The notes beneath the pieces were generated by a model that was given only the letters and a program-made list of their open reading frames with translations, ran no database searches and had not been told where the DNA came from. Shown piece by piece: positions 1 through 64,000 of a stretch of DNA of 64,000 bases (positions are counted from its first letter, which is position 1; each line of letters opens with the position of its first letter). The stretch lies in assembly GCA_964187785.1 (NCBI GenBank), contig OZ076409.1, positions 23,872,001 to 23,936,000 on the forward strand. Direction: 5' to 3'. The translations under genes were made by a program, and so were the position numbers. Source of the DNA: Amphiscolops sp. MND2022. Its lineage: Eukaryota.

Positions 1-341
1 TATATTTAGAAGCAGTTCAAGAGATGAGCTCCCTAGGGATATGAACAGAAACGAGGATCTAGAGGACACTCATTACAGGTACTGAGAGCAAAATTATTCC
101 TCAAAAAAGGTAGTTTTTCCCAAAAGGTAGTGTGAATTCTACTGAAGCATAGTTTACTGATGCCGTTAGCTGTATCTGTTAATCTTCTCCTAGGTTTTGC
201 GTGCATACCGATGTGGGTCCAGATTTATTGTGAGCCTTGTGCAATGCTCCTTCGCCTCCATGTTTAGCCTTGTTTTCTTCGCTGAATGTGTTTGTCTTGA
301 CAATACCACTAAGCAAAAAACGAAAGACTCGCTGCAGGCCT

Positions 342-421
342 AATATTTACGAGAGGGTTTCGAACCTGATACCAACTTGATACAAACCGAATGCTCTAAC
401 CAGCACACAATGCTGCCCAAA
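342..421 (-). repeat. tRNA-derived SINE head / degenerate tRNA-like sequence
   Basis: Minus strand reads ...tggttagagcattcgg...ggttcgaaaccc (A-box-like and B-box-like motifs); no intact cloverleaf. Confidence 0.4.
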
Positions 422-1332
422 ACTTGAGAGTTTGACATAGTTTTGAAGAAAAAATTGTCCATACAAAAGTATGCTAAGTAACTGATACTCGTGTGTTTTC
501 CAATTCTCCTAATGCTCCAGGAAAACCACAAATTGCACAAAAACTGCAGAAAACACTCGAATTACAAAAATTCGTAGTATGTGTATCCTTAGTAGCCAGA
601 TATGAGCTCTGTGAGTTTTCATATCCAAAAAAAGCGTCTGAATCTTAGTGGATTTTATACATACAAAAATTTGCAATAGTTGCACCAAAATTGCATAACT
701 TGATCAGTTTTTTTAAAGAAAGTTCACTGTTGGGACATTTCAGGGGCAAAGCAAAGCCTGAAATCTATCTTCATATAAATGTGGCAGGCATTTAAATGTT
801 TCATCGTTGAATTTCGTGAATATCCATTCCCACTAAAAGTTTTAAAAAATTTCGCATTTAATGATCAAAATTGTTTTCTTTTTATTCATTTCATGGTAGT
901 TTTTTATAACAATGTTTCTAAAAATGCTCGAATATCTCCACAAATGCATATGTCACAAGCCTATTTCTTTGACAGTTGAGTTTATGAAAACCCCGTCTTT
1001 TGGGTTTAAAGTGGGTTATGGCGAATTTTAATGAAAACGAACGCGGCTCATTTTCTCTTCCATATGGGAATATTGGCGGAAAAATAATCCTACTTAGTTA
1101 GAGACAGTCAATGATTAAAATTTGAAGGAAGAGATGATTTTGTATGCAGATTGAAAATAGTTATATGCATCTTCAATAGATCAGCGTAAATTTTTATAGA
1201 TTTTACGTTTTGAAACTTAATTCTTGCTTATCTATCATACGTCATATGACAAGTGGAATACACGAACCCATGGGCACACTTTTTCATTTCCTTTGAAAGA
1301 CGTAAATCTTTTGAAAGACGTACTCGTAAATT

Positions 1333-1705
1333 AAAACAGGCCGGGACCGACCCAAGTCGGCGCCATATCTAAGGCTCAAAAATAGCAAAAAGACTTCAAA
1401 ATGTCAAATTATTGGTGAATTGGGGACCCTTTTATGAAAAAAAATTGAAAAAAAGTCTCATAATGCCAAAAAAACTGAAAGGGGGACCCTTTGGTCTCAT
1501 CCGGTATTGTGTTACGCGGGAAACCTTTTTGGTTCAGTTCCATGGGCTAACGGGTACAATTTGGCGTCTTCTTGAAATTTTGTAAACTTTTGGGGTAGAA
1601 CTATTTTGGTCACTTCAGGTGTATCGAAAAAAATTTTTAAAAAACCACTGACGAAAATCCATGACTATAGTCGACTCTTTTCTCTAGAAAAGCGCCGACT
1701 AAAAA
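1333..1705 (-). mobile_element. Helentron-associated non-autonomous element (HINE/DINE-1-like), copy 1
   Basis: Sub-terminal inverted AGTCGGCGC...GCGCCGACT, short GC stem-loop next to one subTIR, T/A-run ends. Body homologous to the copies at 8509, 26682, 29609 and 55503. Confidence 0.65.
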
Positions 1706-3064
1706 CAGACACCAATCATACAAAACTAAATGCAACTTTGTTAGTCATCAATACACATATATAATTCGTGTAATAACAAAATTCTAAATAATATTTCTAA
1801 TCAAATATTTATTTTGATATTGCGCTTCGCACTTGCCAATTCTATTCTAAAATGAGATGTTTTTTCTTAAACCTTCTCACAGCCTACTTCCATGTCTAAA
1901 GCATTTTTTAAACAAGCGACATTGCAATATTGAGTCTTTAATCTTTACTGCCGTCTATTTCACTTTTTGGGAAAGTGAATATTTCTTTCTGTCGGTGTCT
2001 TTTAGTCTACAACTATACTCAAAAATAGAGATAGAGTTTCAATCACAGAGTTCGATGACAAAAACTCACGTGAGTGAAAACATTTGAGCATTTTGAAATG
2101 AAAACGTGCAAGAATGGTAAGGTTTTTGACCTCTTGAACCAAAATGTGTATGATTTTTTTGTTATTGTTTATTTATTGTTTTTCACGGCATGAATTTTCT
2201 CAGAGTTTAAAGACAAAACAGCCAGCCTTTCAACTATTTTTCTGTCAAAAAGTGCCTAGAATGACTTGAAATTGACACTTTTAAATTGTGTGTTGATATC
2301 AGTGTTTTTATTGGCTGTGCTCGTGTTTTTCATGTTTAATAAATGGTGAATGAATAGTTGATCAGTTTTGTGTCACTTTTGTCATCAAGATTTAGTATCA
2401 TCAGTAGAGGGACACAATTTGACTGAAGTTTCACTGATTTTTGACTTTTTTTGACTTTATGAAAAGTACATGAGAAAAAATTTTGCAGGTCTTTCTGCAT
2501 TATAATGATTGGAATAGAACACAAAAGACTTGTTGAGCTTATCTGGCAGAAAGTTTGGTTATCGACACATAGTTTTTAAGTTTTGAAAACTGCCTTCCAC
2601 GGAGCATGCAGTTGCAGAACAGTTCTGGGAAAACCTAAACACCAAAGATGATTTCCGGTCGAGTACAGTTTATAAATTCCAAAAAAAATCATGACGGAGA
2701 AGTTCAACTTTACTAATTGCTTTAATGCGCAAGGGTTGTCCAATTCACATATTTTTGACATTTTATGTAATCTTTAACCTTATTTTGATCATATTGACCT
2801 TCTCGACTTTTGGGTTCCCTTAATTAACAGGAGTACTGAAGTGCTCAATTCTCGAATATTCAAAAATCACCATGAGCTCTGAACATCTTTGCGTACACAA
2901 GTAACGAGTTTCTATGCACTGTATTGAAAACGTTCACCCGATTTTTGTAAAAAGCCAACTATTTCGCAGTAAATCAACAAAAAACGAATAGAAGACCTTA
3001 TTTTATTCAAAACATCAGTTGTGAGTAGAGATGTAAGTTTCTTTTCTTTTTCGACGTCGAATAT

Positions 3065-3260
3065 CCCCTAGTTCAAACAAAATGCCTATCTTGCAAGATT
3101 CTTCCGTTTTATCTTTGAAGAAAATGCATTTTTCTTGAAGAAATCTTGCAAGAATCTTGCAAGATAGACATTTTGCAATGATAATCTTGCAAGATAAACA
3201 TTTTTTCAATCATAATCTTGCAAGATATGCATTTTCTCAAAAAATCTTGAAAGAATTGAA
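3065..3260. repeat. Array of palindromic TCTTGCAAGA motifs (subterminal repeats of a CMC/EnSpm-like MITE)
   Basis: At least 5 copies of tcttgcaaga; the same motif occurs in the MITE at 30518-49535. Confidence 0.5.
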
Positions 3261-5112
3261 TTTTCAATTCAAAAGTATTCATGGAATTAAGGGGTCCGAT
3301 CTATGAAGACACTCTCCGTTACATGAGCTGAAACAACTTGAAATTAAAAGCAGAATGTCGGACATTTTTTTCTACTAAAAGCAAAGCATTCAGTATTTGA
3401 CAAAATGTCCTTATTCTGGGTTGGAGGCTCTCTGCTAGTGCGGCATCCCCATAAAAATATCTTTAATTATGCTTTTGAAAATCTGTTCATTCCTAGTCAT
3501 CTCAATTGAGAATCAGAAGCAAAAGATTGTGTTCAGAAACTTCATTTTTTTCACATGACAACCAAAATGTATCTTCAATTAGTAACTGTGAATCTTTGTC
3601 GTTCTGGCTTCAAAATCATATTCAACTGTGCAAATGAACGGTAACGTCTGACTTAAAATTGGAGAATATTTGAAATTGAACACCAAGTTTTCCCCAAAGC
3701 GTAGAAAATAGCATTGACTACGTCAGTGCTAAGATAAAGCCAATTGATAACAAGAATTTTTGATACTTCGCCCTTTTGTTATATGTTCACCCGATACCGT
3801 TTTAGTTCTGTTGTTCAACTCCAAACATTATTCACAACCTTTGTGAAGAACTTCGTTACTGCTGGCATTGTAAATCCTAATTGCTTCATTGTCTTGTAAG
3901 TTTGTCATCATGACGGCATTCCATTTGTATCATTCCTTTAAAGTGTTGCTTAGGGATTATACATGTATGACAGCTGTTCGAAACACCAACTCTTCACCAT
4001 CGACATTTGTAGCGATCTCGAATCCGCAATAGCTCGAATAACTGCTACCTTATTGCTTTGTTTGATGTTGACAGATTTACAACAGCCATCCTTATTCGTG
4101 CATTGCAATTATTGAAAATTTTTTTCCGTGCTCTTTTTTGGTTATACGCTTGAAGTCGACTACTAAACCATGTTGTCGCCTGTTTTCGAAAAAAAATCAG
4201 TGGAACATTCACTAATCTCTGTCAATCATTTGATTGACATCTCATTCTTCTCCCTGTGGAGTGGATTTAGCTCGAACATTACGTGATTTGAGCCCTCTGT
4301 TTATTCAGTTGATTACACCTGTTCAAAAACGGTGCGTTCATATAGCATTTTCAAATATTTTCAACAATCTGGATTTGGCGAAAAAACGGATTCAACTCTC
4401 TGTTCTTCCACCCTTATTTGTCTTCTATAGGAAAGAGTTCCAAGCCACACAACGAGTTATTGCTGGCTCCAGTGTACTAATTTTTTGTGAGTTCATTCCG
4501 ATGACACTTGTAATTCTAATAACTAAGGAAAGTGGCTTCACTCTGATCACGGTAATTCCAGCTAGCCGCTGGTTCACTCTTGAGCCGTAATCTTGTAACT
4601 AAGCCTCAATTCTCTTTTCAGTGATCCAGTATAAACAAATTTTCCGATAATTCTTCCTATATTGCTAACTCTTTTGCTTTGTATTTAGACAAAGCTATTC
4701 AATGATACGCAATTAGTAAGTATTTGAACAATTTCAAGTGAGAATACATTTTCTGGCTGGGAGAAATAAGTTTTTCTACCAATCAGATTTCTTGTATTTA
4801 AATAGAAATCTGAGGTTCCTTCAGTGAATTTTACGACTGAAAAAATAAGTTCGCAGCGAATGTAATTTCGGGAAAAATGCTCAAGGAAAGAAGTCCCCAA
4901 AAAGTGCTAGAAATTTTTGTTTTTTGAAAGTTGTATGCACGGTTTGTGCATTTTTTAATTGAATTTTTTGGGCGATAAACCGAGAGAAAGCAAAAAATCT
5001 ACGGCAAACCATACTCCTCAAAGTGAAATCTGGAAGAAACAGTTTCCTATAAGTATTGAAAATAACAAAAGTGTCCATTTTCAAATTAATACGAACTTTT
5101 TCTGTATACAGA

Positions 5113-5323
5113 TTGAGTCTCGGCTGCTTGTACCGAAGGTATAGTGTTTTTTATAATCTTAAAATTTTGTCCATCGTGATAAGATACTATCTTGGAATAA
5201 GTAGTATCTTAGTAAGATCTTAATAAGAATCTTGCCATGGGATCCATGGTCGCCAAGATGTAGTAAGAATTTGGCAAGATCTTGCCGAGACAGCCAAGAT
5301 GCTAGTAAGAGGGTCAACCCGGG
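5113..5323. mobile_element. MITE end fragment (TCTTG/CAAGA-rich, ends CCCGGG)
   Basis: About 210-bp near-identical copy at 21289-21501. Confidence 0.6.
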
Positions 5324-5724
5324 TAACTGTTTGGCTACGCTCGAGTCCTGAAAATATACTGTCGCTACAGAATTTCAGGGCGGAAACTGTTCAGGTGCTC
5401 AGATAAATTTTGTCATTTATAAATTTTCTTCCATTTTGAGAGGAGTTTAGTTCTTTCTTCATGTTCTGAGAGAGTGTTTTTCCCAGCCGATTGGTGAACT
5501 CCTTTATTGCCTTTTTTTATCCTCCTTTGCGTGTCGTCCAACATCTTAAAGGGGCTGTGTATCATCACTTGGCATTGGTTTTGACTGCCAAAAATCAATT
5601 GAAAACAATTTATTCATTTTTGTTGTGTCAAAATCTTATGAACTGAATATTAAGTAGAAAATATCCGCATACAAATATGGAATATAAAGAACTATGTCTA
5701 ATTTTTGTACGTTTCTAGTTGCTA

Positions 5725-6255
5725 TCAAAACATTCCTGAGTTTATGAAGAAGTTGTTAGGGTATAAACTGCAGCTGGGCGGAGTCCCTGATTGGTGGATA
5801 AGAGATGACACCAAACTGTTATGGGGAGACCCTCCGAAGAGTTCTGGCATCCCAAACTGGGAAGAGGGGAGAGGAAAGTTCAGCAGGGAAGATGATGAAG
5901 TATCATAGGGGTACATATTGTTCAAAGGAATACACGTATTATCAGCTCTGATCTCAGTTTTGTGGTAAGAAACTGTTGTCGGATGTTGTGACGTCATTTG
6001 ATTATCCATTACGTCATTAATAGCGTGTTTCGTGAGGTCATACAATGAAGTTTCCTTGAAGGTGCGGCGGGAAAAACAAGCAGGTACTGTCTCAAGCTGG
6101 CAGTATGAATTTTGTTGGGTGAGCGATGAAGGACTGTCTTTTGTGGCTCCAAAGAAGTGTTTGTTCTCTGGTGAGTTGCTAAGTTGTTCTTTGTTATCTT
6201 TGATTGGTCGACGCCTTTTGTGTTTGGTTCGACGATTCTGGAACCATACTTTGAT
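5725..6255 (-). CDS. Vax: Vax homeobox gene, exon 3 (homeodomain helix 3 IKVWFQNRRTKHKR plus C-terminus, stop at 5725)
   Basis: Acceptor ccgcag|ATC at 6256-6257; phase 0 join to exon 2 at the classic Q|V/I-K-V-W-F intron position; AATAAA on minus at 5609-5614. Confidence 0.92.
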   Translation of the reverse strand: MKVWFQNRRTKHKRRRPIKDNKEQLSNSPENKHFFGATKDSPSSLTQQNSYCQLETVPACFSRRTFKETSLYDLTKHAINDVMDNQMTSQHPTTVSYHKTEIRADNTCIPLNNMYPYDTSSSSLLNFPLPSSQFGMPELFGGSPHNSLVSSLIHQSGTPPSCSLYPNNFFINSGMF

Positions 6256-6637
6256 CTGCGGCAATCAACTTTAAATCAATGTCAGTGAGGCTCAATTCTG
6301 TCGTTTTTGTTTTAACAAAAATCCTGATACAGGTGGTTTTTCATTCAGCACACAAGAACTTTTTTATTTTGCAATCGAATTGTTGTTTCATTTACTTATT
6401 TTTTTGCTTTGCTTTTATGTAATTTCCGATTTTCGATGAAAAATCCAGCAAAAACTTATTTTTTATAAAGCCATTCATACAAATACTATATTTCATAAGA
6501 ACATAACATTTGACTTCGGAAAATGTTTCTAGAAAAGTGCTCCATGGAAAATAACTTGAACTTTATTTGAATGAACAACAGAAAGAAACGAGCAGGTCAA
6601 GAGTTTCAGGTCACCAAGCGTTCAAAGGTCAACTAAC

Positions 6638-6825
6638 TTGTGTCTCACTTAGCCGCAAGCGTTGTGCCAACAGAGTCCTATCCCTGCCGACCAAGTAGTG
6701 GGCCCTGGAGAACTCCTCTTCCAACCCAAACAGCTGTTCGGCTGTGAAACAGGTCCTGTCTCTCTTGGGTCTGTCTATGTCCAATCCAATCGGCAGCACC
6801 AACTCTTTGGATCCCCCATTATTAT
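6638..6825 (-). CDS. Vax: Vax homeobox gene, exon 2 (188 nt)
   Basis: Translates (D)[62 protein letters not shown]. Colinear with vertebrate Vax1 [36 protein letters not shown]...YVVGRER...LSETQ; ag/gt boundaries present. Confidence 0.95.
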
Positions 6826-7175
6826 CTAACAGAGACGTACTTCACAATCTAAGCTACTCACTTTAAATCTGATTTTACTTAACTGGTTTATACCTAGATA
6901 TTTCAATTCTTTTTAGAATCCAGTCACTAGTTTTAAAAGCCAAGTACTGAGGTTGTAATCAATAATTTCGTAATTAACTTACATTCCAGCAAGAAAACAA
7001 TTTGCGTAAAACCAATGTTTTCATGGCCTCTAATTTACGTGTGATGGTCTTCAAAAATCTCGTTTTTCGAAGTTTTTCTTCATAAATTTGAACAAAAAAC
7101 AACTTTTCGGAAATTAGCGATACTACCGCAGATGATTCTGCCCTTTCCATGTTTTTTGTTACAAAAACAACTTAC

Positions 7176-7236
7176 CTCTGACGAGAAGTTTGCGTAAATT
7201 ATTCTGTTGAGATTGATTCTCGCAACGATTCTGCAT
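7176..7236 (-). CDS. Vax: Vax homeobox gene, exon 1 (MQNRCENQSQQNNLRKLLVR|D)
   Basis: Donor G|gtaag, phase 1 matches exon 2. RKLLVR-D corresponds to Vax RRILVRD. In-frame stop upstream of the ATG, so the start codon is tentative. Total protein about 259 aa. Confidence 0.8.
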
Positions 7237-8508
7237 AATTGTACAAGTTATTACTAATTACAAAAACAGTGGCAAAATGAATCTACTCCAATCTAATATC
7301 TTAACTGGTTATTAGTTTTTGACGAGTGTCGAGAGTCGACTTTATCTTTGTTTTGCATCTAAATTGAATTGAGTCAATTGATTTCATTCGTCAATTAGTT
7401 AAAAATTTATCACAATTCAGAATAAAATCATTCGATTAAACATTTTCAACAATTATTGTGGCTTCTCAACAGCAACATAGTTCTTCTTGTCAAGTTTTTG
7501 TCATCATTGACCTGCTAGTTGATTGAAAACTTAATGTCACTTCAAATCGCATCAACAATAACCAACTTTCATCCATCAAACCAAAATTTTTCAAAAAAAC
7601 TTCTATTAGGCAGTGTTTTCTGTGATTGAAGTTTCCAATATCTCGGTCAGTTTACGTTGATGATAGTTTGAAAATTTTGGCTTGTTTGGAGTGTTATTTC
7701 CTCTTAACGTAAAAGTTGTTATTCTCCTTTCCAATCAAATAAACTTTTCTTTCTTTCTTTCTGTCTTTCTTTCTTTCGTTCTTTCTTTCTTTCTTTCGTT
7801 CTTTCTTGTTTTCTTTGCTGTTGCTGGAAAGCGAACTTTTTCATTTCAGCAACAACGGAAAAAGTAAGCCAAATTTTTAAAAACCATTTTTGTATATTGG
7901 CGTTTTATAACTCCTTTCATGGCTTAGAACTCCTGTCGATTTTGCATCTTGAAAAACTACTTTGAAGACGTAGATGGAGATTGATGGTCAATAAGACGGG
8001 CAATAAAATGAATACTCGCAAAAAGTTGAAATTAAGACTGTCAGTGGGATTGATTTCTTCATATGATATTCAGTTACATGGAACATCTAGAGTATTCTAG
8101 AAATCGCAACGTTAACAAGCCAGGAAGAAAATGTTTTCTGGAACAGAAAAATAACATTTGTAAAACTTTCGCTGTGCATTTGGTCAAACCATATTCCTTT
8201 ATAACGTGTTCGATAATGACGTATTCAGTTTGGTTATAAACAAATTGACTATTTGAAACTAAGTACAAATTGTATGAATGTAATTTATAGTTTAATTACC
8301 AAGTTTTTACTATATATCAAGTTTAAATAAAGTTGAAGCCTACCCGGGGTGATAACCCAAGGTAACCCACACATTTTCCATCGCTGCCCCACCTGTGACG
8401 CGTTATTGTTCGTGGAATTTAGAGAATTTTTTGTCCTGACTGGATAATCTACCATTGTTGGGCCTTGAGCAAGTCCTTCATCCCTAGTTTAGTGGCATGG
8501 GCAGTGAC

Positions 8509-9010
8509 AAACAAGACGGGAACGTCCCAAGTCGGTGCCATATCTAAGGCTCAAAAATATTCAAGGAACAACTATTGGAAACATTTGAAAAAAATTAATA
8601 TTTTTTCAAATAAAGTATTTTGTTAAAAAAGTCGCACAATGCCGAAAAACCCAAAGAGAGGTCATTTAGGCTCATTAAACGTTTTTTACAAACCTAAAAC
8701 TTCAAAAAAAGCAAGGAGGTACCCTTTGATAAAATTCGAAAATTTTCGAAAAAAAAGTCGCATAGTGCCGAACAAAAACCCAAAGGGGGACCCTTTGGTC
8801 TCACTTGTACTTTTGGAAGCATAAAAAATTATGGTTTACTGCGAGAATCGAACCCACGCTCTCCGGGTTCAGAAAATTGGTCGAAGTTGAACAAATGACC
8901 AAATTGTAAAAAGTGGACCCCTCAGAGTAAGATTGTCAACTGAAAAAAAATACTCATTGTAAAGTCGGGCTTTTTTCCTTAAATAAAATAGCGACTAAAA
9001 TCGACTAAAA
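8509..9010 (-). mobile_element. HINE/DINE-1-like Helentron non-autonomous element, copy 2
   Basis: Reverse-complement homologue of 55503-56035 over about 500 bp. Confidence 0.7.
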
Positions 9011-9384
9011 ATAGCTCGTTTGGCAGAGAACAGCAAAAAAGAGCAACAGTGTGCAGTCAGGCTTTTGTGCGTGCCCTTGATCTAATCACTGTGAAACCAG
9101 AGCTTCAAGTCGACCATCTTTTAACCACATCGCTACAAATTATGGTACCATAGACGGCTATGGGGAAATAGTATCTCAAAAGGGCGCCGAATTAGAAAAG
9201 CAGAACTGCTTTTTCGGCGTTCACCCCGAGGAATTCGAGAAATGAAATTTTTCTTCATCATCATCATCTACAAATGAAGTTTTCGTACACTTGACTCAAC
9301 CTATATTTGCATTGGGACAGCTCCCGGTTGTAATACGGTGCGACTACCGCTACCGAATCATACGGTGACACTGTCAATCAAACT

Positions 9385-12272
9385 TGTTCCGATCAAAAGA
9401 CAAGTCAAACAATTTAGAATCAAATGATGCTCACTGCTTGTAAATACTATACTACCGTATTGTGCTTTATCTATATCATTTGATCTAGAAAATTGTTTGA
9501 CTTTAGATCGTACACTGAAAGACTCTATACCAAAGAAAAAGTCTTGGTCCAAACCTGTTTTCATATTGCAACCAAGATATAGAACATGGCGCAGTCAGCA
9601 TTTTAGTTACCCATTGAATTTTACCGAAACAAAGAAGATGACAACAGAAACGAAACAAATCGAAGTACCAAATTTCGAGGCCATATCAGACAGAAAACGA
9701 ATTTTTACACCGAAACAATGGCTCGAAAGATTTCGGCAAAACATAAAGAGAAAATATAAAATCGACATTACCGAACTGATACGGGGAGCCGAAATGACAC
9801 AAAACGATAACAACCGATAAAGAAACGGAAATACAAGAAGACTTCAAATGGGGCGTAGGCCCCGAAGCATTGTACCAAAAGACACGGGCAGAAAACAAAA
9901 CCGAACGGGACCAAATAGCGGTGAAAGATATGATCCGACTATTTATTGAATACTTCTAACCAAAACAAATTTCATATCACAACAGAGGAAATTTCGTTTT
10001 GAGAAGACAGACCGAAACAGAAAAACCCGAAGAATTCTGGCGGAGACTGATAGAAATTGAAAGGAATGTGCATTTGAAGAGTTACAGCCGAAGACTTACT
10101 TATCAGTCCGCAATTACGGATACAAAACTCCGAGACAAAGTAATAAAAGAAAAGAAACTCGAACTGAAAAATCAAAAGAGATGATCAAACAGAACTCATA
10201 CGAAAGGAAGAACCGGAAACACGCAAAACCGGAAGCATTAACTTCGAGAACTAAAAGAAGAACTAATACAAAAAATGGAACGATTCGTAACAAGACCGAA
10301 AAACAGATTGATAAACGACAAACCCTGCAAAGTTTGTAACGCACCGAATTGGGACTCAACTCAAAAATGCCCGGCATTTGATAAACACTGCAACAATTGC
10401 AGAAAGGAAGAACACTTTGCCAGAGGATGTAGACAAGAAGAGATTTACCAACGCAAAGTGCAAAATGTAACCGAGGCAGAAACAACAGCAATTTGCGGAG
10501 AATCCGACAAATCAGAATCGAGTATCTACAGAACTGAAAAGATAAACAAAATCACCTACAGAAACAAATACCTGACAGCAAAAGTGAGAGTGCGCGGCGT
10601 TGAGAAAGAATTCAATTCATAGTAGACGCCGGATCACCGATTTCAATATTGCCGGCAGATGAAAACATACTGAAGAAAACCAAAAACCAGATACTAAATA
10701 ATCGGTTACAAGATGTAAACAAAAACGAAGTAAAATTCCAAGGGCAAATACCAACTGACATTAAAAACGTGAAAACAACAAACAAAAAATTATCAATTAC
10801 CGAAAGCGATGACATAACACCACCACTGGGAATGGATTGGATGAAGAAATTTCACTTACCAATCAGAAACATCCGAACAGATGAAAACGACCAATCTTAA
10901 AAAAACGATTGATTGAAACTTTCTCGGAATTATTCAAGAACACAACAATAAAACATACCGAATTTACCATCCAGTTAAAACCGGGACACTATCCGGTGAA
11001 ACAGAAATCAAGACCTATTCCTTTACATTTACAAGATGAAGTATGTGAAGAATTGGAGAAACTAATAAAAACTGTACATCTAGGAACAGTAAAACATGTG
11101 GACGACGAATGTTTTGTTTCGCCGGTAATAATCAGCGTGAAAAATGATAAATCGATGAAAATTGCACTAGATTCGAGAAAATTAAATAACAGTTGTAGAT
11201 AAATCAGTCCTCACATGACAAATTTGGAAGATTTGTCGAATCAGATTTCGGTAGAATTTCCAAGAGACCGAACAAAAGAACTGATGATATCAAAAATTGA
11301 CCTGGATTACGCATATGGCCAAAAGAAATTATCAAAAAAGACGAGCCGGCAAAGTGTATTTGCAATAACCGGGGGAAACTTTAGTTGATATTACCGATTC
11401 AAAGAAGGATTTTACTGTTTTGCTGATGTCCCAACATTATTTAAACAGAAAATCGCCCTAATTCTAGAATATTCCACACCAGGTTGGCTGGACGACCAAA
11501 TAGTGGTCAAAAGAAGAAACCGGACAGAAAACGAGAGAAAATTATTTGATATACTAAAAAACTAGAAAACGCTGGATACCGAGCGAGCGAAAGGAAGTCC
11601 TAATTCTTCCTCAATAAAACCAAATGGTTGAGAGACGAAATTGATGAAACGGGAATCAAACCGAACACAGAGAAAGTAAAAGCACAACTGGAATTGAAAC
11701 ACCCGGAAAATCGAAAACGTCTGAAACCATATCTCGGTGCAATACAGTATCTCGCAACGTTTATACCGACTGAGCTTATCGGAAGGAACTGAAAAACTCG
11801 GAGAATTTTCAAAGAAAGGCTCCAAATGGAACTGGGGAAAAGAACAAGGTGAAGATTTCAAAAACAAAAAAAAATGCTGACCGAAGAACTCTGCTTATCC
11901 CACTACGCAAAAGACAGAGATAACATTGTAACAACTGATGCAAGCAAATCCGGACTTGGAATTACACTATGGTCGAAACAATTGGATGGAGAAATAAAAC
12001 CAATACAATTCGGTAGTAGATATCTGAACGAAAGGGAACAGTATTACTCAACTGGGGAACTAGAATTATTGGCAGTTGTGTGGGGCCTAGAAAAGTTCCG
12101 ATTTCATTTATAGGGGAAGAAAGTCTTTTTAAACACAGACCACCAAGCATTTGAACCAGTGATTGAAAGAAAGCGGTGCAACTGACAGCATAGCGCAAGA
12201 CTCTTTAGATGGTTAGACCGACTCGCGCTCTTTAATATAGCAATACAACACATCGTCGGTAGCAATTTAGAG
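9385..12272 (+). mobile_element. Decayed Ty3/Gypsy (Mag-like) LTR retrotransposon, truncated by the assembly gap
   Basis: Putative 5' LTR 9385-9586 (TGTTC...GAACA); PBS TGGCGCAGTCAGCA (tRNA-Ser-like). Gag with two Cys/His knuckles, protease (VDAGSPISI), RT and RNase H (TTDASKSGLG...ELELLAVVWGLEKF) fragments, with many stops and frameshifts. Confidence 0.85.
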
Positions 12273-12472
12273 NNNNNNNNNNNNNNNNNNNNNNNNNNNN
12301 NNNNNNNNNNNNNNNNNNNNNNNNNNNNNNNNNNNNNNNNNNNNNNNNNNNNNNNNNNNNNNNNNNNNNNNNNNNNNNNNNNNNNNNNNNNNNNNNNNNN
12401 NNNNNNNNNNNNNNNNNNNNNNNNNNNNNNNNNNNNNNNNNNNNNNNNNNNNNNNNNNNNNNNNNNNNNNNN
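12273..12472. other. Scaffold gap (200 N)
   Basis: Run of exactly 200 N; true gap size unknown. Confidence 1.
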
Positions 12473-12799
12473 TTCCCTCGGAAGGCTTAAGACCCTTAAA
12501 ATTTGAAGCTTCAACGTCAAGAAACAATTGGAATTACAAAATGAGCGAACAAATTATAAAAGCGTTAAAAAAGCAGATTTCCACAGGTTAACGTTGAACA
12601 AAAATTCAAAAAAACTTGATTTATCAGGTAACAAAAACTAATCTAGGGTAGAAATACCTCGAAAAACTACAACAAAGTTGTTTCATTGGGGGGGGGGGAA
12701 GAAAGGTCAAACTAAACATCAAAACAGCCGACCTATTTTTTAACCGTAAAACTACTACACTATTGTTTAGATCATGTTTGGTGCCTTTTGTGCTCGAAA

Positions 12800-13493
12800 A
12801 CCGCTTCAGAAGTCAGGATATAGCGTGCTGAAACAAATACAAGCGCTTTTTCTCGATCCTACGCCTCCTCCTCCTCAGTAAAACGACAGTTTTTGTTCAA
12901 TAATGTAAACTTCTAAACTTCAAAACTTCTTCAATAACGTTATATCTGAACTTTCAAAACGTTACATGCAAACTTTGACAACGTTACATCTGAATTCTGA
13001 AAACATTACATCTGAACTCTGAAAACGCTATATCCGATCTTTGAAAACGTTATTCCGAAAAAGTTGCCAAAAAATCCAAATGGGGTACCGTTTGGTCTCC
13101 CATCTACTTTTGGGAGCATAAACGAGAAACGTTATGTCCGGAATTCGTTCAACGGTTTGTTATATCCGGTTTGCAGTAATAGTGTTTGCGCCAGAAAATC
13201 CAAAGGGGGGACCCTTTTGTAACTATGAAAAATTCTCCAAAAATCGTTATATCCGGTATACGCTATATCTGGAATTGTTATATCCGGAATTCATTATATC
13301 CGTTTTGCGCTAAATTTGGCATGGGTTGTTTTATTGACTCGTTAGCTCTTTTTAAAGCTTTGAAAAATTCTCCAGGAACGTTATACCCGGTATATGTAAC
13401 AGCTTATAAATCCTATAAAACCTGCCACTTCGTTGGTCTTTAAAAAAGCCAGTGCTATAGTCTGCGTTTTCTACGAAAAGCGCCGACTAAAAA
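12800..13493 (-). mobile_element. HINE-like element carrying minisatellites (~22-bp ACGTTA(T/C)ATCTGAACTTT.AAA units and GTTATATCCGG repeats)
   Basis: Ends AAAAGCGCCGACTAAAAA like the other copies; 12800-12885 is shared with 26800-26890; left boundary uncertain. Confidence 0.55.
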
Positions 13494-14826
13494 CGGACAG
13501 ACGAACAGAAATAAGAAACTAATCACTCTTAAAACGAAACAAATTGGGTAAAGTTCACACTTCAGTTCCCATTCACACTTCAGTTGTGGGCATTTTCATC
13601 GAAATGTAAGTACCGAAATTAGTTGAAATTGAAATGATACAGAAGATTGACGTGTTTGCTGTGAATTTTTTTTTGGTGATATGATCGTTGAGAGACTCTC
13701 AAAAAACGGTAGAAAAATTTCTTCGAAGGGGCCTTTCAACATTTCAGGTTTAAAAGACAATTCTTAAGTTCACAAGCCGAGAACAAGGTTAAAAAAGCGA
13801 TTCTCACATATGAAAAGGAACGTTATTGTGAAAAATTTATCAAATACCCAGAATATTCGAAAATCGCTTTTCCTCAACGGAAAACATCAAAATACAATTT
13901 GAAAAATAAATTTTTGGAAAAGTATTTTTTGAAAAAGAGTCTGGAAGTACCGATGAAGGAGCTTTAGGCTTTCTTCAAGAAGAAATTTTTCCTACAGAAA
14001 ACATTAAAAAACGAAAATTGTGTAGAAAAACAGTTTTTTTTAAATCTTCGAAAAGTCGCATTGTGCCGAAAAACAAATCGGACTTCTATGCTCACAAATC
14101 GCTTTCTTTCAGCTAAAGATCAAAAGGTGCAGTTCGGTTGAACAAATCCAGAAAACAAGTAGCAAAGTGTTGAGAAATAACTCAAACGGGAACCATTTCA
14201 TCTCCCCTCTACTTTTGCACGCGATAAAATATCTTAACCAAACTCGAACCCACGTACTCCTGCTTCTCAGACCACAGAAACTCCACGTTAACCTCTATGC
14301 CGTTAGATGTCACAACTTATACTTCTAGAAATGTTTTTAAAGTTGTCAGCTCGCTTGTCTTCGAAAAAAGTCAGGTCTTTTTTTTTTACAGAAAACGCCG
14401 ACCAAAAAAAACATAAAAAACCCCAACTTGATAGTTTCTCGACTTTTTTTAAAAAAAGTCACACAATGCCACAAGTGCCCGAAGGCTTTGACTCAAAACA
14501 TCAAAAAAAGAAGCAAGAAAAATATGCACTGAAAAATATCGTAAGAGTTGCACAGAGTCGGAAAAACTTCAGTGCTTTTTCACGAACTTCTCTCATTTTG
14601 AGAAAAGTGTAACCAGTCCCTTAGTTCTTGAATGGTCAAAAGTTGGTGCCACGCTTGACGCTCAAAAATTGCAAAAGTACTTCCACGGTACCCGAAAAAC
14701 GCAAAGGGGATAGAAATGGCGCGCTAAAATGGGTGACCTTATTGGAAATTCGACTACTTATGCAATATCACTTTTTCTCCCGATCTTTCAATGAAAATTT
14801 AAACTTTCACAAAAACTTTCCATAAG

Positions 14827-17800
14827 TGTTGACGTGGAACTCGAATAAGAATATAAAAGAATGAGAGGATGAAGAATGTATTATGTTGAGAATGAATTGA
14901 AGTGTTTTTTAATCAACGTGTTTTCTCTCAAGGCTCATGTGGCAAGTGATGCTAGCATAGAATTCTAGAGCTAGACTTTTAACAGGTTGTTAATAAATAT
15001 TTACAGATAACACTTCAGTAACCACTACCACATTCCCCGTTTTTGGGAAGTTTGTACAAATTTCAATCCTCAATTTTCGTTCAACAATGTTTTACTAAAA
15101 CAACAACTCAAATTAAAACTGGTAGTACAGTTTACGTTATAGTAAAGTAAGGTTTATCAATCATGTTTCTGTTTTAATCTTCGGGTTGATTATTCTCTTG
15201 AATGAGATCGATTCCGTATCTCTTCGTGGGTATGTGGACTCTTTCTGACGATCTTTTAGCGGCTTCTGATGGCTTTTCCTCCCGTTCCCATTTTGCTGTG
15301 GCTTTTATGGGGAATGATGCAATTCCGGGGTTTTGCACAATTTCCGGCTTCTCATCAGGGATGCTCTTTTTCTCTTCTTCCTTGTTTCTGTTTGGCTCTT
15401 CTTCTGTGCTGGTACTCGCCGTTAGGTCGATAACTGGGGGCCTCATCTCTTCCTCGTTATCAATTTGGACTTCTACTGTGAGCCGGGGTTTTTTCTTTTG
15501 CTTCTTCTTTTTCTCTATTTTGTTTTCTGTGCCTTCTGATTCTGAAGTCGAGTCGATTATTGCTCTTTTCTTCTTTTTCTTTTCAGGCTCGTTTGTCTTT
15601 TGAAATTTTTCTTTTTGTTCGCTAGTTGCAGCGGCCAGGTCCCGTTTTGCGTAGGTTTTTGGTTTCTTTGAACCTTCGGGCAAAAGAGTGATGGTGTGCG
15701 CTGACTCCTTTACCTTTCTCCCTGTCTTTTTGTCGAAAGCGCCTTGCAATTTCGTTCCTCTGGCCCTTTCCCTAACGAGAACTGTTGAATCTAGTTCGTC
15801 CTGGAAGTCCGAGTTGTCGAACTGGAGGTCGAGGTCCTGTTCTGAAATATCCAGAAGTTTTGAGACTAAATTCGATTTTACCGTGTTTGGTTCCCTTCCC
15901 CATTGCTTTTCAAACGGTGTGCTACCATCTTTCTTTTTGCTTATTCGTAGTGCGTACAGAATTTCCGAGAGTCCTGATTGGTCCTTTGTTACTATTATTT
16001 GCTTATTTGTTCGCAAGCGTTCGTTGATCGTTCTTATCAGTCGCTCAATTTTGCCATTTCCCCTGTGGTAACGCACCGGACAGATTATGTGTTCTATTCC
16101 AAATTGCCGACAAAATCGGGCGAATTCTTCGCTTACGACCACCGTGCCAGGGTCTCTTCTTATTTTCTTTGGGACTCCAAATTGCGCGATATAATGTTTC
16201 AAAAATTCAATTACCTTTTTCGTGGTTGGGCATCTTAGGAATTTCGCGTCCGGCCACCCCGAAAAATGATCGATTGACACCAGAAAGTATTTTATTCCTT
16301 CTCTCGCATTTTGAAAGGGTCCCGCAAAATCTAACGCTATTTCCTCATTTTGCTGTTTTGAGTTTGGAATTTTTCCTAGCTCTTTTTGACTTTGAATGCA
16401 TTTTAAATTCTTACCTGCTTCTAAGTATTGGTCACACAGACGGGCTTGATTTATCACCTCACGGTGAATTCGGGGCCACCAAATATCTCCAACCATAGAT
16501 AACATCGCATCGCGACCGGGATGCCCGTAATGAAGGGAGCACATTATCATTGCCCGCATAGATTGGGGAATAACCAAGCAGTTATCCATGTATAAAAAGT
16601 TTCGATCATCCGTGGAAAACGACTGGAATTTTTCTCGCCACGGGGACGGGAGACGGCTTACTGCGGTTTTGTTATAGTTTTTTACTATTGCAATAACGCG
16701 CTGTATGGTTTTGTCTGCAAAGTAGTTAGCTGGCAAAAGCTTTTCATTAAGCAGTTTAATCGCTGAAGTTTCGCTCATGCTTGACTTGCTTGAACTAATT
16801 GCACAATGAATCTTACTTGATTCCCGCGAATTGCGTTTGTCCTGCTTTCTGATTGGCTCGCGTGTTTTGGTCTGATTTTTGCGGTTTATGCTCATTCTTT
16901 CACTCTCGCTTTGTCCGCTCGCTTGCGTCTCGTCTTCTAAAACATCTTTCAAACTAATTACACTATTTTTAGTAAACCATTCATTCCACAGTGCTTCTGC
17001 TTTTATTGATGCTCCTTCTAATTCGGTTGGATGACGCGATAGATAATCTGCCATTCCTAGTGTTCTCCCGGCTACATGCACTACTTCGAATTCAAAGGGT
17101 AGGAATCTATCTACCCATCTGGTTAACCTGCTTGAAAAGGTTTTATTCCCTCTGTTCGGTTTCAAAACTGACATCAACGCTTTGTGATCTGAAATTACTT
17201 TAAAGTGTACACCATATACATAATTTTTAAAATGTTCAACTGCCCATACAATTGCTAATAATTCCAATTCATTTATGGAGTGTTTTGTTTCGAAATCTGT
17301 TAAAAATCGTGAAGCAAAGCAAATTGGTCTCCATTCATTGTTACTTTGTTTTTGTTGTAAAACTGCCCCTAATCCACTTTTGCTTACGTCACAAATTATT
17401 CTGATTTCTTGGTTCCGTTTGAAATGTGATAATTCTACTACATTCTTAATTTCTTTATTAATTTGTACAAATGCTTTTTCATGATTTTCATTCCACTCCC
17501 ACTCTGCATCTTTGTTTGAAATAGATCTAAAAGGAAAACTAATTGAAGCTAAACTAGGTATGAATTTATTAAATTGGTTGACTGCGCCCAGAAATGAGCG
17601 TAATTGTTTTAAATTGGTCGGTCGTAGTTTTTCACTTATGCCCTGGGATTTTGTATTAATTGGGGAAATACCAGTTCGCGTTAATTTGAAGCCTAGCCTC
17701 TCTATGCTGTCTTGAGCAATTATGCATTTTCCCGCCGTTAGCTGCAAATTGGCGTCGTCCAGTATTCTCATGACTTCTCTCACCTTATTTACGTGCTGTT

Positions 17801-20070
17801 GCTTAGTTCCCTTAGTTACAATTGATATATCATCTATGTACACAAATACACTATTTACATTGGCTAGCGTCAAATCCATTAATTTCTGGAATTCAGTTGG
17901 CATTACTGTAAGTCCATAGTATCCGGTAGTAAATCGATATGTGCCAGTTGATTTTCCTCCAACTATCTGAAAGTTACAGTGCCTTTTTGTTAACTCATGT
18001 AGTGGGATCTGCCCGTAGGCATAAGTCATATCTACAGACGAATACCAGGCCTCCCCCTCACTTTTTTTTGCAATTCTTCCGCAATCATGTCTATCAAATT
18101 ATCTAGATTTGGCATCTGGTATTTGTCCTTAGCTATTGACTCATTCAGGGCCCGTCCATCCAGCGCTATTTTCACCGATTTATCCTTTTTAACTGTAATG
18201 ACTGTTGGTTGGATAAACACGTCATCTTGAATTTTGTCTACTTTTTTGGATATGGCCGTCTTTTAACAATTTTTCACTTTCTTTATCTACTTGATCCTGT
18301 AATTGAATAGGAATTCGACGGTCTTTTTGTTGTGAAATTTTCGCATTATCTTTCATATCGATTTTAATTTCGCAATTTTTTACTCGACCTTTTCTTCTGA
18401 ACAAATCTGGAAATTCCCTCATTATTTGTTGAACTTCGGGACTGATACTTTCTTCGGGACTTATCTCATTTATCGCTTTGGCGTCATCCCCCGCTTTAGT
18501 GTTTACTTTACACTCACCTCTTTCTATTGGCTGACTGATTTTGTAGCGTAGAGCAATTAGCCAATCACGGCCAATTATGGACTTTCCGCTGTTTGGTGCT
18601 ACTAGCACCCTTGCCTTCGAGACAGTAACACCTGCAACTTTTGAGCATACGAATTGATAGCCCAATAGATCCAGGGGTTTTTTGTTGTAATCTACGTACC
18701 GCTCGTTGTCTATCATATCCCTGATAACAACTTTTCTTTTACCAATGACTTTTGTCAAATCTCGTTTTGTAAAAATAGATACCGGGGACCCAGTATCGAT
18801 GATAGCTTCAAAATAATTTCCACACATGGTTCCCTCCATGTAGAAAGGCTTGCTTCCATTTCCGTCGATTTGAAGAACTAATTGCTCTTCGTTGCTGTCA
18901 GATTCCTCCTCCTCGCTTTCTTCATCTATATAGTTTACTCTTCGCATTCCTCGAAAGTTACTGCTTCTGGATTTCAGCCTCTGCAGCATTTCTTTTTGAC
19001 GTTGGGGAATTTCTTGTTGCAGCATTTTTCCAAATGCCCTACAATTTTGCAGAATTTACATCGGTTGTTTGTTGCTGTACATTTTTTTATGTGCTCTCGG
19101 GTAAAGTTGGATTCCCCACATCTGAAGCATTCCCTCGGGTTAGATGACTTTTCGATTGCATACACAGGCTCGGTTTTCACCGCAATTTTGGGGTTATCTG
19201 TTGTTTGTAGGCCGTACGATTTTTGTCTTTTCACCCCCTCCTCGAACGCAATTGCAAATTCCAAAGCTTGATCTGGCTCACGGGGTTCGGTGCAAAGTTT
19301 CTCCTGTACTTTTTTATTGTTCATGTGTAGGATGAACATATCTAGTACGAGGGTTTTCGTTATCTCCCCGAAATGGCAAAGACCTGCTAGTCCATTTAGC
19401 GTATGCCAAAATTGTTGAAGCGTCTCGCCAGGTTGCTGCATTCTCGAGAAAAATTTATGCCGATCAAGAGTTCGATTTCTTTTTATCTGGAAACAATCCG
19501 TGGCTAGTTGTATTAGTTCTCTCACCTTTAGATTCCAAAGGGTCGTGTGGGGATATTTGTCTTTGAATAATTTCCTTGCCGCCTCTCCAAGTGACAAGTA
19601 CAGTACGCTAACCACTTTTTTGTTGGCAGGGTCTTCGTCCATATCCCCCAATAAAGCTCGTGCCCTTGGATTCTGCTGATCGGCCTCACGGGTCAGCTCA
19701 GTGATTGAAATTGAGAATTTGGCCATAACGGCCACCAGGAAAAGATCCAACCACTTGTCCCAGTCCATAGTAGGGGTTGAATTGGCCTCATGCCAGTACA
19801 CCGGGAGCCCGACGAGGTGCGATATTGCAGTTGTTGACAATGTTAAGGAGGAAGATATGCTGCTTTCTGCTCGCAGCGCCATGTTGACGTGGAACTCGAA
19901 TAAGAATATAAAAGAATGAGAGGATGAAAAATGTATGAAGTGTTTTTTAATCAACGTGTTTTCTCTCAAGGCTCATGTGGCAAGTGATGCTAGCATAGAA
20001 TTCTAGAGCTAGACTTTTAACAGGTTGTTAATAAATATTTACAGATAACACTTCAGTGACCTCTACCACA
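14827..20070 (-). mobile_element. Full-length Ty3/Gypsy (Mag-clade-like) LTR retrotransposon, 5.2 kb, frameshifted
   Basis: LTRs 19882-20070 (5', 189 bp) and 14827-15032 (3', 206 bp; 17-bp indel plus 3 substitutions). 5-bp TSD ATAAG. PBS TGGCGCTGCGAGCAG (tRNA-Ser); PPT AAAAACGGGGAA. Confidence 0.95.
15174..19883 (-). pseudogene. gag-pro-pol of the 14827-20070 element (broken by about 3 frameshifts)
   Basis: Gag with two CCHC knuckles (CFRCG...H...C; CKFCKIVGHLEKC), protease IIDTGSPVSI, RT YIDD, RNase H, integrase HYGHPG plus DDE core. Frameshifts near 19010, 18225 and 18050. Confidence 0.9.
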
Positions 20071-20442
20071 ATAAGACTTTCATAAAATTTTGCGGTCATT
20101 CTACACCTAGAGGTGCTCCTGCGTCAAAATCGTATGACTGGGATATCAGAAACATAGCCAAAATAATCCCAAAAATGGTCAAAAAACAGTCAGTTTTGGA
20201 CTTTTCTGATTTTCTCAAATACTCTTTGTAGAAGGTATTGTAGAGGAATCTCAATAAATACGTGAAGAAAGAGCATTGCGTCGGGAAAATTTTTCTTTAT
20301 TATTATGTTTTCATTTTATTATTTTTTGTTTTTTTTGTTAATTTTCATGTTCGTTTTTTATTGATTGTTTTGTCGTCTATCAAACTCCAAAGATCATGCT
20401 AGAAGTGTATGGTAACCTTATTGAGCATGTAAAACTTTCCAG

Positions 20443-20923
20443 CATATTCAACTAGTGTATGTAACTTTGTTCTCGAGTAGCTCAACGGATTACTTTTGGG
20501 ATCCATTTTCCATTCTGGAAGTTGTCCGTTGGCGAATCACACTGAATGATAAGTTTGATATGGAGCTGACTCGCCTTGGTGGTTTTAGGGAGTGTCGCAC
20601 ACTAAAAATTTCGGCAATTTGGCCAGCTCTATAACTCCGTACTTGATGGGAGCACAGGCGTACCAGTTGTGTGTCATGAATTTGGAAACATGGGAACCAT
20701 ACCGAAAGTGTCAAGACGTCCAATCTACTGACTTGGTGAACTTGTTGGGTCTCACTCTGGCCTCTGAGTGGAAGGTGTACAGTGACGTAGAAGAGGTCCA
20801 ATGCTTCACAAGTCCCTCTGTGCCCGATATCATCAAGGCCGAGATCATCGATTGTGAACTAGAAGCCAATATCACCTTCGAGATATTTTCCTCCGAAAAT
20901 GGAGTCATTTACCAATTGACCAG
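20443..20923 (+). CDS. FN3-repeat transmembrane protein, first visible exon (5' part disrupted or uncertain)
   Basis: Acceptor tttccag|20443. FN3-like HIQLVYVTLFSSSSTDYFWDP... changes frame near 20588 into GVSHTKNFGNLASSITPYLMGAQAY...CFTSPSVP...YQLT. Donor AG|gtacgt, phase 2. Confidence 0.6.
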
Positions 20924-21288
20924 GTACGTTTGTATTCTCGAGTATGTCATGTATTGATGTGTTCTTAAATAATAATTATTGAGCTAGATTAGTTTCAGGT
21001 TAACAAATCAACAATGAGAGCATTTTTCTCCGCCTCTGGAATCGACAGGAGTGATGAGTTACATATTTCCAGAAGCCCTTGAAATGAGCTTTCATTTGAT
21101 ACATTTCGCATTTCTCAGTCTTAAACAGTGGAGGAGTTATTAGGATTTTCGTCCGATTTTCGGGAGCCAGAATACGTTATCGTAATTTTTCGCCCATTTT
21201 TGCATGTAAATTTGTTTCAACTGGGTGAAGCATTTTGATTAGGAAAACGAGTAAAAATTGTCGTTGTTGGGTGAAATGAGCCTTTATA

Positions 21289-21501
21289 TTGGGTCTCGGC
21301 TGCTTGTACCGAAGGTATAGTGTTTTTTTATAATCTTGGATTTTTCTCGATCGTGATAAGATACGATCTTGGAATAATGTATCATCTTAGTAAGATCTTG
21401 ATAAGAATCTTGCCATGGGTTCCATGGTCGCCAAGATGTAGTAAGAATTTTGTTAGATCTTGCCAAGACAGCCAAGATGCTAGTAAGAGGGTCTACCCGG
21501 G
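21289..21501. mobile_element. MITE end fragment, second copy of 5113-5323
   Basis: Direct sequence match. Confidence 0.6.
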
Positions 21502-21875
21502 GTCCCACAAAGGTCTATAGACAGAAAACACAGTCAGAAAGGTTAGAAAAGACCAAAAATTATCAGAATGAAAACCTGAAGTGGCAATTGAAACCAGAAA
21601 ACTTGAGATGGAGAACTTAGCAGAAAAAAATGAAACGAATTCAATCTTGGATTGTTTCTGAGGTCTTTCGAAAAACCATTCCAGGAAATTAGATTATCCA
21701 GTTCCACGCAGAAATTCTGACTTCACGTGGACAGAAGACTTGGTGGAACACAAAAAACGAAAACAGCAGAGTAAAATTCGATCGAAAAGGATTTGACCGA
21801 TTTTCGAACATCTGAAAAAAGGAATTAGGAACTCGAAAGAATTCAAACTTGCAATTTTAAACAGTTTTTTAACTC

Positions 21876-22039
21876 GGGATAAAAATGAAAACCACCCACG
21901 ATTATGAAACAACAACCGAGAAGCCAAGTTAAAGCCGAAAGAGAAAAAAAATATGTCGGGATAAAAACGAAAGCCACCCACGATTATGAAATAACAACCG
22001 GGAAGCCAATTAAAGCCGAAAGAGAAAGAAGTATGTCGG
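21876..22039. repeat. Tandem duplication, two ~82-bp units
   Basis: gggataaaaa.gaaa.ccacccacgattatgaaa.aacaaccg.gaagccaa..taaagccgaaagagaaa...tatgtc occurs twice. Confidence 0.8.
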
Positions 22040-22171
22040 AAGACATTTTCAAAGTCCATCAACAATCAAGAAAACGAGATGCATGATCAAGGATGATTAG
22101 TTATGATTCGATTGTTTTTTAAAAAAATTGAGTTTATAAAATATTTTATAAACTAGTTATACTGGTTTAAA

Positions 22172-22455
22172 GCTAGTCATACTGGTTGATTTAATTTAAT
22201 CAGAACCATTGGTATCATTCCATGGTTATTTTTATTCCCTGTGATTCAAAAAAATTGTCAAATCATTGAACTTGGGATTTATAGAACAGATTATTAGTTC
22301 GATAATTGGTGATATCACCAATTATCGAACTAATAATCTGTTCTATAAATCCCAAATTCGATGATTTGACAATTTTTTTGAATCACAGGGAATAAAAATA
22401 ACCATGGAATGATACCAATGGTTCTGATTAAATTAAATCAACCAGTATGACTAGC
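22172..22455. repeat. 284-bp spacerless palindrome (142-bp arms, 2 mismatched pairs)
   Basis: Centre GAT|ATC at 22313/22314; arms checked base by base. Confidence 0.95.
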
Positions 22456-23490
22456 CATGCATCGAATGTGATGAAAATAACCGTGGATGATGAGCCTTAA
22501 TTCGAACGAAAGGCCTCGGAAAAGCCATGATCATGAGTGAACAGCCATGAATAAGCAATGTTGGTCAACTCAGCTTGCTAACGTCAGAATGCTACACAGA
22601 AGCAATAGACAAAAAGGCTCTTTTCTGTCCCCCCCCCCCCACCACCACCAAGTTTTTTTTGGAAAATTAGTGACAATCATTTCTGGTAACATTTCTTGTA
22701 ACAAATTTACTTGAATACAAACCAGAAAGCTTCAGTTTTAAATTTATTCACAGGGTGATAGTGTAGGATTCAGATACAAACTTTGTTCACACTTTTACCT
22801 ATGTAGTTACGTATTTTTGAAGAAATCAACAGCTTCCTGTTTTGAGTCATCAATAAACACTTAATACGAGCATGATTATAATCAAAATGTGTGAACAATG
22901 TTTTGTTCAAGCGGAAAACTTCTCTAATAGAAGTTAACTTCCCGTTATGAAAAAAGGTTTTGCTTTTAATTAGGGTAGTCTAAAGTTTTTAAGGAAAGTT
23001 ATTTTCAAAAGTTTTGGCGTGGGGGGGGGGGGGGGGTTCGGGAACATAAAAGAGCCGACAATAATAAAGAAAACAGATATAGCTGTAGGAACGTTTCAGG
23101 CTTCTCCCATCATTTCTATTCGATCTCCCTTTAATTTCTTGGTTGTTTCTTGAATCGGCTGACGCTTATTACCTGGACAGTGTTTTTTCAATCAATTGTT
23201 TTTTCAGTGTGACTCAGTTTCGATCAGGTGCACTTACTGATCGACATCTAATTTTTTGAATATTCAGCAAAACTGGCAATATTAGCATATATGTCATCAA
23301 ATTAAGGTCTACAATTTTTTTTGATCGGGAGAGTAGTGAATGGGGTTTGGATTTTCAATTTCACTATTGCTATTTTCAACAAGTTTTCTTTTGTTTTGTT
23401 TTTTGTTTTTCAAAGCTGGACCGAATCGCAGTAAATAATTATTCGTTTAGATTTAGAAAAAAAATCGACAAACCTCAGATGATTTTTTAG

Positions 23491-23654
23491 AAACGGAGGA
23501 TTGCTTAAAGAGAACCCTTACGCATACTATGTTGACACTCCTCTACAATATGGAAAAGTTTACAACTATGCGATGACTGGATATTACGAGTCGACAACCA
23601 GGGGTGATGACTTCGACCTCGGGGTTCCAGATGATGTTACTCGTGCATGTACAT
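23491..23654 (+). CDS. FN3-repeat TM protein exon (R)NGGLLKENPYAYYVDTPLQYGKVYNYAMTGYY...RACT
   Basis: ttttttag| acceptor, T|gtaggt donor, phases 2/1 compatible with neighbours; FN3 L-x-x-G-x-x-Y motif. Confidence 0.8.
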
Positions 23655-24129
23655 GTAGGTCTTTTTAGGTCTTTTGTTTTCAAAAATGTTTAAAAAATAA
23701 AAAGGTCCCCGGTTGAGCAAGATGGGTTTTTTGCTGTTTCCAATTGAGGAAAAGGTGATTTTCGAGTCTTGTGCGTATCCCTTCGGGTATTTTCTGGCAC
23801 TGTAAAATTATTGAATTTCAACAATAGTGTCCTTTTACATATTTAAAAAACATTAAATTTTTTGAACCTTGTCGTTGAATTCAATCGGAGAGCTTCTATC
23901 CTCTGGGTTTAAATTGGAACCTTGTAAAATTTTAAAAACCATTCATAAGCATAGATGCAAAGGGATTTGCATTTGGAAGATCCATGTAATAAAATGGTCG
24001 ACCTTTTTCGATACTTCAAAAATTTGAAAAAAAAACGAGCAATGAGTGCCCAGACACTTGGTTTGGTTTTTCGAGGAACCATGAGATTTATGGGAACCTA
24101 TCAGACTTTTAACAATTTTCTAGTTTCAA

Positions 24130-25795
24130 CTATACAATTTCCAATTCTATTTCATCAAACTGAATAATCAATTTCATTTTAGTTCAAAACAATTTCATAT
24201 GGTTGAATTCCAATTTCATCCCGGGAGATTTTTTTCATTCTTATGAAAAACATTTTCATTCAGACGAACGTCCGTTCTATTTCATTTTCATGCAAAATGT
24301 TTTCACTCAAACGATTTACATTTTCAAATACAGTTCCAAATTACACATTCAGCATACAATTGTCTCCCAGTGAATGAAAAATTACCAATAAGTTTTTAAT
24401 AATTTGGCAATTTTTCTCTGATAGTTTGGCACAAAAGTAAAATTCTTGAAAATAACTGCAAATTTCAAACTTGATCATTTAAAATTCCAAATAATCTGAC
24501 TAAAGCTTCTTTGTGCTGGCTCCAGACTTGCTAGGTCCACTTTGGCGCTCTTTCGAATGAATGATATTTGTGTTTGTTTTTGTTTTCGTGTTTATCATTG
24601 TCCATTGATTGCAGTGTCAAGCGTTGAGGTCCTTGGTGTTTACACAAAAATTGACCTTCTACAATTCTTATAATTTCTGCAAAACTTCCGGTGCATGTAT
24701 TAGGATTGACTGTAGAACTAAGACCTCGAATTTGCGATAAACCTTGTGGAACTCAAAATTTTCGAGAGGTTATTAGTCATTGATGGACATCTTGAACAAT
24801 GTGGAAAAATAAATAATGACTAGCGTATGCCCTTAATTTAGATTATCAAAGTGGATTTCTAAAACATTACTGTGATTGAGAAATCACCCCCTGGCGATTT
24901 TAGCTCGAGTTTCTCGAATTCGGTTGAAAATTTTGAAAACATCAGAACCAAATCATCAGCTTTAGAATTTCATTTATTTTTCAATATTAATTGTTTTAAA
25001 CGTCTGAGACAAAAATTGAGAAGGTTACAAATAGCTGATTTTGAGCAAAGTTGGGACTTTTCCCGTTTTCCTATCTTTGCTTTTTTTACCTACAGTTTTT
25101 TTGCAATTTTTTTGCTGGATCAACTCCCCAAATCTACCAAAGCTATGGATATAATTGGATTTCGAAAATGGTCAGATGTTTTCAAAATATCAGCCCAATG
25201 AGTAACACTTGAAATTTCGTCGATTTACATGTTTTAAGATAAGAATTTAAGTTTTCGCGGTGAAAAACTGCAATTATTTTTTTCCTTTACAATGTTAACG
25301 AAAAAAATTATGATTAAATTCCAGACAATCTGCAGAAACCGATGAAGATAAAATTGTTAGAAATATTTCCAAAAACCTGCCCAAAAGAGGCAAAATAACT
25401 GAAATGTTCTCTCTGCACCTGAAATTTCACCTGAAGTTCCATTTAAAAGTGAGAGTGAGAGCAAACAAGCTATTTTAATTGGTTGATAACGATGCTCAGC
25501 GCATAGATAAACAATTTCTTGTGCGGTTAGAACTTTGCAGAAACTAACTGCAAACGAAATCGTACTATGGTCCATTTAGGGTGAAACCAATTAGCAAATG
25601 AAAACGAATTGAGAACAATGAAAATGAGTTTTGTCCAAATGAAAGTGTTTTGCGTAACAATGAAATTGAAATTCACTCATATGAAAATGGTTTCATTTCA
25701 TGAAATCGATTTGCATTCAAATGAAAATGTTTTAATTCAATATGAAATTGATTTGCATCCAAATGAAATCGTTTTTCACAATTATGAAATTGGTC
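24130..25795. mobile_element. Possible Foldback-like element (inverted arrays of ~20-bp CAATTTCA / TGAAATTG units at 24130-24325 and 25597-25795)
   Basis: The left array of ATTTCA(T) units mirrors the right array of ATGAAA(T) units; exact ends and TSD not resolved. Confidence 0.4.
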
Positions 25796-26681
25796 TGGAA
25801 ACGTGCCCCTGTGAAATGACCCCAAGAAACTTTAAACTTTCCCACGTTTCAATTTTTGACCAATTTTGTACGGTTTTTGAGAGCTTCAAAAAATAGAACA
25901 TCCAAAGTGTCATCGGCGAACCAGCTAGCTATCCCATACGCTGTTATGAAGAACACGCTCATTTTTTTGCTCAAAAAGTGCTTTAGAAATACCCAACAAA
26001 AACTAAAACTCTTTGACTTTGAAATTTTTTTGACTACTTGAGGCAGGTTTTGTTGGATTTTTGAACGTTTTGAGAACTTCAATCACCCCAAAAATTGAAC
26101 GATGAAGTAAAAAGTCATCAAGCATCTTTTACGACAATAAATTTGGAGTTTATGAACAAAAGCGTGCCTTGAAATGACGCCAATTATCAAGTGGCCATTT
26201 TTGGACATTTTTGGAATGCTTCCCAGAATTGATATCAAGAGAGTTCACGTTGACACAATGCTCAATATGCATTCCATTTGCAACTAACAACAGAAAACAG
26301 ATCTTTTTTGATTAAAAAAAGAAACAAAACATTCAATAAATTACAACCTTTTCAAGTCAGTTCGGAACCATTTTCATAGATTTTCATATGACTTACGAAA
26401 AACAGAAGTGTATTGTTTACCCTTATTTCACAGGATACAGTGAAACATTGGTTTCATTTATACAGCTGCTTTAAGCTAAATATATATTCAGATTGACACT
26501 GAAGATTATGCCCTTTTATTTTTCAAACGAAATATTTAGGTTCCTTGCCGTTTTTTCCGATCATATTAGGTTTTAAACACCATGAAAAACGTTATTCTTA
26601 TTTTTCAATTTGAAGCGAATTAAAATTCTGCGATGCTTAGATTCACAACTCTGTTGTCCGTCAGGCAAAACAAAATCACCG

Positions 26682-27305
26682 AACAAGACGGGAACGTCTA
26701 AATTCGGCGCTATACCTAATGCTCAAAAAGCGCCCAGGACGATTTTATGAAAAACTCACAAAACTGTTTCAAAACATCCAAAGGGTGCCTTTCGTGCTAA
26801 GAAACTGCTTCAAAAGTTCAGATGTAGCCACGTGCTGAGACAAACGCGAGCGCTTTTTTGATCCTACACTTCCTCCTCCTCCTCAGTAAAAAAGCAATAT
26901 AGTTCGGATATAACGTCAAAAATTCGGATATGGAGCAAATTGTTCAAACACCCACTTGCAAAACTTGGACGATATTGGAAAAAAAGTTGGTGGATATATT
27001 TTGAGAAAACCTAATTCAAAGCCAACAATAAGAATTTTGGAACAGTCTCGTGATCCCGAAAAAAATTGAAAGGAGGGCCCTATAGTCTTGTTCGATTATG
27101 CATTTTACGTTTAAAAAATGGGAGTTGACCTTTTGCACTGACTTCGATGCGTTTTCGTTGGCCATACCTTGCCGGTACAATAGTCTAGTAGTTTTTGTAG
27201 CTCTGTAAATTGTCTCTACTACGCATACATTCCGCTATCTGACGAAAAAATCTAGTAACTGTTATAGTCGGGCATTTTCCTAAAGAGAAGATTCGCCGAC
27301 TAAAA
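26682..27305 (-). mobile_element. HINE-like element copy
   Basis: Starts AACAAGACGGGAACG, ends AGTCGGGC...CGCCGACTAAAA. Confidence 0.6.
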
Positions 27306-27537
27306 TTATCGCTATGTTCATGTTTTATACGTTTGATCTGACTAAGATAATGCTGGTGGTTTCCATTCGAAAAATTACAAACAGCTTGCAAGTTTCTTCC
27401 CTCATATGTGTTTCTTGAGTTTTCCACACTTTTGACAAATTATCAAAGCATTATCTTCAGGATATAAAAAGTTCAAGTAGCCTCGACGAGGCATTAGATC
27501 AATCTACAGTCTATTTTATGCAATTTTATCACTTCAG

Positions 27538-27900
27538 GTCCCCTAATCCCAGGTACAATCAGTTCCGATCCTTTAACAGCGGGGTCAGTGAACATTACAT
27601 GGGTCGATCAAGTAGTAACTGACTCTGGTGTTTCTAAGACAAACTATTTCGACCCTGGCATAGTGGCTAGGTACTACACACTGAAATATGACGTCATCAT
27701 TGATGGATCTGTCAACATCGCTCTGGACGATAACATCACCACCAACTACATGGACTCAGACAGTCTTCTCTGGCACCTAATAGACGGACTGCCAGGCCCC
27801 TCCCACAAAATTGACATCACAATGAAGTCCTATCTTGACTGCAAAAACTACCAAGGCCCACTGGAATCGCTCAACGAGAAAACGTATACTGCATACACAA
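27538..27900 (+). CDS. FN3-repeat TM protein exon (one FN3 repeat)
   Basis: ttcag| acceptor, A|gtaggt donor, phase 1/1; (C)PLIPG...VNITW...DGLPGPSHKIDITM...AYT. Confidence 0.85.
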
Positions 27901-28063
27901 GTAGGTCGTTAGTTAAGGAATGGTTTTTATCACATCCCTGGTTTGGGCTGAAGAGTTTCAAAACATCGAACAACTAAACCTTATTAAACTTTTTTCCTTA
28001 ATGACTAACGGAAACAAATTTCCGTTTTTTTAACAAACGCAAGACAAATAATTGCGTTCACAG

Positions 28064-28342
28064 GACCCAATCCACTTAGCGTACATCCATCTTCTGGCTG
28101 TGTCAGTACAACCGAGATCAAGGAATGTCTGAACTTGGAGGATAACGTTGAACCGGAAAACTTGAAGTTCTACATGGAGAACTATCCGAATGCAGACTCA
28201 CTGGTACACACTAGCAGCAACTATCTGGACAACTGCACGACTGTATCTGGATTGGACCCTGGAACTAGATACAACTTCACTGGAACTGCTACCAAATATA
28301 ACATCGAGGGGCTACCTTTCGACTATTACTACATGTGCACTT
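28064..28342 (+). CDS. FN3-repeat TM protein exon (one FN3 repeat)
   Basis: cacag| acceptor, T|gttagt donor, phase 1/1; canonical TTVSGLDPGTRYNFTGTA. Confidence 0.88.
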
Positions 28343-28776
28343 GTTAGTGAAAGTTTTCTGTGGGTTTTAAATGAAGTGAAAAAAAAACATTACAGCTCAT
28401 ATTTTGTGGTCAAAAATTATGAAAAACTTGGACCGCTTCGATATCAAGAAACCACTGGTAAACTGATCTATTGCCAACTTGAAACCTAAATTATCTGCAA
28501 CTAAAATTATTGTGGTTCAACAATCTTTGAACAAAAGGGTTATGGGAAACTGTGATTGAAAATATCGTTCTACTGTACATGTCAATTTCATTAACTGACG
28601 ATAACAAAAAAGGAGACTCAAGTTTTCATATTTTACAATTGGACTAACATAAAGTGTAACCTTCGGTCCAAGTTGGCTCAAAAATAGTCTATGAAATGAA
28701 TAAATCTTCAATTTCTTGAAACGATTGGAAATATTATGAGGGTATTGTGTACAGCCGCCAATTTTGATCAATTCAG

Positions 28777-28933
28777 GTCCCCTGCCTCCAATAAACTTCC
28801 GCTACGAGCCAGTGTCATCTTCAGAATTCCGGATAAAGTGGGATCCCCCAACTGCAGGAGGATCTGACTCGTACCTCTACACAAAAACAGACTTTCCTCG
28901 GCCTATCTATGTCAACGAAACTGCCCAAATTCT
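28777..28933 (+). CDS. FN3-repeat TM protein exon (N-half of FN3)
   Basis: (C)PLPPINFRYEPVSSSEFRIKWDPPTAGGSDSYLY; ttcag| acceptor and |gtgagt donor, phase 1/2. Confidence 0.88.
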
Positions 28934-29608
28934 GTGAGTATTGCAAACTACTTTCGAGTGAGCGTTTGCTCAAAGTTTACGAGACAAGCATCATTGAGAA
29001 ATGCGTTGTTTCAAAACTAAATGTCTTTTTTCTGCTTTTTGGAGGTATAACGATTGAAGAATTTTGCCACTGGTAAGTTCGAATTGGGTATACGGTATCG
29101 GAGCTCGGAAGCCCAAGCATGTGATAAAGCGACAATGAAAAGTACGAATAATTGCTAACTCAGATACACCACCATCGCTCTCCAATAGATGGGGCAAAGA
29201 TATATTCCCTAATTTGGATATTTTGGAAATACGTTTTATTCCACCAGTTGCTGTTCAAGGATTTTTTGGGTGACGGCTGTTCAAGAGTCAACTCTGTTCA
29301 AAAGTAAACAGCCTGTTATCAGTCCTCAATAGCAAAAACGTCATTTAACTATTCGATCATTTATTAAAGTTTTTAAAACTGAATTGAACAGAAAATAATT
29401 TTATCTTGTAGTTTATTGCAGGTATTTCGATGATAATGTTTTTTAAGCAGCTTTGTCTAAGATTTGCAAGAATATGTCGCCTTCACAACTTTCGTTTCGT
29501 TTTGTCCTCTGAACGTATTTTTTTACAATCAGTAATTTCATAACCGACAGCTCCTAAATACACTTTGACAAAACTAATGCATAACACCAAAGATTGTCTT
29601 TGGAGCTG

Positions 29609-30038
29609 TTTTTAGTCGGCGTTTTTTTTGGTCAGTTCAACGCGATCGGTCCACTTTTTTGTTCATTTGTTCAACTTTTTGACCGGCTAATTTTCTGGTG
29701 TTTGAGCAGGAGAGCGTGGGTTCGAGTCTCCCACTAAACCACAAAATTTTCTTATGCTTCCAAAAGTAGAGGGGAGACCAAAGGGTCCCCCTTTGGGTTT
29801 TTTCGGTACTATGCGACTTTTTTTACCGAATACTTTTCTTTGAAAATTTTTTTTTCCAAAGTCAAGTTAGTTTTTTCTGATATTTCCAGATCAGAAAATA
29901 ACTGTTTAGAGTTTCGGGGAAACCCTTTCGGGTATTGTTCGGCACTGTGTGATAACTGAAAAATTTCACAATAGTTGTTCCTTGAATATTTTTGAGCCTT
30001 AGATATGACGCCGACTTGGGCCGTTCGCGGCTTGTTTT
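29609..30038 (+). mobile_element. HINE-like element copy
   Basis: TTTTTAGTCGGCG...GACGCCGACTTGGGCCGTTCGCGGCTTGTTTT; homologous to 55503-56035. Confidence 0.7.
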
Positions 30039-30259
30039 ATATTCCCAAAAAACCAACAAAGTTATTATTACTATTGCGAAAGTACAAATAACCAATGAGG
30101 CAATTAAAGATAACATCAGACATGTCTTTTGTTCATGGAAAAATCTTGACTTGATCATGACAATGAAAGTTTAGCGCATAAGAATTTGGGTCCTGATCAA
30201 TTGTTTTTCAATATCACCAGATATTATGATTATGAATCTGTTAATAAATTTGGTTTCAG

Positions 30260-30393
30260 CTACTTTGGGAAGTACCCGGGAACACGATACACTGAGAAGG
30301 CAGCTGCCCAAACTATCTATAAATGTGACAGGACTAACGGAATCGAAGATCTTTTAAGCGTCATCACCGAAGATACAATCGAAGCATGCACTT
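30260..30393 (+). CDS. FN3-repeat TM protein exon (C-half of FN3)
   Basis: (L)YFGKYPGTRYTEKAAAQ...EACT; tttcag| acceptor and T|gtgagt donor, phase 2/1. Confidence 0.85.
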
Positions 30394-30999
30394 GTGAGTC
30401 TAGTTTATTGTTGTTTATTTAAAAGAAAAATAAGATTTATTCCAACTTCAGGAAAATTCTGCAGAAAAACGCGAAAAATTTTCTATAGAGGCTTAGCTGC
30501 ACTGCAAATGCTGCATTCCCAGTGTGAAAACTCTTGCAACTCTTGATAAGAATCTTGGATATTCCTGGGTTTCTTAGTAAGAGTCTTGCCAAGAATCTTA
30601 CCAAGAAATCCACGAATTTGCAAGATCTTGCAAGATCGTGCCAAGAAATTCAAGAGATGAACGAACAAAAGTGAACGAAAACAAACAAAAACCGACGCCA
30701 ACTGCAGCTTGATCAGTGTACCTATTATGCCGTAGCTTTCCGCGCTACCAACCAAGCTATCACATTTTGAAATTCAATACTTTGTGTTGTGCTATATCCA
30801 ATACTTCATAGAATGATTGTGTAGCTGGTCGTGCGAACCACAGCGAAGTACTTGTAAACAAAATTACTGGTTGTTTTACAACTTATTTATTCTCTTGACA
30901 CTCTTGATAAGACTCTTACCAAGAGTCCTATCAAGAATTTCAAGAGGTTTGTGTGAAGCAAGAATAAACAAGATCTTATCAAGACTTTCAAGAGTAAAC

Positions 31000-31268
31000 T
31001 GTACTGACCTACATTAATAACCAATAGTATTTAGATGTTTATAGAATGTTCTAGAATGTACATTTATTTGTTATTGAATGATTGTAAATCTCTACTCCTT
31101 CAGAGAGAGAAAACTAATAATCAGTATTCAGTTGACTTCCTTTTTGTTCTACTCCTAACACCTCGGAATAGTTGTAATAAAGTAAGCTAGCTAGCTTGTC
31201 TCTCAGCCGCTTTTAGTAGTTGCGTATAAGACCATCAAAAACAATAACCAACCATTAAAAGCAGCACA
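31000..31268 (+). repeat. 5' LTR of giant element
   Basis: TGTACTGACC...GCAGCACA; 2 substitutions versus the 3' LTR; contains AATAAA. Confidence 0.97.
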
Positions 31269-31271
31269 ATT

Positions 31272-31284
31272 TGGTGCGACTTGT
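31272..31284 (+). promoter_or_regulatory. Primer binding site (TGGTGCGACTTGT; primer tRNA not assigned)
   Basis: TGG located 3 nt after the LTR end; the first 7 nt fit tRNA-Gly-type 3' ends but the rest does not. Confidence 0.65.
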
Positions 31285-31507
31285 AAAATTTTTCTTTTGC
31301 CTTTTCTCCTGGATGATTTCTCTTCTCTCAACAATCATACAAATACCACTCTCCATATTTGAAATTCTCTGGAATTGCAGTGAAATCTTTCTAGAATTTC
31401 TTGAAAGTTTGGTCTGTGACTTTCTAAATTTCATTAATAAATACATCATCGTTCGAAACACAATTTCTCCACTACAACAATCAACTTTAATATAACAATT
31501 TTCTTCA

Positions 31508-31840
31508 CTACCGGTTTATCACGTTTTCTAACACGTTGACACGGTTCTTCTTCCTGTTCTTCTAGCCATACCGGTTTATCACGTTTTCCATTACGTTGAA
31601 ACGGTTTCATTTCGGACTGATTTATCCATTGTGACACAGTTCTGTTTTTCTTCTTTTTCCAGACTGATTTATCCAAAGTGACACAGTTCTGTTCTCCATA
31701 CTGATTTATCACAGCTAATCCGGAAGCTTGTTGAAACAGTTCTCTGATGTTTGTCTGGTTTATCAAGGTTTTCTAACACCTTTGACACAGCAACGTTTGT
31801 CTGGTTTATCAAGGTTTTCTAACACCTTTGACACAGCAAC
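31508..31840. repeat. Degenerate repeat array in the leader (about 7 units with a G(G/A)TTTATC...TGACAC core; exact 46-bp duplication 31749-31794/31795-31840)
   Basis: Direct inspection. Confidence 0.8.
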
Positions 31841-33195
31841 TTTCTTCAATCCTGCTATCTTGAACGTCAGGTGGACTCCTGGTGTAATAGTTGACTGAGT
31901 GCATGTCCAACTCCGCTCACCTATAAGCACATACGTCTCAAGATCAACTTCGTGTTGGCAGAAAACCTGGATTTTCTACTTTTACGTTTCGGATCCCCTT
32001 TCTACAAAATTTCCTACAAAAAAATTTCAGAAATAGACTCTGAAAACATAAAAAAGGCAACCAAGACTAACTACCAAAAACAACCACGCACTATTCCCTT
32101 TCTTTCCTTATTGTCGACAAACAATACAAATAAATTCACAAAACTTAAATAATACAAATAACTTCAAAAATGTTCTCAATAACCAACAAAAATAACAATA
32201 ACAAATAAACTCAAACTTACCTCAAGTACTTCCAATAATAATAATTTTAACATAATCCTACAAAACAATTATTTTAACAAAATACAACATACAATTTTCA
32301 CAACTCTTTTGCTTTAACACTTAAAATAAGGCATGTAAATAACACAAACAAAGTAAAGTTAGTTTTCTACTTTCAGGCACCCACAATTCCTATCCCCTCC
32401 CGTAAGACTTAGCCAATCAGACAGCCTCACCAGCGTACTCTGATTCTAAGACTGACTAAAAACCTTAGTTAAGTGTAAACGTTTTCAAGGAGATTCGAGA
32501 GGACACCGAACTACGTTCGAATCTTCAAAATTCTCAGGAAGTAAAAGTAAAAGTAAAAGAAACAAAGATCAAATTTTGATCTTGATCAGTATTGATCAGA
32601 CTTTGGATAGTGGACGTTGATTGTTCAGAGTTCCACTCCTTTAGTCTTAAAACACACAACCCACTTAAAATTAAATCAACCTTAGTTTTTCTGGACGTGT
32701 CAGTAACCTTATGTTAGACACCTTAAAGTGATCCAGACTTGAAATAACATTTAGTTTCTGTTAGCAATCCTTTGAGATTGAATACAGATCCTACTGCACC
32801 CGCTTATTTCTTCTCTATCCTAAAATATTAACTTCTCAAATAACTTCAAATTACAATACAACTTATATGAACCCAAACCAAGAAATTTATCCTTTCAACT
32901 TTTACCTTCCACCAATTAGCTCACTTCAAAACCCTACACCAAACGATTTTGAAAGATTAATTGAACGATATCAACGATATTTCTTCTTTATCATAAGTCA
33001 ACAAAGAAATTACCCAAGAGCTCGAACTTAGAAAATCTTTATACAAGACATTTCAACGTCATAACCTTCACATTATAACATGTGGGAAAAGGTTACCACA
33101 GTAGTACTCATTACAACATACACGTTTTGTGTCTTATTTATAGTTTGTGTTCTTCTTGAAAAAATACCTACAGTGATAAGAGATAAACTTTAAAA

Positions 33196-36100
33196 ATGTC
33201 CTCAACGACAACCCCTCTACCTTTCCAAACTCCCGTCATTAAAAATGCAAAAGTTGTAAAATTAGAACTAAACCCATTTCTACATAACATTATTTCACAT
33301 TATACACAACCACTCCCATTTGAAAATGAACCACACACAATTGAAACAAACCCTCTTATTAGAGAACATTTGGACACATACCTTTTCTATATTAGATATA
33401 AAGTTTTAACAATCACCGAAGAATACCCAACTTTTCAAATATCCTTTCCTCAACAAAAACTTAACTCATCTCATATATACAGAAGAACAATAAACCCAAT
33501 AAACCTTCAAGTTCCTATTAAACAAGTTTTTCATGCTTTTCTAAATAATGTAAAAGACCACAATTTAGCACACGAAATTCCAAAATATAGTCCAAATGCA
33601 CTCGACGATCTTCAACGATGCATAGACAATTTCGACGTAGAAATTATTGAAACATTGGTTAATCCTGAAGATAACCCTCATCATTGGTTACAAGCTGATA
33701 TATTACGAATTCAAAATTTCATCTACCACTACCTCAAAGACCTAACATTAAATGACCAAACAAGTCCTCAGATCAAAGTAATATCTTTATTTCTCAGAAA
33801 AAATTTCAGATTTAATTATCAACTATTATGGTCTCAACAAGATCAATCTGCTTTTACAGAATTTCCAGATCATTTTACATTAGAAGAATGTTTACCATTC
33901 ATCATCAGTGAACAAAATGAACACCCTTACTTTCATAAACCACAATTAATTACAAAACAAACCTTAGATTACATACGTTTCGATCCTCTATTAATTACAG
34001 AAAATGATCTATTCCCAGATAATAGACCTTACCACTATCAACAAAATTCTCAAGATCAACAAAATTTACATTTTAACACTAACAATTCTACTGAAGATGA
34101 TAACACCGATCAGGAAAATGCAACCCAACAACAAAATCAACCTGAAAACTATAACGATAATGAGTTTACTACCCAAGAATCTACAATCTCAACATTTAAT
34201 CCATCACAAACAGGGACATCAACATCAGTACATACTCACTCCTTTAGAGTTCCCACTAGAGTTGTAAATCAAAGACAAAATATACATAGTCCTCAATCTC
34301 ATTTAGATACATCTCCAAACCGTAATATAACTTTTAACCTTCCACATACAGATGACATAAACGATGAAACCCATGATACATTACAATATAATACTATGAC
34401 TACATCTAGTGCTCAGAATACTTCTGCTAATGTTGCATCTCCAACAAGAACTACCTCTGATTCTACAAGATACATTACTCGACCTAGATATGATCCTCCA
34501 TCAATTCCCTCCGCCTTTCGCTCAAACAGATCGACCACTTCTAGTAACAATTTTAATGATAATCCTCAAACTTCCAACCGATATTACGATCCATTTAATT
34601 ATAACTTTTATCCTCCATCAAACACAACTACCAATACAAATATAAACCAAAACCACTCTCAAATTAATACAATTTCAACAACACAAAACCCCTTCATACA
34701 ATTATCAAATACCATTACGTCCCAGAATATATATTCTCAAAATCGAGGAACCTCGTGTACTTCCATTTCTTATTCTAATATTACACAGGATTCTCAAAGA
34801 AGACTTCATAATCCTCCACTTACACATATACCAACTGATCCTCTGTATCGAATGCATCCAAATCCAAATCTTAACCCTAATCCTAACCCATCCTCACCAA
34901 ATACAATCCAACATATACCTCCACCACTCACACAACAATTAGCTTCTTCACCCCAATATCTACCAATGCCACAAGATACCTTTATAAACATGTCCGCTTC
35001 AATACCAGAACCTATGAAACCTTTTGATGGTTTGGACCATTCTTACACCCCCGAAGAATATCTACAACAAGTCGAAGCAAGATTAACCTTCGCCATAGGT
35101 GAAGAACCTCAAAATAATCCTATAAAATACAAATCTTGGCATAATAGACGCATGGCTTACATACAATGTTCATTAATAGGAACAGCTCTCGATTGGTACA
35201 CTAACCTCCATATATCTTATAAACAACAATGGAATTCCTTTGTACAACTATTCAAAAAACAATTCTCATCTCAAAAAACTGCTTACTACGCTCAAGTAGA
35301 AGCTATGTCACTCATGAAAAAGGATAATGAAACAGTTCGCCACTTCGCCCTTAGAGTACAACAATTAGTTAAAAAGGGATGGTGTAATGAAAATGCAGCT
35401 ACCATAAATCTCAAAAATAATGAAATCTTTACAAAAGGGATACCAAAGAAGTTAAAAGATTTTGCCCATAAACGACAAGTTAAACTTGTATCAACATTAC
35501 TTGAACCTTCAATACCATTTCATACACTTGTTAGACATGTCGATTCAGAAGATATTGCTAATGAAAAAATCAGAACTAACGACTTAGCCCTAGAAATAAA
35601 CAAAGTATCGCTTGAAGAGGATACTAACAAAAAAGAATTTGAATACGAAGATCAGATAATGGTTACTCAAACTGGAGACCCAAATAACAAAAGCAAACCA
35701 GCGTATAGAAAATATTGTTCCTATTGTCATAAAAATAATCATAGTATTTCAAATTGTTATCAAAAACAACGTGATGACGAATACCAGAAATACAATAACC
35801 AAAGATCACGAACTCCTCAACAATCCTTTGTACAATATTTTCGCAGTAAACCTAATAATCCTCAGGAAAATCGAAATGAAAATACAAACTCTTATTCCTC
35901 AGATAATGATCGTAATAAATATAATCAAAACTACTATAATGATAGATACAGAAACAATGATAGATATCGTAGCAATAGTAGAGAATATTCGCAAAACAAC
36001 TATAGATCAAACTCTCGACAAAGATATTATAATCGATCCCGAAGTCCGTATAGATCTCGATTTGATAATTATTATCAAAGAAGAACTCCATCTAGATCTC

Positions 36101-37902
36101 CATATAGATCTCCATACAGAAATAACTCAAATTACAGATATAATTCTCGCTCAAGATACAGATCTCGTTCTCAATCACAAGAAAACTCCTTTAAACGATA
36201 TAATTATCCATATAGATCTCCATCAAGACCTAGAGATTTTAGATCAAGATCTAGAACACCCTCAAGAAACAGACAACAAAACAGAATAAATCAAGTAGAC
36301 GTTAAACCCCCAAAAGAAAATGATAGTACAAAATTTGAAATCCACACCTGTCAAATGACTGAAATAGCTAATACAATCACCCCTTATAGTTGGTTTTATC
36401 CACTATATATTCACGCCTCTGAAACAAATGACAACATATTACCTTCAAAATTAGAAATCTTATTCCTTTTAGATACTGGAGCTTCCATATCTGTTTTGAA
36501 TTTACCAACATTTCATGTAATTTCCAAACAATTAAACATCAATGTTCCAACTAACCTCCAAAACAAAAGAGCCAAAACTCTTACAGTTGCAAACCAAACT
36601 GAAGTACCAATAATACATTATATTTCGATGACCTGTTTCACTGAAGTAAATCACAAAACACGATCCTTCAATATCGAATTTGCAGTAGCAAATATCAAAT
36701 ACAACATTCTTGGAACACCCTTTTTCAAAAAGCACATCCAAAATATTGATTTTCAACAAGACATTATGACGTACACAGAACAACATCCAAAGCTTTCAAC
36801 AAAAACTACATTTTCTACATTTACAGAAAAGGATTATCCATATATTTCTTACATTTATACTATTAAATGTAAGGAACCAATTCACTTTAAACCAAGGTCA
36901 GGAAAAACCATACATTTTCCAATTAAAAACTATTCAAATCTACATTTTGAACTCGAAGATAATACGAAGTTCTACCCAACAAACCCATATACATATTTTT
37001 TACAAAAATTTAAAAATATCTTTTATTTCTTAGATATGATAGTCAATGAAAAAAGCAAAGACTCATGTGCAACTATAATTCAAAACTTTACATCTTACCC
37101 AGCTACATTACCACGAGGAATTATTGGATATATAGAAATACCTATTACGCAAACAACTCCTCCTCACTACAGAGTTAACGATGTAAATTCACTCATTCAC
37201 TCTGTAATACATGCTTATCACCCTGATACCACAACCCCGATTAAACAAATTCCATATACAGATATGAACTTATGTACTAGGGTAATACCACAATCCCTAT
37301 TAGAAATAAACAAGATAGAAATTAACGACAAAACACTTCAACTTCCTATACCTTCTGTTACTGGAAACCTTCGACCTTCAGATAAAATTCGAAAAGATTT
37401 CCCTCCACTACCCTATTCTACAGAAAACCAACCATTCATCAAGAAGTTCAATTTCGAATACTCAGATTTAACCGATACAGAATATGTAAATCTCTGCAAT
37501 ATTCTAATTAACAACCAAAATTGTTACGCCAAACATAAAAACGACGTAGGAAAAATTTCTACTCCTTTTCGAATTAGAATAAAAGATAATTGTAAACTTC
37601 ACGCACAAAGACCTTCTAAAGTACCTATCCAGTATAGAGATAGACTAAATAAACTTTTACTAGAACTCGAAAAATACAACATCATAAAACAAATTGGTTC
37701 GACAACAGATGCAAAACATACTATTGGAACAACATTTTTAAACCCTTTAATTATTATCCCAAAAGGAGACGCAATAAAAGTTGTTTTAGACGCAAGACAT
37801 CTAAACTCAAACACTAACCAAGAACTTGAATCTTGGCCTATTGAACCTTTAGCTCCTCAATTAGCTAGAGCAAATAAAAAAACAAATCAACTATTGATCT
37901 AA
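33196..37902 (+). CDS. gag-pol: Gag-protease-RT(N-terminal) polyprotein, 1568 aa
   Basis: Capsid-like LIGTALDWY...WNSFVQLFKKQF; CCHC knuckle CSYCHKNNHSISNC; RS-rich tract; protease LLDTGAS; RT start (IKVVLDARHLN). Ends at a 1-nt lesion in an A7 run. Confidence 0.92.
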   Translation: MSSTTTPLPFQTPVIKNAKVVKLELNPFLHNIISHYTQPLPFENEPHTIETNPLIREHLDTYLFYIRYKVLTITEEYPTFQISFPQQKLNSSHIYRRTINPINLQVPIKQVFHAFLNNVKDHNLAHEIPKYSPNALDDLQRCIDNFDVEIIETLVNPEDNPHHWLQADILRIQNFIYHYLKDLTLNDQTSPQIKVISLFLRKNFRFNYQLLWSQQDQSAFTEFPDHFTLEECLPFIISEQNEHPYFHKPQLITKQTLDYIRFDPLLITENDLFPDNRPYHYQQNSQDQQNLHFNTNNSTEDDNTDQENATQQQNQPENYNDNEFTTQESTISTFNPSQTGTSTSVHTHSFRVPTRVVNQRQNIHSPQSHLDTSPNRNITFNLPHTDDINDETHDTLQYNTMTTSSAQNTSANVASPTRTTSDSTRYITRPRYDPPSIPSAFRSNRSTTSSNNFNDNPQTSNRYYDPFNYNFYPPSNTTTNTNINQNHSQINTISTTQNPFIQLSNTITSQNIYSQNRGTSCTSISYSNITQDSQRRLHNPPLTHIPTDPLYRMHPNPNLNPNPNPSSPNTIQHIPPPLTQQLASSPQYLPMPQDTFINMSASIPEPMKPFDGLDHSYTPEEYLQQVEARLTFAIGEEPQNNPIKYKSWHNRRMAYIQCSLIGTALDWYTNLHISYKQQWNSFVQLFKKQFSSQKTAYYAQVEAMSLMKKDNETVRHFALRVQQLVKKGWCNENAATINLKNNEIFTKGIPKKLKDFAHKRQVKLVSTLLEPSIPFHTLVRHVDSEDIANEKIRTNDLALEINKVSLEEDTNKKEFEYEDQIMVTQTGDPNNKSKPAYRKYCSYCHKNNHSISNCYQKQRDDEYQKYNNQRSRTPQQSFVQYFRSKPNNPQENRNENTNSYSSDNDRNKYNQNYYNDRYRNNDRYRSNSREYSQNNYRSNSRQRYYNRSRSPYRSRFDNYYQRRTPSRSPYRSPYRNNSNYRYNSRSRYRSRSQSQENSFKRYNYPYRSPSRPRDFRSRSRTPSRNRQQNRINQVDVKPPKENDSTKFEIHTCQMTEIANTITPYSWFYPLYIHASETNDNILPSKLEILFLLDTGASISVLNLPTFHVISKQLNINVPTNLQNKRAKTLTVANQTEVPIIHYISMTCFTEVNHKTRSFNIEFAVANIKYNILGTPFFKKHIQNIDFQQDIMTYTEQHPKLSTKTTFSTFTEKDYPYISYIYTIKCKEPIHFKPRSGKTIHFPIKNYSNLHFELEDNTKFYPTNPYTYFLQKFKNIFYFLDMIVNEKSKDSCATIIQNFTSYPATLPRGIIGYIEIPITQTTPPHYRVNDVNSLIHSVIHAYHPDTTTPIKQIPYTDMNLCTRVIPQSLLEINKIEINDKTLQLPIPSVTGNLRPSDKIRKDFPPLPYSTENQPFIKKFNFEYSDLTDTEYVNLCNILINNQNCYAKHKNDVGKISTPFRIRIKDNCKLHAQRPSKVPIQYRDRLNKLLLELEKYNIIKQIGSTTDAKHTIGTTFLNPLIIIPKGDAIKVVLDARHLNSNTNQELESWPIEPLAPQLARANKKTNQLLI

Positions 37903-40900
37903 TGTATGCATATGCTCATACACCATTAGATGAAGAAACAATTAAACTTACAGGATTTTCATCCGGTGACAAATTATACGCCTTTATCCGTGGATTTTAC
38001 GGATTAAAAGGACTTCCAAACTTTTTCACAAAACAAATGTCAACTTTCTTTAGATCACTTATAGACAAACGTTCTGCGTTAGTTTATATAGATGATATTC
38101 TATTACTCGCAAATGAAAAACAAGAAATGTTTGAACTTATAAAAGAATTACATACAATAGCATCTCGAGAAAATCTCAAACTTGCACCTGAAAAATCGTT
38201 CTACATGTTACTCAAAGTAAAATTCCTTGGACATGAAATTGGTAACAACACAATTAAACCAATTCCATCCAAAATTGAAGCTATTGAAGGAATCCCATCA
38301 CCAAAAGAAAAGAAAGATGTTATGCAATTTCTTGGCAGTGATAACTTTTATTCAAAATTCATTGAAAAACTTCATATAAACCTTAAACCATTGTATACAT
38401 TACTACATGATGATGTTAAATTTCAATGGACACCTGAATTAGAAAAACTATTTCAAAATGTTAAAAACGCAATGACAGCAGACACTGAATTAACAATACC
38501 CAACACCACGCATCCATTTTTAATAACAGTAGATGCTTCGTTAGTAGGTTTAGGCGCAGTCTTATTCCAAATGAACGAAGAAAATAAGATGAAAGTAATC
38601 TCTTATAACTCCAGAATTCTCAATACACAAGAAAAAAAACTTTCAACTTTAGACAGAGAACTTCTTGCAATAGTTTACGCATTACAAATATATGAATTTT
38701 TGATCATTGGATCTCCTCATCCTATATATCTCTTCACAGATCACAAGCCTTTACTACATTGTTTCGCAAAGAAAGGAAATCTTAGTCCTAGATTCTATAG
38801 AGCACAAATGCAATTAACCAAATTTTCCAAATTAAAAATCATTCATACCCCTGGAAAAAACTTAACTGTAGCCGATATGCTTTCAAGAACCTTTACAAAA
38901 GAACAACTACAAGTACACCAATTACGACACAAACAATTACCACCTCAAATAGATTTCTCTATCATGAAAGATAATCAACTCAAACCAGTACATTATTTAG
39001 TAAAACATGAAGAAATAAAATATAATCAAAAGAATGATTGTCATCCTATCCTTGCTGACTACGGAGACGACCAATTCTCCATCCGTATAAATAACAAAGG
39101 AAAAGATATACATATAAAGCCTTTAGATTCCTTCTCTTTTCAATCTATTGTTCCATTCGAATCAAAATATAAAAAGCCTACAAAAAAACAAGCAAAATCT
39201 CTTTTACAACAATCGACAATTTTTAATGATACTGACATTCTTAGTGATGAAGATGAAATAACACCATCAAATAATATCCAACAACAAAACTCGAACATAG
39301 TAAAAGAATACACCCTTGCTATACAATATCCTACCAAATCTGACTATTGTACACAACAAGTTCCATTTTTTGATCCATCCTTTTTCAAATACAAAAAATA
39401 TTTTAATTACTTCTTCCTACCAGAAGATACACAAATAACCATTGAAACAATAAAAACTCAACAAAATCAAGATACTGTTTTACAAAAGGTTTACCAATGG
39501 ATACTTAATAATGAAAGACCCTTACAAAAAGACCCAACAATTGCAGCTAACTCTTTCTTATTAGTATATTACAAACTCTTCAACCAATTATATATTAATC
39601 ATGATACAAAAATTATTCACATAGATTATGCTAATCTTCACGATTCCAACCCGAATCAAAGAGACAAAATATGTCTACCATTTAAACTTTTCCACACAGC
39701 TGTTAACAAACTTCATGCTCATGGACATTCAGGAATAAAAATATCCATCAAAGCTTTCAACCAATTTTACTTCATACCGTACCTGAATAAATGGATGTCA
39801 ATATTCATCCATGATTGCATTGAATGCCAACAAAATAAACATATTAACCAAAAATTACAAACTGCATCTATACAAACCTTCTCAGAAAATGCTTCATATT
39901 TTAATTACCGAATATCAATGGATACAAAAGGACCTATAAACCCACCATCAAATCAAAATTCATACATTCACGTTATAGTAGACGCTTTTAGTCACTTTGT
40001 AGTAACAGTACCTATAAAACAAAATAATGCTCAAAACGCTGTTAACTCATTACTACATCATTGGATAACAAAATTTGGACCTCCTGTATACCTAGTTACC
40101 GACCGTGGAACAGAATATATTAATTCAGAATTTGCAAATCTTTGTACCACAATGGGAATTAGACATTCACCAAGAACTCCTTATGCACCATGGACAAATG
40201 GTTTAGTTGAAAATCAAAACAGAAATCTTGGAACTCATCTCAGACTTTTCTTACGTAACACTCCAGAAAATTGTTCAACTCAAGTCCATATGTATGCTTA
40301 TGCACATAATTCACAACCATTTTCTGAATTAAACTTATCTCCATATGAAATAGTATTCCATACTATACCCAGAATTCCAATCAACTTTGAACTCAATCTC
40401 CAAAGAGATACATATAGAAATTGTACTTCTCAATATTGTCAAGAATTACCACTTCATACACACTATGACAAATCAAATCTAAATCCTTTCTTTCATAAAA
40501 TTTTATCTAAACCAATTCCACAATGGATCTTAGCTACTGAAATTGCTATGATACAGATATACCATACGGTATATGAAAACACAAAAAGAAAGATTAATTC
40601 CTATGCTTATTTTAACAAAACATATCACAATCCAAGACCCTTAGATATTGGTACATTTGTACTAAAAAGAAATTTTCTTCATGTTCATTTTTCCGATAAA
40701 TTAAAACCTCTCAGAATTGGCCCATTCAAAATTATTAACAAACTCTCCGATATAACATATGAAATTGTTAATCAAGATGGTTATACATCGCACATACATA
40801 GAAATCATTTAATTCCTTACTATCCAAAAGAACCAGTTATTTTCCCTTTCATACAACAATATAACCCTCATTTATTTAATGACTGTCATTCAAATACAAA

Positions 40901-41231
40901 CGATCAAATAATTAACTCTGATGAAGACAAATTTACAGACGAAGAACAATTTCCTTCCACAACATTTAATAAAGAAACGGATATACCATCCACGATTGAC
41001 TTGCAACCAGAACCATTTAACCAATATTCTTCATTTCCATATAAACAAAAAGAACAAATTCCTCAAAATACCTCCCTGGATAACCAATCAGATATTCATG
41101 ATTATGATAATTTTATTAATCCCCGAAGACACTCCTATAATAGATACAATTTCCGCCCACAACCAAGAAAAGACTACCGACTCTTCCTTGGTGAAAAGGA
41201 TATAATTTCACTTTCTCAAAAATCCTGCTGA
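37902..41231 (+). CDS. pol: Pol continuation: RT (YIDD), RNase H, integrase (HHCC, DDE, GPF)
   Basis: VYIDDILL; TVDASLVGLGAVL...RELLAIVYAL; HAHGHSG...CIECQ; MDTKGP, TDRGTEY, NGLVENQN; IGPFKI. Lies in the -1 frame relative to ORF1. Confidence 0.95.
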   Translation: MYAYAHTPLDEETIKLTGFSSGDKLYAFIRGFYGLKGLPNFFTKQMSTFFRSLIDKRSALVYIDDILLLANEKQEMFELIKELHTIASRENLKLAPEKSFYMLLKVKFLGHEIGNNTIKPIPSKIEAIEGIPSPKEKKDVMQFLGSDNFYSKFIEKLHINLKPLYTLLHDDVKFQWTPELEKLFQNVKNAMTADTELTIPNTTHPFLITVDASLVGLGAVLFQMNEENKMKVISYNSRILNTQEKKLSTLDRELLAIVYALQIYEFLIIGSPHPIYLFTDHKPLLHCFAKKGNLSPRFYRAQMQLTKFSKLKIIHTPGKNLTVADMLSRTFTKEQLQVHQLRHKQLPPQIDFSIMKDNQLKPVHYLVKHEEIKYNQKNDCHPILADYGDDQFSIRINNKGKDIHIKPLDSFSFQSIVPFESKYKKPTKKQAKSLLQQSTIFNDTDILSDEDEITPSNNIQQQNSNIVKEYTLAIQYPTKSDYCTQQVPFFDPSFFKYKKYFNYFFLPEDTQITIETIKTQQNQDTVLQKVYQWILNNERPLQKDPTIAANSFLLVYYKLFNQLYINHDTKIIHIDYANLHDSNPNQRDKICLPFKLFHTAVNKLHAHGHSGIKISIKAFNQFYFIPYLNKWMSIFIHDCIECQQNKHINQKLQTASIQTFSENASYFNYRISMDTKGPINPPSNQNSYIHVIVDAFSHFVVTVPIKQNNAQNAVNSLLHHWITKFGPPVYLVTDRGTEYINSEFANLCTTMGIRHSPRTPYAPWTNGLVENQNRNLGTHLRLFLRNTPENCSTQVHMYAYAHNSQPFSELNLSPYEIVFHTIPRIPINFELNLQRDTYRNCTSQYCQELPLHTHYDKSNLNPFFHKILSKPIPQWILATEIAMIQIYHTVYENTKRKINSYAYFNKTYHNPRPLDIGTFVLKRNFLHVHFSDKLKPLRIGPFKIINKLSDITYEIVNQDGYTSHIHRNHLIPYYPKEPVIFPFIQQYNPHLFNDCHSNTNDQIINSDEDKFTDEEQFPSTTFNKETDIPSTIDLQPEPFNQYSSFPYKQKEQIPQNTSLDNQSDIHDYDNFINPRRHSYNRYNFRPQPRKDYRLFLGEKDIISLSQKSC

Positions 41232-41415
41232 AATACGGAATACAGAAAGAAATACACACAAAAAAAGTTTGAAAGAAAGAAAAAGTTTGAAGCTTAATGC
41301 GAAAATAAATGAAATATTTTTCACGAATGAGAATAAAAGAAAGAAATCCTAATTGATATAAAACTATAACTATTTTACAAGCTGAAACTAACTATCATAA
41401 CGCAACGATTTCAAA

Positions 41416-42872
41416 ATTGATAGACATATTCACTCACCATCATCAACTACAAATAACTCTTCTTCTAGTTCAACACATTCACTCCAAAGATTACCTGAAT
41501 ATACAGCATATTTAAACTCAGATACAGACATACTGGATTCCTCATCCTCAAATCCCAGTCCATCCGCTCCATATACTCCTGATAGAGTACCAACAACACC
41601 CACTAATACACCTATATCCCAAACTCAACCACAAATATAAACAACTCAATCACAACCTATTTCACGAAATCTAACTTTTTTAGAAACAAATTCACCACTT
41701 TCTGACTCTAATGATGAAACACCTACAATATCAAATACACAAGATACTTCAGATATTTTGAATAGACCTCCTCTTCCACCGATTACTACCACTCGTTCTA
41801 TTCATATCCCTGATCCTAGCTCAGTCCTACAATACATAAATTCTTGTCCACACAAAGTACCAACTGCAACGAAAACAAAAAGAAAAACTCCTTTACCTAC
41901 ATTATCACAAAATCTTGATTTACCATCATCAAGTAATATCCCAATAACATTTTTACCAGAACCTTCATTAAAATCACCAACGAAAAAATCACAACAATAC
42001 CCAACTCCTTCACCATCGGTACTAAGTTCCTTCACATTTTCTCAAATATATCCCAAGCTTGAATTACAACGTGTACATTCAACAACTACCTCTTCATTAA
42101 CAGATTTATATCATAAAGATAAAGACTCTGACTCAACTGCTAGTACTAGAGTACCAAGACATAATTATAACCTTCGATCTCAACCACAAAGAGATTCTCA
42201 AGAATTACAATCCTTAACTAGTTCAAGTACAAACTCAAGACTACTTCGACAACACGCCCAACCCAGATTGGACACTTCTTCTCTTTCCTCATCTCAGCCC
42301 ACTATACCATATTCTCTATCACTACCATTTCAAATCACATCAGGATTTGAAACAGCCTCTCTTCTTTCTGAAGAGCCAGCAACTATATCAGATAGCGCAG
42401 CTAATTTTTCACGAGTTTACTCACCTAGTTCAATAGCATCAAACTCCTCTATACAATTACCTGAATTTTTTTTAGAAGAATTCTCAAGACCTCCATCGCC
42501 AAATCCTCACGAATATCCTATTCGTGTTAACTCAAAAATTGTTCGCACGCTTAACGAAGATCCTCGATACACGGTATTACCTGCAAGATTTATAAACAAT
42601 AGTTCACTCTCAACTCAAAAAAAAAACAAAGAGAAATACGAAGATTACAAGAACAACAACTCACATTAAAATTTGAAGTAGAAGTCACATTCAACTCGTT
42701 AGGACCTCATCCATTCTCTCTTTCAACAAGAGTAGCACATAAAACAACCCCATCACCATTCATTGTTACCTCCATTTCCTACCTTTGTGACGCAGATTTA
42801 CCTGAGATTAGAACAGGACATATAAACTTTTTTAATCCCTACTCAGGACTCAATTATAGATCAATATTTTAA
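41416..42872 (+). pseudogene. Accessory ORF3 (~485 aa reconstructed): Ser/Thr/Pro-rich N-part with PSAP and YNLR motifs plus ~120-aa globular C-part
   Basis: The 41758-42669 frame extends back to an ATT in start context (tcaaaATTg) with one TAA at 41638. A frameshift in the A-run at ~42620 continues QREIRRLQ...NYRSIF* to 42872, 2 nt before the env ATG. Confidence 0.7.
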
Positions 42873-42874
42873 CC

Positions 42875-45456
42875 ATGAACCAAATCACCTTTACCTTTCA
42901 TTTAATATATATAATACAAGTTGTTAAATACACGTATATAATAAATATAGTTCACTCTTTAGTTCACCCTTCAACTGTTCCCAAAGTTGACACCACCAAT
43001 TCCGAAAATCATATTTCAGACCAAGATCCTAACATTTTAAACTTAATGGTATCTCATTATGATTGTGCAAAACAAAATAACTTAAGACAATTCAGTTTAT
43101 TAAATGTAGAACCATGTAAACAAGCACCCTCAGATATACAACACACAAAAACCCAAGCAACAGTTTACGTTAGAGCAAAAGCCAAAAGAATAAAAGCCTT
43201 TAAATGTGAAGCATATATAAAGACTGAGAAAGTCTGGTGTTCACAAACATTCACATCTAGTAGACGATATGATCGTTTACAATGGGGACAAAACACATTA
43301 GAACTTCCAAAAATATTGGACCCTATTGAATGCAAAAATATGATCAGATATTTAAACGCGACTGATAGCGAAGAATTAAACAACTACAATATACAAAGCT
43401 CTTTCTCATTGTTCGACAATAGTAATTATCAAAACACAATTGAACGAATTCAGACACCATTTAGAGTAAAAAAATTAAATACATGGCATATTGGAACCTT
43501 CGTATTTGACGAAAATTATCCTGAATGGATAGTTAATGTTACACAAAATACATACTCTAGATGTCGATCAGACCGCGAACATTTAATTACCCGACAAAGT
43601 TGGAAACTTAGAATTGTTAACACCGCAATAGATTATGACGATAAAAACAATCAATTAATACATGACGGACACATATTACCATGTTATCATTCAGACGGAT
43701 TTTGTAAACCATCGACCAAAACTCCATATACATTAACACGGTTTGATGAAAAATTTTGCCTCATATTTCAACTTCAAGAATTCATTGGTAGAATGACACG
43801 AATCAAAGATAGATATTGGATAGAAACCGATACCTTCATTGAAACTTCAAACATCACACAAAAACTTCAAACCGAAGGAATACAAGGAAGAATATACCCT
43901 AATATAAAAACACCACAATCAAAAGTAAGCAACCCAAGCCTTTCTCGATTTGAAATATACCCAATTGCACAAACCTTCTGTGGAAAACCTGAACCATTAT
44001 TTTCAACACAATAAGATGACATCTTTGTTACGTACTTAGATGGTTTTGATATGAACACAGGATTACCAAAACCACACTCAATAATTGACCAAACAATTAG
44101 TGGAAATATAAAATATGATGATTCAAACAAAAGGTATATATTCCCTGCATTGAATATATCAAACAATTTCGCCACTTTAGACTATGATGCCCACATTAAT
44201 ACAAAGATTGATTTCACAATAAATCATGTATTTAAATCCATGACAGTACAAGAACTAAACACTCTTCATACAATATGTGAACTAGAAAGAACTCAACTGT
44301 TAACAATACTAGCAATGTCAGTTAAAAATCCCCAATTAGCCGGTTTTCTTTTAACTGGAAATCGTAGTAACTTTCTCTACGTTGAAGGATCTACAGCATG
44401 GCTGTATGATTGCCCTTATTTTATATCACCACTATACAAGGCAGATAAATGCTTTGATAGAATTCCTATACACTACAGAGAAACGATAATGTATGTTGAC
44501 CCAATAACAAGACAAACTTTTAACAACGCAACACCAATTGAATGTGGAAATAACCCACAAAATATAATAGAATTAGATCCAGATTCCAACGACGGAGATT
44601 TTTATGTGTTAACACCAGAACCACTCAAACGAGAAGCACCACAAATGTTTAAACCTACCCAAATTAAAACAACAATCACTCCTAATACATTTACCGCCCA
44701 AGATGCCGGTATATACTCAAATGCAGAATTAGATCAATTCTGGAATAGAGTATTATTTGCTAAACATTCAGACACAACTCTCCAATTACTTGGAAAATCA
44801 TTAAGCTATGATTTCATTTCAATGCATAATGAAAAACACTCATACTCAGGACATAATCCCTATAATCATTTAAGGATTGGAGTACATGACCACTTGTTAA
44901 ATCTTTTACCACTTTTTAACCCTGACTGGTTCAGTCAAGCATTCATTAATTTCTTTGGATACCCATGTTATGTTTTAACCCAATGTGGAATTTATTTTTC
45001 AACATTCCTTTTCATTAGAGAAGCTTTAACATTTTTACTCAAATTCTACAGAACAATTAGCATAAAATATAATCTCCAAAGCAACATTTCCATTTTGAGT
45101 TCAATAGCCCATGGATTTTTTAATATAGTTACATCGGAAATGGTAACCGATTTAAATAATACAGGAAAACAAAAACGGATATATACTAAACACAAAATTA
45201 CAACAAGTGAAAATGATAATATCCTATTACCGGAAAAAGAATTAAACAATAAACGAAGACAAGACACTCTGATACTGACTCCCCTTATTTACCTCCTAAA
45301 TATTCCAGTAAGAACTCAACATTTCAATATCCGCAAAAGACACTCCCAACTAATGTAAACGATATTAATTCTCAGGACTATGACCCAATAATGTCAAATG
45401 TAATAGCTGTACCGGAAAGTCCTGCTAAAGTCTTTATAAAATTCAATCCCTCCTAG
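42875..45456 (+). pseudogene. env: Envelope glycoprotein, class III fusion protein-like (herpes gB / chuvirus G type)
   Basis: Hydrophobic N-terminus; YDC...FSLLNVEPC, C-x10-C; ICELERTQLLTILAMSVKNPQLAGFLLTG...GSTAWLYDC; C-terminal TM at ~44942-45040. ORFs 42875-44014 and 44051-45358 are one frame broken by a single TAA; a tail frameshift near 45260 leads to the stop at 45456. Confidence 0.85.
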
Positions 45457-45876
45457 CTGAAAAGCAATAACAAAAAAAAACAAATTAACCTCAAGAAAAG
45501 TTCACAAAATTATCAACCACATTCTTCTCAGTTTCAACTTTCATTCACACCCAAATTCTCACTCGGACCGGTCTCTCCTTTTCTACTCAACTCAACTCTC
45601 AACCAGAAGACTTCAACTGCTGGATTTTCAGTCCATCTAAACAACCGAAATCACAGAAGTTTATATTCCTGGAATAGATGCCACTGTGATTGTTGATGTT
45701 TTCAACCCATCATTGACCCAGTATTCCCATATTGTAAGTACAATTTAAACTTTAATTTTAACAAACAATTTAATGGATAGAAAAGACATAACAAAATTTT
45801 TCCTTAGTATTAGAAATAATGTAATCAAATGTTATAATTATTATTTTAGCTCTACAAAAACACGCAAGTTTAAATA

Positions 45877-47155
45877 ATGGAATCCTTGCCCGAAATTCTA
45901 ATCCCTCTGAATTGCTTGCAACCCCTTTGAATATAACTATTCAACAAAATGTTAACGAAGACAATAACTCTTCCTCCAACTCTCAAGACCCTATAGAAAA
46001 TATCCCTATTGAACAAGTAGATCATGTTAACACAAGATCTCAAAAATAAAAGTACCCAGATATAACCGCAGATAAAACTTTTATGGAATCTGGCGCTTGC
46101 CCTCCTTTCATAAAACCAATTAAACAAGATGAAGATAGAGATTGTGCTTTAGTTCCTATTCTCTCGTCGAAACAATTCACATTTCAATCTCAGTTAACTT
46201 CGTTATACATGATTCCAACAAAATACAAATTCATCATCAGAGAATTTAAAAATGATTATCATACATCAATTGCTTCAAAATTGATTACCCCATATGATTG
46301 GTGGTTAAACAATAAAGTGAAAATTTTCTCACTTCAATACAACTTCCTCAGACCATCTCCGTATGATCTTCGAACAGAAGAAAATGATGCAAATTTTTTG
46401 CCATATCAAATCAAAAAGGCCCACCATATGACTTATCAAAAGTTCCTTCAATATAAAGAGCCCGATAATTATATATTCTCGACTCCAAATATACATCGCC
46501 ATTCACTTTCAACTCAGAATATTTAATAGATCATACCAAAACAAAAGGAAAACTTAGAAATTATGACCCGCTGAAACAAAGTTTTCTCTTCCTTCCAAAT
46601 GATAACCCAAAAAGACCAATCATTGTTCCACAAGAATACCTCATTCTAAATGACGATTCGTTACTACAAGAAGATATACCTCAACATATATCTGATCCTC
46701 TTCCTCCACTTCAACAAATAGCCTCTCAACCATTGGGAGACTGTGAAAAGTCTTATTTCCACGCAATGATCAAAAAGGGATATTCAAATAATGAATTAAT
46801 TTTCATTATTTCCCACCTGCTTTCACTTCTTACAAATGGAAATCACAAAGAATATAAAAAGACAAAACAAGAATCGCCTAAGAAAACCAAAAATGATATT
46901 CCTCAACCACAAAGTTTTCGCCCAACAGATGAATTACAGAAATATACAGAAATTCTGAATATCATAAAACCGTATCATCATCCAAACCGAGATATTCTTA
47001 TAACAATCGCTGAAATCGTAAATACCCTTGAACAAGCTCGAAGCATAATACAAAATATCGTATTTGATACGACAAGAATTAGCCAATCAGCTTTGTGCAT
47101 TCGCACATCCTTAGACGAATTCAACTACACTATTGAACAAATGCATCGATCTTAA
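45877..47155 (+). pseudogene. Accessory ORF5 (~425 aa reconstructed), unknown function
   Basis: ATG at 45877, then fragments 46083-46526 and 46733-47155, joined through two frameshifts and one stop; same A/C-rich codon bias as gag-pol. Confidence 0.55.
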
Positions 47156-47676
47156 CTGCTAATTATGGGATAATAGCTTTAAAGTTGTTAACACTTATCA
47201 CTTAATCTCTTAACAACCTGTCAAAATTAATTGAATCTACACGCATATGCCTGCTATGCATGATTCTAATACATGCTTGATATTAAAATACACTTTTAAA
47301 ATGAAATAACATAAAAATTTCAATCACGACATAAAAATTTTCAACGAAATTCTTCAATTGCTCCTCCTTTTAATGGACCGATTTCAACAAATAAGTACTT
47401 ATATGAAAGATATTTAAATACCCTTCAAAAGACTTTCAAAATACAACAACTTAATTCTTAAAATTAAAAAGTTATAACATCACAAAATTCAATAAAAAAA
47501 TGTCAACTACGAAATTCTATTTTCAAAGGAACTTTATTGTAAACAAACTAATCTATTTTAGGTGAATATCGTCACAACTGCTTCTTCAGCATTCCTTCCT
47601 CCTCTCAGGTCACCCATTCAAGAAGAATTCCGAAGTATCTTCTACAGCTTTCAACGAAATTTTCTCATTCTTCAAT

Positions 47677-48153
47677 ATGACAACTATCCACTCTGGCGAC
47701 ATTGACTGCCCGATAGCTCCTTTTCTTTCAATCTCTTCAGCTCGATTGCGATCCTTGATCCTGAAAAAGCATTTAACGACATTAAATGCGCAGCTTCGAA
47801 CAGAAAAAAAGGCAGACCCACATCTTACAAGGATGATATTGCTTAATATGTTCCAAATATTCCAAATAACAAGAATAAATTTCGACCAATGTCTCCATAT
47901 TCATAAACATCCTGACACTTATTTAACTCGAAAGGATGCCACTACCCAAACAGGACATACCACCATCAAACCCAAGCGTTTAATACGAACTCTATCCAAT
48001 AGAATGCGTTCCGAAATGGAAAAACAACGTCTAAATTCGTATTGGCCCTCAGATGACAATGATGACACTGACGAAGACCTTCAAAAAGATCCCCCAGAAG
48101 CACTTATAGATGATAATTACCCACACAAAACATATACTTACGTTTCCTTCTAA
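47677..48153 (+). CDS. Accessory ORF6, 158 aa, unknown function
   Basis: Intact ATG-to-stop ORF inside the provirus, downstream of a branch/acceptor-like ctaatctattttag at 47548-47561. Confidence 0.45.
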   Translation: MTTIHSGDIDCPIAPFLSISSARLRSLILKKHLTTLNAQLRTEKKADPHLTRMILLNMFQIFQITRINFDQCLHIHKHPDTYLTRKDATTQTGHTTIKPKRLIRTLSNRMRSEMEKQRLNSYWPSDDNDDTDEDLQKDPPEALIDDNYPHKTYTYVSF

Positions 48154-49188
48154 TATCAACAGACGCCACCAACAGCACCCGTCTACTCCCATCTTCGAAT
48201 TCCACATCTTCAACGAGCAACAGATCAGCACCCATCTTCAACTTCACCGCCGCCCAACAGTTGCCCACCTTCATTCATCTGCTGGCCCTTCTTCTTCCAT
48301 CTTCCAATCGTCCATCGTCACCCACATGCTCAGCCAAAGATGATCGATGAATAATAATAAAGAAAACTCAAAGAAAAACATTGTGCATGATAACATTTCG
48401 AAAAAGTTTCAAACTCATCTAATACGTAGAATTCAAACTCTCATCTAAATTATTCATTATGTAGTTATTATTTCAAATTTCATCCCCACCCACATTTATT
48501 TGCCCAAAAATTTTTATTCACACCTGTACCGATATTTATTTGCTTTATTTTTAAAGAATAATTAGTAATAAGTATTATTTTTCGGTGCTATCCTACCCAA
48601 CAAAAAATTCACAATTATTGTCAACAAATCTTTTCAAATTTCAACAAAACCAGCTCCAAATCAGATCAAGCACATTGTTCAGATCAAATTCGAATAATGA
48701 CAGACCCAAGTTCTCAATGTTTTCAACATTTGTTACATAACAAACCCGCCAAAGTTAATTACAACCTGAAATCTTTTCAAACGTATTTCACGTTCGAAAA
48801 AAATTTTTTCTCAACAATATTATTTCTTTGACTCTTTGACCTCTAACTCCTATGATGTTTGCTCACGTTTGTTCAATGCGAAGTTCATTCAAAACTTCAA
48901 CAGAAGCATAAAATTGAGCATCTACCAGTTCAAAAAACAAGCCGACGAAAGCATAGTGAAAAAGAACACTTTGACGCTTTTGAACTGTAGTCGCACCTAC
49001 GAGGTGTCAATCAAAATTTTGACAAATTCGAGGTACACCAATGAGTCGAACTTACACCACTTTTAACGAGACTTATGCCAATCATCCATCAAATGAAAAA
49101 TGTTAACTAGCTGAAACGCTAAGAACATTTAAACAAAAAATTTTTCTTCATTTCAATTAATGATGCTACTTTAAAATTTTCTTTTATT

Positions 49189-49204
49189 TAAAAACCGGGA
49201 TGGA
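49189..49204 (+). promoter_or_regulatory. Polypurine tract
   Basis: AAAAACCGGGATGGA immediately before the 3' LTR. Confidence 0.6.
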
Positions 49205-49473
49205 TGTACTGACCTACATTAATAACCAATAGTATTTAGATGTTTATAGAATGTTCTAGAATGTACATTTATTTGTTATTGAATGATTGTAAATCTCTAC
49301 TCCTTCAGAGAGAGAAAACTAATAATCAGTATTCAGTTGACTTCCTTTTTGTTCTACTCCTAACACCTCGGAATAGTTGTAATAAAGTAAGCTAGCTAGC
49401 CTGTCTCTCAACCGCTTTTAGTAGTTGCGTATAAGACCATCAAAAACAATAACCAACCATTAAAAGCAGCACA
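49205..49473 (+). repeat. 3' LTR of giant element
   Basis: 267/269 identical to the 5' LTR; followed by TSD AAAC. Confidence 0.97.
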
Positions 49474-49863
49474 AAACGGGAATATGTAAGAATATGCAAG
49501 ATCTTGGCAAGAGTTCCAAGAGTTTTTACACTGGGTTATCATTTAATCAGCATGTGATAATCTTTGGTTTTAAAATAACGCCAACTCGAAAGTAGCTACC
49601 GGCTTGAGAGTATGATTTTTGAAACAGACATCTGTTTTTCGTTTTGTTCAGTTAGACTGAGAATCTTCAGCAAGGTATACTATTTAAAATATATCTAGTG
49701 AGCTTGCCGTACTTATGTACCATCGACCTTTGTATCTCTGGTCATTTTCCGCCCTCACAATTTCTATTGTGTAGAAGGAGGAAAATCATCATCTGTGTTT
49801 TTTCCCAAATTCCGCCAAGAATCCATTTGTGATATATCGATTAATGATATATATTCTATTCAA

Positions 49864-49942
49864 GTTAGTCATGGTGGCCCAGTTTGTAGGGCGTACGCCT
49901 GCTAGTCAGAAGGCGTGAGTTCGAACCTGTGCTGGAGCCTGA
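49864..49942 (+). repeat. tRNA-derived SINE head
   Basis: A-box-like TGGCCCAGTTTG and B-box-like GAGTTCGAACC; not a full tRNA. Confidence 0.45.
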
Positions 49943-50069
49943 ATTTTTTTCTGTTTTCCCAGGCAGTACGGCGTCTTTATACTTTTTTTTTGCTATACGA
50001 GTGTGGGAGAAAACATCCCGGAGTTTAGCAAGCTTCTTGTTTCGAATTCCTTGTTGACATTTTTATCAG

Positions 50070-50296
50070 ATCCCGACAAACCAACCCTCACAAATACTTT
50101 CTTGAACAACACAATCATAGAGCTGAAATGGACCCTGGAATATGGCTCTGCCGATGAGTACACTGTAACCTTTGAACCACCCCTGGAAGATTCAACTCAT
50201 GGAACAATCGGGTCCACCAAGGAAACAGGATTCGTCACCACTTCGCCTGAAGCTGTCTTCAGCAACTTGACAAACCATGCTGTCTATATTATAAAG
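50070..50296 (+). CDS. FN3-repeat TM protein exon
   Basis: (Y)PDKPTL...IELKWTLEYGSADEYTVTF...FSNLTNHAVYIIK; ttttatcag| acceptor, phase 1/0. Confidence 0.85.
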
Positions 50297-50952
50297 GTTT
50301 ACTTTCACATGAAATTGAAAATTTTCATGCAATTTACACGCAAGCATTCATTTTTAGTAAGCCAATTATTTCATCAGTTTCTGTTTGTACAACAAAAGGA
50401 CCAACTCACCAAAAATGTTACTTTATACCAAACACAAAGTAAAGTCGTTCGGGCAGTAAATTGTAATGGCTCTTCTCCAAAAGGAGACCTCAGATACTTT
50501 CTGCAAAGTTGAAACAAAATACGGCGCAATAAAAACCTTTTTCTTCAATAAAGTCATCCTCATAAAAACACCACATCTTCAAAACTGCATTCATGTAAAA
50601 CAGAAAAAGATCCAAACAAACATAAAACAGAAATGAATTCTTGGAACAAAATTGAATTGTCCAGGGTACGTTCAAATCTCTCTGAACGTTTTTCATTGTC
50701 GTTAGGCCGTCTATGCCAGGATTTGTGAGATGGCTAATTAGGACTGGTCGATGACTGATAAAACCATGACCTTATCATATTGACCAGTTATCAGTCTTTT
50801 GGAGTCCTTTGCAGTCCTTGATGTCAGATTTTTGTTAACAGCTGTGGCGCAATAAGACTAGGCGCTTATTGACTTCCATGGCCACTACAAATCACTCGTT
50901 AATAGCATTTCTGCAAGTTTGTAAGTTCTCATGGAAAACTGTTCGTTTTCAG

Positions 50953-51022
50953 GTTTATGCAACGTTTTGCAATCTGGTTGGTGAATTTGGTCATCTGGCT
51001 ATTCGCACAGCTCCAAAAGCCC
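50953..51022 (+). CDS. FN3-repeat TM protein exon (VYATFCNLVGEFGHLAIRTAPKA)
   Basis: ttttcag| acceptor and C|gttagt donor, phase 0/1; completes the FN3 F/G strands. Confidence 0.75.
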
Positions 51023-51369
51023 GTTAGTGACTGCTTCGAGCGCCCTGATCATTCTTTTGGTCTGTAAATGTCATGTAAAATGATTTTGCAGTAATATTTG
51101 GAACAATTTTCTTGAAACTGATGTTGAGCCTCTTACTTTTAATACACTGATTACTGCGATGAGTCATCGATGACAACTCAGTGTGGTCCCATGAATGCCT
51201 CATCGATGGTCCATCGATGGCTGGTCTTTCGTAACAAGGTCGACGGTCATATCAATGGTCCATCAATGTGGAAGCGATGGTCCATTGATCACTCATGGAT
51301 GAGCTGCTCTGCAATCTCAACTCGGAACAAAATTTCAAGAACATTTCTCTAAATTCTGTTTTTTTTCAG

Positions 51370-51514
51370 CTCCCTTGGAACTCGCTAGCATGACTCCCCC
51401 GGTTGCGGCAGTGGTGTTCTTCACCATTGGAGTATTCGTCACAGCTGCTGCGTACGCGGTGCTTCTTCTGGTCGGCTTCTGGGTCTTCACTCAGCCTCCT
51501 CCTCCGCCCCCACC
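51370..51514 (+). CDS. FN3-repeat TM protein exon with the transmembrane helix
   Basis: VAAVVFFTIGVFVTAAAYAVLLLVGFWVF then QPPPPPP; ttttcag| acceptor and CC|gtatgt donor, phase 1/2. Confidence 0.85.
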
Positions 51515-52863
51515 GTATGTGATTTTTCAAATAGCATTCAAAAAGTTGAGCTATCGATTTCTCATTGGAAGTATTTGAAACTTCAAATATTACTCCCGTC
51601 TTCAACCAAAAGCATCAAGTCAATCAAAAACGCTTTTCGGACCAAGTCATCTATTTCCCCCCAAACTGCGGCAGGGGAAAATAAGAGAGAAGGTTCAAAC
51701 ACCATTATGTCGGCATCGTTTACGTTGGAATTTTGGTCCAATAAATTAATTGATGTCGACATAATCCTATCCACTTGTCGCAGGCTGCCGCCTGTGATGG
51801 TACGAAAATAACTACAACCGCAGACGGTCAGGGAATAGCACCTGGAACCCTCCCCATTTATTGAAATATAAACTAATAAACACTTTCTGCTCAATCAATT
51901 TACTTGTTAAGCTATTTTGGAAGCACCGTTGCTATGATTATTTTATTAGTCTGTTAACCGTTGATAAATGATCAAATTTGCTGTAAAGTTTTCACAAGAT
52001 TGACAAATACAAGCTGAAGTAAGTGTACTAAGCAGCGGAAAGAAAACGAGTTCGAATACGGAAAAGTCCTTTCTTTTGCTTGCTTGATAGTGATAATTCA
52101 ACCAATCACAGTGCAGTGCTTGTAGTACTATTCCTAAGTATCATTAATACCAGCCGATTACGACTAATTGACCAAGCAGAGCTAACAAGTAATGGAACAC
52201 CACACCAGTCAAATGGCCGGTTCCGGCCATTCATTCTTTTAATCACGTGCAGTGTGCTGCTTTGCTAATATTTTTCTAGACCTGTCTAAATAGTACTTAA
52301 GTTGCTTTCTTTCATGTATTACAGTAAATAAGTACTGCCAAGTAATGATTTGCCAATTGGAGATGCTACTATTATGTGCCGGTCCTTGGAGGAAATATGA
52401 CGGAAGATATGTCCGTCCCAGGATGAATATCCCATTTTAACCACTTCAACATGAATGTTGAAACATGAAAATTGGTGTAGTATTTAGCCGGATATACATT
52501 TTTTTACATTACAGTGCATCTGCAAGCTTTTTCTGAGCGTTTTGCGAAAATCAGGACACGAAATCTCGGAAACCGAGACGCGTGCACTGAATTCATTCCC
52601 CTTTGATGTCCACTGCCTTAGCTTCCTTTGAAGTTGAAATCTTACTTTCCGCAATTTTGTGTCTTGGCAAGTTAATGGGGCCAATTAATTGCCACTTATG
52701 CCAGGCCTCAATAGCGCCAATTATTTCGAGAGCAAATAGTGCTCAGTGCTAAATGTGTCTCAGATTCCAAAATTTTATCCAATAGAGTAATTCGTACGCC
52801 TACATTCCGCAACACGTATATCCTGTTTCCGCATTTTTTAAAATAATTTATTCCAGTTGGTAT

Positions 52864-53428
52864 AAATGTATTTCACTTTTGTATATCACTATATACACTC
52901 AGTATAAATATTTTGCACTTTAGTAAAGTGTTGAAAGAAATTTTCCTTTTTCGTTTTTTTCAAATTCATTTTCAAATTTCATTTTTTTCAAATTCCAATG
53001 CAGTTGGTATAATTGTAGTACCATAGGATGAATGTAGTACAATCCGCAACACGTATATTCTGGTTCCGCATTTTGTCTTGATACAAAATAAGTAATGTTA
53101 TGATACAAAACTAGTAATGTTCATGTTCGGAAACAACTTTCTGTTAATCACGATTTGACCCACGATTGGAACCAAAATATAAATTCAATTCCACACTAAT
53201 GACTTCAATAAATCTTTCATTTTTTTTACAATTTCATTACAATTGGTAGAAATGTAGTATTTCTCTATTGTATTTCACTTTTGTATATCACTATGTACAA
53301 TCAGTATAAATATTTTGCACTTTGGTAAAGTGTTGAAAGAAATTTTCCTTTTTCGTTTTTTTAAAAATTCATTTTCAAATTTCATTTTTTCAAATTCAAA
53401 TGCAGTCTGTATAATTGTAGTACGATAG
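52864..53428. repeat. ~160-bp direct repeat pair (52864-53026, 53269-53428), probably within a rolling-circle element
   Basis: Near-identical copies; the adjacent minus-strand ATCTATACTATAC at ~53452 resembles a Helitron 5' end. Confidence 0.55.
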
Positions 53429-54351
53429 TATAGTAGTATAGTATAGTATAGATGAAAGGAAGAGAAGCCGACAGTTTTACGGAAAGAGAGACATTGATTT
53501 TAACTTGTTTGTGGAAATTGACTTTGTATTTACTCTCCGGCTTATTAAATTTGATTTCAGCTAATTAAAATGTAAGTGGAAAGTAAGACGCTGAAATTTG
53601 CAGCCATCTGATTGGTTGTAATGCACTTTGTGGAATCCAAGACACGAATTTGGCGGCATCTTGTCGGCATTTGTCGGCATATTTTTGGTCCCAGTTTCCG
53701 CAAAATGAAACCGGCTAACGTATTAACCCATGCCCTCGGATTCCGAAAAACGCCGATTTTCGTGGCGTGGATTCCGCAAAATCAGTGCTAAATTGCCAAT
53801 TTTGCACGCTTTAAGACATGTCTGCGGAATCGGAGGGCCTACACGCACAGAAATGTGTCTGTAGCGATTTAGCTTGCAGATGCACAGTAATGTACGTACA
53901 TGAGTGCGTGATTGAAAATGTTTATGCATATTTCCAATGTCATTGTGTTGATGACATTGATATTTGTTGATATTTATTGGAGATGCTACCCTTCTTGATA
54001 CATTTTGATACATTCCTTCTTAACCCGATTAGGCCAAATTCCTAAGGTGCTTTGATAAAGTTGACACCGCTAGTAAAGTGTAATGCTAATGGCGAAATCT
54101 CACCCTAGTCATGTGCCCTTCGTGGAATTTGTAACTTAAAGCCGCATAATACTTTGTTTGACGAAACGCAATTGGAATGTTATTTCCGTTTATACAACAA
54201 TGTAAAAAATCTGTATGTTACTTTCTCAGAGGTATATATTCTCATGCTTTCCTTGAGAAAAACACAATTTGTTTGGTTCTACAACCATTCACACTCTTTG
54301 ATAATATCCAAACTTGATTTCCTAATGGAATTTTACAATCAGGATTTCTTG

Positions 54352-54916
54352 ATGCCTACCACTAGAAAATAAAAACAAAAGAAAGCTAGAAAAATTAGAG
54401 GAGCAGAATTGTTATATGACATTGAAAATCGAGATATTATGTTGGGAAGCAATCACCTAGACAGGGAAGGAAGTAAGTTTAGCGACTCCATTAGGAGGCC
54501 TGATAGTCCAAATTTCAATGCACCAGAGAATAACGAGGAGAACAGTTACCCCAACTCTAGGGAAAATAGATCAAGTAACAGTATCAATTACGGCCGTACC
54601 TCAGCTGGTACAGACTCTAGTGATGAGTTTTACAGATTATCAGGCGAGCTCAACTTAAGGATCTCGAGAGAAATGAGGTTATGAATTGTGTCAGAGTTCA
54701 ACACCAAAGGGCTATTAATGACGCGATAAGCAATCAAGTTTTGCCCCAAATTCAAAACAACCTCATTGCCAGTTTAGGACAGATGACACAGAAAGGATGG
54801 AATGTCTCGGCCGAACGTGATGCCGAAGGTATTTGAAACGGAAAGTCAGAAGTAGTTCAAGGAGAGAGCCTTCCGTAATCGTCTTCATGATGAAAACCCA
54901 GACAGTACTCGCGACA
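54352..54916 (+). mobile_element. Decayed coding-LTR-like remnant (MPTTRK...; ends CGCGACA)
   Basis: Peptide start resembles MSTTRSQKRR in the LTR at 60503-61532 and the end resembles CGTAACA; no PBS or internal part follows. Confidence 0.35.
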
Positions 54917-55502
54917 CCATTACATTGTCTGCCAGTTAAAAGTTGCTCATTAGATTTTATAGCGCACAAAATTTGCGCTGAGAAGGGGACATTTTATACG
55001 ATTTTTGCTTGTTCCAAACGTGAATTTCTGATATTTTGGACAATAATATCGAATAATTATGATAAATTTTTTTTTTACAAGAAGTGTCCAAACAGTTGTA
55101 GCGACAATCCTCTAAGTTTATACTTCCATATACTGTTCTCTTATTAGTGAAATATTTTTGTTCAAAAACAAAATGTGCTTTCGTGCTTTCGTGTTGAGGG
55201 GAAAGTCTCAACAAGGTGTAACAAGGGAAAAAAGATGACATGGTCCTGCTTTTCTTATATTTGTCAGGCACTTTAGTTAGATTATTTCAATATTTTTATT
55301 GTGCGTTAGTAAAATCGAATATGAAACACTAGGAGCCTGCTGGGAACAACTTTGTAGAATCACCTTGCAGCTACCACTATTTTAATCGCAGTAGACAACA
55401 TTTCACCGTTGTCAACTCCATCATGTTGTCTTCTCACGTTCGCTTCTCTGTCGATTTTGTATAATTACCGTTAGTCAAATAGCACACTGAAAAGGACTCT
55501 TG

Positions 55503-56035
55503 TTAGTCGGCGCCTTTTCCCTTAAGGAAAAAAGCCCGACTCTTACAGTGAGTAGTTTTTTTTGTTTTTTTTTGTGACAATCTTACTCTGAGTGGTCCAC
55601 TTTTCTTACAATTTGTTCATATTTCATATTCGTTCATCTTCCATCTTCGACCCAGCCGGAGAGCGTGGGTTCGATTCTCGCACTAAACTATAAATTTTTT
55701 AATGCTTCCAAAAGTACAGGTGAGACCAAAGGGTCCCCCCTTTGGTTTTTTTTCGGCACTATGCGACTTTTTCCGAAAATTTTCGAAATTTATCAAAGGG
55801 TACCCCCTTGCATTTTTTTGATGTTTTCGGTTTGTAGAAAACGTTGAATGGGCCTGAATGGCCTCTTTTTGAGTTTTTCGGCATTGTGCGACTTAAAAAT
55901 ACTTTTTTCGAAAAAAAAATCAAAAATAAATTTTTTGAAAAAAAAATAATTTTTTCCAAATTTTTCCAATAGTTGTTCCTTGAATATTTTTGAGCCTAAG
56001 ATTTGGCGCCGACTTGGGACGTTCCCGTCTTGTTT
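55503..56035 (+). mobile_element. HINE/DINE-1-like Helentron non-autonomous element (best copy)
   Basis: 5' TT-AGTCGGCGCC with nearby inverted CCCGACT; 3' GGCGCCGACT plus stem-loop GGGACGTTCCC plus TTGTTT; internal tRNA B-box-like GGTTCGATTC. Confidence 0.75.
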
Positions 56036-57448
56036 GTAATTTACAAAATGACAAAATTTAGTTTGCATTAGAATGATTGTGCAATTGGTGAGGTATCAGC
56101 TGCATTATTAAAGCCGGCAAATTTTCAGGGCTTCGAAATGCCGCTATGGCTAATAAATTCAATTGAAAGTGGAAAGTTAAATTATTGAAACTTTCCATAA
56201 ATTTTCCAAAATACTTGATGACGTGCTTGGCAACTTCCTTGGTTGGAACTGCTTGAACTTTTTACAAGTTTTTGGAGGTTACCAAGCTACTTTTTCATGA
56301 TTTTATAAAATTCTCAAGGAAACCTCAATGCATTAAAACTTCACTGATGCAATTTAAACTTATCAAGTTGCCTACAAGATGCATTCTAAATTTGGCTGCA
56401 ATTCTGAGCCGCGAAGTTTTGCAAGTTTCATAAAGACGCCGTTCTAATTTTGAAAGCAGCTGAGACCTTCGTCAATTTTAACGCGGTTTCAATGCAAATA
56501 ATCTTCAGTTGCATTATAAGTTTCAAAGTAGCGTCAAATTCAGCGTGCAGTTTGACTAACGGTGTTTACATAAGGTACTTACTTGAGAAACTTACGCGTG
56601 AAAACAAAATGATCGCGGTGGTGAAGAAGTGGAAATGTTTTCAGTTTTAACTCAAATAGTGAAGGCTGCATGGTAATCCTACAAAATGTTTCCATGCAGG
56701 ATTCCTGATTTTTCCATGTTTTATAAAAAACAGTTTGCCGGCATTTTTTGACGGTGCCTGTAAAACTTCGCGGCAACTTCGACCAGGGTTACTGATACAT
56801 GAAAAGATTTATACTGTTTCAACTTGGGAAAAAGCTAAGATCAGGTGAAATATCATCAATGTGTTCATTGTCCTTCTATTGAAATTGAACCATAAAATCA
56901 GAATGGTATGCAACGGGCCATTACCGCTCACTTTTGTACTTTTTTAAATTGAGAAAGGTTTTAAATTGTATTATCTGTAACATTGAAAGATCTGTAGAAA
57001 ATGGCTCATTTTTCAGTTATTTGATGTGGCAAAAAAAGACTCTAGAAGTTTCGCAACAGGCCCGTGCTATCCTTAGTCGAGACTGCTGGAACTTTTTACA
57101 TGCTGCAGGCTTGCATGGAGGATCATTTTTCATAGAGCCTAGAAAATTCAGTCATCTTCCGGATGTAATTTTTTGTAGAAATACACTGCCGTTTGCTGTG
57201 TTGAAATTAAAATGGTTAACATTTCCCACTTCGTTATCGACATGATCACATTGTATTCACACTTTGATTTCTCAACTACTCTGCTACAATCACCGCTTCT
57301 CAAATAGCACGCTGAGTATGAACGTTTCCGTGAGAATTCTAGAAAATCACAATAAAAGTTGGTTGCAACTTCAAGGAATATGCAAAAAGTTCAAGGAATT
57401 TCAACAAAGGATGTCTATAGACAAGTTCAGTTCATTTTTTTCTTTCAG

Positions 57449-57548
57449 ACCCCCTGAACCTGAGATCCCACCCAATTGGCGAATCAACAGAGCTTTCGAG
57501 ATGAAGGCTGACTACAACTTGATGATGTTCGGCAATGGAGACATTTGA
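57449..57548 (+). CDS. FN3-repeat TM protein terminal exon (cytoplasmic tail, stop)
   Basis: tttttttctttcag| acceptor, phase 2 continues the proline run: (P)PPEPEIPPNWRINRAFEMKADYNLMMFGNGDI*. Confidence 0.75.
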
Positions 57549-60500
57549 GAAACCAAAAAAAAACGTCAAAGTCTATCTCCATTACACCTATTTGTAAATT
57601 ATGTAATATAAATTATTGCGATTACCAAACATGATTGCAGAAGGTACAGCCAAAACTTGTGACTATGCGTCTTGGGTCTCGCGTTCCTAATTTGAGGCTA
57701 TAGCTATAAATTTGTATACAATTATCAAATACTTCATGATTTTGATTGAAAACCAAACACTAAACATACTTTAAAGTTTAATTTTTACAATTTTAAAGTA
57801 GAGCTACATCGAATATATTTACGCAGATAAAGCCTCGAACAGTTAGTTAAACTTTCGAATAATTTCATTTGCGTATGTCAAGATGAAATCTAAAACTTTA
57901 AACTTTATCAACTGCGTGTTCGAATCTGCTTTAAATGTCTTTTTGATGGAATTTTCAAGCCGTTTTCAAGACATTGATTTTAATTCTAAAAATGTTGCTA
58001 ATTGATTTGCGGATATATCGACTTTTGGTCATCAAGTGTAACTCTACTTTTTTATATGATCTGATTTTCTGGCCCTTTACTACCAAAATAAGCACGTAGA
58101 AGTTATGTCATTTGTTAAAACGAAGCAAAGCATGTTTTTGTAGAAATTCCATTTCAGAAGTTACAATAAGAATTAATAGCAAGTTGGAACAACTCCTTCT
58201 CACAGCTTGTAAATATATTTTTTCAGCACTCGTTTTTTCTTCCAAAAGTGCAGCAGTTTTGCCTCGAGGAAAATTTCTAACTAAGCCGTGTTTTTCCTTA
58301 ATTTTCCCAAATTAAATTTTTATACACAAATGATGTAGGTCCTTTCAAAGACCTGATCTATCATTTAAAAAGTAGGTTCATAGCATATCTAATAGCAGAG
58401 TTATTCAAACGTTTTTTTAGAAAAAGTGCCCCATAAACCATGACCCCAAAATTGACCGTAGATTCACATATGACGAAGTTCACCAATTTTTGACTATTTA
58501 TTGGCAAGCTTTTGTACCGTTTTCAAAAACTAGTAGCTTAGAATATCCATCCGATCAGTTCGGAACAATTAGCCATCTAGTATGTTTTTTAGAAGAGAAA
58601 TCGCACACGATTTTTATACAGATTTTTTCGAGACATGAGTCAATGATTTTGCAAACGAATCATTTGGATGATGAGCTTACTTTTGTTGAAAACGTTTTTG
58701 ATTTAAAATGCCTGAGTGGACTAAAAATTGTTAAATTATCAATTTTCAAGCGTCATGCAAATTATGCCAGATTTTGATGGCTCCTGGGTATAACACCAAG
58801 AGAGCTCATTAAAAATATTCCCCTTAACTATCTTTTTTAAGAAAAAAAAGGTTAAGAAACTTTCCTGAGCCTGAAATGGACCAGAAAATATCACTTTAAA
58901 CATTTTTGCTTTAGAAATTTTTCGGATGTTTCGTCGACTACGAATGATAAGAGAATTGAACAATTAAAAATCACGTTTTTTCCGAAACAAAATTTGAATG
59001 ATTCTCTGGAGAACTTAGCAAAATGAACAAAAGTGTGTCTAACACGTTGTCACAGTCCGCTCCCGGACTGGATTGTGGATGTAGACGGATTGGGTTCGGA
59101 CGAGGACACGGCTGTACAGCGAAACTTTCGAAAAGGTATTTTGGCTACTGACTTGAACTTTCATACTAATGTTAGAATAAACTGTGACTAAAAGTACGTC
59201 TAACGTGCGCAAAGTTTAGATGAAAATGAGAACAGAAACTAAAATGAGCAAAAATGATTTCACACACTTCCGGTAGGACGTTTTCATCTCGTCAAAATAG
59301 AAACATTCGCCACCTGAAAACTTAATTAAGAATACGTCTTGAAATAAAGACCATAGACCGATCTAAACAAAAATATACCCAAAATCACCACTGGAAAAAG
59401 GACATCATCTGGATCTAAAATAGAAAGTACATTGAGATGACACACTGAAATATCCACTCCTTTTCTAAGAAAGGCGGCTTAATTGCACTTTGAACAGCAA
59501 TTAGTACGGATTAGGACGTCGGCACTGCGCTAGGTAAACAAAATAAAGAATACATGTATATTAGACGTCGGTAAGAAGCAGACTTGAAACTATATAGTGT
59601 GACGTCACCGTTCCGTCCGCGCTCACTAGAGAACCATTCCAATTTACCGCCTATATTAGTGACACTACTTAAAATCATTCCAATTTTCCGCCATAGTGAC
59701 GTCACGGTATTGCCTTCTCGGCGCGGACTAATTCTTACTTCAAATTTACGTCCGCGTTACGTCCAATACCGGTGGTCTATAGCCAATCTTAATACGTACG
59801 TCCACGTTACGTCCGAAATCCATCAAAATAGTTGGTTTAACCCAACCAATTCAGTGGAATGAATATTAATATGTCGGATTTGACGGAAAAGAAACGTTTA
59901 AAGATGTTTTAGAAATCTACGAGGTTAAGGATAAAACTTGATAATTTACGTCCTGTTCCCGTCAATAAAAATACTAATCTTTTGGAATCACATTGTAAAA
60001 TGACCCGATTAGGATTTCCATATTCTTCATAATTAAAGTCACAGTTTATTCCAAAAAGGGGAATGTTATTAATGTACATTTTATGCTGTTTGAAGCAGAC
60101 CATAAATATGATTGTGTGTAACCTGACGTCAATCTGACGTATCTGAAAAGTTATGGGCTATGAACCAGCAAAGATTATATTTTAATAATGAGGTCATATT
60201 TTTGTAATATTCATATTCGTGTTTTCCCCCAATATAACTGTGCTTGTTGTTGTTTTTATACATCTCATTGTGATCATTTTCATACTACTTTTGGCAACTG
60301 ACTGTTTCACTTTTATTAGTTCAATCCAACGACGTTAAGACGTCAAAGTTTAAACTCGAGTATGAATGAATTCAATTATGAAATTCATACTCGTTAATAC
60401 CTTTGATTTTAACACGTCATAGCTCCGTCCACCTTTTCAGCCAATTTTGTAGAAGCCAAGAGCTGTTGCCAAATCATTCTAGTTTTCTAATGTAAACGTT

Positions 60501-61138
60501 GGTGTTACGTTAATTTGGTTTAATTACTATTTATCTGAATTGGGAATTCAACTCAAAAATTGAAGCTAATTCCATAGTTTGTCTTTACTTTTCCTAGCAT
60601 CATTGGAAATTCCAAAGCTGAAAACATTAGTCATAGCATTTCCTTCAAGTAAAAATTCAAAATCAGGTATTAGTTGTTCACGTCGGCGTCATCTCCGCGT
60701 CATTTTCCTACGAACCAAAGCAGTAAAACAGGGAATCATTTCCGGTTTGACAGACTGAAGTAATATCTACTTCCTGCTTGGGAGGAAAGCAAAGGACGCC
60801 GAGCTGAAATGATATGATCGTGGTTGATGACTAATGCTAGATCGAAATTGTCGTGTCTTAAAAATTGACGAGTTATCGACGTAAAATTGGGAACAAAATG
60901 ATTTTTTCATCGAAAATACAGGAAATGACTAATTGTTCGAGGAAAATTAGGATTTTAATCGTGATCAAATGACGCTAGGAGGATATATATAGGATGATTT
61001 TCATTGACTCAGGGACTCAGTCTTTTGCAATTGTTTAATTCAGTTGAATTCTCAATTTCGCTAAACTCTCATCTCAACTAACTTTGTTGAAAATTGTCTT
61101 TGGAAAAATCAATTCTTCAAGATAAAGTTTTCTTCAAA

Positions 61139-62574
61139 ATGTCTACAACTAGAAGCCAGAAAAGAAGGAATGAGCAACAAGGCGACAAGGACGTAAGTGA
61201 AGGTTTTATTTCACCGATAGTGGTAGAAAATCCGCGTTCTTCAAACCAGGACGTAGACGTGTCGGGTCCTTCCAGACCAAAATCTCCTCGAATTGAAAAT
61301 AGTTTCTTGGAGAGTTTAAGGGCATCCTTGAAAGATGAGATAACATCAGAAATTAAGACTCTTCTTGCCGAATCCCAGAGAGAGATGTTGAAACTACTAA
61401 AACCTGAAACAAGGGGAAGCATCAGGGAGAATACTGAGGAAGAAGTAGAAGAGGAGACTAGAAATTTTTATACCCCTACAAAGTCAGTGAGAATAAGTTC
61501 AACTCAAAACGACTCGATAGCATGTCGTAACATGGTGACAGGAGTTTTAACCGACTCCACTAACCAGCCAAAAAGAACGAAGGCCGGTCCCAAAGTCAGC
61601 CAACGTCAAAAGAACGTCCAGTTGTGGCAAGGACCCTGTTTACATCGGAAAAAGGTGACAGCACAACGCTGCCCATGCCAAAGGCACTAACGGCATCTCT
61701 CCCAACGTTCGACGGGAAATTGGAAAAATTTGAATTATTCGAAGATCTTTTCCGCAACAACATAAAAATGTATCCCCATCTCACGGAAATACAGAAAATT
61801 AACTATTTCCACTCGCTACTCAGAGGAGACGCCCTCCAGGCGTTTTGCAATATAGAAGACACGAAAAAAGATTCCTTTGACGAAATAATGACGATATTCA
61901 AACGACGTTTCGGGGACTACCTGTCTACGGCTAAAGCTAGATGCGAATTCGATGCGCTCAGATTTGACCCCTCGAACCAGAAACTCCATGAATTTCTAGA
62001 CGTACTTCAAAAAACGGCCAAAGAAGCCTTCGGATCTGAAGCCCAACAATTCATTGACAAGGCAATATACGCAAAAATGCCAGATCATGTAAAAAAGATA
62101 CTAAACAGGGCGTATCTCGAAGACAAGCCATATAATGACATTGTGCTACACTTGGAAAGAGAAATGAGGCTTAACGGCCTTGGGGCGCCAGATGAAGTAA
62201 CACTGGTACCACTAAATAAAGTAGAACCGGCCCCAACAAAAACTGAATCCAAACAAGTCGACAGCACGACGCAAAATGTCAAAAAGGGATATTGCTTCTA
62301 CTGCAACAAATTTGGACACTACAAAGCGGAATGTAGGAAAATGAAGAGAGATAAATGAATGCAGATCAGGAAGAACAATGGTCAAACCAACTCTAGTGCA
62401 GGCAAATCGCTTAAATGCGACACATGCGGCAAACCTCACAAAATGGAAGATTGTTGGAACGGAGCCAACTCTGCCAACGATCCACGACCTAAGCGTCACA
62501 ATAACCCGGAATCAAAAAGGGACGTTCCCGTCCAACCAACGACAGCTAACTCTGTCATTGAATCAAAAAACTAA
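61139..62574 (+). pseudogene. gag: gag of the 60503 element (one frameshift at ~61585, one TGA at 62356)
   Basis: LPTFDGK..., LLRGDALQAF, two CCHC knuckles CFYCNKFGHYKAEC and CDTCGKPHKMEDC. Confidence 0.85.
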
Positions 62575-64000
62575 ATACGCCGCGCCTGCGCTTCGGGGAA
62601 ACAGTAGACGCGAGGGCGTATTTAACAAACGATCCCCCTACAATTTACACCAACGATACAACTATTGAATGCGATGGAACTCCAACAGAGGACTGGCTGA
62701 GACGTCAGGCACTCGCCTCCATACGAAGACCCCTCTTACAAACTGAAACGGATCAGACACAAGATGGGGATAATGGCGACGACCACACACAACCACCAAA
62801 CCTTCTCATCCAGCCACCCCTCACCAATACAACACAATCCACCGCAACCCAAATCGAACAAACCGAAAAGGCCCGGGACGACCAACCATCGTCAACACAG
62901 ACAAAGGAAGATACCCACGGCTCCACCCAAGTACCTATCTTCCCAGAGGATTTCCCCACATCTCTTAACTCTATCAAAGAGTATGTCACTGAAAAAGATG
63001 GAGAGACGTACTTACCACTCCACTCGACTATAGTCCTAAAGAAAAAGAGAAGAATGCTCTATTTACCACTCGAATTCGGAGAAATCACCATGGACGGACT
63101 TGTCGACTCAGGTGCGTTCATCAATGCTATGTCCTGGTCAGACTATAATGCCATCAAGATGAATACCGATAGTTGTGTCATAAAAGAATACCCACAACCT
63201 CCTTTCAAAATTGAATGCGCAAACGCACAACTAGAACAACCAATAGCCACCGCGGATATTCAGTTTAATATCGGGACATACACTTTCACAGATACCTTCG
63301 TCATCTTATCGAGAACGTCATTCCCTATCATAGGATTAAACTTCATGAGAAATCACCAAGCAGTGATCGACACTGCCAACGGGACGATCAATTTCCCGCA
63401 CGTCGAAATGACGTTAGCCATGACAGACGAAATGAAAAAATGCAACCCAAAACCGCTTCAAATAATGGCAGAAGGACATCAGACACTGCCGCCTCAACAG
63501 ACAACAACAGTAAACGCAATAGTCATAACCACAAACATGCATGACGTCACTGGTGCGGTACAACCACTACCACAATTTGATGAAACAGCAACAATCATTG
63601 TTGCACCAGCTCTGGCGACAGCCCATAACAAAAGGCTCAACATCAGAATCGCCAACCTAACGGATTTCCCTCATACAATAAAGAATCATACAAAGCTGGC
63701 AGAACTACAAATCCTCAAACCTGAGGACACGAAACAAATACGACCAGTTGACGCCGCCGCACTCAAATTGTTAGAAGATCCTTATGACACACACATGTAC
63801 ATTAACGAACTTATGAAATCAAATGAACATGAACAAAGCGATGAAAACCTCTGGTTCCCCACACCCGAGAATCCAGGGAACGAAGAAGAACATACGCCAA
63901 TCCAACGTCGGATCTTGAAGGAAATCCGTGAACTCATCCAAAAGGAAAACTTAGATCCAACCAAAGACCCAGAATCAAGACAAAAATTCCTTGACATGTT
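62565..64000 (+). CDS. pol: pro-pol ORF in the -1 frame, open to window end
   Basis: Open frame starts at the A AAA AAC heptamer; protease GLVDSGAFINAM at ~63100; absent from the supplied track because it has no stop inside the window. Confidence 0.8.

Follow-up and report, generated by a model that had tools for sequence, protein, structure and literature searches.

A stretch of 64,000 nucleotides from the genome of Amphiscolops sp. MND2022 (contig OZ076409.1), here termed the window, carries at positions 31000 to 49473 a single LTR element of 18,474 bp. The internal region is 17.9 kb, and gag-pro-pol, ORF3, env, ORF5 and ORF6 are all on one strand, the forward strand, between the LTRs. The element is very probably one defective copy of a high-copy and recently amplified family of 18–19 kb Ty3/Gypsy (Metaviridae) elements that have an endogenous-retrovirus-like build. 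It appears to be the counterpart, among invertebrates, of the "complex" retroviruses, with gag-pol, a gB-type env and three additional conserved genes.

The termini of the element were located by direct reading and are those given in a preliminary description of the locus. The 5′ LTR (31000 to 31268) is 269 bp in length, is bounded by TG..CA and differs from the 269 bp 3′ LTR (49205 to 49473) at two positions. Repeat comparison detected a direct repeat at 31000–31269 and 49205–49474, of which 269 bp constitute the true LTR. Target site duplications (TSDs) of sequence AAAC are found at 30996–30999 and 49474–49477. A primer binding site (PBS)-like sequence, TGGTGCGACTTG, starts with TGG and is situated 3 nt past the 5′ LTR (31272 to 31283), and a polypurine-like tract, AAAAACCGGGATGGA, adjoins the 3′ LTR (49190 to 49204). 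There are no tRNA genes in the 64 kb window, and the 8-mer at the 3′ end of the PBS is not in the PBS table of supplementary file 1 of a metazoan survey of related elements (Chary & Hayashi, eLife 2026, PMC13524379). GC skew in 2 kb bins is −0.27 to −0.41 throughout positions 32001–48000, whereas values for most of the flanking bins lie between −0.10 and +0.08.

At least 40 near-identical copies of the element are present in the 1.07 Gb genome. In a search with the LTR, all 40 scored genomic matches were ∼100% identical (1,370 first-look candidates), and with env DNA, 40 of 41 scored matches were full length at 98–100% identity (3,663 candidates). Nine of nine further full-length copies, on eight different contigs, are colinear over 18.5 kb and display 97.4–98.7% identity. 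Because the GC skew is element-wide and these nine copies share the same layout, the arrangement of genes is not due to chance. In 10 of 10 copies the LTR pairs differ at only 0–4 of 269 positions, in keeping with the recent insertion proposed earlier, and each copy has a perfect, copy-specific 4 bp TSD. Among the 10 copies of this family, designated family A, the frame is open in one copy for gag-pro-pol, in four for ORF3, and in six each for env and ORF6; ORF5 is open in five, and a sixth is divided by a boundary between retrieved pieces. Two sister families are found in the same genome: family B (18,134 bp, 421 bp LTRs), with an env 61% identical to that of family A, and family C (18,825 bp, 340 bp LTRs), with an env 54% identical. 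Both have the order gag-pol, ORF3, env, ORF5 and one more ORF.

The copy in the window is broken in RT, ORF3, env and ORF5, with ORF6 open. These defects were not mentioned in the preliminary description.

In the window copy, gag-pro and the N-terminal part of RT are at 33196 to 37902, as read from the ORF list and Pfam matches, where the frame ends inside RT. The remaining RT, RNase H and integrase are in another frame at 37878 to 41231 (Pfam RVT_1, RT_RNaseH, Integrase_H2C2, rve and Integrase_p58_C), the frame change being within RT at about 37878–37902. Elsewhere in the family one frame of about 2,680 codons, corresponding to window positions 33187 to 41228, spans gag-pro-pol. Gag has an N-terminal extension of ∼650 aa, a Retrotrans_gag domain at aa 659–730 and then a CCHC knuckle; protease (DTG motif), RVT_1, RT_RNaseH, Integrase_H2C2 and rve follow, which is the Gypsy domain order originally noted. 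When compared with the sequences of solved structures, Pol best matches the Ty3 Gag-Pol polyprotein 7q5b (E 1.4e-49), with 4ol8, also Ty3, at E 8.4e-33; the next chains after Ty3 are from a caulimovirus (1.2e-23) and foamy virus (3.4e-15). To judge from these sequence matches, Pol is Ty3/Gypsy-like and closer to Ty3 than to Retroviridae.

About 8 kb of same-strand coding sequence, as previously described, lies downstream of integrase and includes ORF3, env, ORF5 and ORF6. The predicted product of env (42875 to 45453) is a type-I membrane glycoprotein that falls in the chuvirus/gB (class III) family and, in open copies, measures 858 aa counted from its Met. The window copy of the gene has a stop at 44012–44014 and, relative to other copies, a premature end at 45358. 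Assignment to class III, made at the outset, agrees with a match to PF24664 (E 8e-25 in the window copy, E 5.6e-26 in an open copy). This is the sole Pfam family matched, with no F-type family at E≤1. Env displays a hydrophobic N-terminus, a C-proximal anchor, 16 Cys and eight sequons, and its sequence has no RxK/RR site. In families A, B and C a Met is followed by a hydrophobic, signal-like N-terminus. In a fold search with a model of pLDDT 40.9, the best six of 48,161 chains were HCMV/HSV gB, Chandipura G and rabies G, at Z scores of 6.2–7.0, all below 8. Glycoproteins of the PF24664 kind are structurally gB-like (PMC13524379). By similarity, Env is thus classed as a member of the chuvirus/herpes-gB class III glycoprotein family.

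The leader extends from the end of the LTR to the gag ATG at 33196 (31269 to 33195); its 1,927 nt correspond to the 1.9 kb first estimated. It is ATG-poor, with eight ATGs in an open family-A copy where a first-order Markov model predicts 18.2 (P 0.006), and four in family B, where 11.9 are predicted. Seven YGRTTTATCM motifs, spaced 37–60 nt apart, are found at 31512 to 31811, so that seven of the 33 matches in the window fall inside 300 nt; a perfect 46 bp × 2 tandem repeat at 31749–31840 is part of this array. All seven motifs are also present in two other family-A copies and are missing from the leaders of B and C; a different repeated motif occurs in family C. In families A, B and C, neither the leader nor early gag contains a splice donor that fits at least eight of nine consensus positions.

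ORF3 (41401 to 42869) is a frame of 489 codons in open copies and 420–490 codons across the families, with a predicted product that is Ser/Thr/Pro-rich and disordered. Relative to other copies, that of the window has a stop at 41638–41640 and a premature end at 42669. Homologues are 41% identical in family B (E 4e-58) and 35% identical in family C (E 6e-29), and no Pfam family or Atlas cluster was matched. Met codons are absent from ORF3 in family A, in four of five B copies, and in four full-length and one partial C copies. Around ORF3, ATG is depleted in all frames: two versus 8.9 expected in A, four versus 10.8 in B and five versus 10.2 in C. The depletion is moderate (P 0.007 to 0.06 per family, first-order Markov model), and the three tests are not independent because the families are related. 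In env, ORF5, ORF6 and gag-pol, ATG counts are at or above expectation.

These features are consistent with a scheme that is put forward tentatively, as a fair possibility. Full-length RNA would serve for gag-pro-pol, and the downstream genes would be expressed from subgenomic RNAs, probably produced by splicing, in the manner of complex retroviruses. ORF3 might be a downstream exon that has no start of its own and relies on an upstream AUG, comparable to the CERV protein of Cer1, or might use a near-cognate start. Leaky scanning through the ORF3 region, which is poor in ATG, might then allow Env to be translated from the ORF3 RNA. A candidate acceptor with 12 of 12 pyrimidines and CAG|G is located 67 nt upstream of the ORF6 ATG, with no intervening ATG, and a weaker candidate is 28 nt upstream of the env ATG.

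The Met-less state of ORF3 in three families could also signify that it is no separate gene, and that it represents a C-terminal tail of integrase, with the gap removed, or is attached to Env as an N-terminal leader through splicing or a frameshift where the two frames overlap. Its position fits such fusions: it begins 170 nt past the pol stop, beyond an A-rich gap of 169 nt, it overlaps the start of env by 10 nt, and its conserved C-terminus, NPYSGL, sits over the candidate acceptor just upstream of the env ATG. However, all frames across the gap that separates pol from ORF3 contain stops, three ATGs occur within it, ORF3 and env are in different frames, and a fusion would bury the signal of an Env that has its own Met and signal-like N-terminus in all three families. 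Neither form of fusion is considered likely.

ORF5 (45874 to 47155) encodes a predicted soluble protein of 431 codons in open copies and 430–575 aa across families; in the window copy there is a stop at 46047–46049 and a frame change near 46469–46526. Homologues in B and C are 41% (E 6e-86) and 35% (E 7e-58) identical, respectively, and the alignment has 69 invariant columns. A total of 267 database homologues was found, as well as 604 representatives at E≤1e-3, and a database representative is only 44–50% identical to anything in the present genome. By these matches, ORF5 extends beyond the Amphiscolops sp. MND2022 genome. The one Pfam match of ORF5 at E≤1 is at chance level, and ORF5 matched no Atlas cluster and, by sequence, no solved structure. 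Its structural model has a pLDDT of 53, and the sole confident part gives Z scores of 6.0 or less, which is noise level.

ORF6 (47566 to 48153) is a 195-codon frame, the likely product being a 158-aa protein, predicted to be soluble, from the ATG at 47677. Most of its 254 database homologues are 158 aa in length, with 63–95% identity and invariant blocks. Compared with the ORFs at the same position in families B (179 aa) and C (318 aa), it has no similarity above shuffled controls; as far as sequence similarity goes, it is conserved only inside the family-A clade. No Pfam family or Atlas cluster was matched. As a guess, ORF5 and ORF6 might serve as accessory regulators or in interaction with the host, with roles such as the export or expression of RNA or defence against silencing by the host.

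Neutral evolution of the extra ORFs, a concern of the preliminary description, would imply an ordinary gag-pol-env errantivirus-like element that carries the extra frames as passengers or decayed remnants of no use to it. ORF3, ORF5 and ORF6 have no known domain, and ORF6 is not kept across families. Within family A, pN/pS is uninformative, as values of 0.38–0.93 are not separable from those of pseudo-coding controls taken from non-coding stretches (0.67–0.86). Between families, synonymous sites are saturated and env is only 54–61% identical, yet ORF3 and ORF5 remain open and similar at the protein level. For ORF3, pN is 0.42–0.47 versus a pS of 0.63–0.70, and for ORF5, 0.41–0.45 versus 0.73–0.74; both ORFs fall outside all 20 codon shuffles carried out per family pair. 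Eight further B and C copies have open ORF3 and env frames in eight of eight cases and open ORF5 in six of eight. ORF5 matches were stop-free in 69 of 98 scored in one search and in 92 of 94 scored with the database representative. In ORF6, both the invariant blocks and the length of 158 aa persist even at 63% identity. These comparisons show constraint at the protein level for ORF3 and ORF5 in all three families, which removes the concern for these two genes, and the passenger reading is improbable.

The env-ORF5-ORF6 segment might instead have been captured as one block from a chuvirus-like negative-strand RNA virus, with ORF5 being a diverged nucleoprotein. Chuvirus-like genomes have the gene order G, nucleoprotein, small protein. 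Env belongs to the Monjiviricetes glycoprotein family, and, in both size and order, ORF5 (about 430 aa) and ORF6 (about 160 aa) are similar to this layout. Against this, ORF5 has, as given above, neither a Pfam match better than chance level nor a sequence match to a solved structure, and a search of predicted viral structures with its poor model gave no match at E≤0.001; capture as a block is very improbable. A locus-specific nested insertion or assembly chimera as the source of the 8 kb downstream of pol, another doubt raised at the outset and one for which unusual length is the only reason, is refuted: the nine colinear copies have their own TSDs, strand composition is uniform and the sister families are alike, and the post-pol region is therefore integral to the element.

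A more far-reaching reading is that a lineage of invertebrate Metaviridae has independently evolved a six-gene genome resembling that of complex retroviruses, with three conserved accessory proteins without known relatives. A start-less ORF3 would be expressed from spliced RNA, and a bicistronic, leaky-scanning message would be shared with a gB-type Env. Several families would have arisen from this lineage, replication-competent now or until very recently and possibly infectious from cell to cell within the host. This composite picture is conceivable and, on balance, somewhat doubtful.

The complex retroviruses comprise lentiviruses, deltaretroviruses and spumaviruses, whose accessory genes are expressed from multiply spliced subgenomic RNAs. 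The present element is like them in having accessory ORFs on either side of env (after pol and before the 3′ LTR), a long leader and, plausibly, bicistronic or leaky-scanning expression upstream of env. It differs in that Pol is nearest to Ty3 and Env is, by its Pfam family, of class III and not class I; ORF3, ORF5 and ORF6 have no similarity to retroviral accessory proteins. It also differs from the classical Errantivirus group (insect gypsy, ZAM and Idefix), which has an Env of the baculovirus F/paramyxovirus F type, as opposed to the PF24664 type found here.

The earlier premise, which limits Gypsy env genes to the baculovirus F type, is out of date because Ty3/gypsy "errantiviruses" with HSV/gB-type ENV are reported across Metazoa, a chuvirus-like glycoprotein having served as the HSV/gB-type bait (PMC13524379). 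The elements in that survey share with the present one a Ty3/Gypsy pol, gag-pol-env on one strand, a gB-like class III Env and many near-identical copies. The survey annotates three ORFs, with non-insect limits of ≤1,000 nt for the POL-ENV gap and ≤10 kb for regions, and LTR-to-LTR spans in the rows compared from its table are about 7–12 kb; the present element, in contrast, is 18.5 kb, with pol and env separated by 1.6 kb containing ORF3 and with two genes past env. The word "accessory" is absent from the main text of the survey, and motif searches of its supplements gave no match. Text searches of the literature, this survey included, did not retrieve the layout, the conserved accessory genes or the element size, a result in line with the preliminary suggestion of an undescribed lineage. 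On the basis of these text searches, gB-type env in Gypsy elements is already described, and the conserved accessory genes together with the 18.5 kb size are apparently new.

In the Caenorhabditis elegans element Cer1, an ORF downstream of pol supplies the C-terminal half of a protein whose spliced mRNA includes gag exons (PMC10309623). Cer1 is likewise a Gypsy/Ty3 element with an extra protein, CERV, which is needed by Cer1 and could by analogy serve as a model for the Met-less ORF3. Unlike the present element, Cer1 lacks env and has a single extra protein; splicing has been demonstrated for Cer1 and is proposed here.

The comparison with the giant planarian Burro elements that had been suggested holds for size and coding capacity and fails for architecture. 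Burro elements exceed 30 kb, are present in thousands of copies and encode one polyprotein of about 4,900–5,100 aa, in which an env-like region is placed in frame after gag and before pol and host-like BIR, BCL2, MATH and ankyrin domains are included (PMC6431247). Both are oversized, high-copy invertebrate Gypsy-type elements with an env or env-like region and extra coding sequence, but the present element, at 18,474 bp, has separate ORFs, env is located after pol, and Pfam detects none of these four host-like domains. LTR retrotransposons with captured ORFs are described from bdelloid rotifers (PMC5408684), with further cases in PMC6431247; these are mostly single, family-specific captures, some with recognisable enzymatic domains. 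In the present element, by contrast, two orphan genes have been retained alongside env in each of three families that are deeply diverged.

The element lies on the plus strand at 31000-49473 (18,474 bp). A repeat finder returned a single direct-repeat family within 29000-51500 (31000-31269 and 49205-49474), and the long terminal repeats (LTRs), read directly on the plus strand, are at 31000-31268 and 49205-49473. Each is 269 bp, starts with TG and ends with CA; the two differ at 2 positions. The target-site duplication (TSD) AAAC is present on both flanks, at 30996-30999 and 49474-49477. Also by direct reading of the plus strand, a primer-binding site (PBS)-like string, TGGTGCGACTTG, is found 3 nt 3′ of the 5′ LTR, and a 15-nt tract, AAAAACCGGGATGGA, directly before the 3′ LTR. 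Gene calls in the window are based on plus-strand stop-to-stop frames and Pfam. The gag-pro frame (33187-37902) carries Retrotrans_gag at residues 659-730, a CCHC knuckle and the protease motif LLDTGAS, and the pol frame (37878-41231) matches RVT_1, RT_RNaseH, Integrase_H2C2, rve and Integrase_p58_C. These are followed on the same strand by ORF3 (41401-42669, no Pfam family), env (42860-45358; PF24664 'Monjiviricetes_fusion', a chuvirus/gB-type glycoprotein family, E 8e-25), ORF5 (45825-47155, in three pieces, no Pfam family) and ORF6 (47566-48153, no Pfam family). The gag frame has its first ATG at 33196, which makes the leader 1,927 nt long. Direct reading and Pfam therefore confirm the preliminary description of an 18.5-kb LTR element with Gypsy domain order, a 1.9-kb leader and four same-strand frames after integrase. 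GC skew is -0.27 to -0.41 and AT skew positive in all 2-kb bins of 32001-48000, so the internal region forms one compositional regime; most flanking bins have a GC skew of -0.10 to +0.08.

The window copy is damaged, which corrects the preliminary description. A frame change is located within RT at about 37878-37902, and in-frame stops are present in ORF3 (41638-41640), env (44012-44014) and ORF5 (46047-46049). Relative to other copies, ORF3 and env terminate early and the ORF5 frame shifts near 46469-46526. A small number of disabling changes over 18 kb, in an element whose LTRs are 0.7% apart, are by estimate what neutral decay after insertion is expected to produce.

The host assembly of the window (1.07 Gb, 1,929 contigs) yielded 1,370 first-look candidates for the LTR, with all 40 scored ~100% identical, and 3,663 for env DNA, with 40 of 41 scored full length at 98-100%. 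Nine further copies of this near-identical family, family A, were fetched from 8 contigs. All nine align end to end with the window element, both LTRs included, without change of order, at 97.4-98.7% identity (96.0% in one stretch), and small deletions are found in three. Perfect 4-bp TSDs that differ in sequence flank 10/10 copies, and LTR pairs differ at 0-4 of 269 positions. The ten copies are independent, recent integrations, in agreement with the recent insertion proposed earlier. One copy (L025:8532-9071 and L026) has an internal duplication of ~2.8 kb of gag-pol (window 36588-39435), and another (L029:418-1221) has a leader insertion of ~0.9 kb with a 268-aa frame absent from the window element.

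The family gene set was obtained by mapping the open frames of the nine copies to window coordinates, all on the plus strand. gag-pro-pol is one frame of about 2,680 codons (33187-41228), uninterrupted in one of ten copies. ORF3 spans 489 codons (41401-42869) and is open in four, env 863 codons (42860-45453) and is open in six, and ORF5 431 codons (45874-47152) and is open in five, with both parts open in a sixth copy that is split by a piece boundary. ORF6 has 195 codons (47566-48150) and is open in six copies, the window copy included.

A protein search with env found 67 proteins, among them two abundant clusters, P0007 (60% identity, 1,758 members) and P0023 (54%, 424 members). Both are encoded in the same genome, with 96-99% identity at a minimum of 36 of 50 scored places each, mostly stop-free. 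Two sister families, B and C, are represented by one full element each, of 18,134 bp with 421-bp LTRs and of 18,825 bp with 340-bp LTRs. By tblastn, pol of family A is 45-63% identical to that of B and C, and env is 61% and 54% identical, respectively. Family-A proteins used as tblastn queries also detect ORF3 homologues in the pol-env interval of B and C (41% and 35% identity; E 4e-58 and 6e-29) and ORF5 homologues 3′ of env (41% and 35%; E 6e-86 and 7e-58). ORF6 of family A has no tblastn match in the B or C elements; its position is occupied in each by an unrelated ORF, of 179 aa and 318 aa. In eight additional B and C copies, ORF3 and env are open in all eight and ORF5 in six. Copies lacking the post-pol region were sought and none was found: B and C share the order pol-ORF3-env-ORF5, and the nine family-A copies are colinear throughout.

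In the copies read, the gag-pol junction differs among the families. It is one continuous frame in A, the B copy has a single in-frame stop (L038:8511-8515), and in the C copy (L042 oriented, 3614-3674) pol is shifted to the -1 frame and overlaps gag by 60 nt. With one copy each, the B and C junctions represent either a translational strategy or mutation. More distant gB-type env families are present in the host genome as well: 39 scored matches are 29-31% identical to the distant homologue P0071 and have open frames of 713-822 aa, 30 of them stop-free (e.g., contig positions C1:15508443-15510398 and C4:82308365-82310347).

Between families, synonymous sites are saturated (synonymous difference proportion, pS, 0.63-0.76), and the non-synonymous proportion (pN) is 0.42-0.47 for ORF3, 0.41-0.45 for ORF5, and 0.26-0.33 for both env and the pol C-terminus. 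Because protein-guided alignment lowers pN, re-alignment was performed against 20 codon-shuffled versions per pair; these controls gave pN of 0.50-0.56 and mean identities of 23-28%. ORF3 and ORF5 lie beyond all of the controls, and ORF6 does not fall outside the 20 controls per pair. The proposed constraint on the extra ORFs is consequently upheld for ORF3 and ORF5, where pN is below pS, and not for ORF6 across families. Within family A, pairwise pN/pS and singleton-versus-shared classes were compared over the ten copies; ORF values of 0.38-0.93, against 0.67-0.86 for pseudo-frames on non-coding stretches, carry no power, as nearly all variants are singletons.

The databases lend independent support. 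For ORF5 they contain 267 homologues with 68-98% identity, a good number of them 430 aa long, and a profile search returned 604 representatives at E<=1e-3. Stop-free genomic matches number 69 of 98 scored for one homologue and 92 of 94 for another. One representative is just 44-50% identical to anything in this genome; the ORF5 gene family therefore also exists elsewhere. An alignment of eight ORF5 sequences shows 69 invariant columns and a well-conserved core. ORF6 has 254 database homologues at 63-95% identity with long invariant blocks, most of them called as 158 aa from Met38. ORF3 is Ser/Thr/Pro-rich overall, is more ordered over its C-terminal ~110 aa, and displays the conserved short motifs IHIPDP, PRHRYNLR, LLRQHAQP, TSGFETASLL and SRPPTPN..DYPLRVN. 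An invariant PRH(R/N)YNLR occurs once per ORF3 in A, B and C (window about 42150). Pattern searches gave 124 hits for ORF5 in JGI metagenome contigs and 69 for env in IMG/VR, with no confirmed relative in either.

Among solved chains, Pol best matches the Ty3 Gag-Pol polyprotein 7q5b (E 1.4e-49) and Ty3 RT 4ol8, followed by caulimovirus and foamy viruses; the gag-pro region has no sequence match among solved structures. An open copy of env matches PF24664 at E 5.6e-26. Env is hydrophobic at its N-terminus and again near residue 709, beyond which a tail of some 130 aa extends, and it has 16 Cys and 8 N-glycosylation sequons; an RxK/RR site is absent from its sequence. Neither the protein nor a profile matches solved structures by sequence. 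An AlphaFold2 model from a 10-sequence alignment has a pLDDT of 40.9. When this poor model is compared with 48,161 chains, ranks one to six go to two HCMV gB entries (Z 7.0), Chandipura virus G and post-fusion HCMV gB (6.5 each), HSV-1 gB (6.3) and rabies G (6.2), with four further gB or G entries among the first 23 chains, all below the noise guide of Z 8. PMC13524379 states that a chuvirus-like glycoprotein of the PF24664 kind is structurally gB-like. From this statement, the Pfam match and the fold list, the best reading is that Env would be class III.

ORF5 shows no recognisable fold, has no PDB sequence match or Atlas hit, and has no Pfam family common to 76 members. In its AlphaFold2 model (76 sequences, pLDDT 53.2), residues 213-271 were the only part that VIA-align could superpose, on small SH3/Tudor/KOW-like barrels at Z<=6.0, the tool's noise range; BFVD gave 0 matches at E<=0.001. 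ORF3 has no match in Atlas or Pfam, no membrane-like segment was found in ORF3, ORF5 or ORF6, and no paralogy was detected among the element's own proteins at E<0.01. ORF5 and ORF6 are conserved, have soluble products and occupy positions like those of accessory genes in retroviruses, and a guess by analogy is that they might have regulatory or host-interaction roles.

Met codons are absent from ORF3 of family A (489 aa), of four of five family-B copies (418 aa), and of four full-length (477 aa) and one partial family-C copies; the B copies contain 12-15 Met in env and about 10 in ORF5. From the pol stop to the env ATG, ATG counts over all three frames are 2 in A against 8.9 expected (P 0.007), 4 against 10.8 in B (P 0.018) and 5 against 10.2 in C (P 0.06), the expectation being first-order Markov. 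ATG is present in at least the expected number in env, ORF5, ORF6 and gag-pol. A predicted acceptor is located 28 nt 5′ of the env ATG (near 42845), within the conserved NPYSGL codons of ORF3, and another, with 12/12 pyrimidines before CAG|G, 67 nt 5′ of the ORF6 ATG (near 47609) with no intervening ATG. A search of the leader and early gag in all three families gave no splice donor that matches at least 8/9 consensus positions. The simplest reading, put forward tentatively from these sequence features, is that ribosomes scanning a subgenomic RNA would cross the ATG-poor ORF3 stretch to the env ATG, and that ORF3 would be translated from a start elsewhere, on an upstream exon as in Cer1. Alternatively, ORF3 might start at a near-cognate codon. 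In Cer1, the ORF that follows pol encodes the C-terminal half of CERV, an extra protein made from a spliced mRNA that carries gag exons (PMC10309623).

The leader is also ATG-depleted, with 8 against 18.2 expected in family A and 4 against 11.9 in B (first-order Markov). In family A, 31512-31811 contains an array of seven YGRTTTATCM motifs, and in the family-C leader (L043/L042) a motif with TTCTGTACTAATCAC is repeated five or six times; neither array was found in the family-B leader. The core of the A motif on the opposite strand is TGATAA, which may be GATA-factor-like. The arrays may be lineage-specific enhancers or insulators.

Further features lie elsewhere in the window. A second, unrelated Gypsy-type element at 15174-19972 (minus strand) has a 974-aa frame with RVT_1, RT_RNaseH, Integrase_H2C2 and rve, and two upstream same-strand frames of 277 and 332 aa without Pfam match. 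At 61091-63998 (plus strand), a gag-like frame (DUF1759, E 8e-11; Retrotrans_gag, 3e-5) precedes a 479-aa frame that is cut by the window boundary, and is probably part of another retroelement; AT skew in the final 2-kb bin is 0.34 and GC content 45%. The strongest AT skew in the window, +0.37, is at 10001-12000. Sub-threshold matches are to fn3 (E 3.8e-4), in a 189-aa frame at 49943-50512 just 3′ of the element, and to a homeodomain fragment (E 1.5e-4), in a minus-strand frame at 5725-6264. These host-like signals in the flanks are weak; the element may have inserted within or close to a host gene.

It is by their accessory genes that 'complex' retroviruses are told apart from 'simple' ones. 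To our knowledge, only scattered cases are found outside vertebrates, e.g., CERV in Cer1 and small ORFs of some fly elements. Here two orphan genes, ORF3 and ORF5, are kept beside a gB-type env across families with saturated synonymous sites, the lineage adds a third, clade-specific gene (ORF6), and element size is doubled relative to the usual. The reading in the preliminary description is supported; nested insertion and capture of env-ORF5-ORF6 as a chuvirus block were also considered and are of low likelihood. Literature text searches turned up no known family with the same layout, nor a lineage of invertebrate Gypsy elements in which several orphan genes are retained together with env across diverged families; as Repbase and Dfam were outside their scope, 'undescribed' is provisional. 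The lineage offers a natural system for the acquisition and expression of regulatory genes by retroelements and for limits on genome size. It also raises the question of whether Gypsy elements with an Env depend on helpers to export their RNA, to assemble or to escape host silencing.

The element belongs to the env-carrying Ty3/gypsy kind of PMC13524379. According to that survey, most animal phyla have Ty3/gypsy elements with F-type or gB-type Env, and recent copies are often numerous; a gB-type Env was thus already known from Gypsy elements, and the earlier restriction to the baculovirus-F type is not sustained. The survey sought three ORFs, with non-insect limits of POL-ENV <=1,000 nt and a region <=10 kb, and LTR spans in the portion of its table examined are about 7-12 kb. 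The word 'accessory' is absent from its main text, and its supplements gave no match to the PBS or to peptide motifs, a weak absence since long cells are incomplete there. The element points to a blind spot of current surveys, as pipelines that require pol and env to be adjacent and set a limit of <=10 kb would overlook such elements or cut them short. Reviewing giant transposons, PMC6431247 gives about 10 kb as the traditional ceiling for retroelements and places extra ORFs, where they occur, between pol and env or after env. Burro, earlier suggested for comparison, is not a close analogue: it is >30 kb with env in frame within one polyprotein, an architecture unlike that of the element (PMC6431247). 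It is best classed with env-bearing Metaviridae, as a lineage whose genome measures 18-19 kb and includes a conserved set of accessory genes.

Follow-up and report, generated by a model that had tools for sequence, protein, structure and literature searches.

A conserved gene lacking an AUG start immediately precedes env in an 18.5-kb Ty3/gypsy element and carries candidate ESCRT and chromatin motifs

How env-carrying Ty3/gypsy elements leave the cell is little known, and one such element raises the question of what is encoded by the reading frame that ends immediately before its env gene. A preliminary description of the locus, drawn from the 64,000-nucleotide stretch of DNA analysed here (the window), had read this frame as a ~485-aa protein with a PSAP late-domain motif in an S/T/P-rich N-terminal part and a beta-rich C-terminal domain. 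It had suggested that the protein may be a matrix protein acquired together with the glycoprotein gene, and that env may be translated by coupled termination–reinitiation. A homeobox exon (KVWFQNRRTKHKR; 5725–6264, minus strand) and other frames in the flanks indicate that the host is an animal.

The element and its fourth gene

The Ty3/gypsy element spans 18,474 bp (31000–49473; ~18.5 kb) and has the gene order gag, then RT–RNase H–integrase, then an env-like fusion glycoprotein gene. Its LTRs, of 269 nt each, differ from each other at two positions and are bounded by a 4-bp target-site duplication (AAAC). This copy is a recent insertion, yet its genes are broken. Its main parts are as follows.

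31000–31268, plus strand: 5′ LTR with TG...CA ends; the duplication AAAC precedes it at 30996–30999
33196–37902, plus strand: gag–protease and the start of RT (Retrotrans_gag, E 2.7e-7); frame break near 37880–37900
37878–41231, plus strand: pol, with RT, RNase H, integrase and SH3 (Pfam); tail with YNFRP at 41145–41159
42875–45358, plus strand: env, a chuvirus-type class III fusion protein; stop at 44012–44014, 3′ end disturbed
49205–49473, plus strand: 3′ LTR; AAAC follows at 49474–49477

Both pieces of env match the Pfam family Monjiviricetes_fusion (PF24664; E 3.5e-5 and 1.2e-19), and no other Pfam family matched env at E≤0.1. Between pol and env lies a gap of 1,643 nt, occupied by a fourth gene (ORF3).

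Several further features were recorded in and around the element. The primer-binding site (TGGTGCGACTTG; 31272–31283) has a 9-nt complement at ~48988–48998, near the 3′ end of the internal region, which may be due to chance. In gag, a long Arg/Ser/Tyr-rich stretch with RS-like repeats follows the zinc knuckle (35900–36290). At the 3′ end of env, an overlapping frame (45253–45456) has PPKY, a possible PPxY in the Env tail. After env, several broken frames (158, 228 and 195 aa; 45877–48153, plus strand) gave no Pfam match above the cut-off and are read, from sequence, as probable additional accessory genes. Other Ty3/gypsy-like elements occupy 15174–20070 (minus strand; direct repeats at 14827–15032 and 19882–20070) and 61091–64000 (plus strand), and a near-perfect palindrome of 284 nt lies at 22172–22455 (142-nt arms, 99%, no spacer).

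In the window copy, ORF3 is broken twice, by a premature stop and at an A-run, and therefore lies in three pieces; its first codon, at 41416, is ATT, and it contains zero in-frame ATG. The features of the gene are listed below, all on the plus strand.

41416–41640, plus strand: ORF3 piece 1, ending at the premature stop 41638–41640; LPEY at 41491–41502
41560–41571, plus strand: PSAP within PSPSAPY, a Tsg101-type motif (residues 10–13 if the start is 41533)
41641–42669, plus strand: ORF3 piece 2, in which the frame breaks at the A-run 42617–42626; it includes the disordered motif region and the C-terminal domain's first half
42046–42060, plus strand: IYPKL, an ALIX-type YPxL motif by sequence
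42166–42180, plus strand: YNLRS, the same five residues as the nucleosome acidic-patch motif of lamin A
42247–42261, plus strand: RQHAQ, a motif with no assigned role, kept across families
42337–42354, plus strand: TSGFET, a TSG-hydrophobic-acidic-T motif kept across families
42487–42872, plus strand: C-terminal folded domain of ~130 aa, predicted as a hairpin, two helices and a five-strand sheet from natural copy P0151; the frame break splits it
42603–42872, plus strand: ORF3 piece 3, the rest of the C-terminal domain
42870–42877, plus strand: TAA-cc-ATG junction, with the ORF3 stop TAA at 42870–42872, 2 nt, and the env ATG at 42875–42877

The position of PSAP, the 2-nt distance between the ORF3 stop and the env ATG, and the S/T/P-rich character of the N-terminal part (S+T+P 48% in piece 1 and 40% in piece 2) are as previously described. 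The ~485-aa frame is not continuous in the window copy; it is open in natural copies, over 437–504 aa of mostly low-complexity sequence. In family A, three proteins of 493–504 aa are uninterrupted between the PSAP region and the final strand, and family B supplied 13 whole ORF3 proteins. The comparisons below use such natural copies in place of a rebuilt window frame.

Protein searches yielded 416 sequences, which best-match assignment split into 180 of family A (that of the window element), 83 of B, 97 of D and 8 of C, E and G; the 48 sequences unassigned to a family were left out of the counts. These rows are representatives of 90% or 50% clusters, often decayed and related within a family, and the counts given below are not independent. 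The family reference proteins are 29–47% identical to each other, and a tree of the C-terminal region places A and D as sisters (support 96/91). Four frameshifted copies continue from ORF3 into env, and because such fusions occur in families A, B and D, ORF3 adjoins env in all three. On this comparative evidence, ORF3 is a real, conserved fourth gene between pol and env.

A profile search of 1.84 billion proteins returned, among the best 150 of 180 matches, sequences that all resemble this element family and none with a viral name. Pfam has no family for ORF3, a PDB sequence search gave no match and the Atlas no usable match, and scans of viral, metagenome and prokaryote contigs produced no useful ORF3 locus, with weak matches of 25–47 residues (L001–L004). 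A search of sequencing runs listed one containing part of this DNA, in contigs that stop short of the PSAP site and of the ORF3–env junction, and listed no RNA run. An origin of ORF3 as a copy of the integrase tail was rejected, as similarity is confined to a 25-residue YN[LF]R stretch (E 0.076). The YNFRP of that tail is close to the PFV Gag chromatin motif, and the 25-residue stretch is 40% like the YNLRS region of ORF3.

Conserved motifs and the C-terminal domain

Conservation of PSAP, on which the late-domain proposal had been built, held in part. Among rows covering the site, PSAP is kept in 36/45 of family A and 9/12 of family D, and in 0/30 of family B. Its identity in family D is 0.90 vs 0.57 in the flanks; in family A it is kept no better than the adjoining block (0.90–0.97 vs 0.87–1.0). 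Because A and D are sisters, PSAP appears, as far as seen, to be a trait of one clade (A+D). A second late-domain class is more widely kept: YPxL is present in 83/97 rows of A, 37/45 of B and 31/40 of D, as well as in single C and E rows, and the lone family G row has YPxI in its place. YPXnL motifs form the ALIX-binding class (PMC8402826).

Three other words are kept across families: YxLR (A 85/97, B 39/47, D 47/51), RxHAQ (A 83/98, B 39/50, D 50/56) and SGxxT (A 95/112, B 44/53, D 33/63). The last belongs to the TSG-hydrophobic-acidic-T motif, which we take to resemble a beta-TrCP phospho-degron. A Y-N-L-R core with its arginine anchor lies in the disordered region and is kept in A, B, C, D and G. 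The ORF3 YNLRS is identical letter for letter to the lamin A motif that binds the H2A–H2B acidic patch (PMC12527912), and it also matches the GYNLRP of PFV Gag (PMC12125541), a protein that carries PSAP as well (PMC3705263).

PPxY is absent from the window ORF3 pieces and from 178 family A proteins, and LPEY is present; LPxY is a WW ligand. The Gag and Pol of the window copy have no P[ST]AP and no YPxL. As the preliminary description had cautioned, a four-residue motif can arise by chance: in shuffles of a natural full-length copy, PSAP alone appeared in ~4% and any of four late-domain words in 43%. The combination of PSAP, YPxL and [LP]PxY appeared in ~0.2%, for a motif set picked after seeing the sequence, and YNLR in 0.3–0.4%.

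The last ~130 aa, earlier described as beta-rich in appearance, are predicted to fold as such. AlphaFold2 modelling of a natural 132-aa copy with a 68-row alignment gave a pLDDT of 87.8 and a pTM of 0.72, with a hairpin, two helices and five strands; the 68-row alignment was used in place of 22 close sequences, which had given a pLDDT of 42. Foldseek against PDB and BFVD returned nothing at E≤0.001, and the widest structural search gave a best Z of 4.2 (rmsd 4.5 over 64 residues), with no chain at Z≥5. No matrix protein was among the matches of the four fold searches (PDB, BFVD), which is an absence of matches and not an exclusion. The C-terminal domain is thus a confidently predicted fold for which these searches found no structural match.

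AUG avoidance and the expression of ORF3 and env

ORF3 avoids methionine. Aligned proteins contain 18 internal Met in 29,656 residues of family A (89 rows), 1 in 14,892 of B (37 rows) and 1 in 8,266 of D (28 rows), and the decayed E/G rows have 1–3; eight other frames of the element have 0.9–2.6 Met per 100 residues. At the nucleotide level, ATG in any frame occurs twice in 41416–42874 (1,459 nt) vs 9.3 expected, a count reached in 1/1000 shuffles. ATG is at or above expectation in nine of the ten other regions tested, the 5′ leader alone being depleted too. In this 1.9-kb leader before gag (31270–33195), 8 ATGs were counted vs 18.2 expected (0/1000 shuffles as low), which suggests long-range scanning to gag. 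The candidate signals for initiation and for a separate env RNA are as follows.

41357–41363, plus strand: TATAAAA, a weak internal-promoter candidate (9 such words in the element), downstream of the intergenic ATGs 41297, 41309 and 41327
41416–41418, plus strand: in-frame ATT with a strong context (−3 A, +4 G), from which a longer family A isoform might start; the column is Ile in 21/22
41530–41538, plus strand: I-L-D triplet with CTG at 41533–41535 (A at −3, G at +4), the best candidate start codon
41711–41761, plus strand: two out-of-frame ATGs (41711 and 41714), with no others from 41416 to env; they open an ORF of 16 codons, and 41714 has a purine at −3
42825–42846, plus strand: pyrimidine tract ending CAG/G, 28 nt upstream of the env AUG, a candidate acceptor from which a spliced env mRNA could be made separately

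Near-cognate codons with a purine at −3 and G at +4 number just two in 41330–41640, the ATT at 41416 and the CTG at 41533, and both are in frame. The I-L-D triplet is present in 36/45 anchored rows of family A (3 of them mis-anchored); family D has 9 ILD, 1 TLD and 1 ILN in 11 rows, and I/T-L-D is found in 8/8 rows of family B. Upstream of the triplet, A, B and D have no mutual resemblance, and cross-family conservation begins at it. Since Ile or Thr supplies A at −3 and Asp supplies G at +4, I-L-D reads as a conserved start context. The CUG codon itself is seen in the window copy, the other copies being known at this position by residue alone. Neither candidate start is followed by a helper hairpin (z −0.5 to −1.2), an optional enhancer that would lie ~14 nt downstream, and a test on synonymous codons did not reach significance (2:4 vs 48:22, p 0.17).

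Because AUG is depleted across ORF3, out-of-frame AUGs included, scanning is favoured, and a near-cognate ORF3 start with leaky scanning to env appears to fit better than the coupled termination–reinitiation of the preliminary description. Non-AUG starts feeding leaky scanning have a precedent in rice tungro virus, with an AUU start and 895 AUG-free nt (PMC3542737). In the element, ribosomes would probably scan a subgenomic ORF3–env RNA from the 5′ end: the smaller share of them would start at the I-L-D CUG, or at the upstream AUU in family A, and most would continue through ~1.3–1.5 kb of AUG-poor RNA to the env AUG, with the consequence that ORF3 and Env would be made together at a fixed ratio. 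The subgenomic RNA may be made by an internal promoter or by splicing; in Tor3b/4b, an internal promoter situated after pol can give rise to a subgenomic env RNA (PMC4402516).

Alternatively, env could be translated from its own spliced RNA (acceptor 42846) or by reinitiation past the ORF3 stop, AUG depletion then serving only to block truncated forms of an ORF3 that would still be a late-domain adaptor. The pyrimidine tract with CAG/G so close to the env AUG agrees with this, as do reports that spliced env RNAs are usual in such elements (PMC4402516), that reinitiating victoriviruses have UAGnnAUG junctions and that pneumovirus M2 reinitiates without TURBS (PMC3542737). The 2-nt spacing, inferred from peptides, fits 4/12 read-through rows (P0010, P0084 and P0102 of A; P0366 of B) and does not fit the family D rows, P0041 or P0314. 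The 2-nt spacing also simply sets the last A of the ORF3 stop as the −3 purine of the env start. A TURBS is defined as UGGGA within 40–90 nt upstream of the stop (PMC3542737); UGGGA is absent from the plus strand at 40157–46734, and RNA structure upstream of the ORF3 stop gave no notable signal (z −0.52). Family B lacks the Ser-Gly that carries the candidate acceptor in the window copy, and the depletion extends to out-of-frame AUGs. Given this balance, we regard a spliced or reinitiated env as quite unlikely.

Proposed role of ORF3 and comparison with known systems

Judged by its motifs, ORF3 may be a stand-alone, p12-like ESCRT and chromatin adaptor co-expressed with Env, a reading we prefer tentatively to a captured matrix–glycoprotein module. 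The gene is conserved and abuts env, it lacks an AUG start, and AUG is avoided along its whole length. With the balance leaning slightly in favour, the disordered protein would act like MLV p12 or a foamy-virus Gag function freed from Gag: LYPxL would recruit ALIX, PSAP would add Tsg101 in one clade, YNLR would dock on the acidic patch of nucleosomes, and a putative anchor to the particle or to the Env tail would come from the C-terminal domain. Such an adaptor, probably of low abundance and made with Env from one RNA, would help enveloped particles to bud and the incoming core to reach chromatin. The scanned stretch exceeds the 895-nt precedent, two out-of-frame ATGs remain and the late-domain and chromatin words are short, all of which count against this view, and since the budding and chromatin roles act in different compartments, one of them could be wrong.

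Three other explanations were weighed against this adaptor. Capture of a matrix gene along with its glycoprotein partner from a negative-strand RNA virus would account for the place of ORF3, immediately before a class III fusion gene in each of three families, and for late-domain motifs in a disordered N-terminal part followed by a folded domain. The env is, however, chuvirus-type, with no match to a rhabdovirus G family, and ORF3, at 440–490 aa, is mostly low-complexity, lacks PPxY, carries a chromatin-type motif that has no role in an M protein and has two to three hundred more disordered residues than a rhabdovirus M. The matches listed in the profile search (best 150) were likewise all element-like, and capture of such a module is therefore very unlikely. 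That the motifs arose by chance in a Ser/Pro-rich ORF and serve neither budding nor chromatin binding is hardly credible: the shuffle frequencies of PSAP and of late-domain words taken singly allow it, but the same words recur in the same places in families 30–47% identical while their flanks drift, and YNLR is rare in shuffles.

ORF3 could instead be an accessory protein with a nuclear or regulatory task rather than a component of the particle, still made from a non-AUG start, with YNLR tethering it to chromatin and PSAP/YPxL being incidental or interfering with host pathways; TSG-x-x-T, from its presumed likeness to beta-TrCP substrates, would then be a phospho-degron or ligase decoy. YNLR, RxHAQ and SGxxT occur in all families seen and PSAP in one clade, ORF3 has no evident membrane-binding feature, and a weak CUG start yielding little protein (2–30%, PMC3542737) would suit a regulator better than a structural layer. 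Against this stand the retention of YPxL in A, B, C, D and E rows, the prominence of PSAP over its flanks in D, the lack of P[ST]AP and YPxL in the Gag and Pol of the window copy, and the tight linkage to env, which suggests a role in the enveloped route. Taken as a whole, a nuclear accessory role is unlikely.

The adaptor reading, extended to its full scope, would mean that a giant animal retrotransposon lineage moved the budding and chromatin-tethering jobs of Gag to a separate, CUG-initiated gene with a new fold, the ratio to Env being fixed by leaky scanning through 1.3–1.5 kb of AUG-free coding sequence; in this complete form we hold the proposal to be somewhat unlikely. If true, this would give an invertebrate endogenous retrovirus an enveloped-exit module that can be switched, coming into play only while the env RNA is expressed. 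The candidate motifs for ESCRT and nucleosome binding are conserved and named, and lend themselves to assays with short peptides. AUG-based annotation and surveys that limit the pol–env gap to 1 kb would miss ORF3, so similar genes may hide in other large elements. The literature searched, which lay mostly outside subscription journals, showed among the entries listed no account of the ORF3 family of proteins, none of leaky scanning past a non-AUG start to reach env in elements of this type, and no paper joining late domains and ESCRT with gypsy retrotransposons.

Rhabdovirus M, which has an AUG start on its own mRNA, resembles ORF3 in preceding a fusion glycoprotein gene and in having N-terminal late-domain motifs. 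It differs in its main motif, PPxY (PMC8402826), which ORF3 lacks, in the family of the glycoprotein and in showing no fold match in our searches. MLV p12 with the flanking MA is, like ORF3, a disordered region that joins late-domain motifs (PSAP, LYPAL and PPPY; PMC8402826) to a chromatin tether (PMC6021111); p12 is cut from Gag, whereas ORF3 is a separate env-linked gene with its own folded domain, and the likeness lies in the motifs. Prototype foamy virus Gag also combines PSAP and YNLR in one protein (PMC12125541, PMC3705263), but it is the capsid, and the window element has a normal, separate Gag.

With respect to expression, ORF I-II-III of rice tungro bacilliform virus shares with the window element reverse transcription, a near-cognate start and an AUG-free stretch for leaky scanning (PMC3542737). 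It belongs to a plant pararetrovirus, its stretch measures 895 nt, its downstream ORF is a polyprotein, and scanning was shown experimentally there and is inferred for ORF3. For Oikopleura Tor3b/4b, an internal promoter after pol is described, which has a weak counterpart at most in the window element, and the available text reports no intervening gene between pol and env, unlike the arrangement seen here (PMC4402516).

Additional ORFs lying between pol and env have been described more generally (PMC6431247). The closest organization is that of the errantiviruses with HSV/gB-type env (Chary and Hayashi, PMC13524379), which share gag-pol-env, LTRs, a class III gB/chuvirus-like env and many copies per animal genome. 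The main filter of that survey accepts pol–env gaps of ≤1,000 nt and 10 kb in all, the available portion of the paper mentions no accessory ORF, and because the pol–env gap here is 1,643 nt, the filter would miss the window element. Relative to those errantiviruses, the window element is distinguished by a fourth gene within that gap, by further ORFs after env and by a length of 18.5 kb.

Follow-up and report, generated by a model that had tools for sequence, protein, structure and literature searches.

A recently inserted 18.5-kb Ty3/gypsy element in a likely acoel genome carries a stop-interrupted env predicted to encode a class III fusogen, and a conserved methionine-less gene beside it

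The 64-kb window (the whole 64,000-nucleotide stretch of DNA analysed here) contains an envelope-like reading frame on its forward strand, which raises the questions of what class of membrane fusogen the frame encodes, what kind of element carries it, and how such a protein would be expressed and used. The env frame (42875..45358) is 827 codons long and is interrupted by a single in-frame TAA (44012-44014), which was replaced by X for searches and folding. A first-pass annotation of this DNA had placed the gene at 42875..45456 with a TAA at 44012; its start and its stop codon hold, but its end does not, as the env frame itself stops at 45358. Position 45456 closes a different frame, which bears the cytoplasmic tail in many sister copies; the present copy shifts near 45260. 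The remaining sequence features named in that annotation were recovered with one correction. The N terminus is signal-like and weakly hydrophobic (Kyte-Doolittle peak 1.45, residues 8-26), the ectodomain is cysteine rich (14 cysteines), a hydrophobic segment at residues 704-724 forms the putative C-terminal transmembrane anchor, and ICELERTQLLTILAMSVKNP (residues 467-486) and LYDC (residues 510-513) are both present; the motif reported as YDC-x8-SL-x2-V-x2-C is found with YDC at residues 62-64, its spacer being nine residues rather than eight. Hydropathy peaks at both ends outline a signal-ectodomain-transmembrane protein, the two segments being only moderately hydrophobic here (1.45 and 1.46) and stronger in sister families. 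The same 14 ectodomain cysteines recur in seven of seven env families (26-95% mutual identity) and are aligned in eight, a conserved disulfide framework. A furin-type R-x-K/R-R site was absent from all seven envs, and the furin site plus fusion peptide of class I envelopes was not found in this one.

Four lines of evidence place the env product among the class III fusogens rather than the F-type or retroviral envelopes, as the first-pass annotation had proposed: i) the sole Pfam family matched is PF24664, Monjiviricetes_fusion (E 7.9e-25; score 87 bits, cut-off 27), with no match to an F-type env family; ii) the AlphaFold2 model of the ectodomain (117 aligned sequences; mean pLDDT 76.8, pTM 0.62) combines long beta strands with a central helix of 45 residues (pLDDT ~89-96) that includes the ICELERTQ stretch; iii) Foldseek, run on the model of the stop-repaired protein as that annotation had suggested, gave herpes gB in all 35 matches listed from the PDB (best E 3e-12, TM ~0.3) and chu-like virus G as the best match in BFVD (E 3e-27, TM 0.42-0.52, 12-14% identity); and iv) VIA, an independent aligner, placed gB or rhabdovirus G at all of ranks 1-10 and thogotovirus GP at 12-13, with class I chains far lower (Z 3.4-3.7). 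The top VIA Z of 8.6 (rmsd 3.7 over 156 residues) lies slightly above the 7-8 that is the usual best for unrelated models. By domain, Z was 8.6 for gB domain IV, 8.3-8.5 for full gB, 6.9 for rabies G PHD-FD and 5.2 for gB domain II; global TM-scores to solved gB structures are low (0.22-0.33, rmsd at least 15 A). The predicted model follows the class III domain order of beta-rich fusion and PH-like domains, long central helix and crown. Its predicted long beta strands with loops align to the fusion domains, and the loop residues are poorly conserved across the eight envs. Herpes gB has a core motif, which the first-pass annotation had quoted; the link to gB drawn here runs through the predicted fold, because PDB searches with the env sequence and with an env profile returned no match. 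On these models and matches, a class III fold for the env product is close to certain. With the chuvirus/Monjiviricetes G proteins and herpes gB it shares the PF24664 match and the predicted fold at 9-14% identity; unlike them, it is encoded by a reverse-transcribing element, and no gH/gL-like partner was recognised.

The carrier is a Ty3/gypsy LTR element of 18,474 bp (~18.5 kb) at 31000-49473, a many-copy endogenous retrovirus with its features on the forward strand. A 4-bp target-site duplication, AAAC, flanks it (30996..30999 on the left, 49474-49477 on the right), and its 269-nt LTRs, TG...CA in form (5' LTR 31000..31268, 3' LTR 49205..49473), differ at two positions; the insertion of this copy is recent. 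The primer-binding-site-like TGGTGCGAC (31272..31281) is identical across all eight env families examined, and a purine-rich tract (49190..49204) stands upstream of the 3' LTR. The gag-pol region (33196..41231) encodes Retrotrans_gag, a CCHC knuckle, a DTG protease, RT, RNase H and integrase; the LTRs, target-site duplication, primer-binding site and gag followed by PR-RT-RH-IN are those of a Ty3/gypsy element, which agrees with the Gypsy-type carrier named in the first-pass annotation. No BEL/Pao Pfam domain was found within the element, Rfam gave no match on it, and no tRNA was found in the 64-kb window. Three further conserved genes that the earlier annotation had overlooked flank env: ORF2 (41533..42872) before it, and ORF4 (45877..47155, a 431-509-codon frame) and ORF5 (47566..48153, 158-308 codons) after it, the last two of no known family. 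With Ty3/gypsy pol, gag and a gB-type env between LTRs, the element falls under the operational definition of a gB-type errantivirus; a definition by uninterrupted gag, pol and env does not admit the copy at 31000-49473, which is broken in gag-pol, ORF2, env and ORF4. Its gag-pol, a single frame in sister families, shifts frame inside RT near 37880, its ORF2 has a stop near 41640 and a frame change near 42620, and it is unable to make a full Env.

The 1.9-kb 5' leader (31269-33195) contains short tandem and dispersed repeats of 37-46 nt (31509..31840) and is ATG-poor (8 observed against 18-25 expected), which fits scanning to the gag start. Over the RS-rich part of gag runs an overlapping 209-codon frame (35660-36289, forward strand) with no Pfam match; overlapping frames of 202-246 codons occur in the same part of gag in three other giant families and may follow from composition.

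Five other places in the genome bounded by the same LTR are 97-98.5% identical to this copy and have the same layout, the fifth minus its last 751 bases. A search with the C-terminal half of env yielded 94 scored matches, 93-100% identical, among 10,121 first-look candidates, a figure that is not a copy number. Among 30 fetched env loci, 11 are uninterrupted over at least 820 codons, and the stop occurs in one, the copy at 31000-49473. Programmed readthrough of the env TAA was rejected because the stop is found in only that one locus of the 30. Pooled pN/pS among the uninterrupted env copies is 0.22, the pooling having left out pairs of unequal length or below 90% identity, which removed one out-of-register copy. 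By these measures the family is young and its env maintained, with sister copies under purifying selection.

Four families, with envs 52-62% identical to the one described here and lengths of 17.7-18.9 kb, carry ORF2 in the pol-env gap and ORF4 and ORF5 after env. Between the two closest of them, dN/dS rises from 0.07 in integrase through 0.10 in env and 0.11 in ORF4 to 0.16 in ORF2, whose C-domain has 0.08; these values indicate purifying selection on env, ORF2 and ORF4. Nothing in Pfam scored above cut-off for ORF2, ORF4 or ORF5 of the four families. ORF4 is conserved among them at 31-40% identity to this copy's family; ORF5 is weakly conserved (19-23% between families; pN 0.26 against pS 0.82 in the two closest). 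In a sample of 54 stretches of 6 kb from 13 large contigs, the four giant families made up 3.8% of bases (95% interval 0-9.4) at 90% identity or more and 8.9% (2.4-16.7) at 65% or more. Dominance of the genome by this copy's own family was ruled out, its share at 90% or more being 0.1% of sampled bases.

ORF2 is a conserved gene without methionine: the four family references hold no Met in 1,780 codons, against 14 in 1,385 codons of five control frames. We regard it as very probably a real protein. Where its translation would begin is suggested by its leucine codons. CTG is a rare Leu codon in this frame: three families have a single one among their 39-60 Leu codons, and the fourth has two. 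The first CTG always stands in the context A-x-x-CTG-GAT, A occupying position -3 and G position +4, in all four families (41533 in this copy, the likely CUG start). From CTG to stop the frame measures 410-446 codons, and amino-acid conservation begins at the CTG; the open frame upstream of it varies between copies (460-489 and 453-520 codons). The motif was present in 31 of the 35 loci covering the site, the four misses being older, decayed copies. Because the families are related, their agreement does not amount to four independent tests. No stable hairpin was found 3' of the CUG (-1.6 to -6.8 kcal/mol). A frameshift or readthrough from pol into ORF2 was rejected because 65-325 nt, without overlap, separate the pol stop from the ORF2 frame.

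The same region could be read otherwise, with the class III env unchanged: ORF2 would be an internal exon that splicing joins to an AUG further upstream, env would be translated from its own spliced or internal-promoter mRNA, and CTGGAT would be a DNA or RNA signal. In Tor elements the env RNA arises through splicing or from an internal promoter (PMC4402516), AG dinucleotides and pyrimidine-rich tracts occur 25-95 nt past the CTG, and the CTG motif is near-palindromic in two families. The AGs, however, fall at non-homologous places and phases, the CTG is in frame with its flanking A and G in every family, conservation sets in at that very codon while the frame before it varies, and an internal exon would leave the lack of Met unexplained. 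We consider the spliced exon unlikely, though the strongest of the alternatives, and initiation of ORF2 at the CUG probable.

An ORF2 initiated at the CUG would let other ribosomes reach env by leaky scanning. Past the CTG, codon shuffles predict 28 out-of-frame ATGs and nine are present, two of them env starts; the deficit is statistically significant in just two of the four families (P 0.011, 0.001, 0.094 and 0.056), and 2-3 short upstream ORFs persist in three families. In the window copy the env start is preceded by 1,161 nt free of ATG, a longer run than anywhere else in the element. Rice tungro bacilliform virus (RTBV) offers a precedent, its AUU-started ORF I being passed by leaky scanning to downstream ORFs through an AUG-free stretch (PMC5902531). 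We put leaky scanning past ORF2 to env at about an even chance. The position of the env start itself varies: it lies inside the end of ORF2 in two families, giving Env an N-terminal extension before the signal segment, and 2 and ~96 nt past the ORF2 stop in the other two (loci L061-L066, L068, L071).

What might ORF2 do? Its N-terminal part is rich in S, T and P, and its C-terminal domain of ~125 aa is beta-rich with no recognised fold. Three short motifs stand at aligned places, PSAP in three of the four families and [LI]YPxL and YNLR in all four. Short motifs arise easily in S/T/P-rich sequence, and the single-family chance of PSAP and LYPxL is 0.03-0.08; YNLR, which sits in an Arg-rich patch, is the least likely by chance (P at most 0.01 per family). 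A PPxY motif occurs in the env tail of all four families, and within this copy's own family in only 12 of 24 readable tails. Late-domain motifs that recruit ESCRT are a precedent for PSAP, YPxL and PPxY, and the nucleosome-binding peptide of foamy virus Gag, which holds YNLRPR, is one for a YNLR tether (further background in PMC6451197, PMC8402826 and PMC12125541). The C-domain model (pLDDT 73, pTM 0.50) is a small beta sheet whose best VIA Z of 3.1 shows neither a new fold nor the lack of a relative; BFVD gave no match to it at E<=0.001, and in the ESM Atlas neither this domain nor the core of ORF4 had a usable match. A search with the C-part of ORF2 found 230 homologues, the best 120 of which are ENA proteins 73-99% identical. 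Three further ENA env proteins proved to be members of families already counted. Among the data sets listed as containing this sequence none was of RNA; three runs of unknown kind have only short, mostly low-depth pieces, uninformative on expression, habitat or transfer.

The motifs can be weighed in two ways. ORF2 might be a nuclear regulatory or chromatin-tethering accessory, with PSAP and YPxL incidental and budding left to Gag or the env tail; the low chance probability of YNLR, its Arg-rich setting and its match to the foamy Gag peptide would fit this, as would the family that lacks PSAP and, more tentatively, the ORF2 domain model, which matched no viral matrix fold. Against it, LYPxL and PSAP are conserved islands amid divergent sequence, and Gag-PR has no P[ST]AP, the only PPxY and YPxnL there falling past the protease. 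A purely nuclear ORF2 appears improbable to us; a budding role is nearly an even call, leaning slightly to the negative.

Our preferred reading as a whole, which we hold with somewhat more belief than doubt, is that the stop-interrupted env belongs to a recently inserted Ty3/gypsy element whose predicted class III fusogen would let particles enter other host cells, with expression and release as follows. A full-length RNA would give Gag-Pol. A shorter RNA, beginning just past pol as in Tor3b/4b, would be scanned by ribosomes, some of which would initiate at the conserved weak CUG to make ORF2, while the rest would cross an AUG-poor stretch of ~1.2-1.4 kb to the env start. ORF2 (through PSAP and LYPxL) and the env tail (through PPxY) would recruit ESCRT for budding, a task of Gag late domains in retroviruses, and YNLR would tether ORF2 to nucleosomes, as in foamy Gag. 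Env would then fuse the particle with a target cell, probably of the germ line or a stem cell. Cell-to-cell spread by way of env is plausible.

Where did this env come from? The genome holds at least eight families with a gB-type env, and trees of RT (190 columns) and of env split them into the same two clades (support 99/100 and 100/100); identity between the clades is 40-47% in RT and 25-29% in env. A library search found 2,046 protein clusters related to env at E<=0.001, and the env tree, a quick one of 35 rows, is not of a kind from which a donor can be named. According to Chary & Hayashi (eLife, PMC13524379), Ty3/gypsy elements of many animal phyla have a gB-type env, for which these authors propose an ancient origin. 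The first-pass annotation had proposed an independent capture; as a new event this is unsupported, since the pairing is widespread in that published account and the RT and env trees are congruent. A recent, independent acquisition of the glycoprotein from an RNA virus is accordingly very improbable: its best structural matches are chu-like RNA virus glycoproteins, and Anakin is such a capture in BEL/Pao elements (PMC7642597), but identity to those viral proteins is only 12-14%, the two clades recur in both trees, the primer-binding site is common to all eight families and the pairing is reported as widespread and ancient (PMC13524379).

The second clade has an env of the same type, and no ORF2 homologue was detected in it, so ORF2 is not required to keep env. 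Members of this sister clade (L043-L054, L058-L060) measure 17.9-19.5 kb, with LTRs of ~1.4-2.1 kb and a pol-env interval of ~4 kb that contains tandem repeats in three families. Downstream of env, before the 3' LTR, they encode a TRAF-type MATH-domain ORF on the forward strand (L044:7694-8464, L047:7891-8523, L059:7711-8733; E 8e-22 to 4e-10 in Pfam; TRAF1 as the best match in the PDB, E 4e-13), apparently an immune-signalling domain captured from a host. Family F821 is a more compact relative of 12.2 kb, in which env is followed by an ORF of 524 codons; the ORF4 profile showed no similarity to that ORF.

The host was placed by the mitochondrial COX1 of the assembly, whose nearest named relatives are Symsagittifera roscoffensis (an acoel, 75%) and Baltalimania ylvae (73%), which we take to be an acoel as well; the next named animals stand at 65%. 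The host is likely an acoel because these two are nearest, provided that the COX1 contig is the host's own.

How does the element compare with those already described? It resembles the "ancient errantiviruses" of Chary & Hayashi in its LTRs, its gag-pol-env order, its Ty3/gypsy pol, a gB-type ectodomain with conserved cysteines, and a multicopy, recent expansion; it differs in a likely acoel host and in three extra conserved genes, one of them without Met (PMC13524379). Its gag-to-env span of 12.2 kb and its pol-env gap of 1.6 kb also exceed the main prefilter of that study (10 kb and a 1-kb gap; PMC13524379). Anakin of mosquitoes shares a chuvirus-like glycoprotein inside an LTR element, there of BEL/Pao and here of Ty3/gypsy type (PMC7642597). 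Burro, a giant planarian Gypsy element, is likewise large, with env homology and accessory domains, and its MATH_TRAF_C matches the domain of the sister clade in the acoel genome; it exceeds 30 kb and has its env in a polyprotein between gag and pol, whereas env here is a separate ORF after pol and ORF2 (PMC6431247). RTBV is a plant pararetrovirus with an AUU start, and its likeness lies in the non-AUG first ORF and leaky scanning (PMC5902531). Tor elements obtain env RNA from an internal promoter past pol, Tor4b sits beside elements with F-type env, and no Met-less ORF is described in the passages covered (PMC4402516). Among BEL/Pao elements, Tas of nematodes also has a chuvirus- or gB-like glycoprotein.

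The window holds further observations apart from the large element. An env-less Ty3/gypsy element of 5.2 kb lies on the reverse strand at 14827-20070, with short LTRs 95-99% alike and an RT 31% identical to that of the large element. A BEL/Pao-type gag fragment is found at 61564-62358 on the forward strand (DUF1759, E 8e-11). Two probable host exons, each just under the Pfam cut-off, are a homeodomain end at 5725-6264 on the reverse strand (E 9e-5) and a fibronectin type III match at ~50090-50305 on the forward strand (E 4e-4); the large element may be located within or next to a host gene. A dispersed repeat several hundred bases long, in both orientations and 72-94% alike, recurs at 1334-1498, 8507-8948, 26681-26754, 29705-30050 and 55565-56048, and positions 22172-22455 form a 284-bp perfect hairpin with 142-nt arms, 99% complementary, and no spacer.

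A gB-type env in Ty3/gypsy elements is already known; what sets this element apart is the likely new host group, the size and, above all, the conserved, probably CUG-started, Met-less gene with budding motifs. A likely acoel host, a size of ~18 kb and three extra genes were not found in print. Acoel terms gave no match in the main text of PMC13524379 (two terms) or its seven supplements (six terms), and the titles and abstract starts searched, mostly of open-access papers, yielded neither an env-bearing element in acoels nor a CUG-started gene upstream of a retrotransposon env; Repbase and the supplements of acoel genome papers may have more to say. Such elements and genes can escape filters on size and gap length and gene callers that rely on ATG.

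The env adds a likely new phylum-level host, Xenacoelomorpha, to the published gB-type Ty3/gypsy pattern, a record with a bearing on the pre-Cambrian origin proposed for gB-type env in these elements (PMC13524379). Chary & Hayashi name budding and cell entry of gB-type errantiviruses as open questions (PMC13524379); the conserved gene for a putative late-domain protein next to env, and the mRNA predicted to combine a CUG start with leaky scanning, are testable handles on them, in a group of animals that serves stem-cell and regeneration work. More tentatively, and on balance with more doubt than belief, acoels may host a complex retrovirus-like Ty3/gypsy lineage that would bud by means of a separate late-domain protein of unrecognised fold, CUG-started on the mRNA of a class III fusogen so as to set the ratio of the two, and that would hold further accessory genes, among them the putatively captured TRAF domain of the sister clade. 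If true, this lineage would be an invertebrate counterpart of the complex retroviruses, with a rhabdovirus-like module of matrix followed by glycoprotein.
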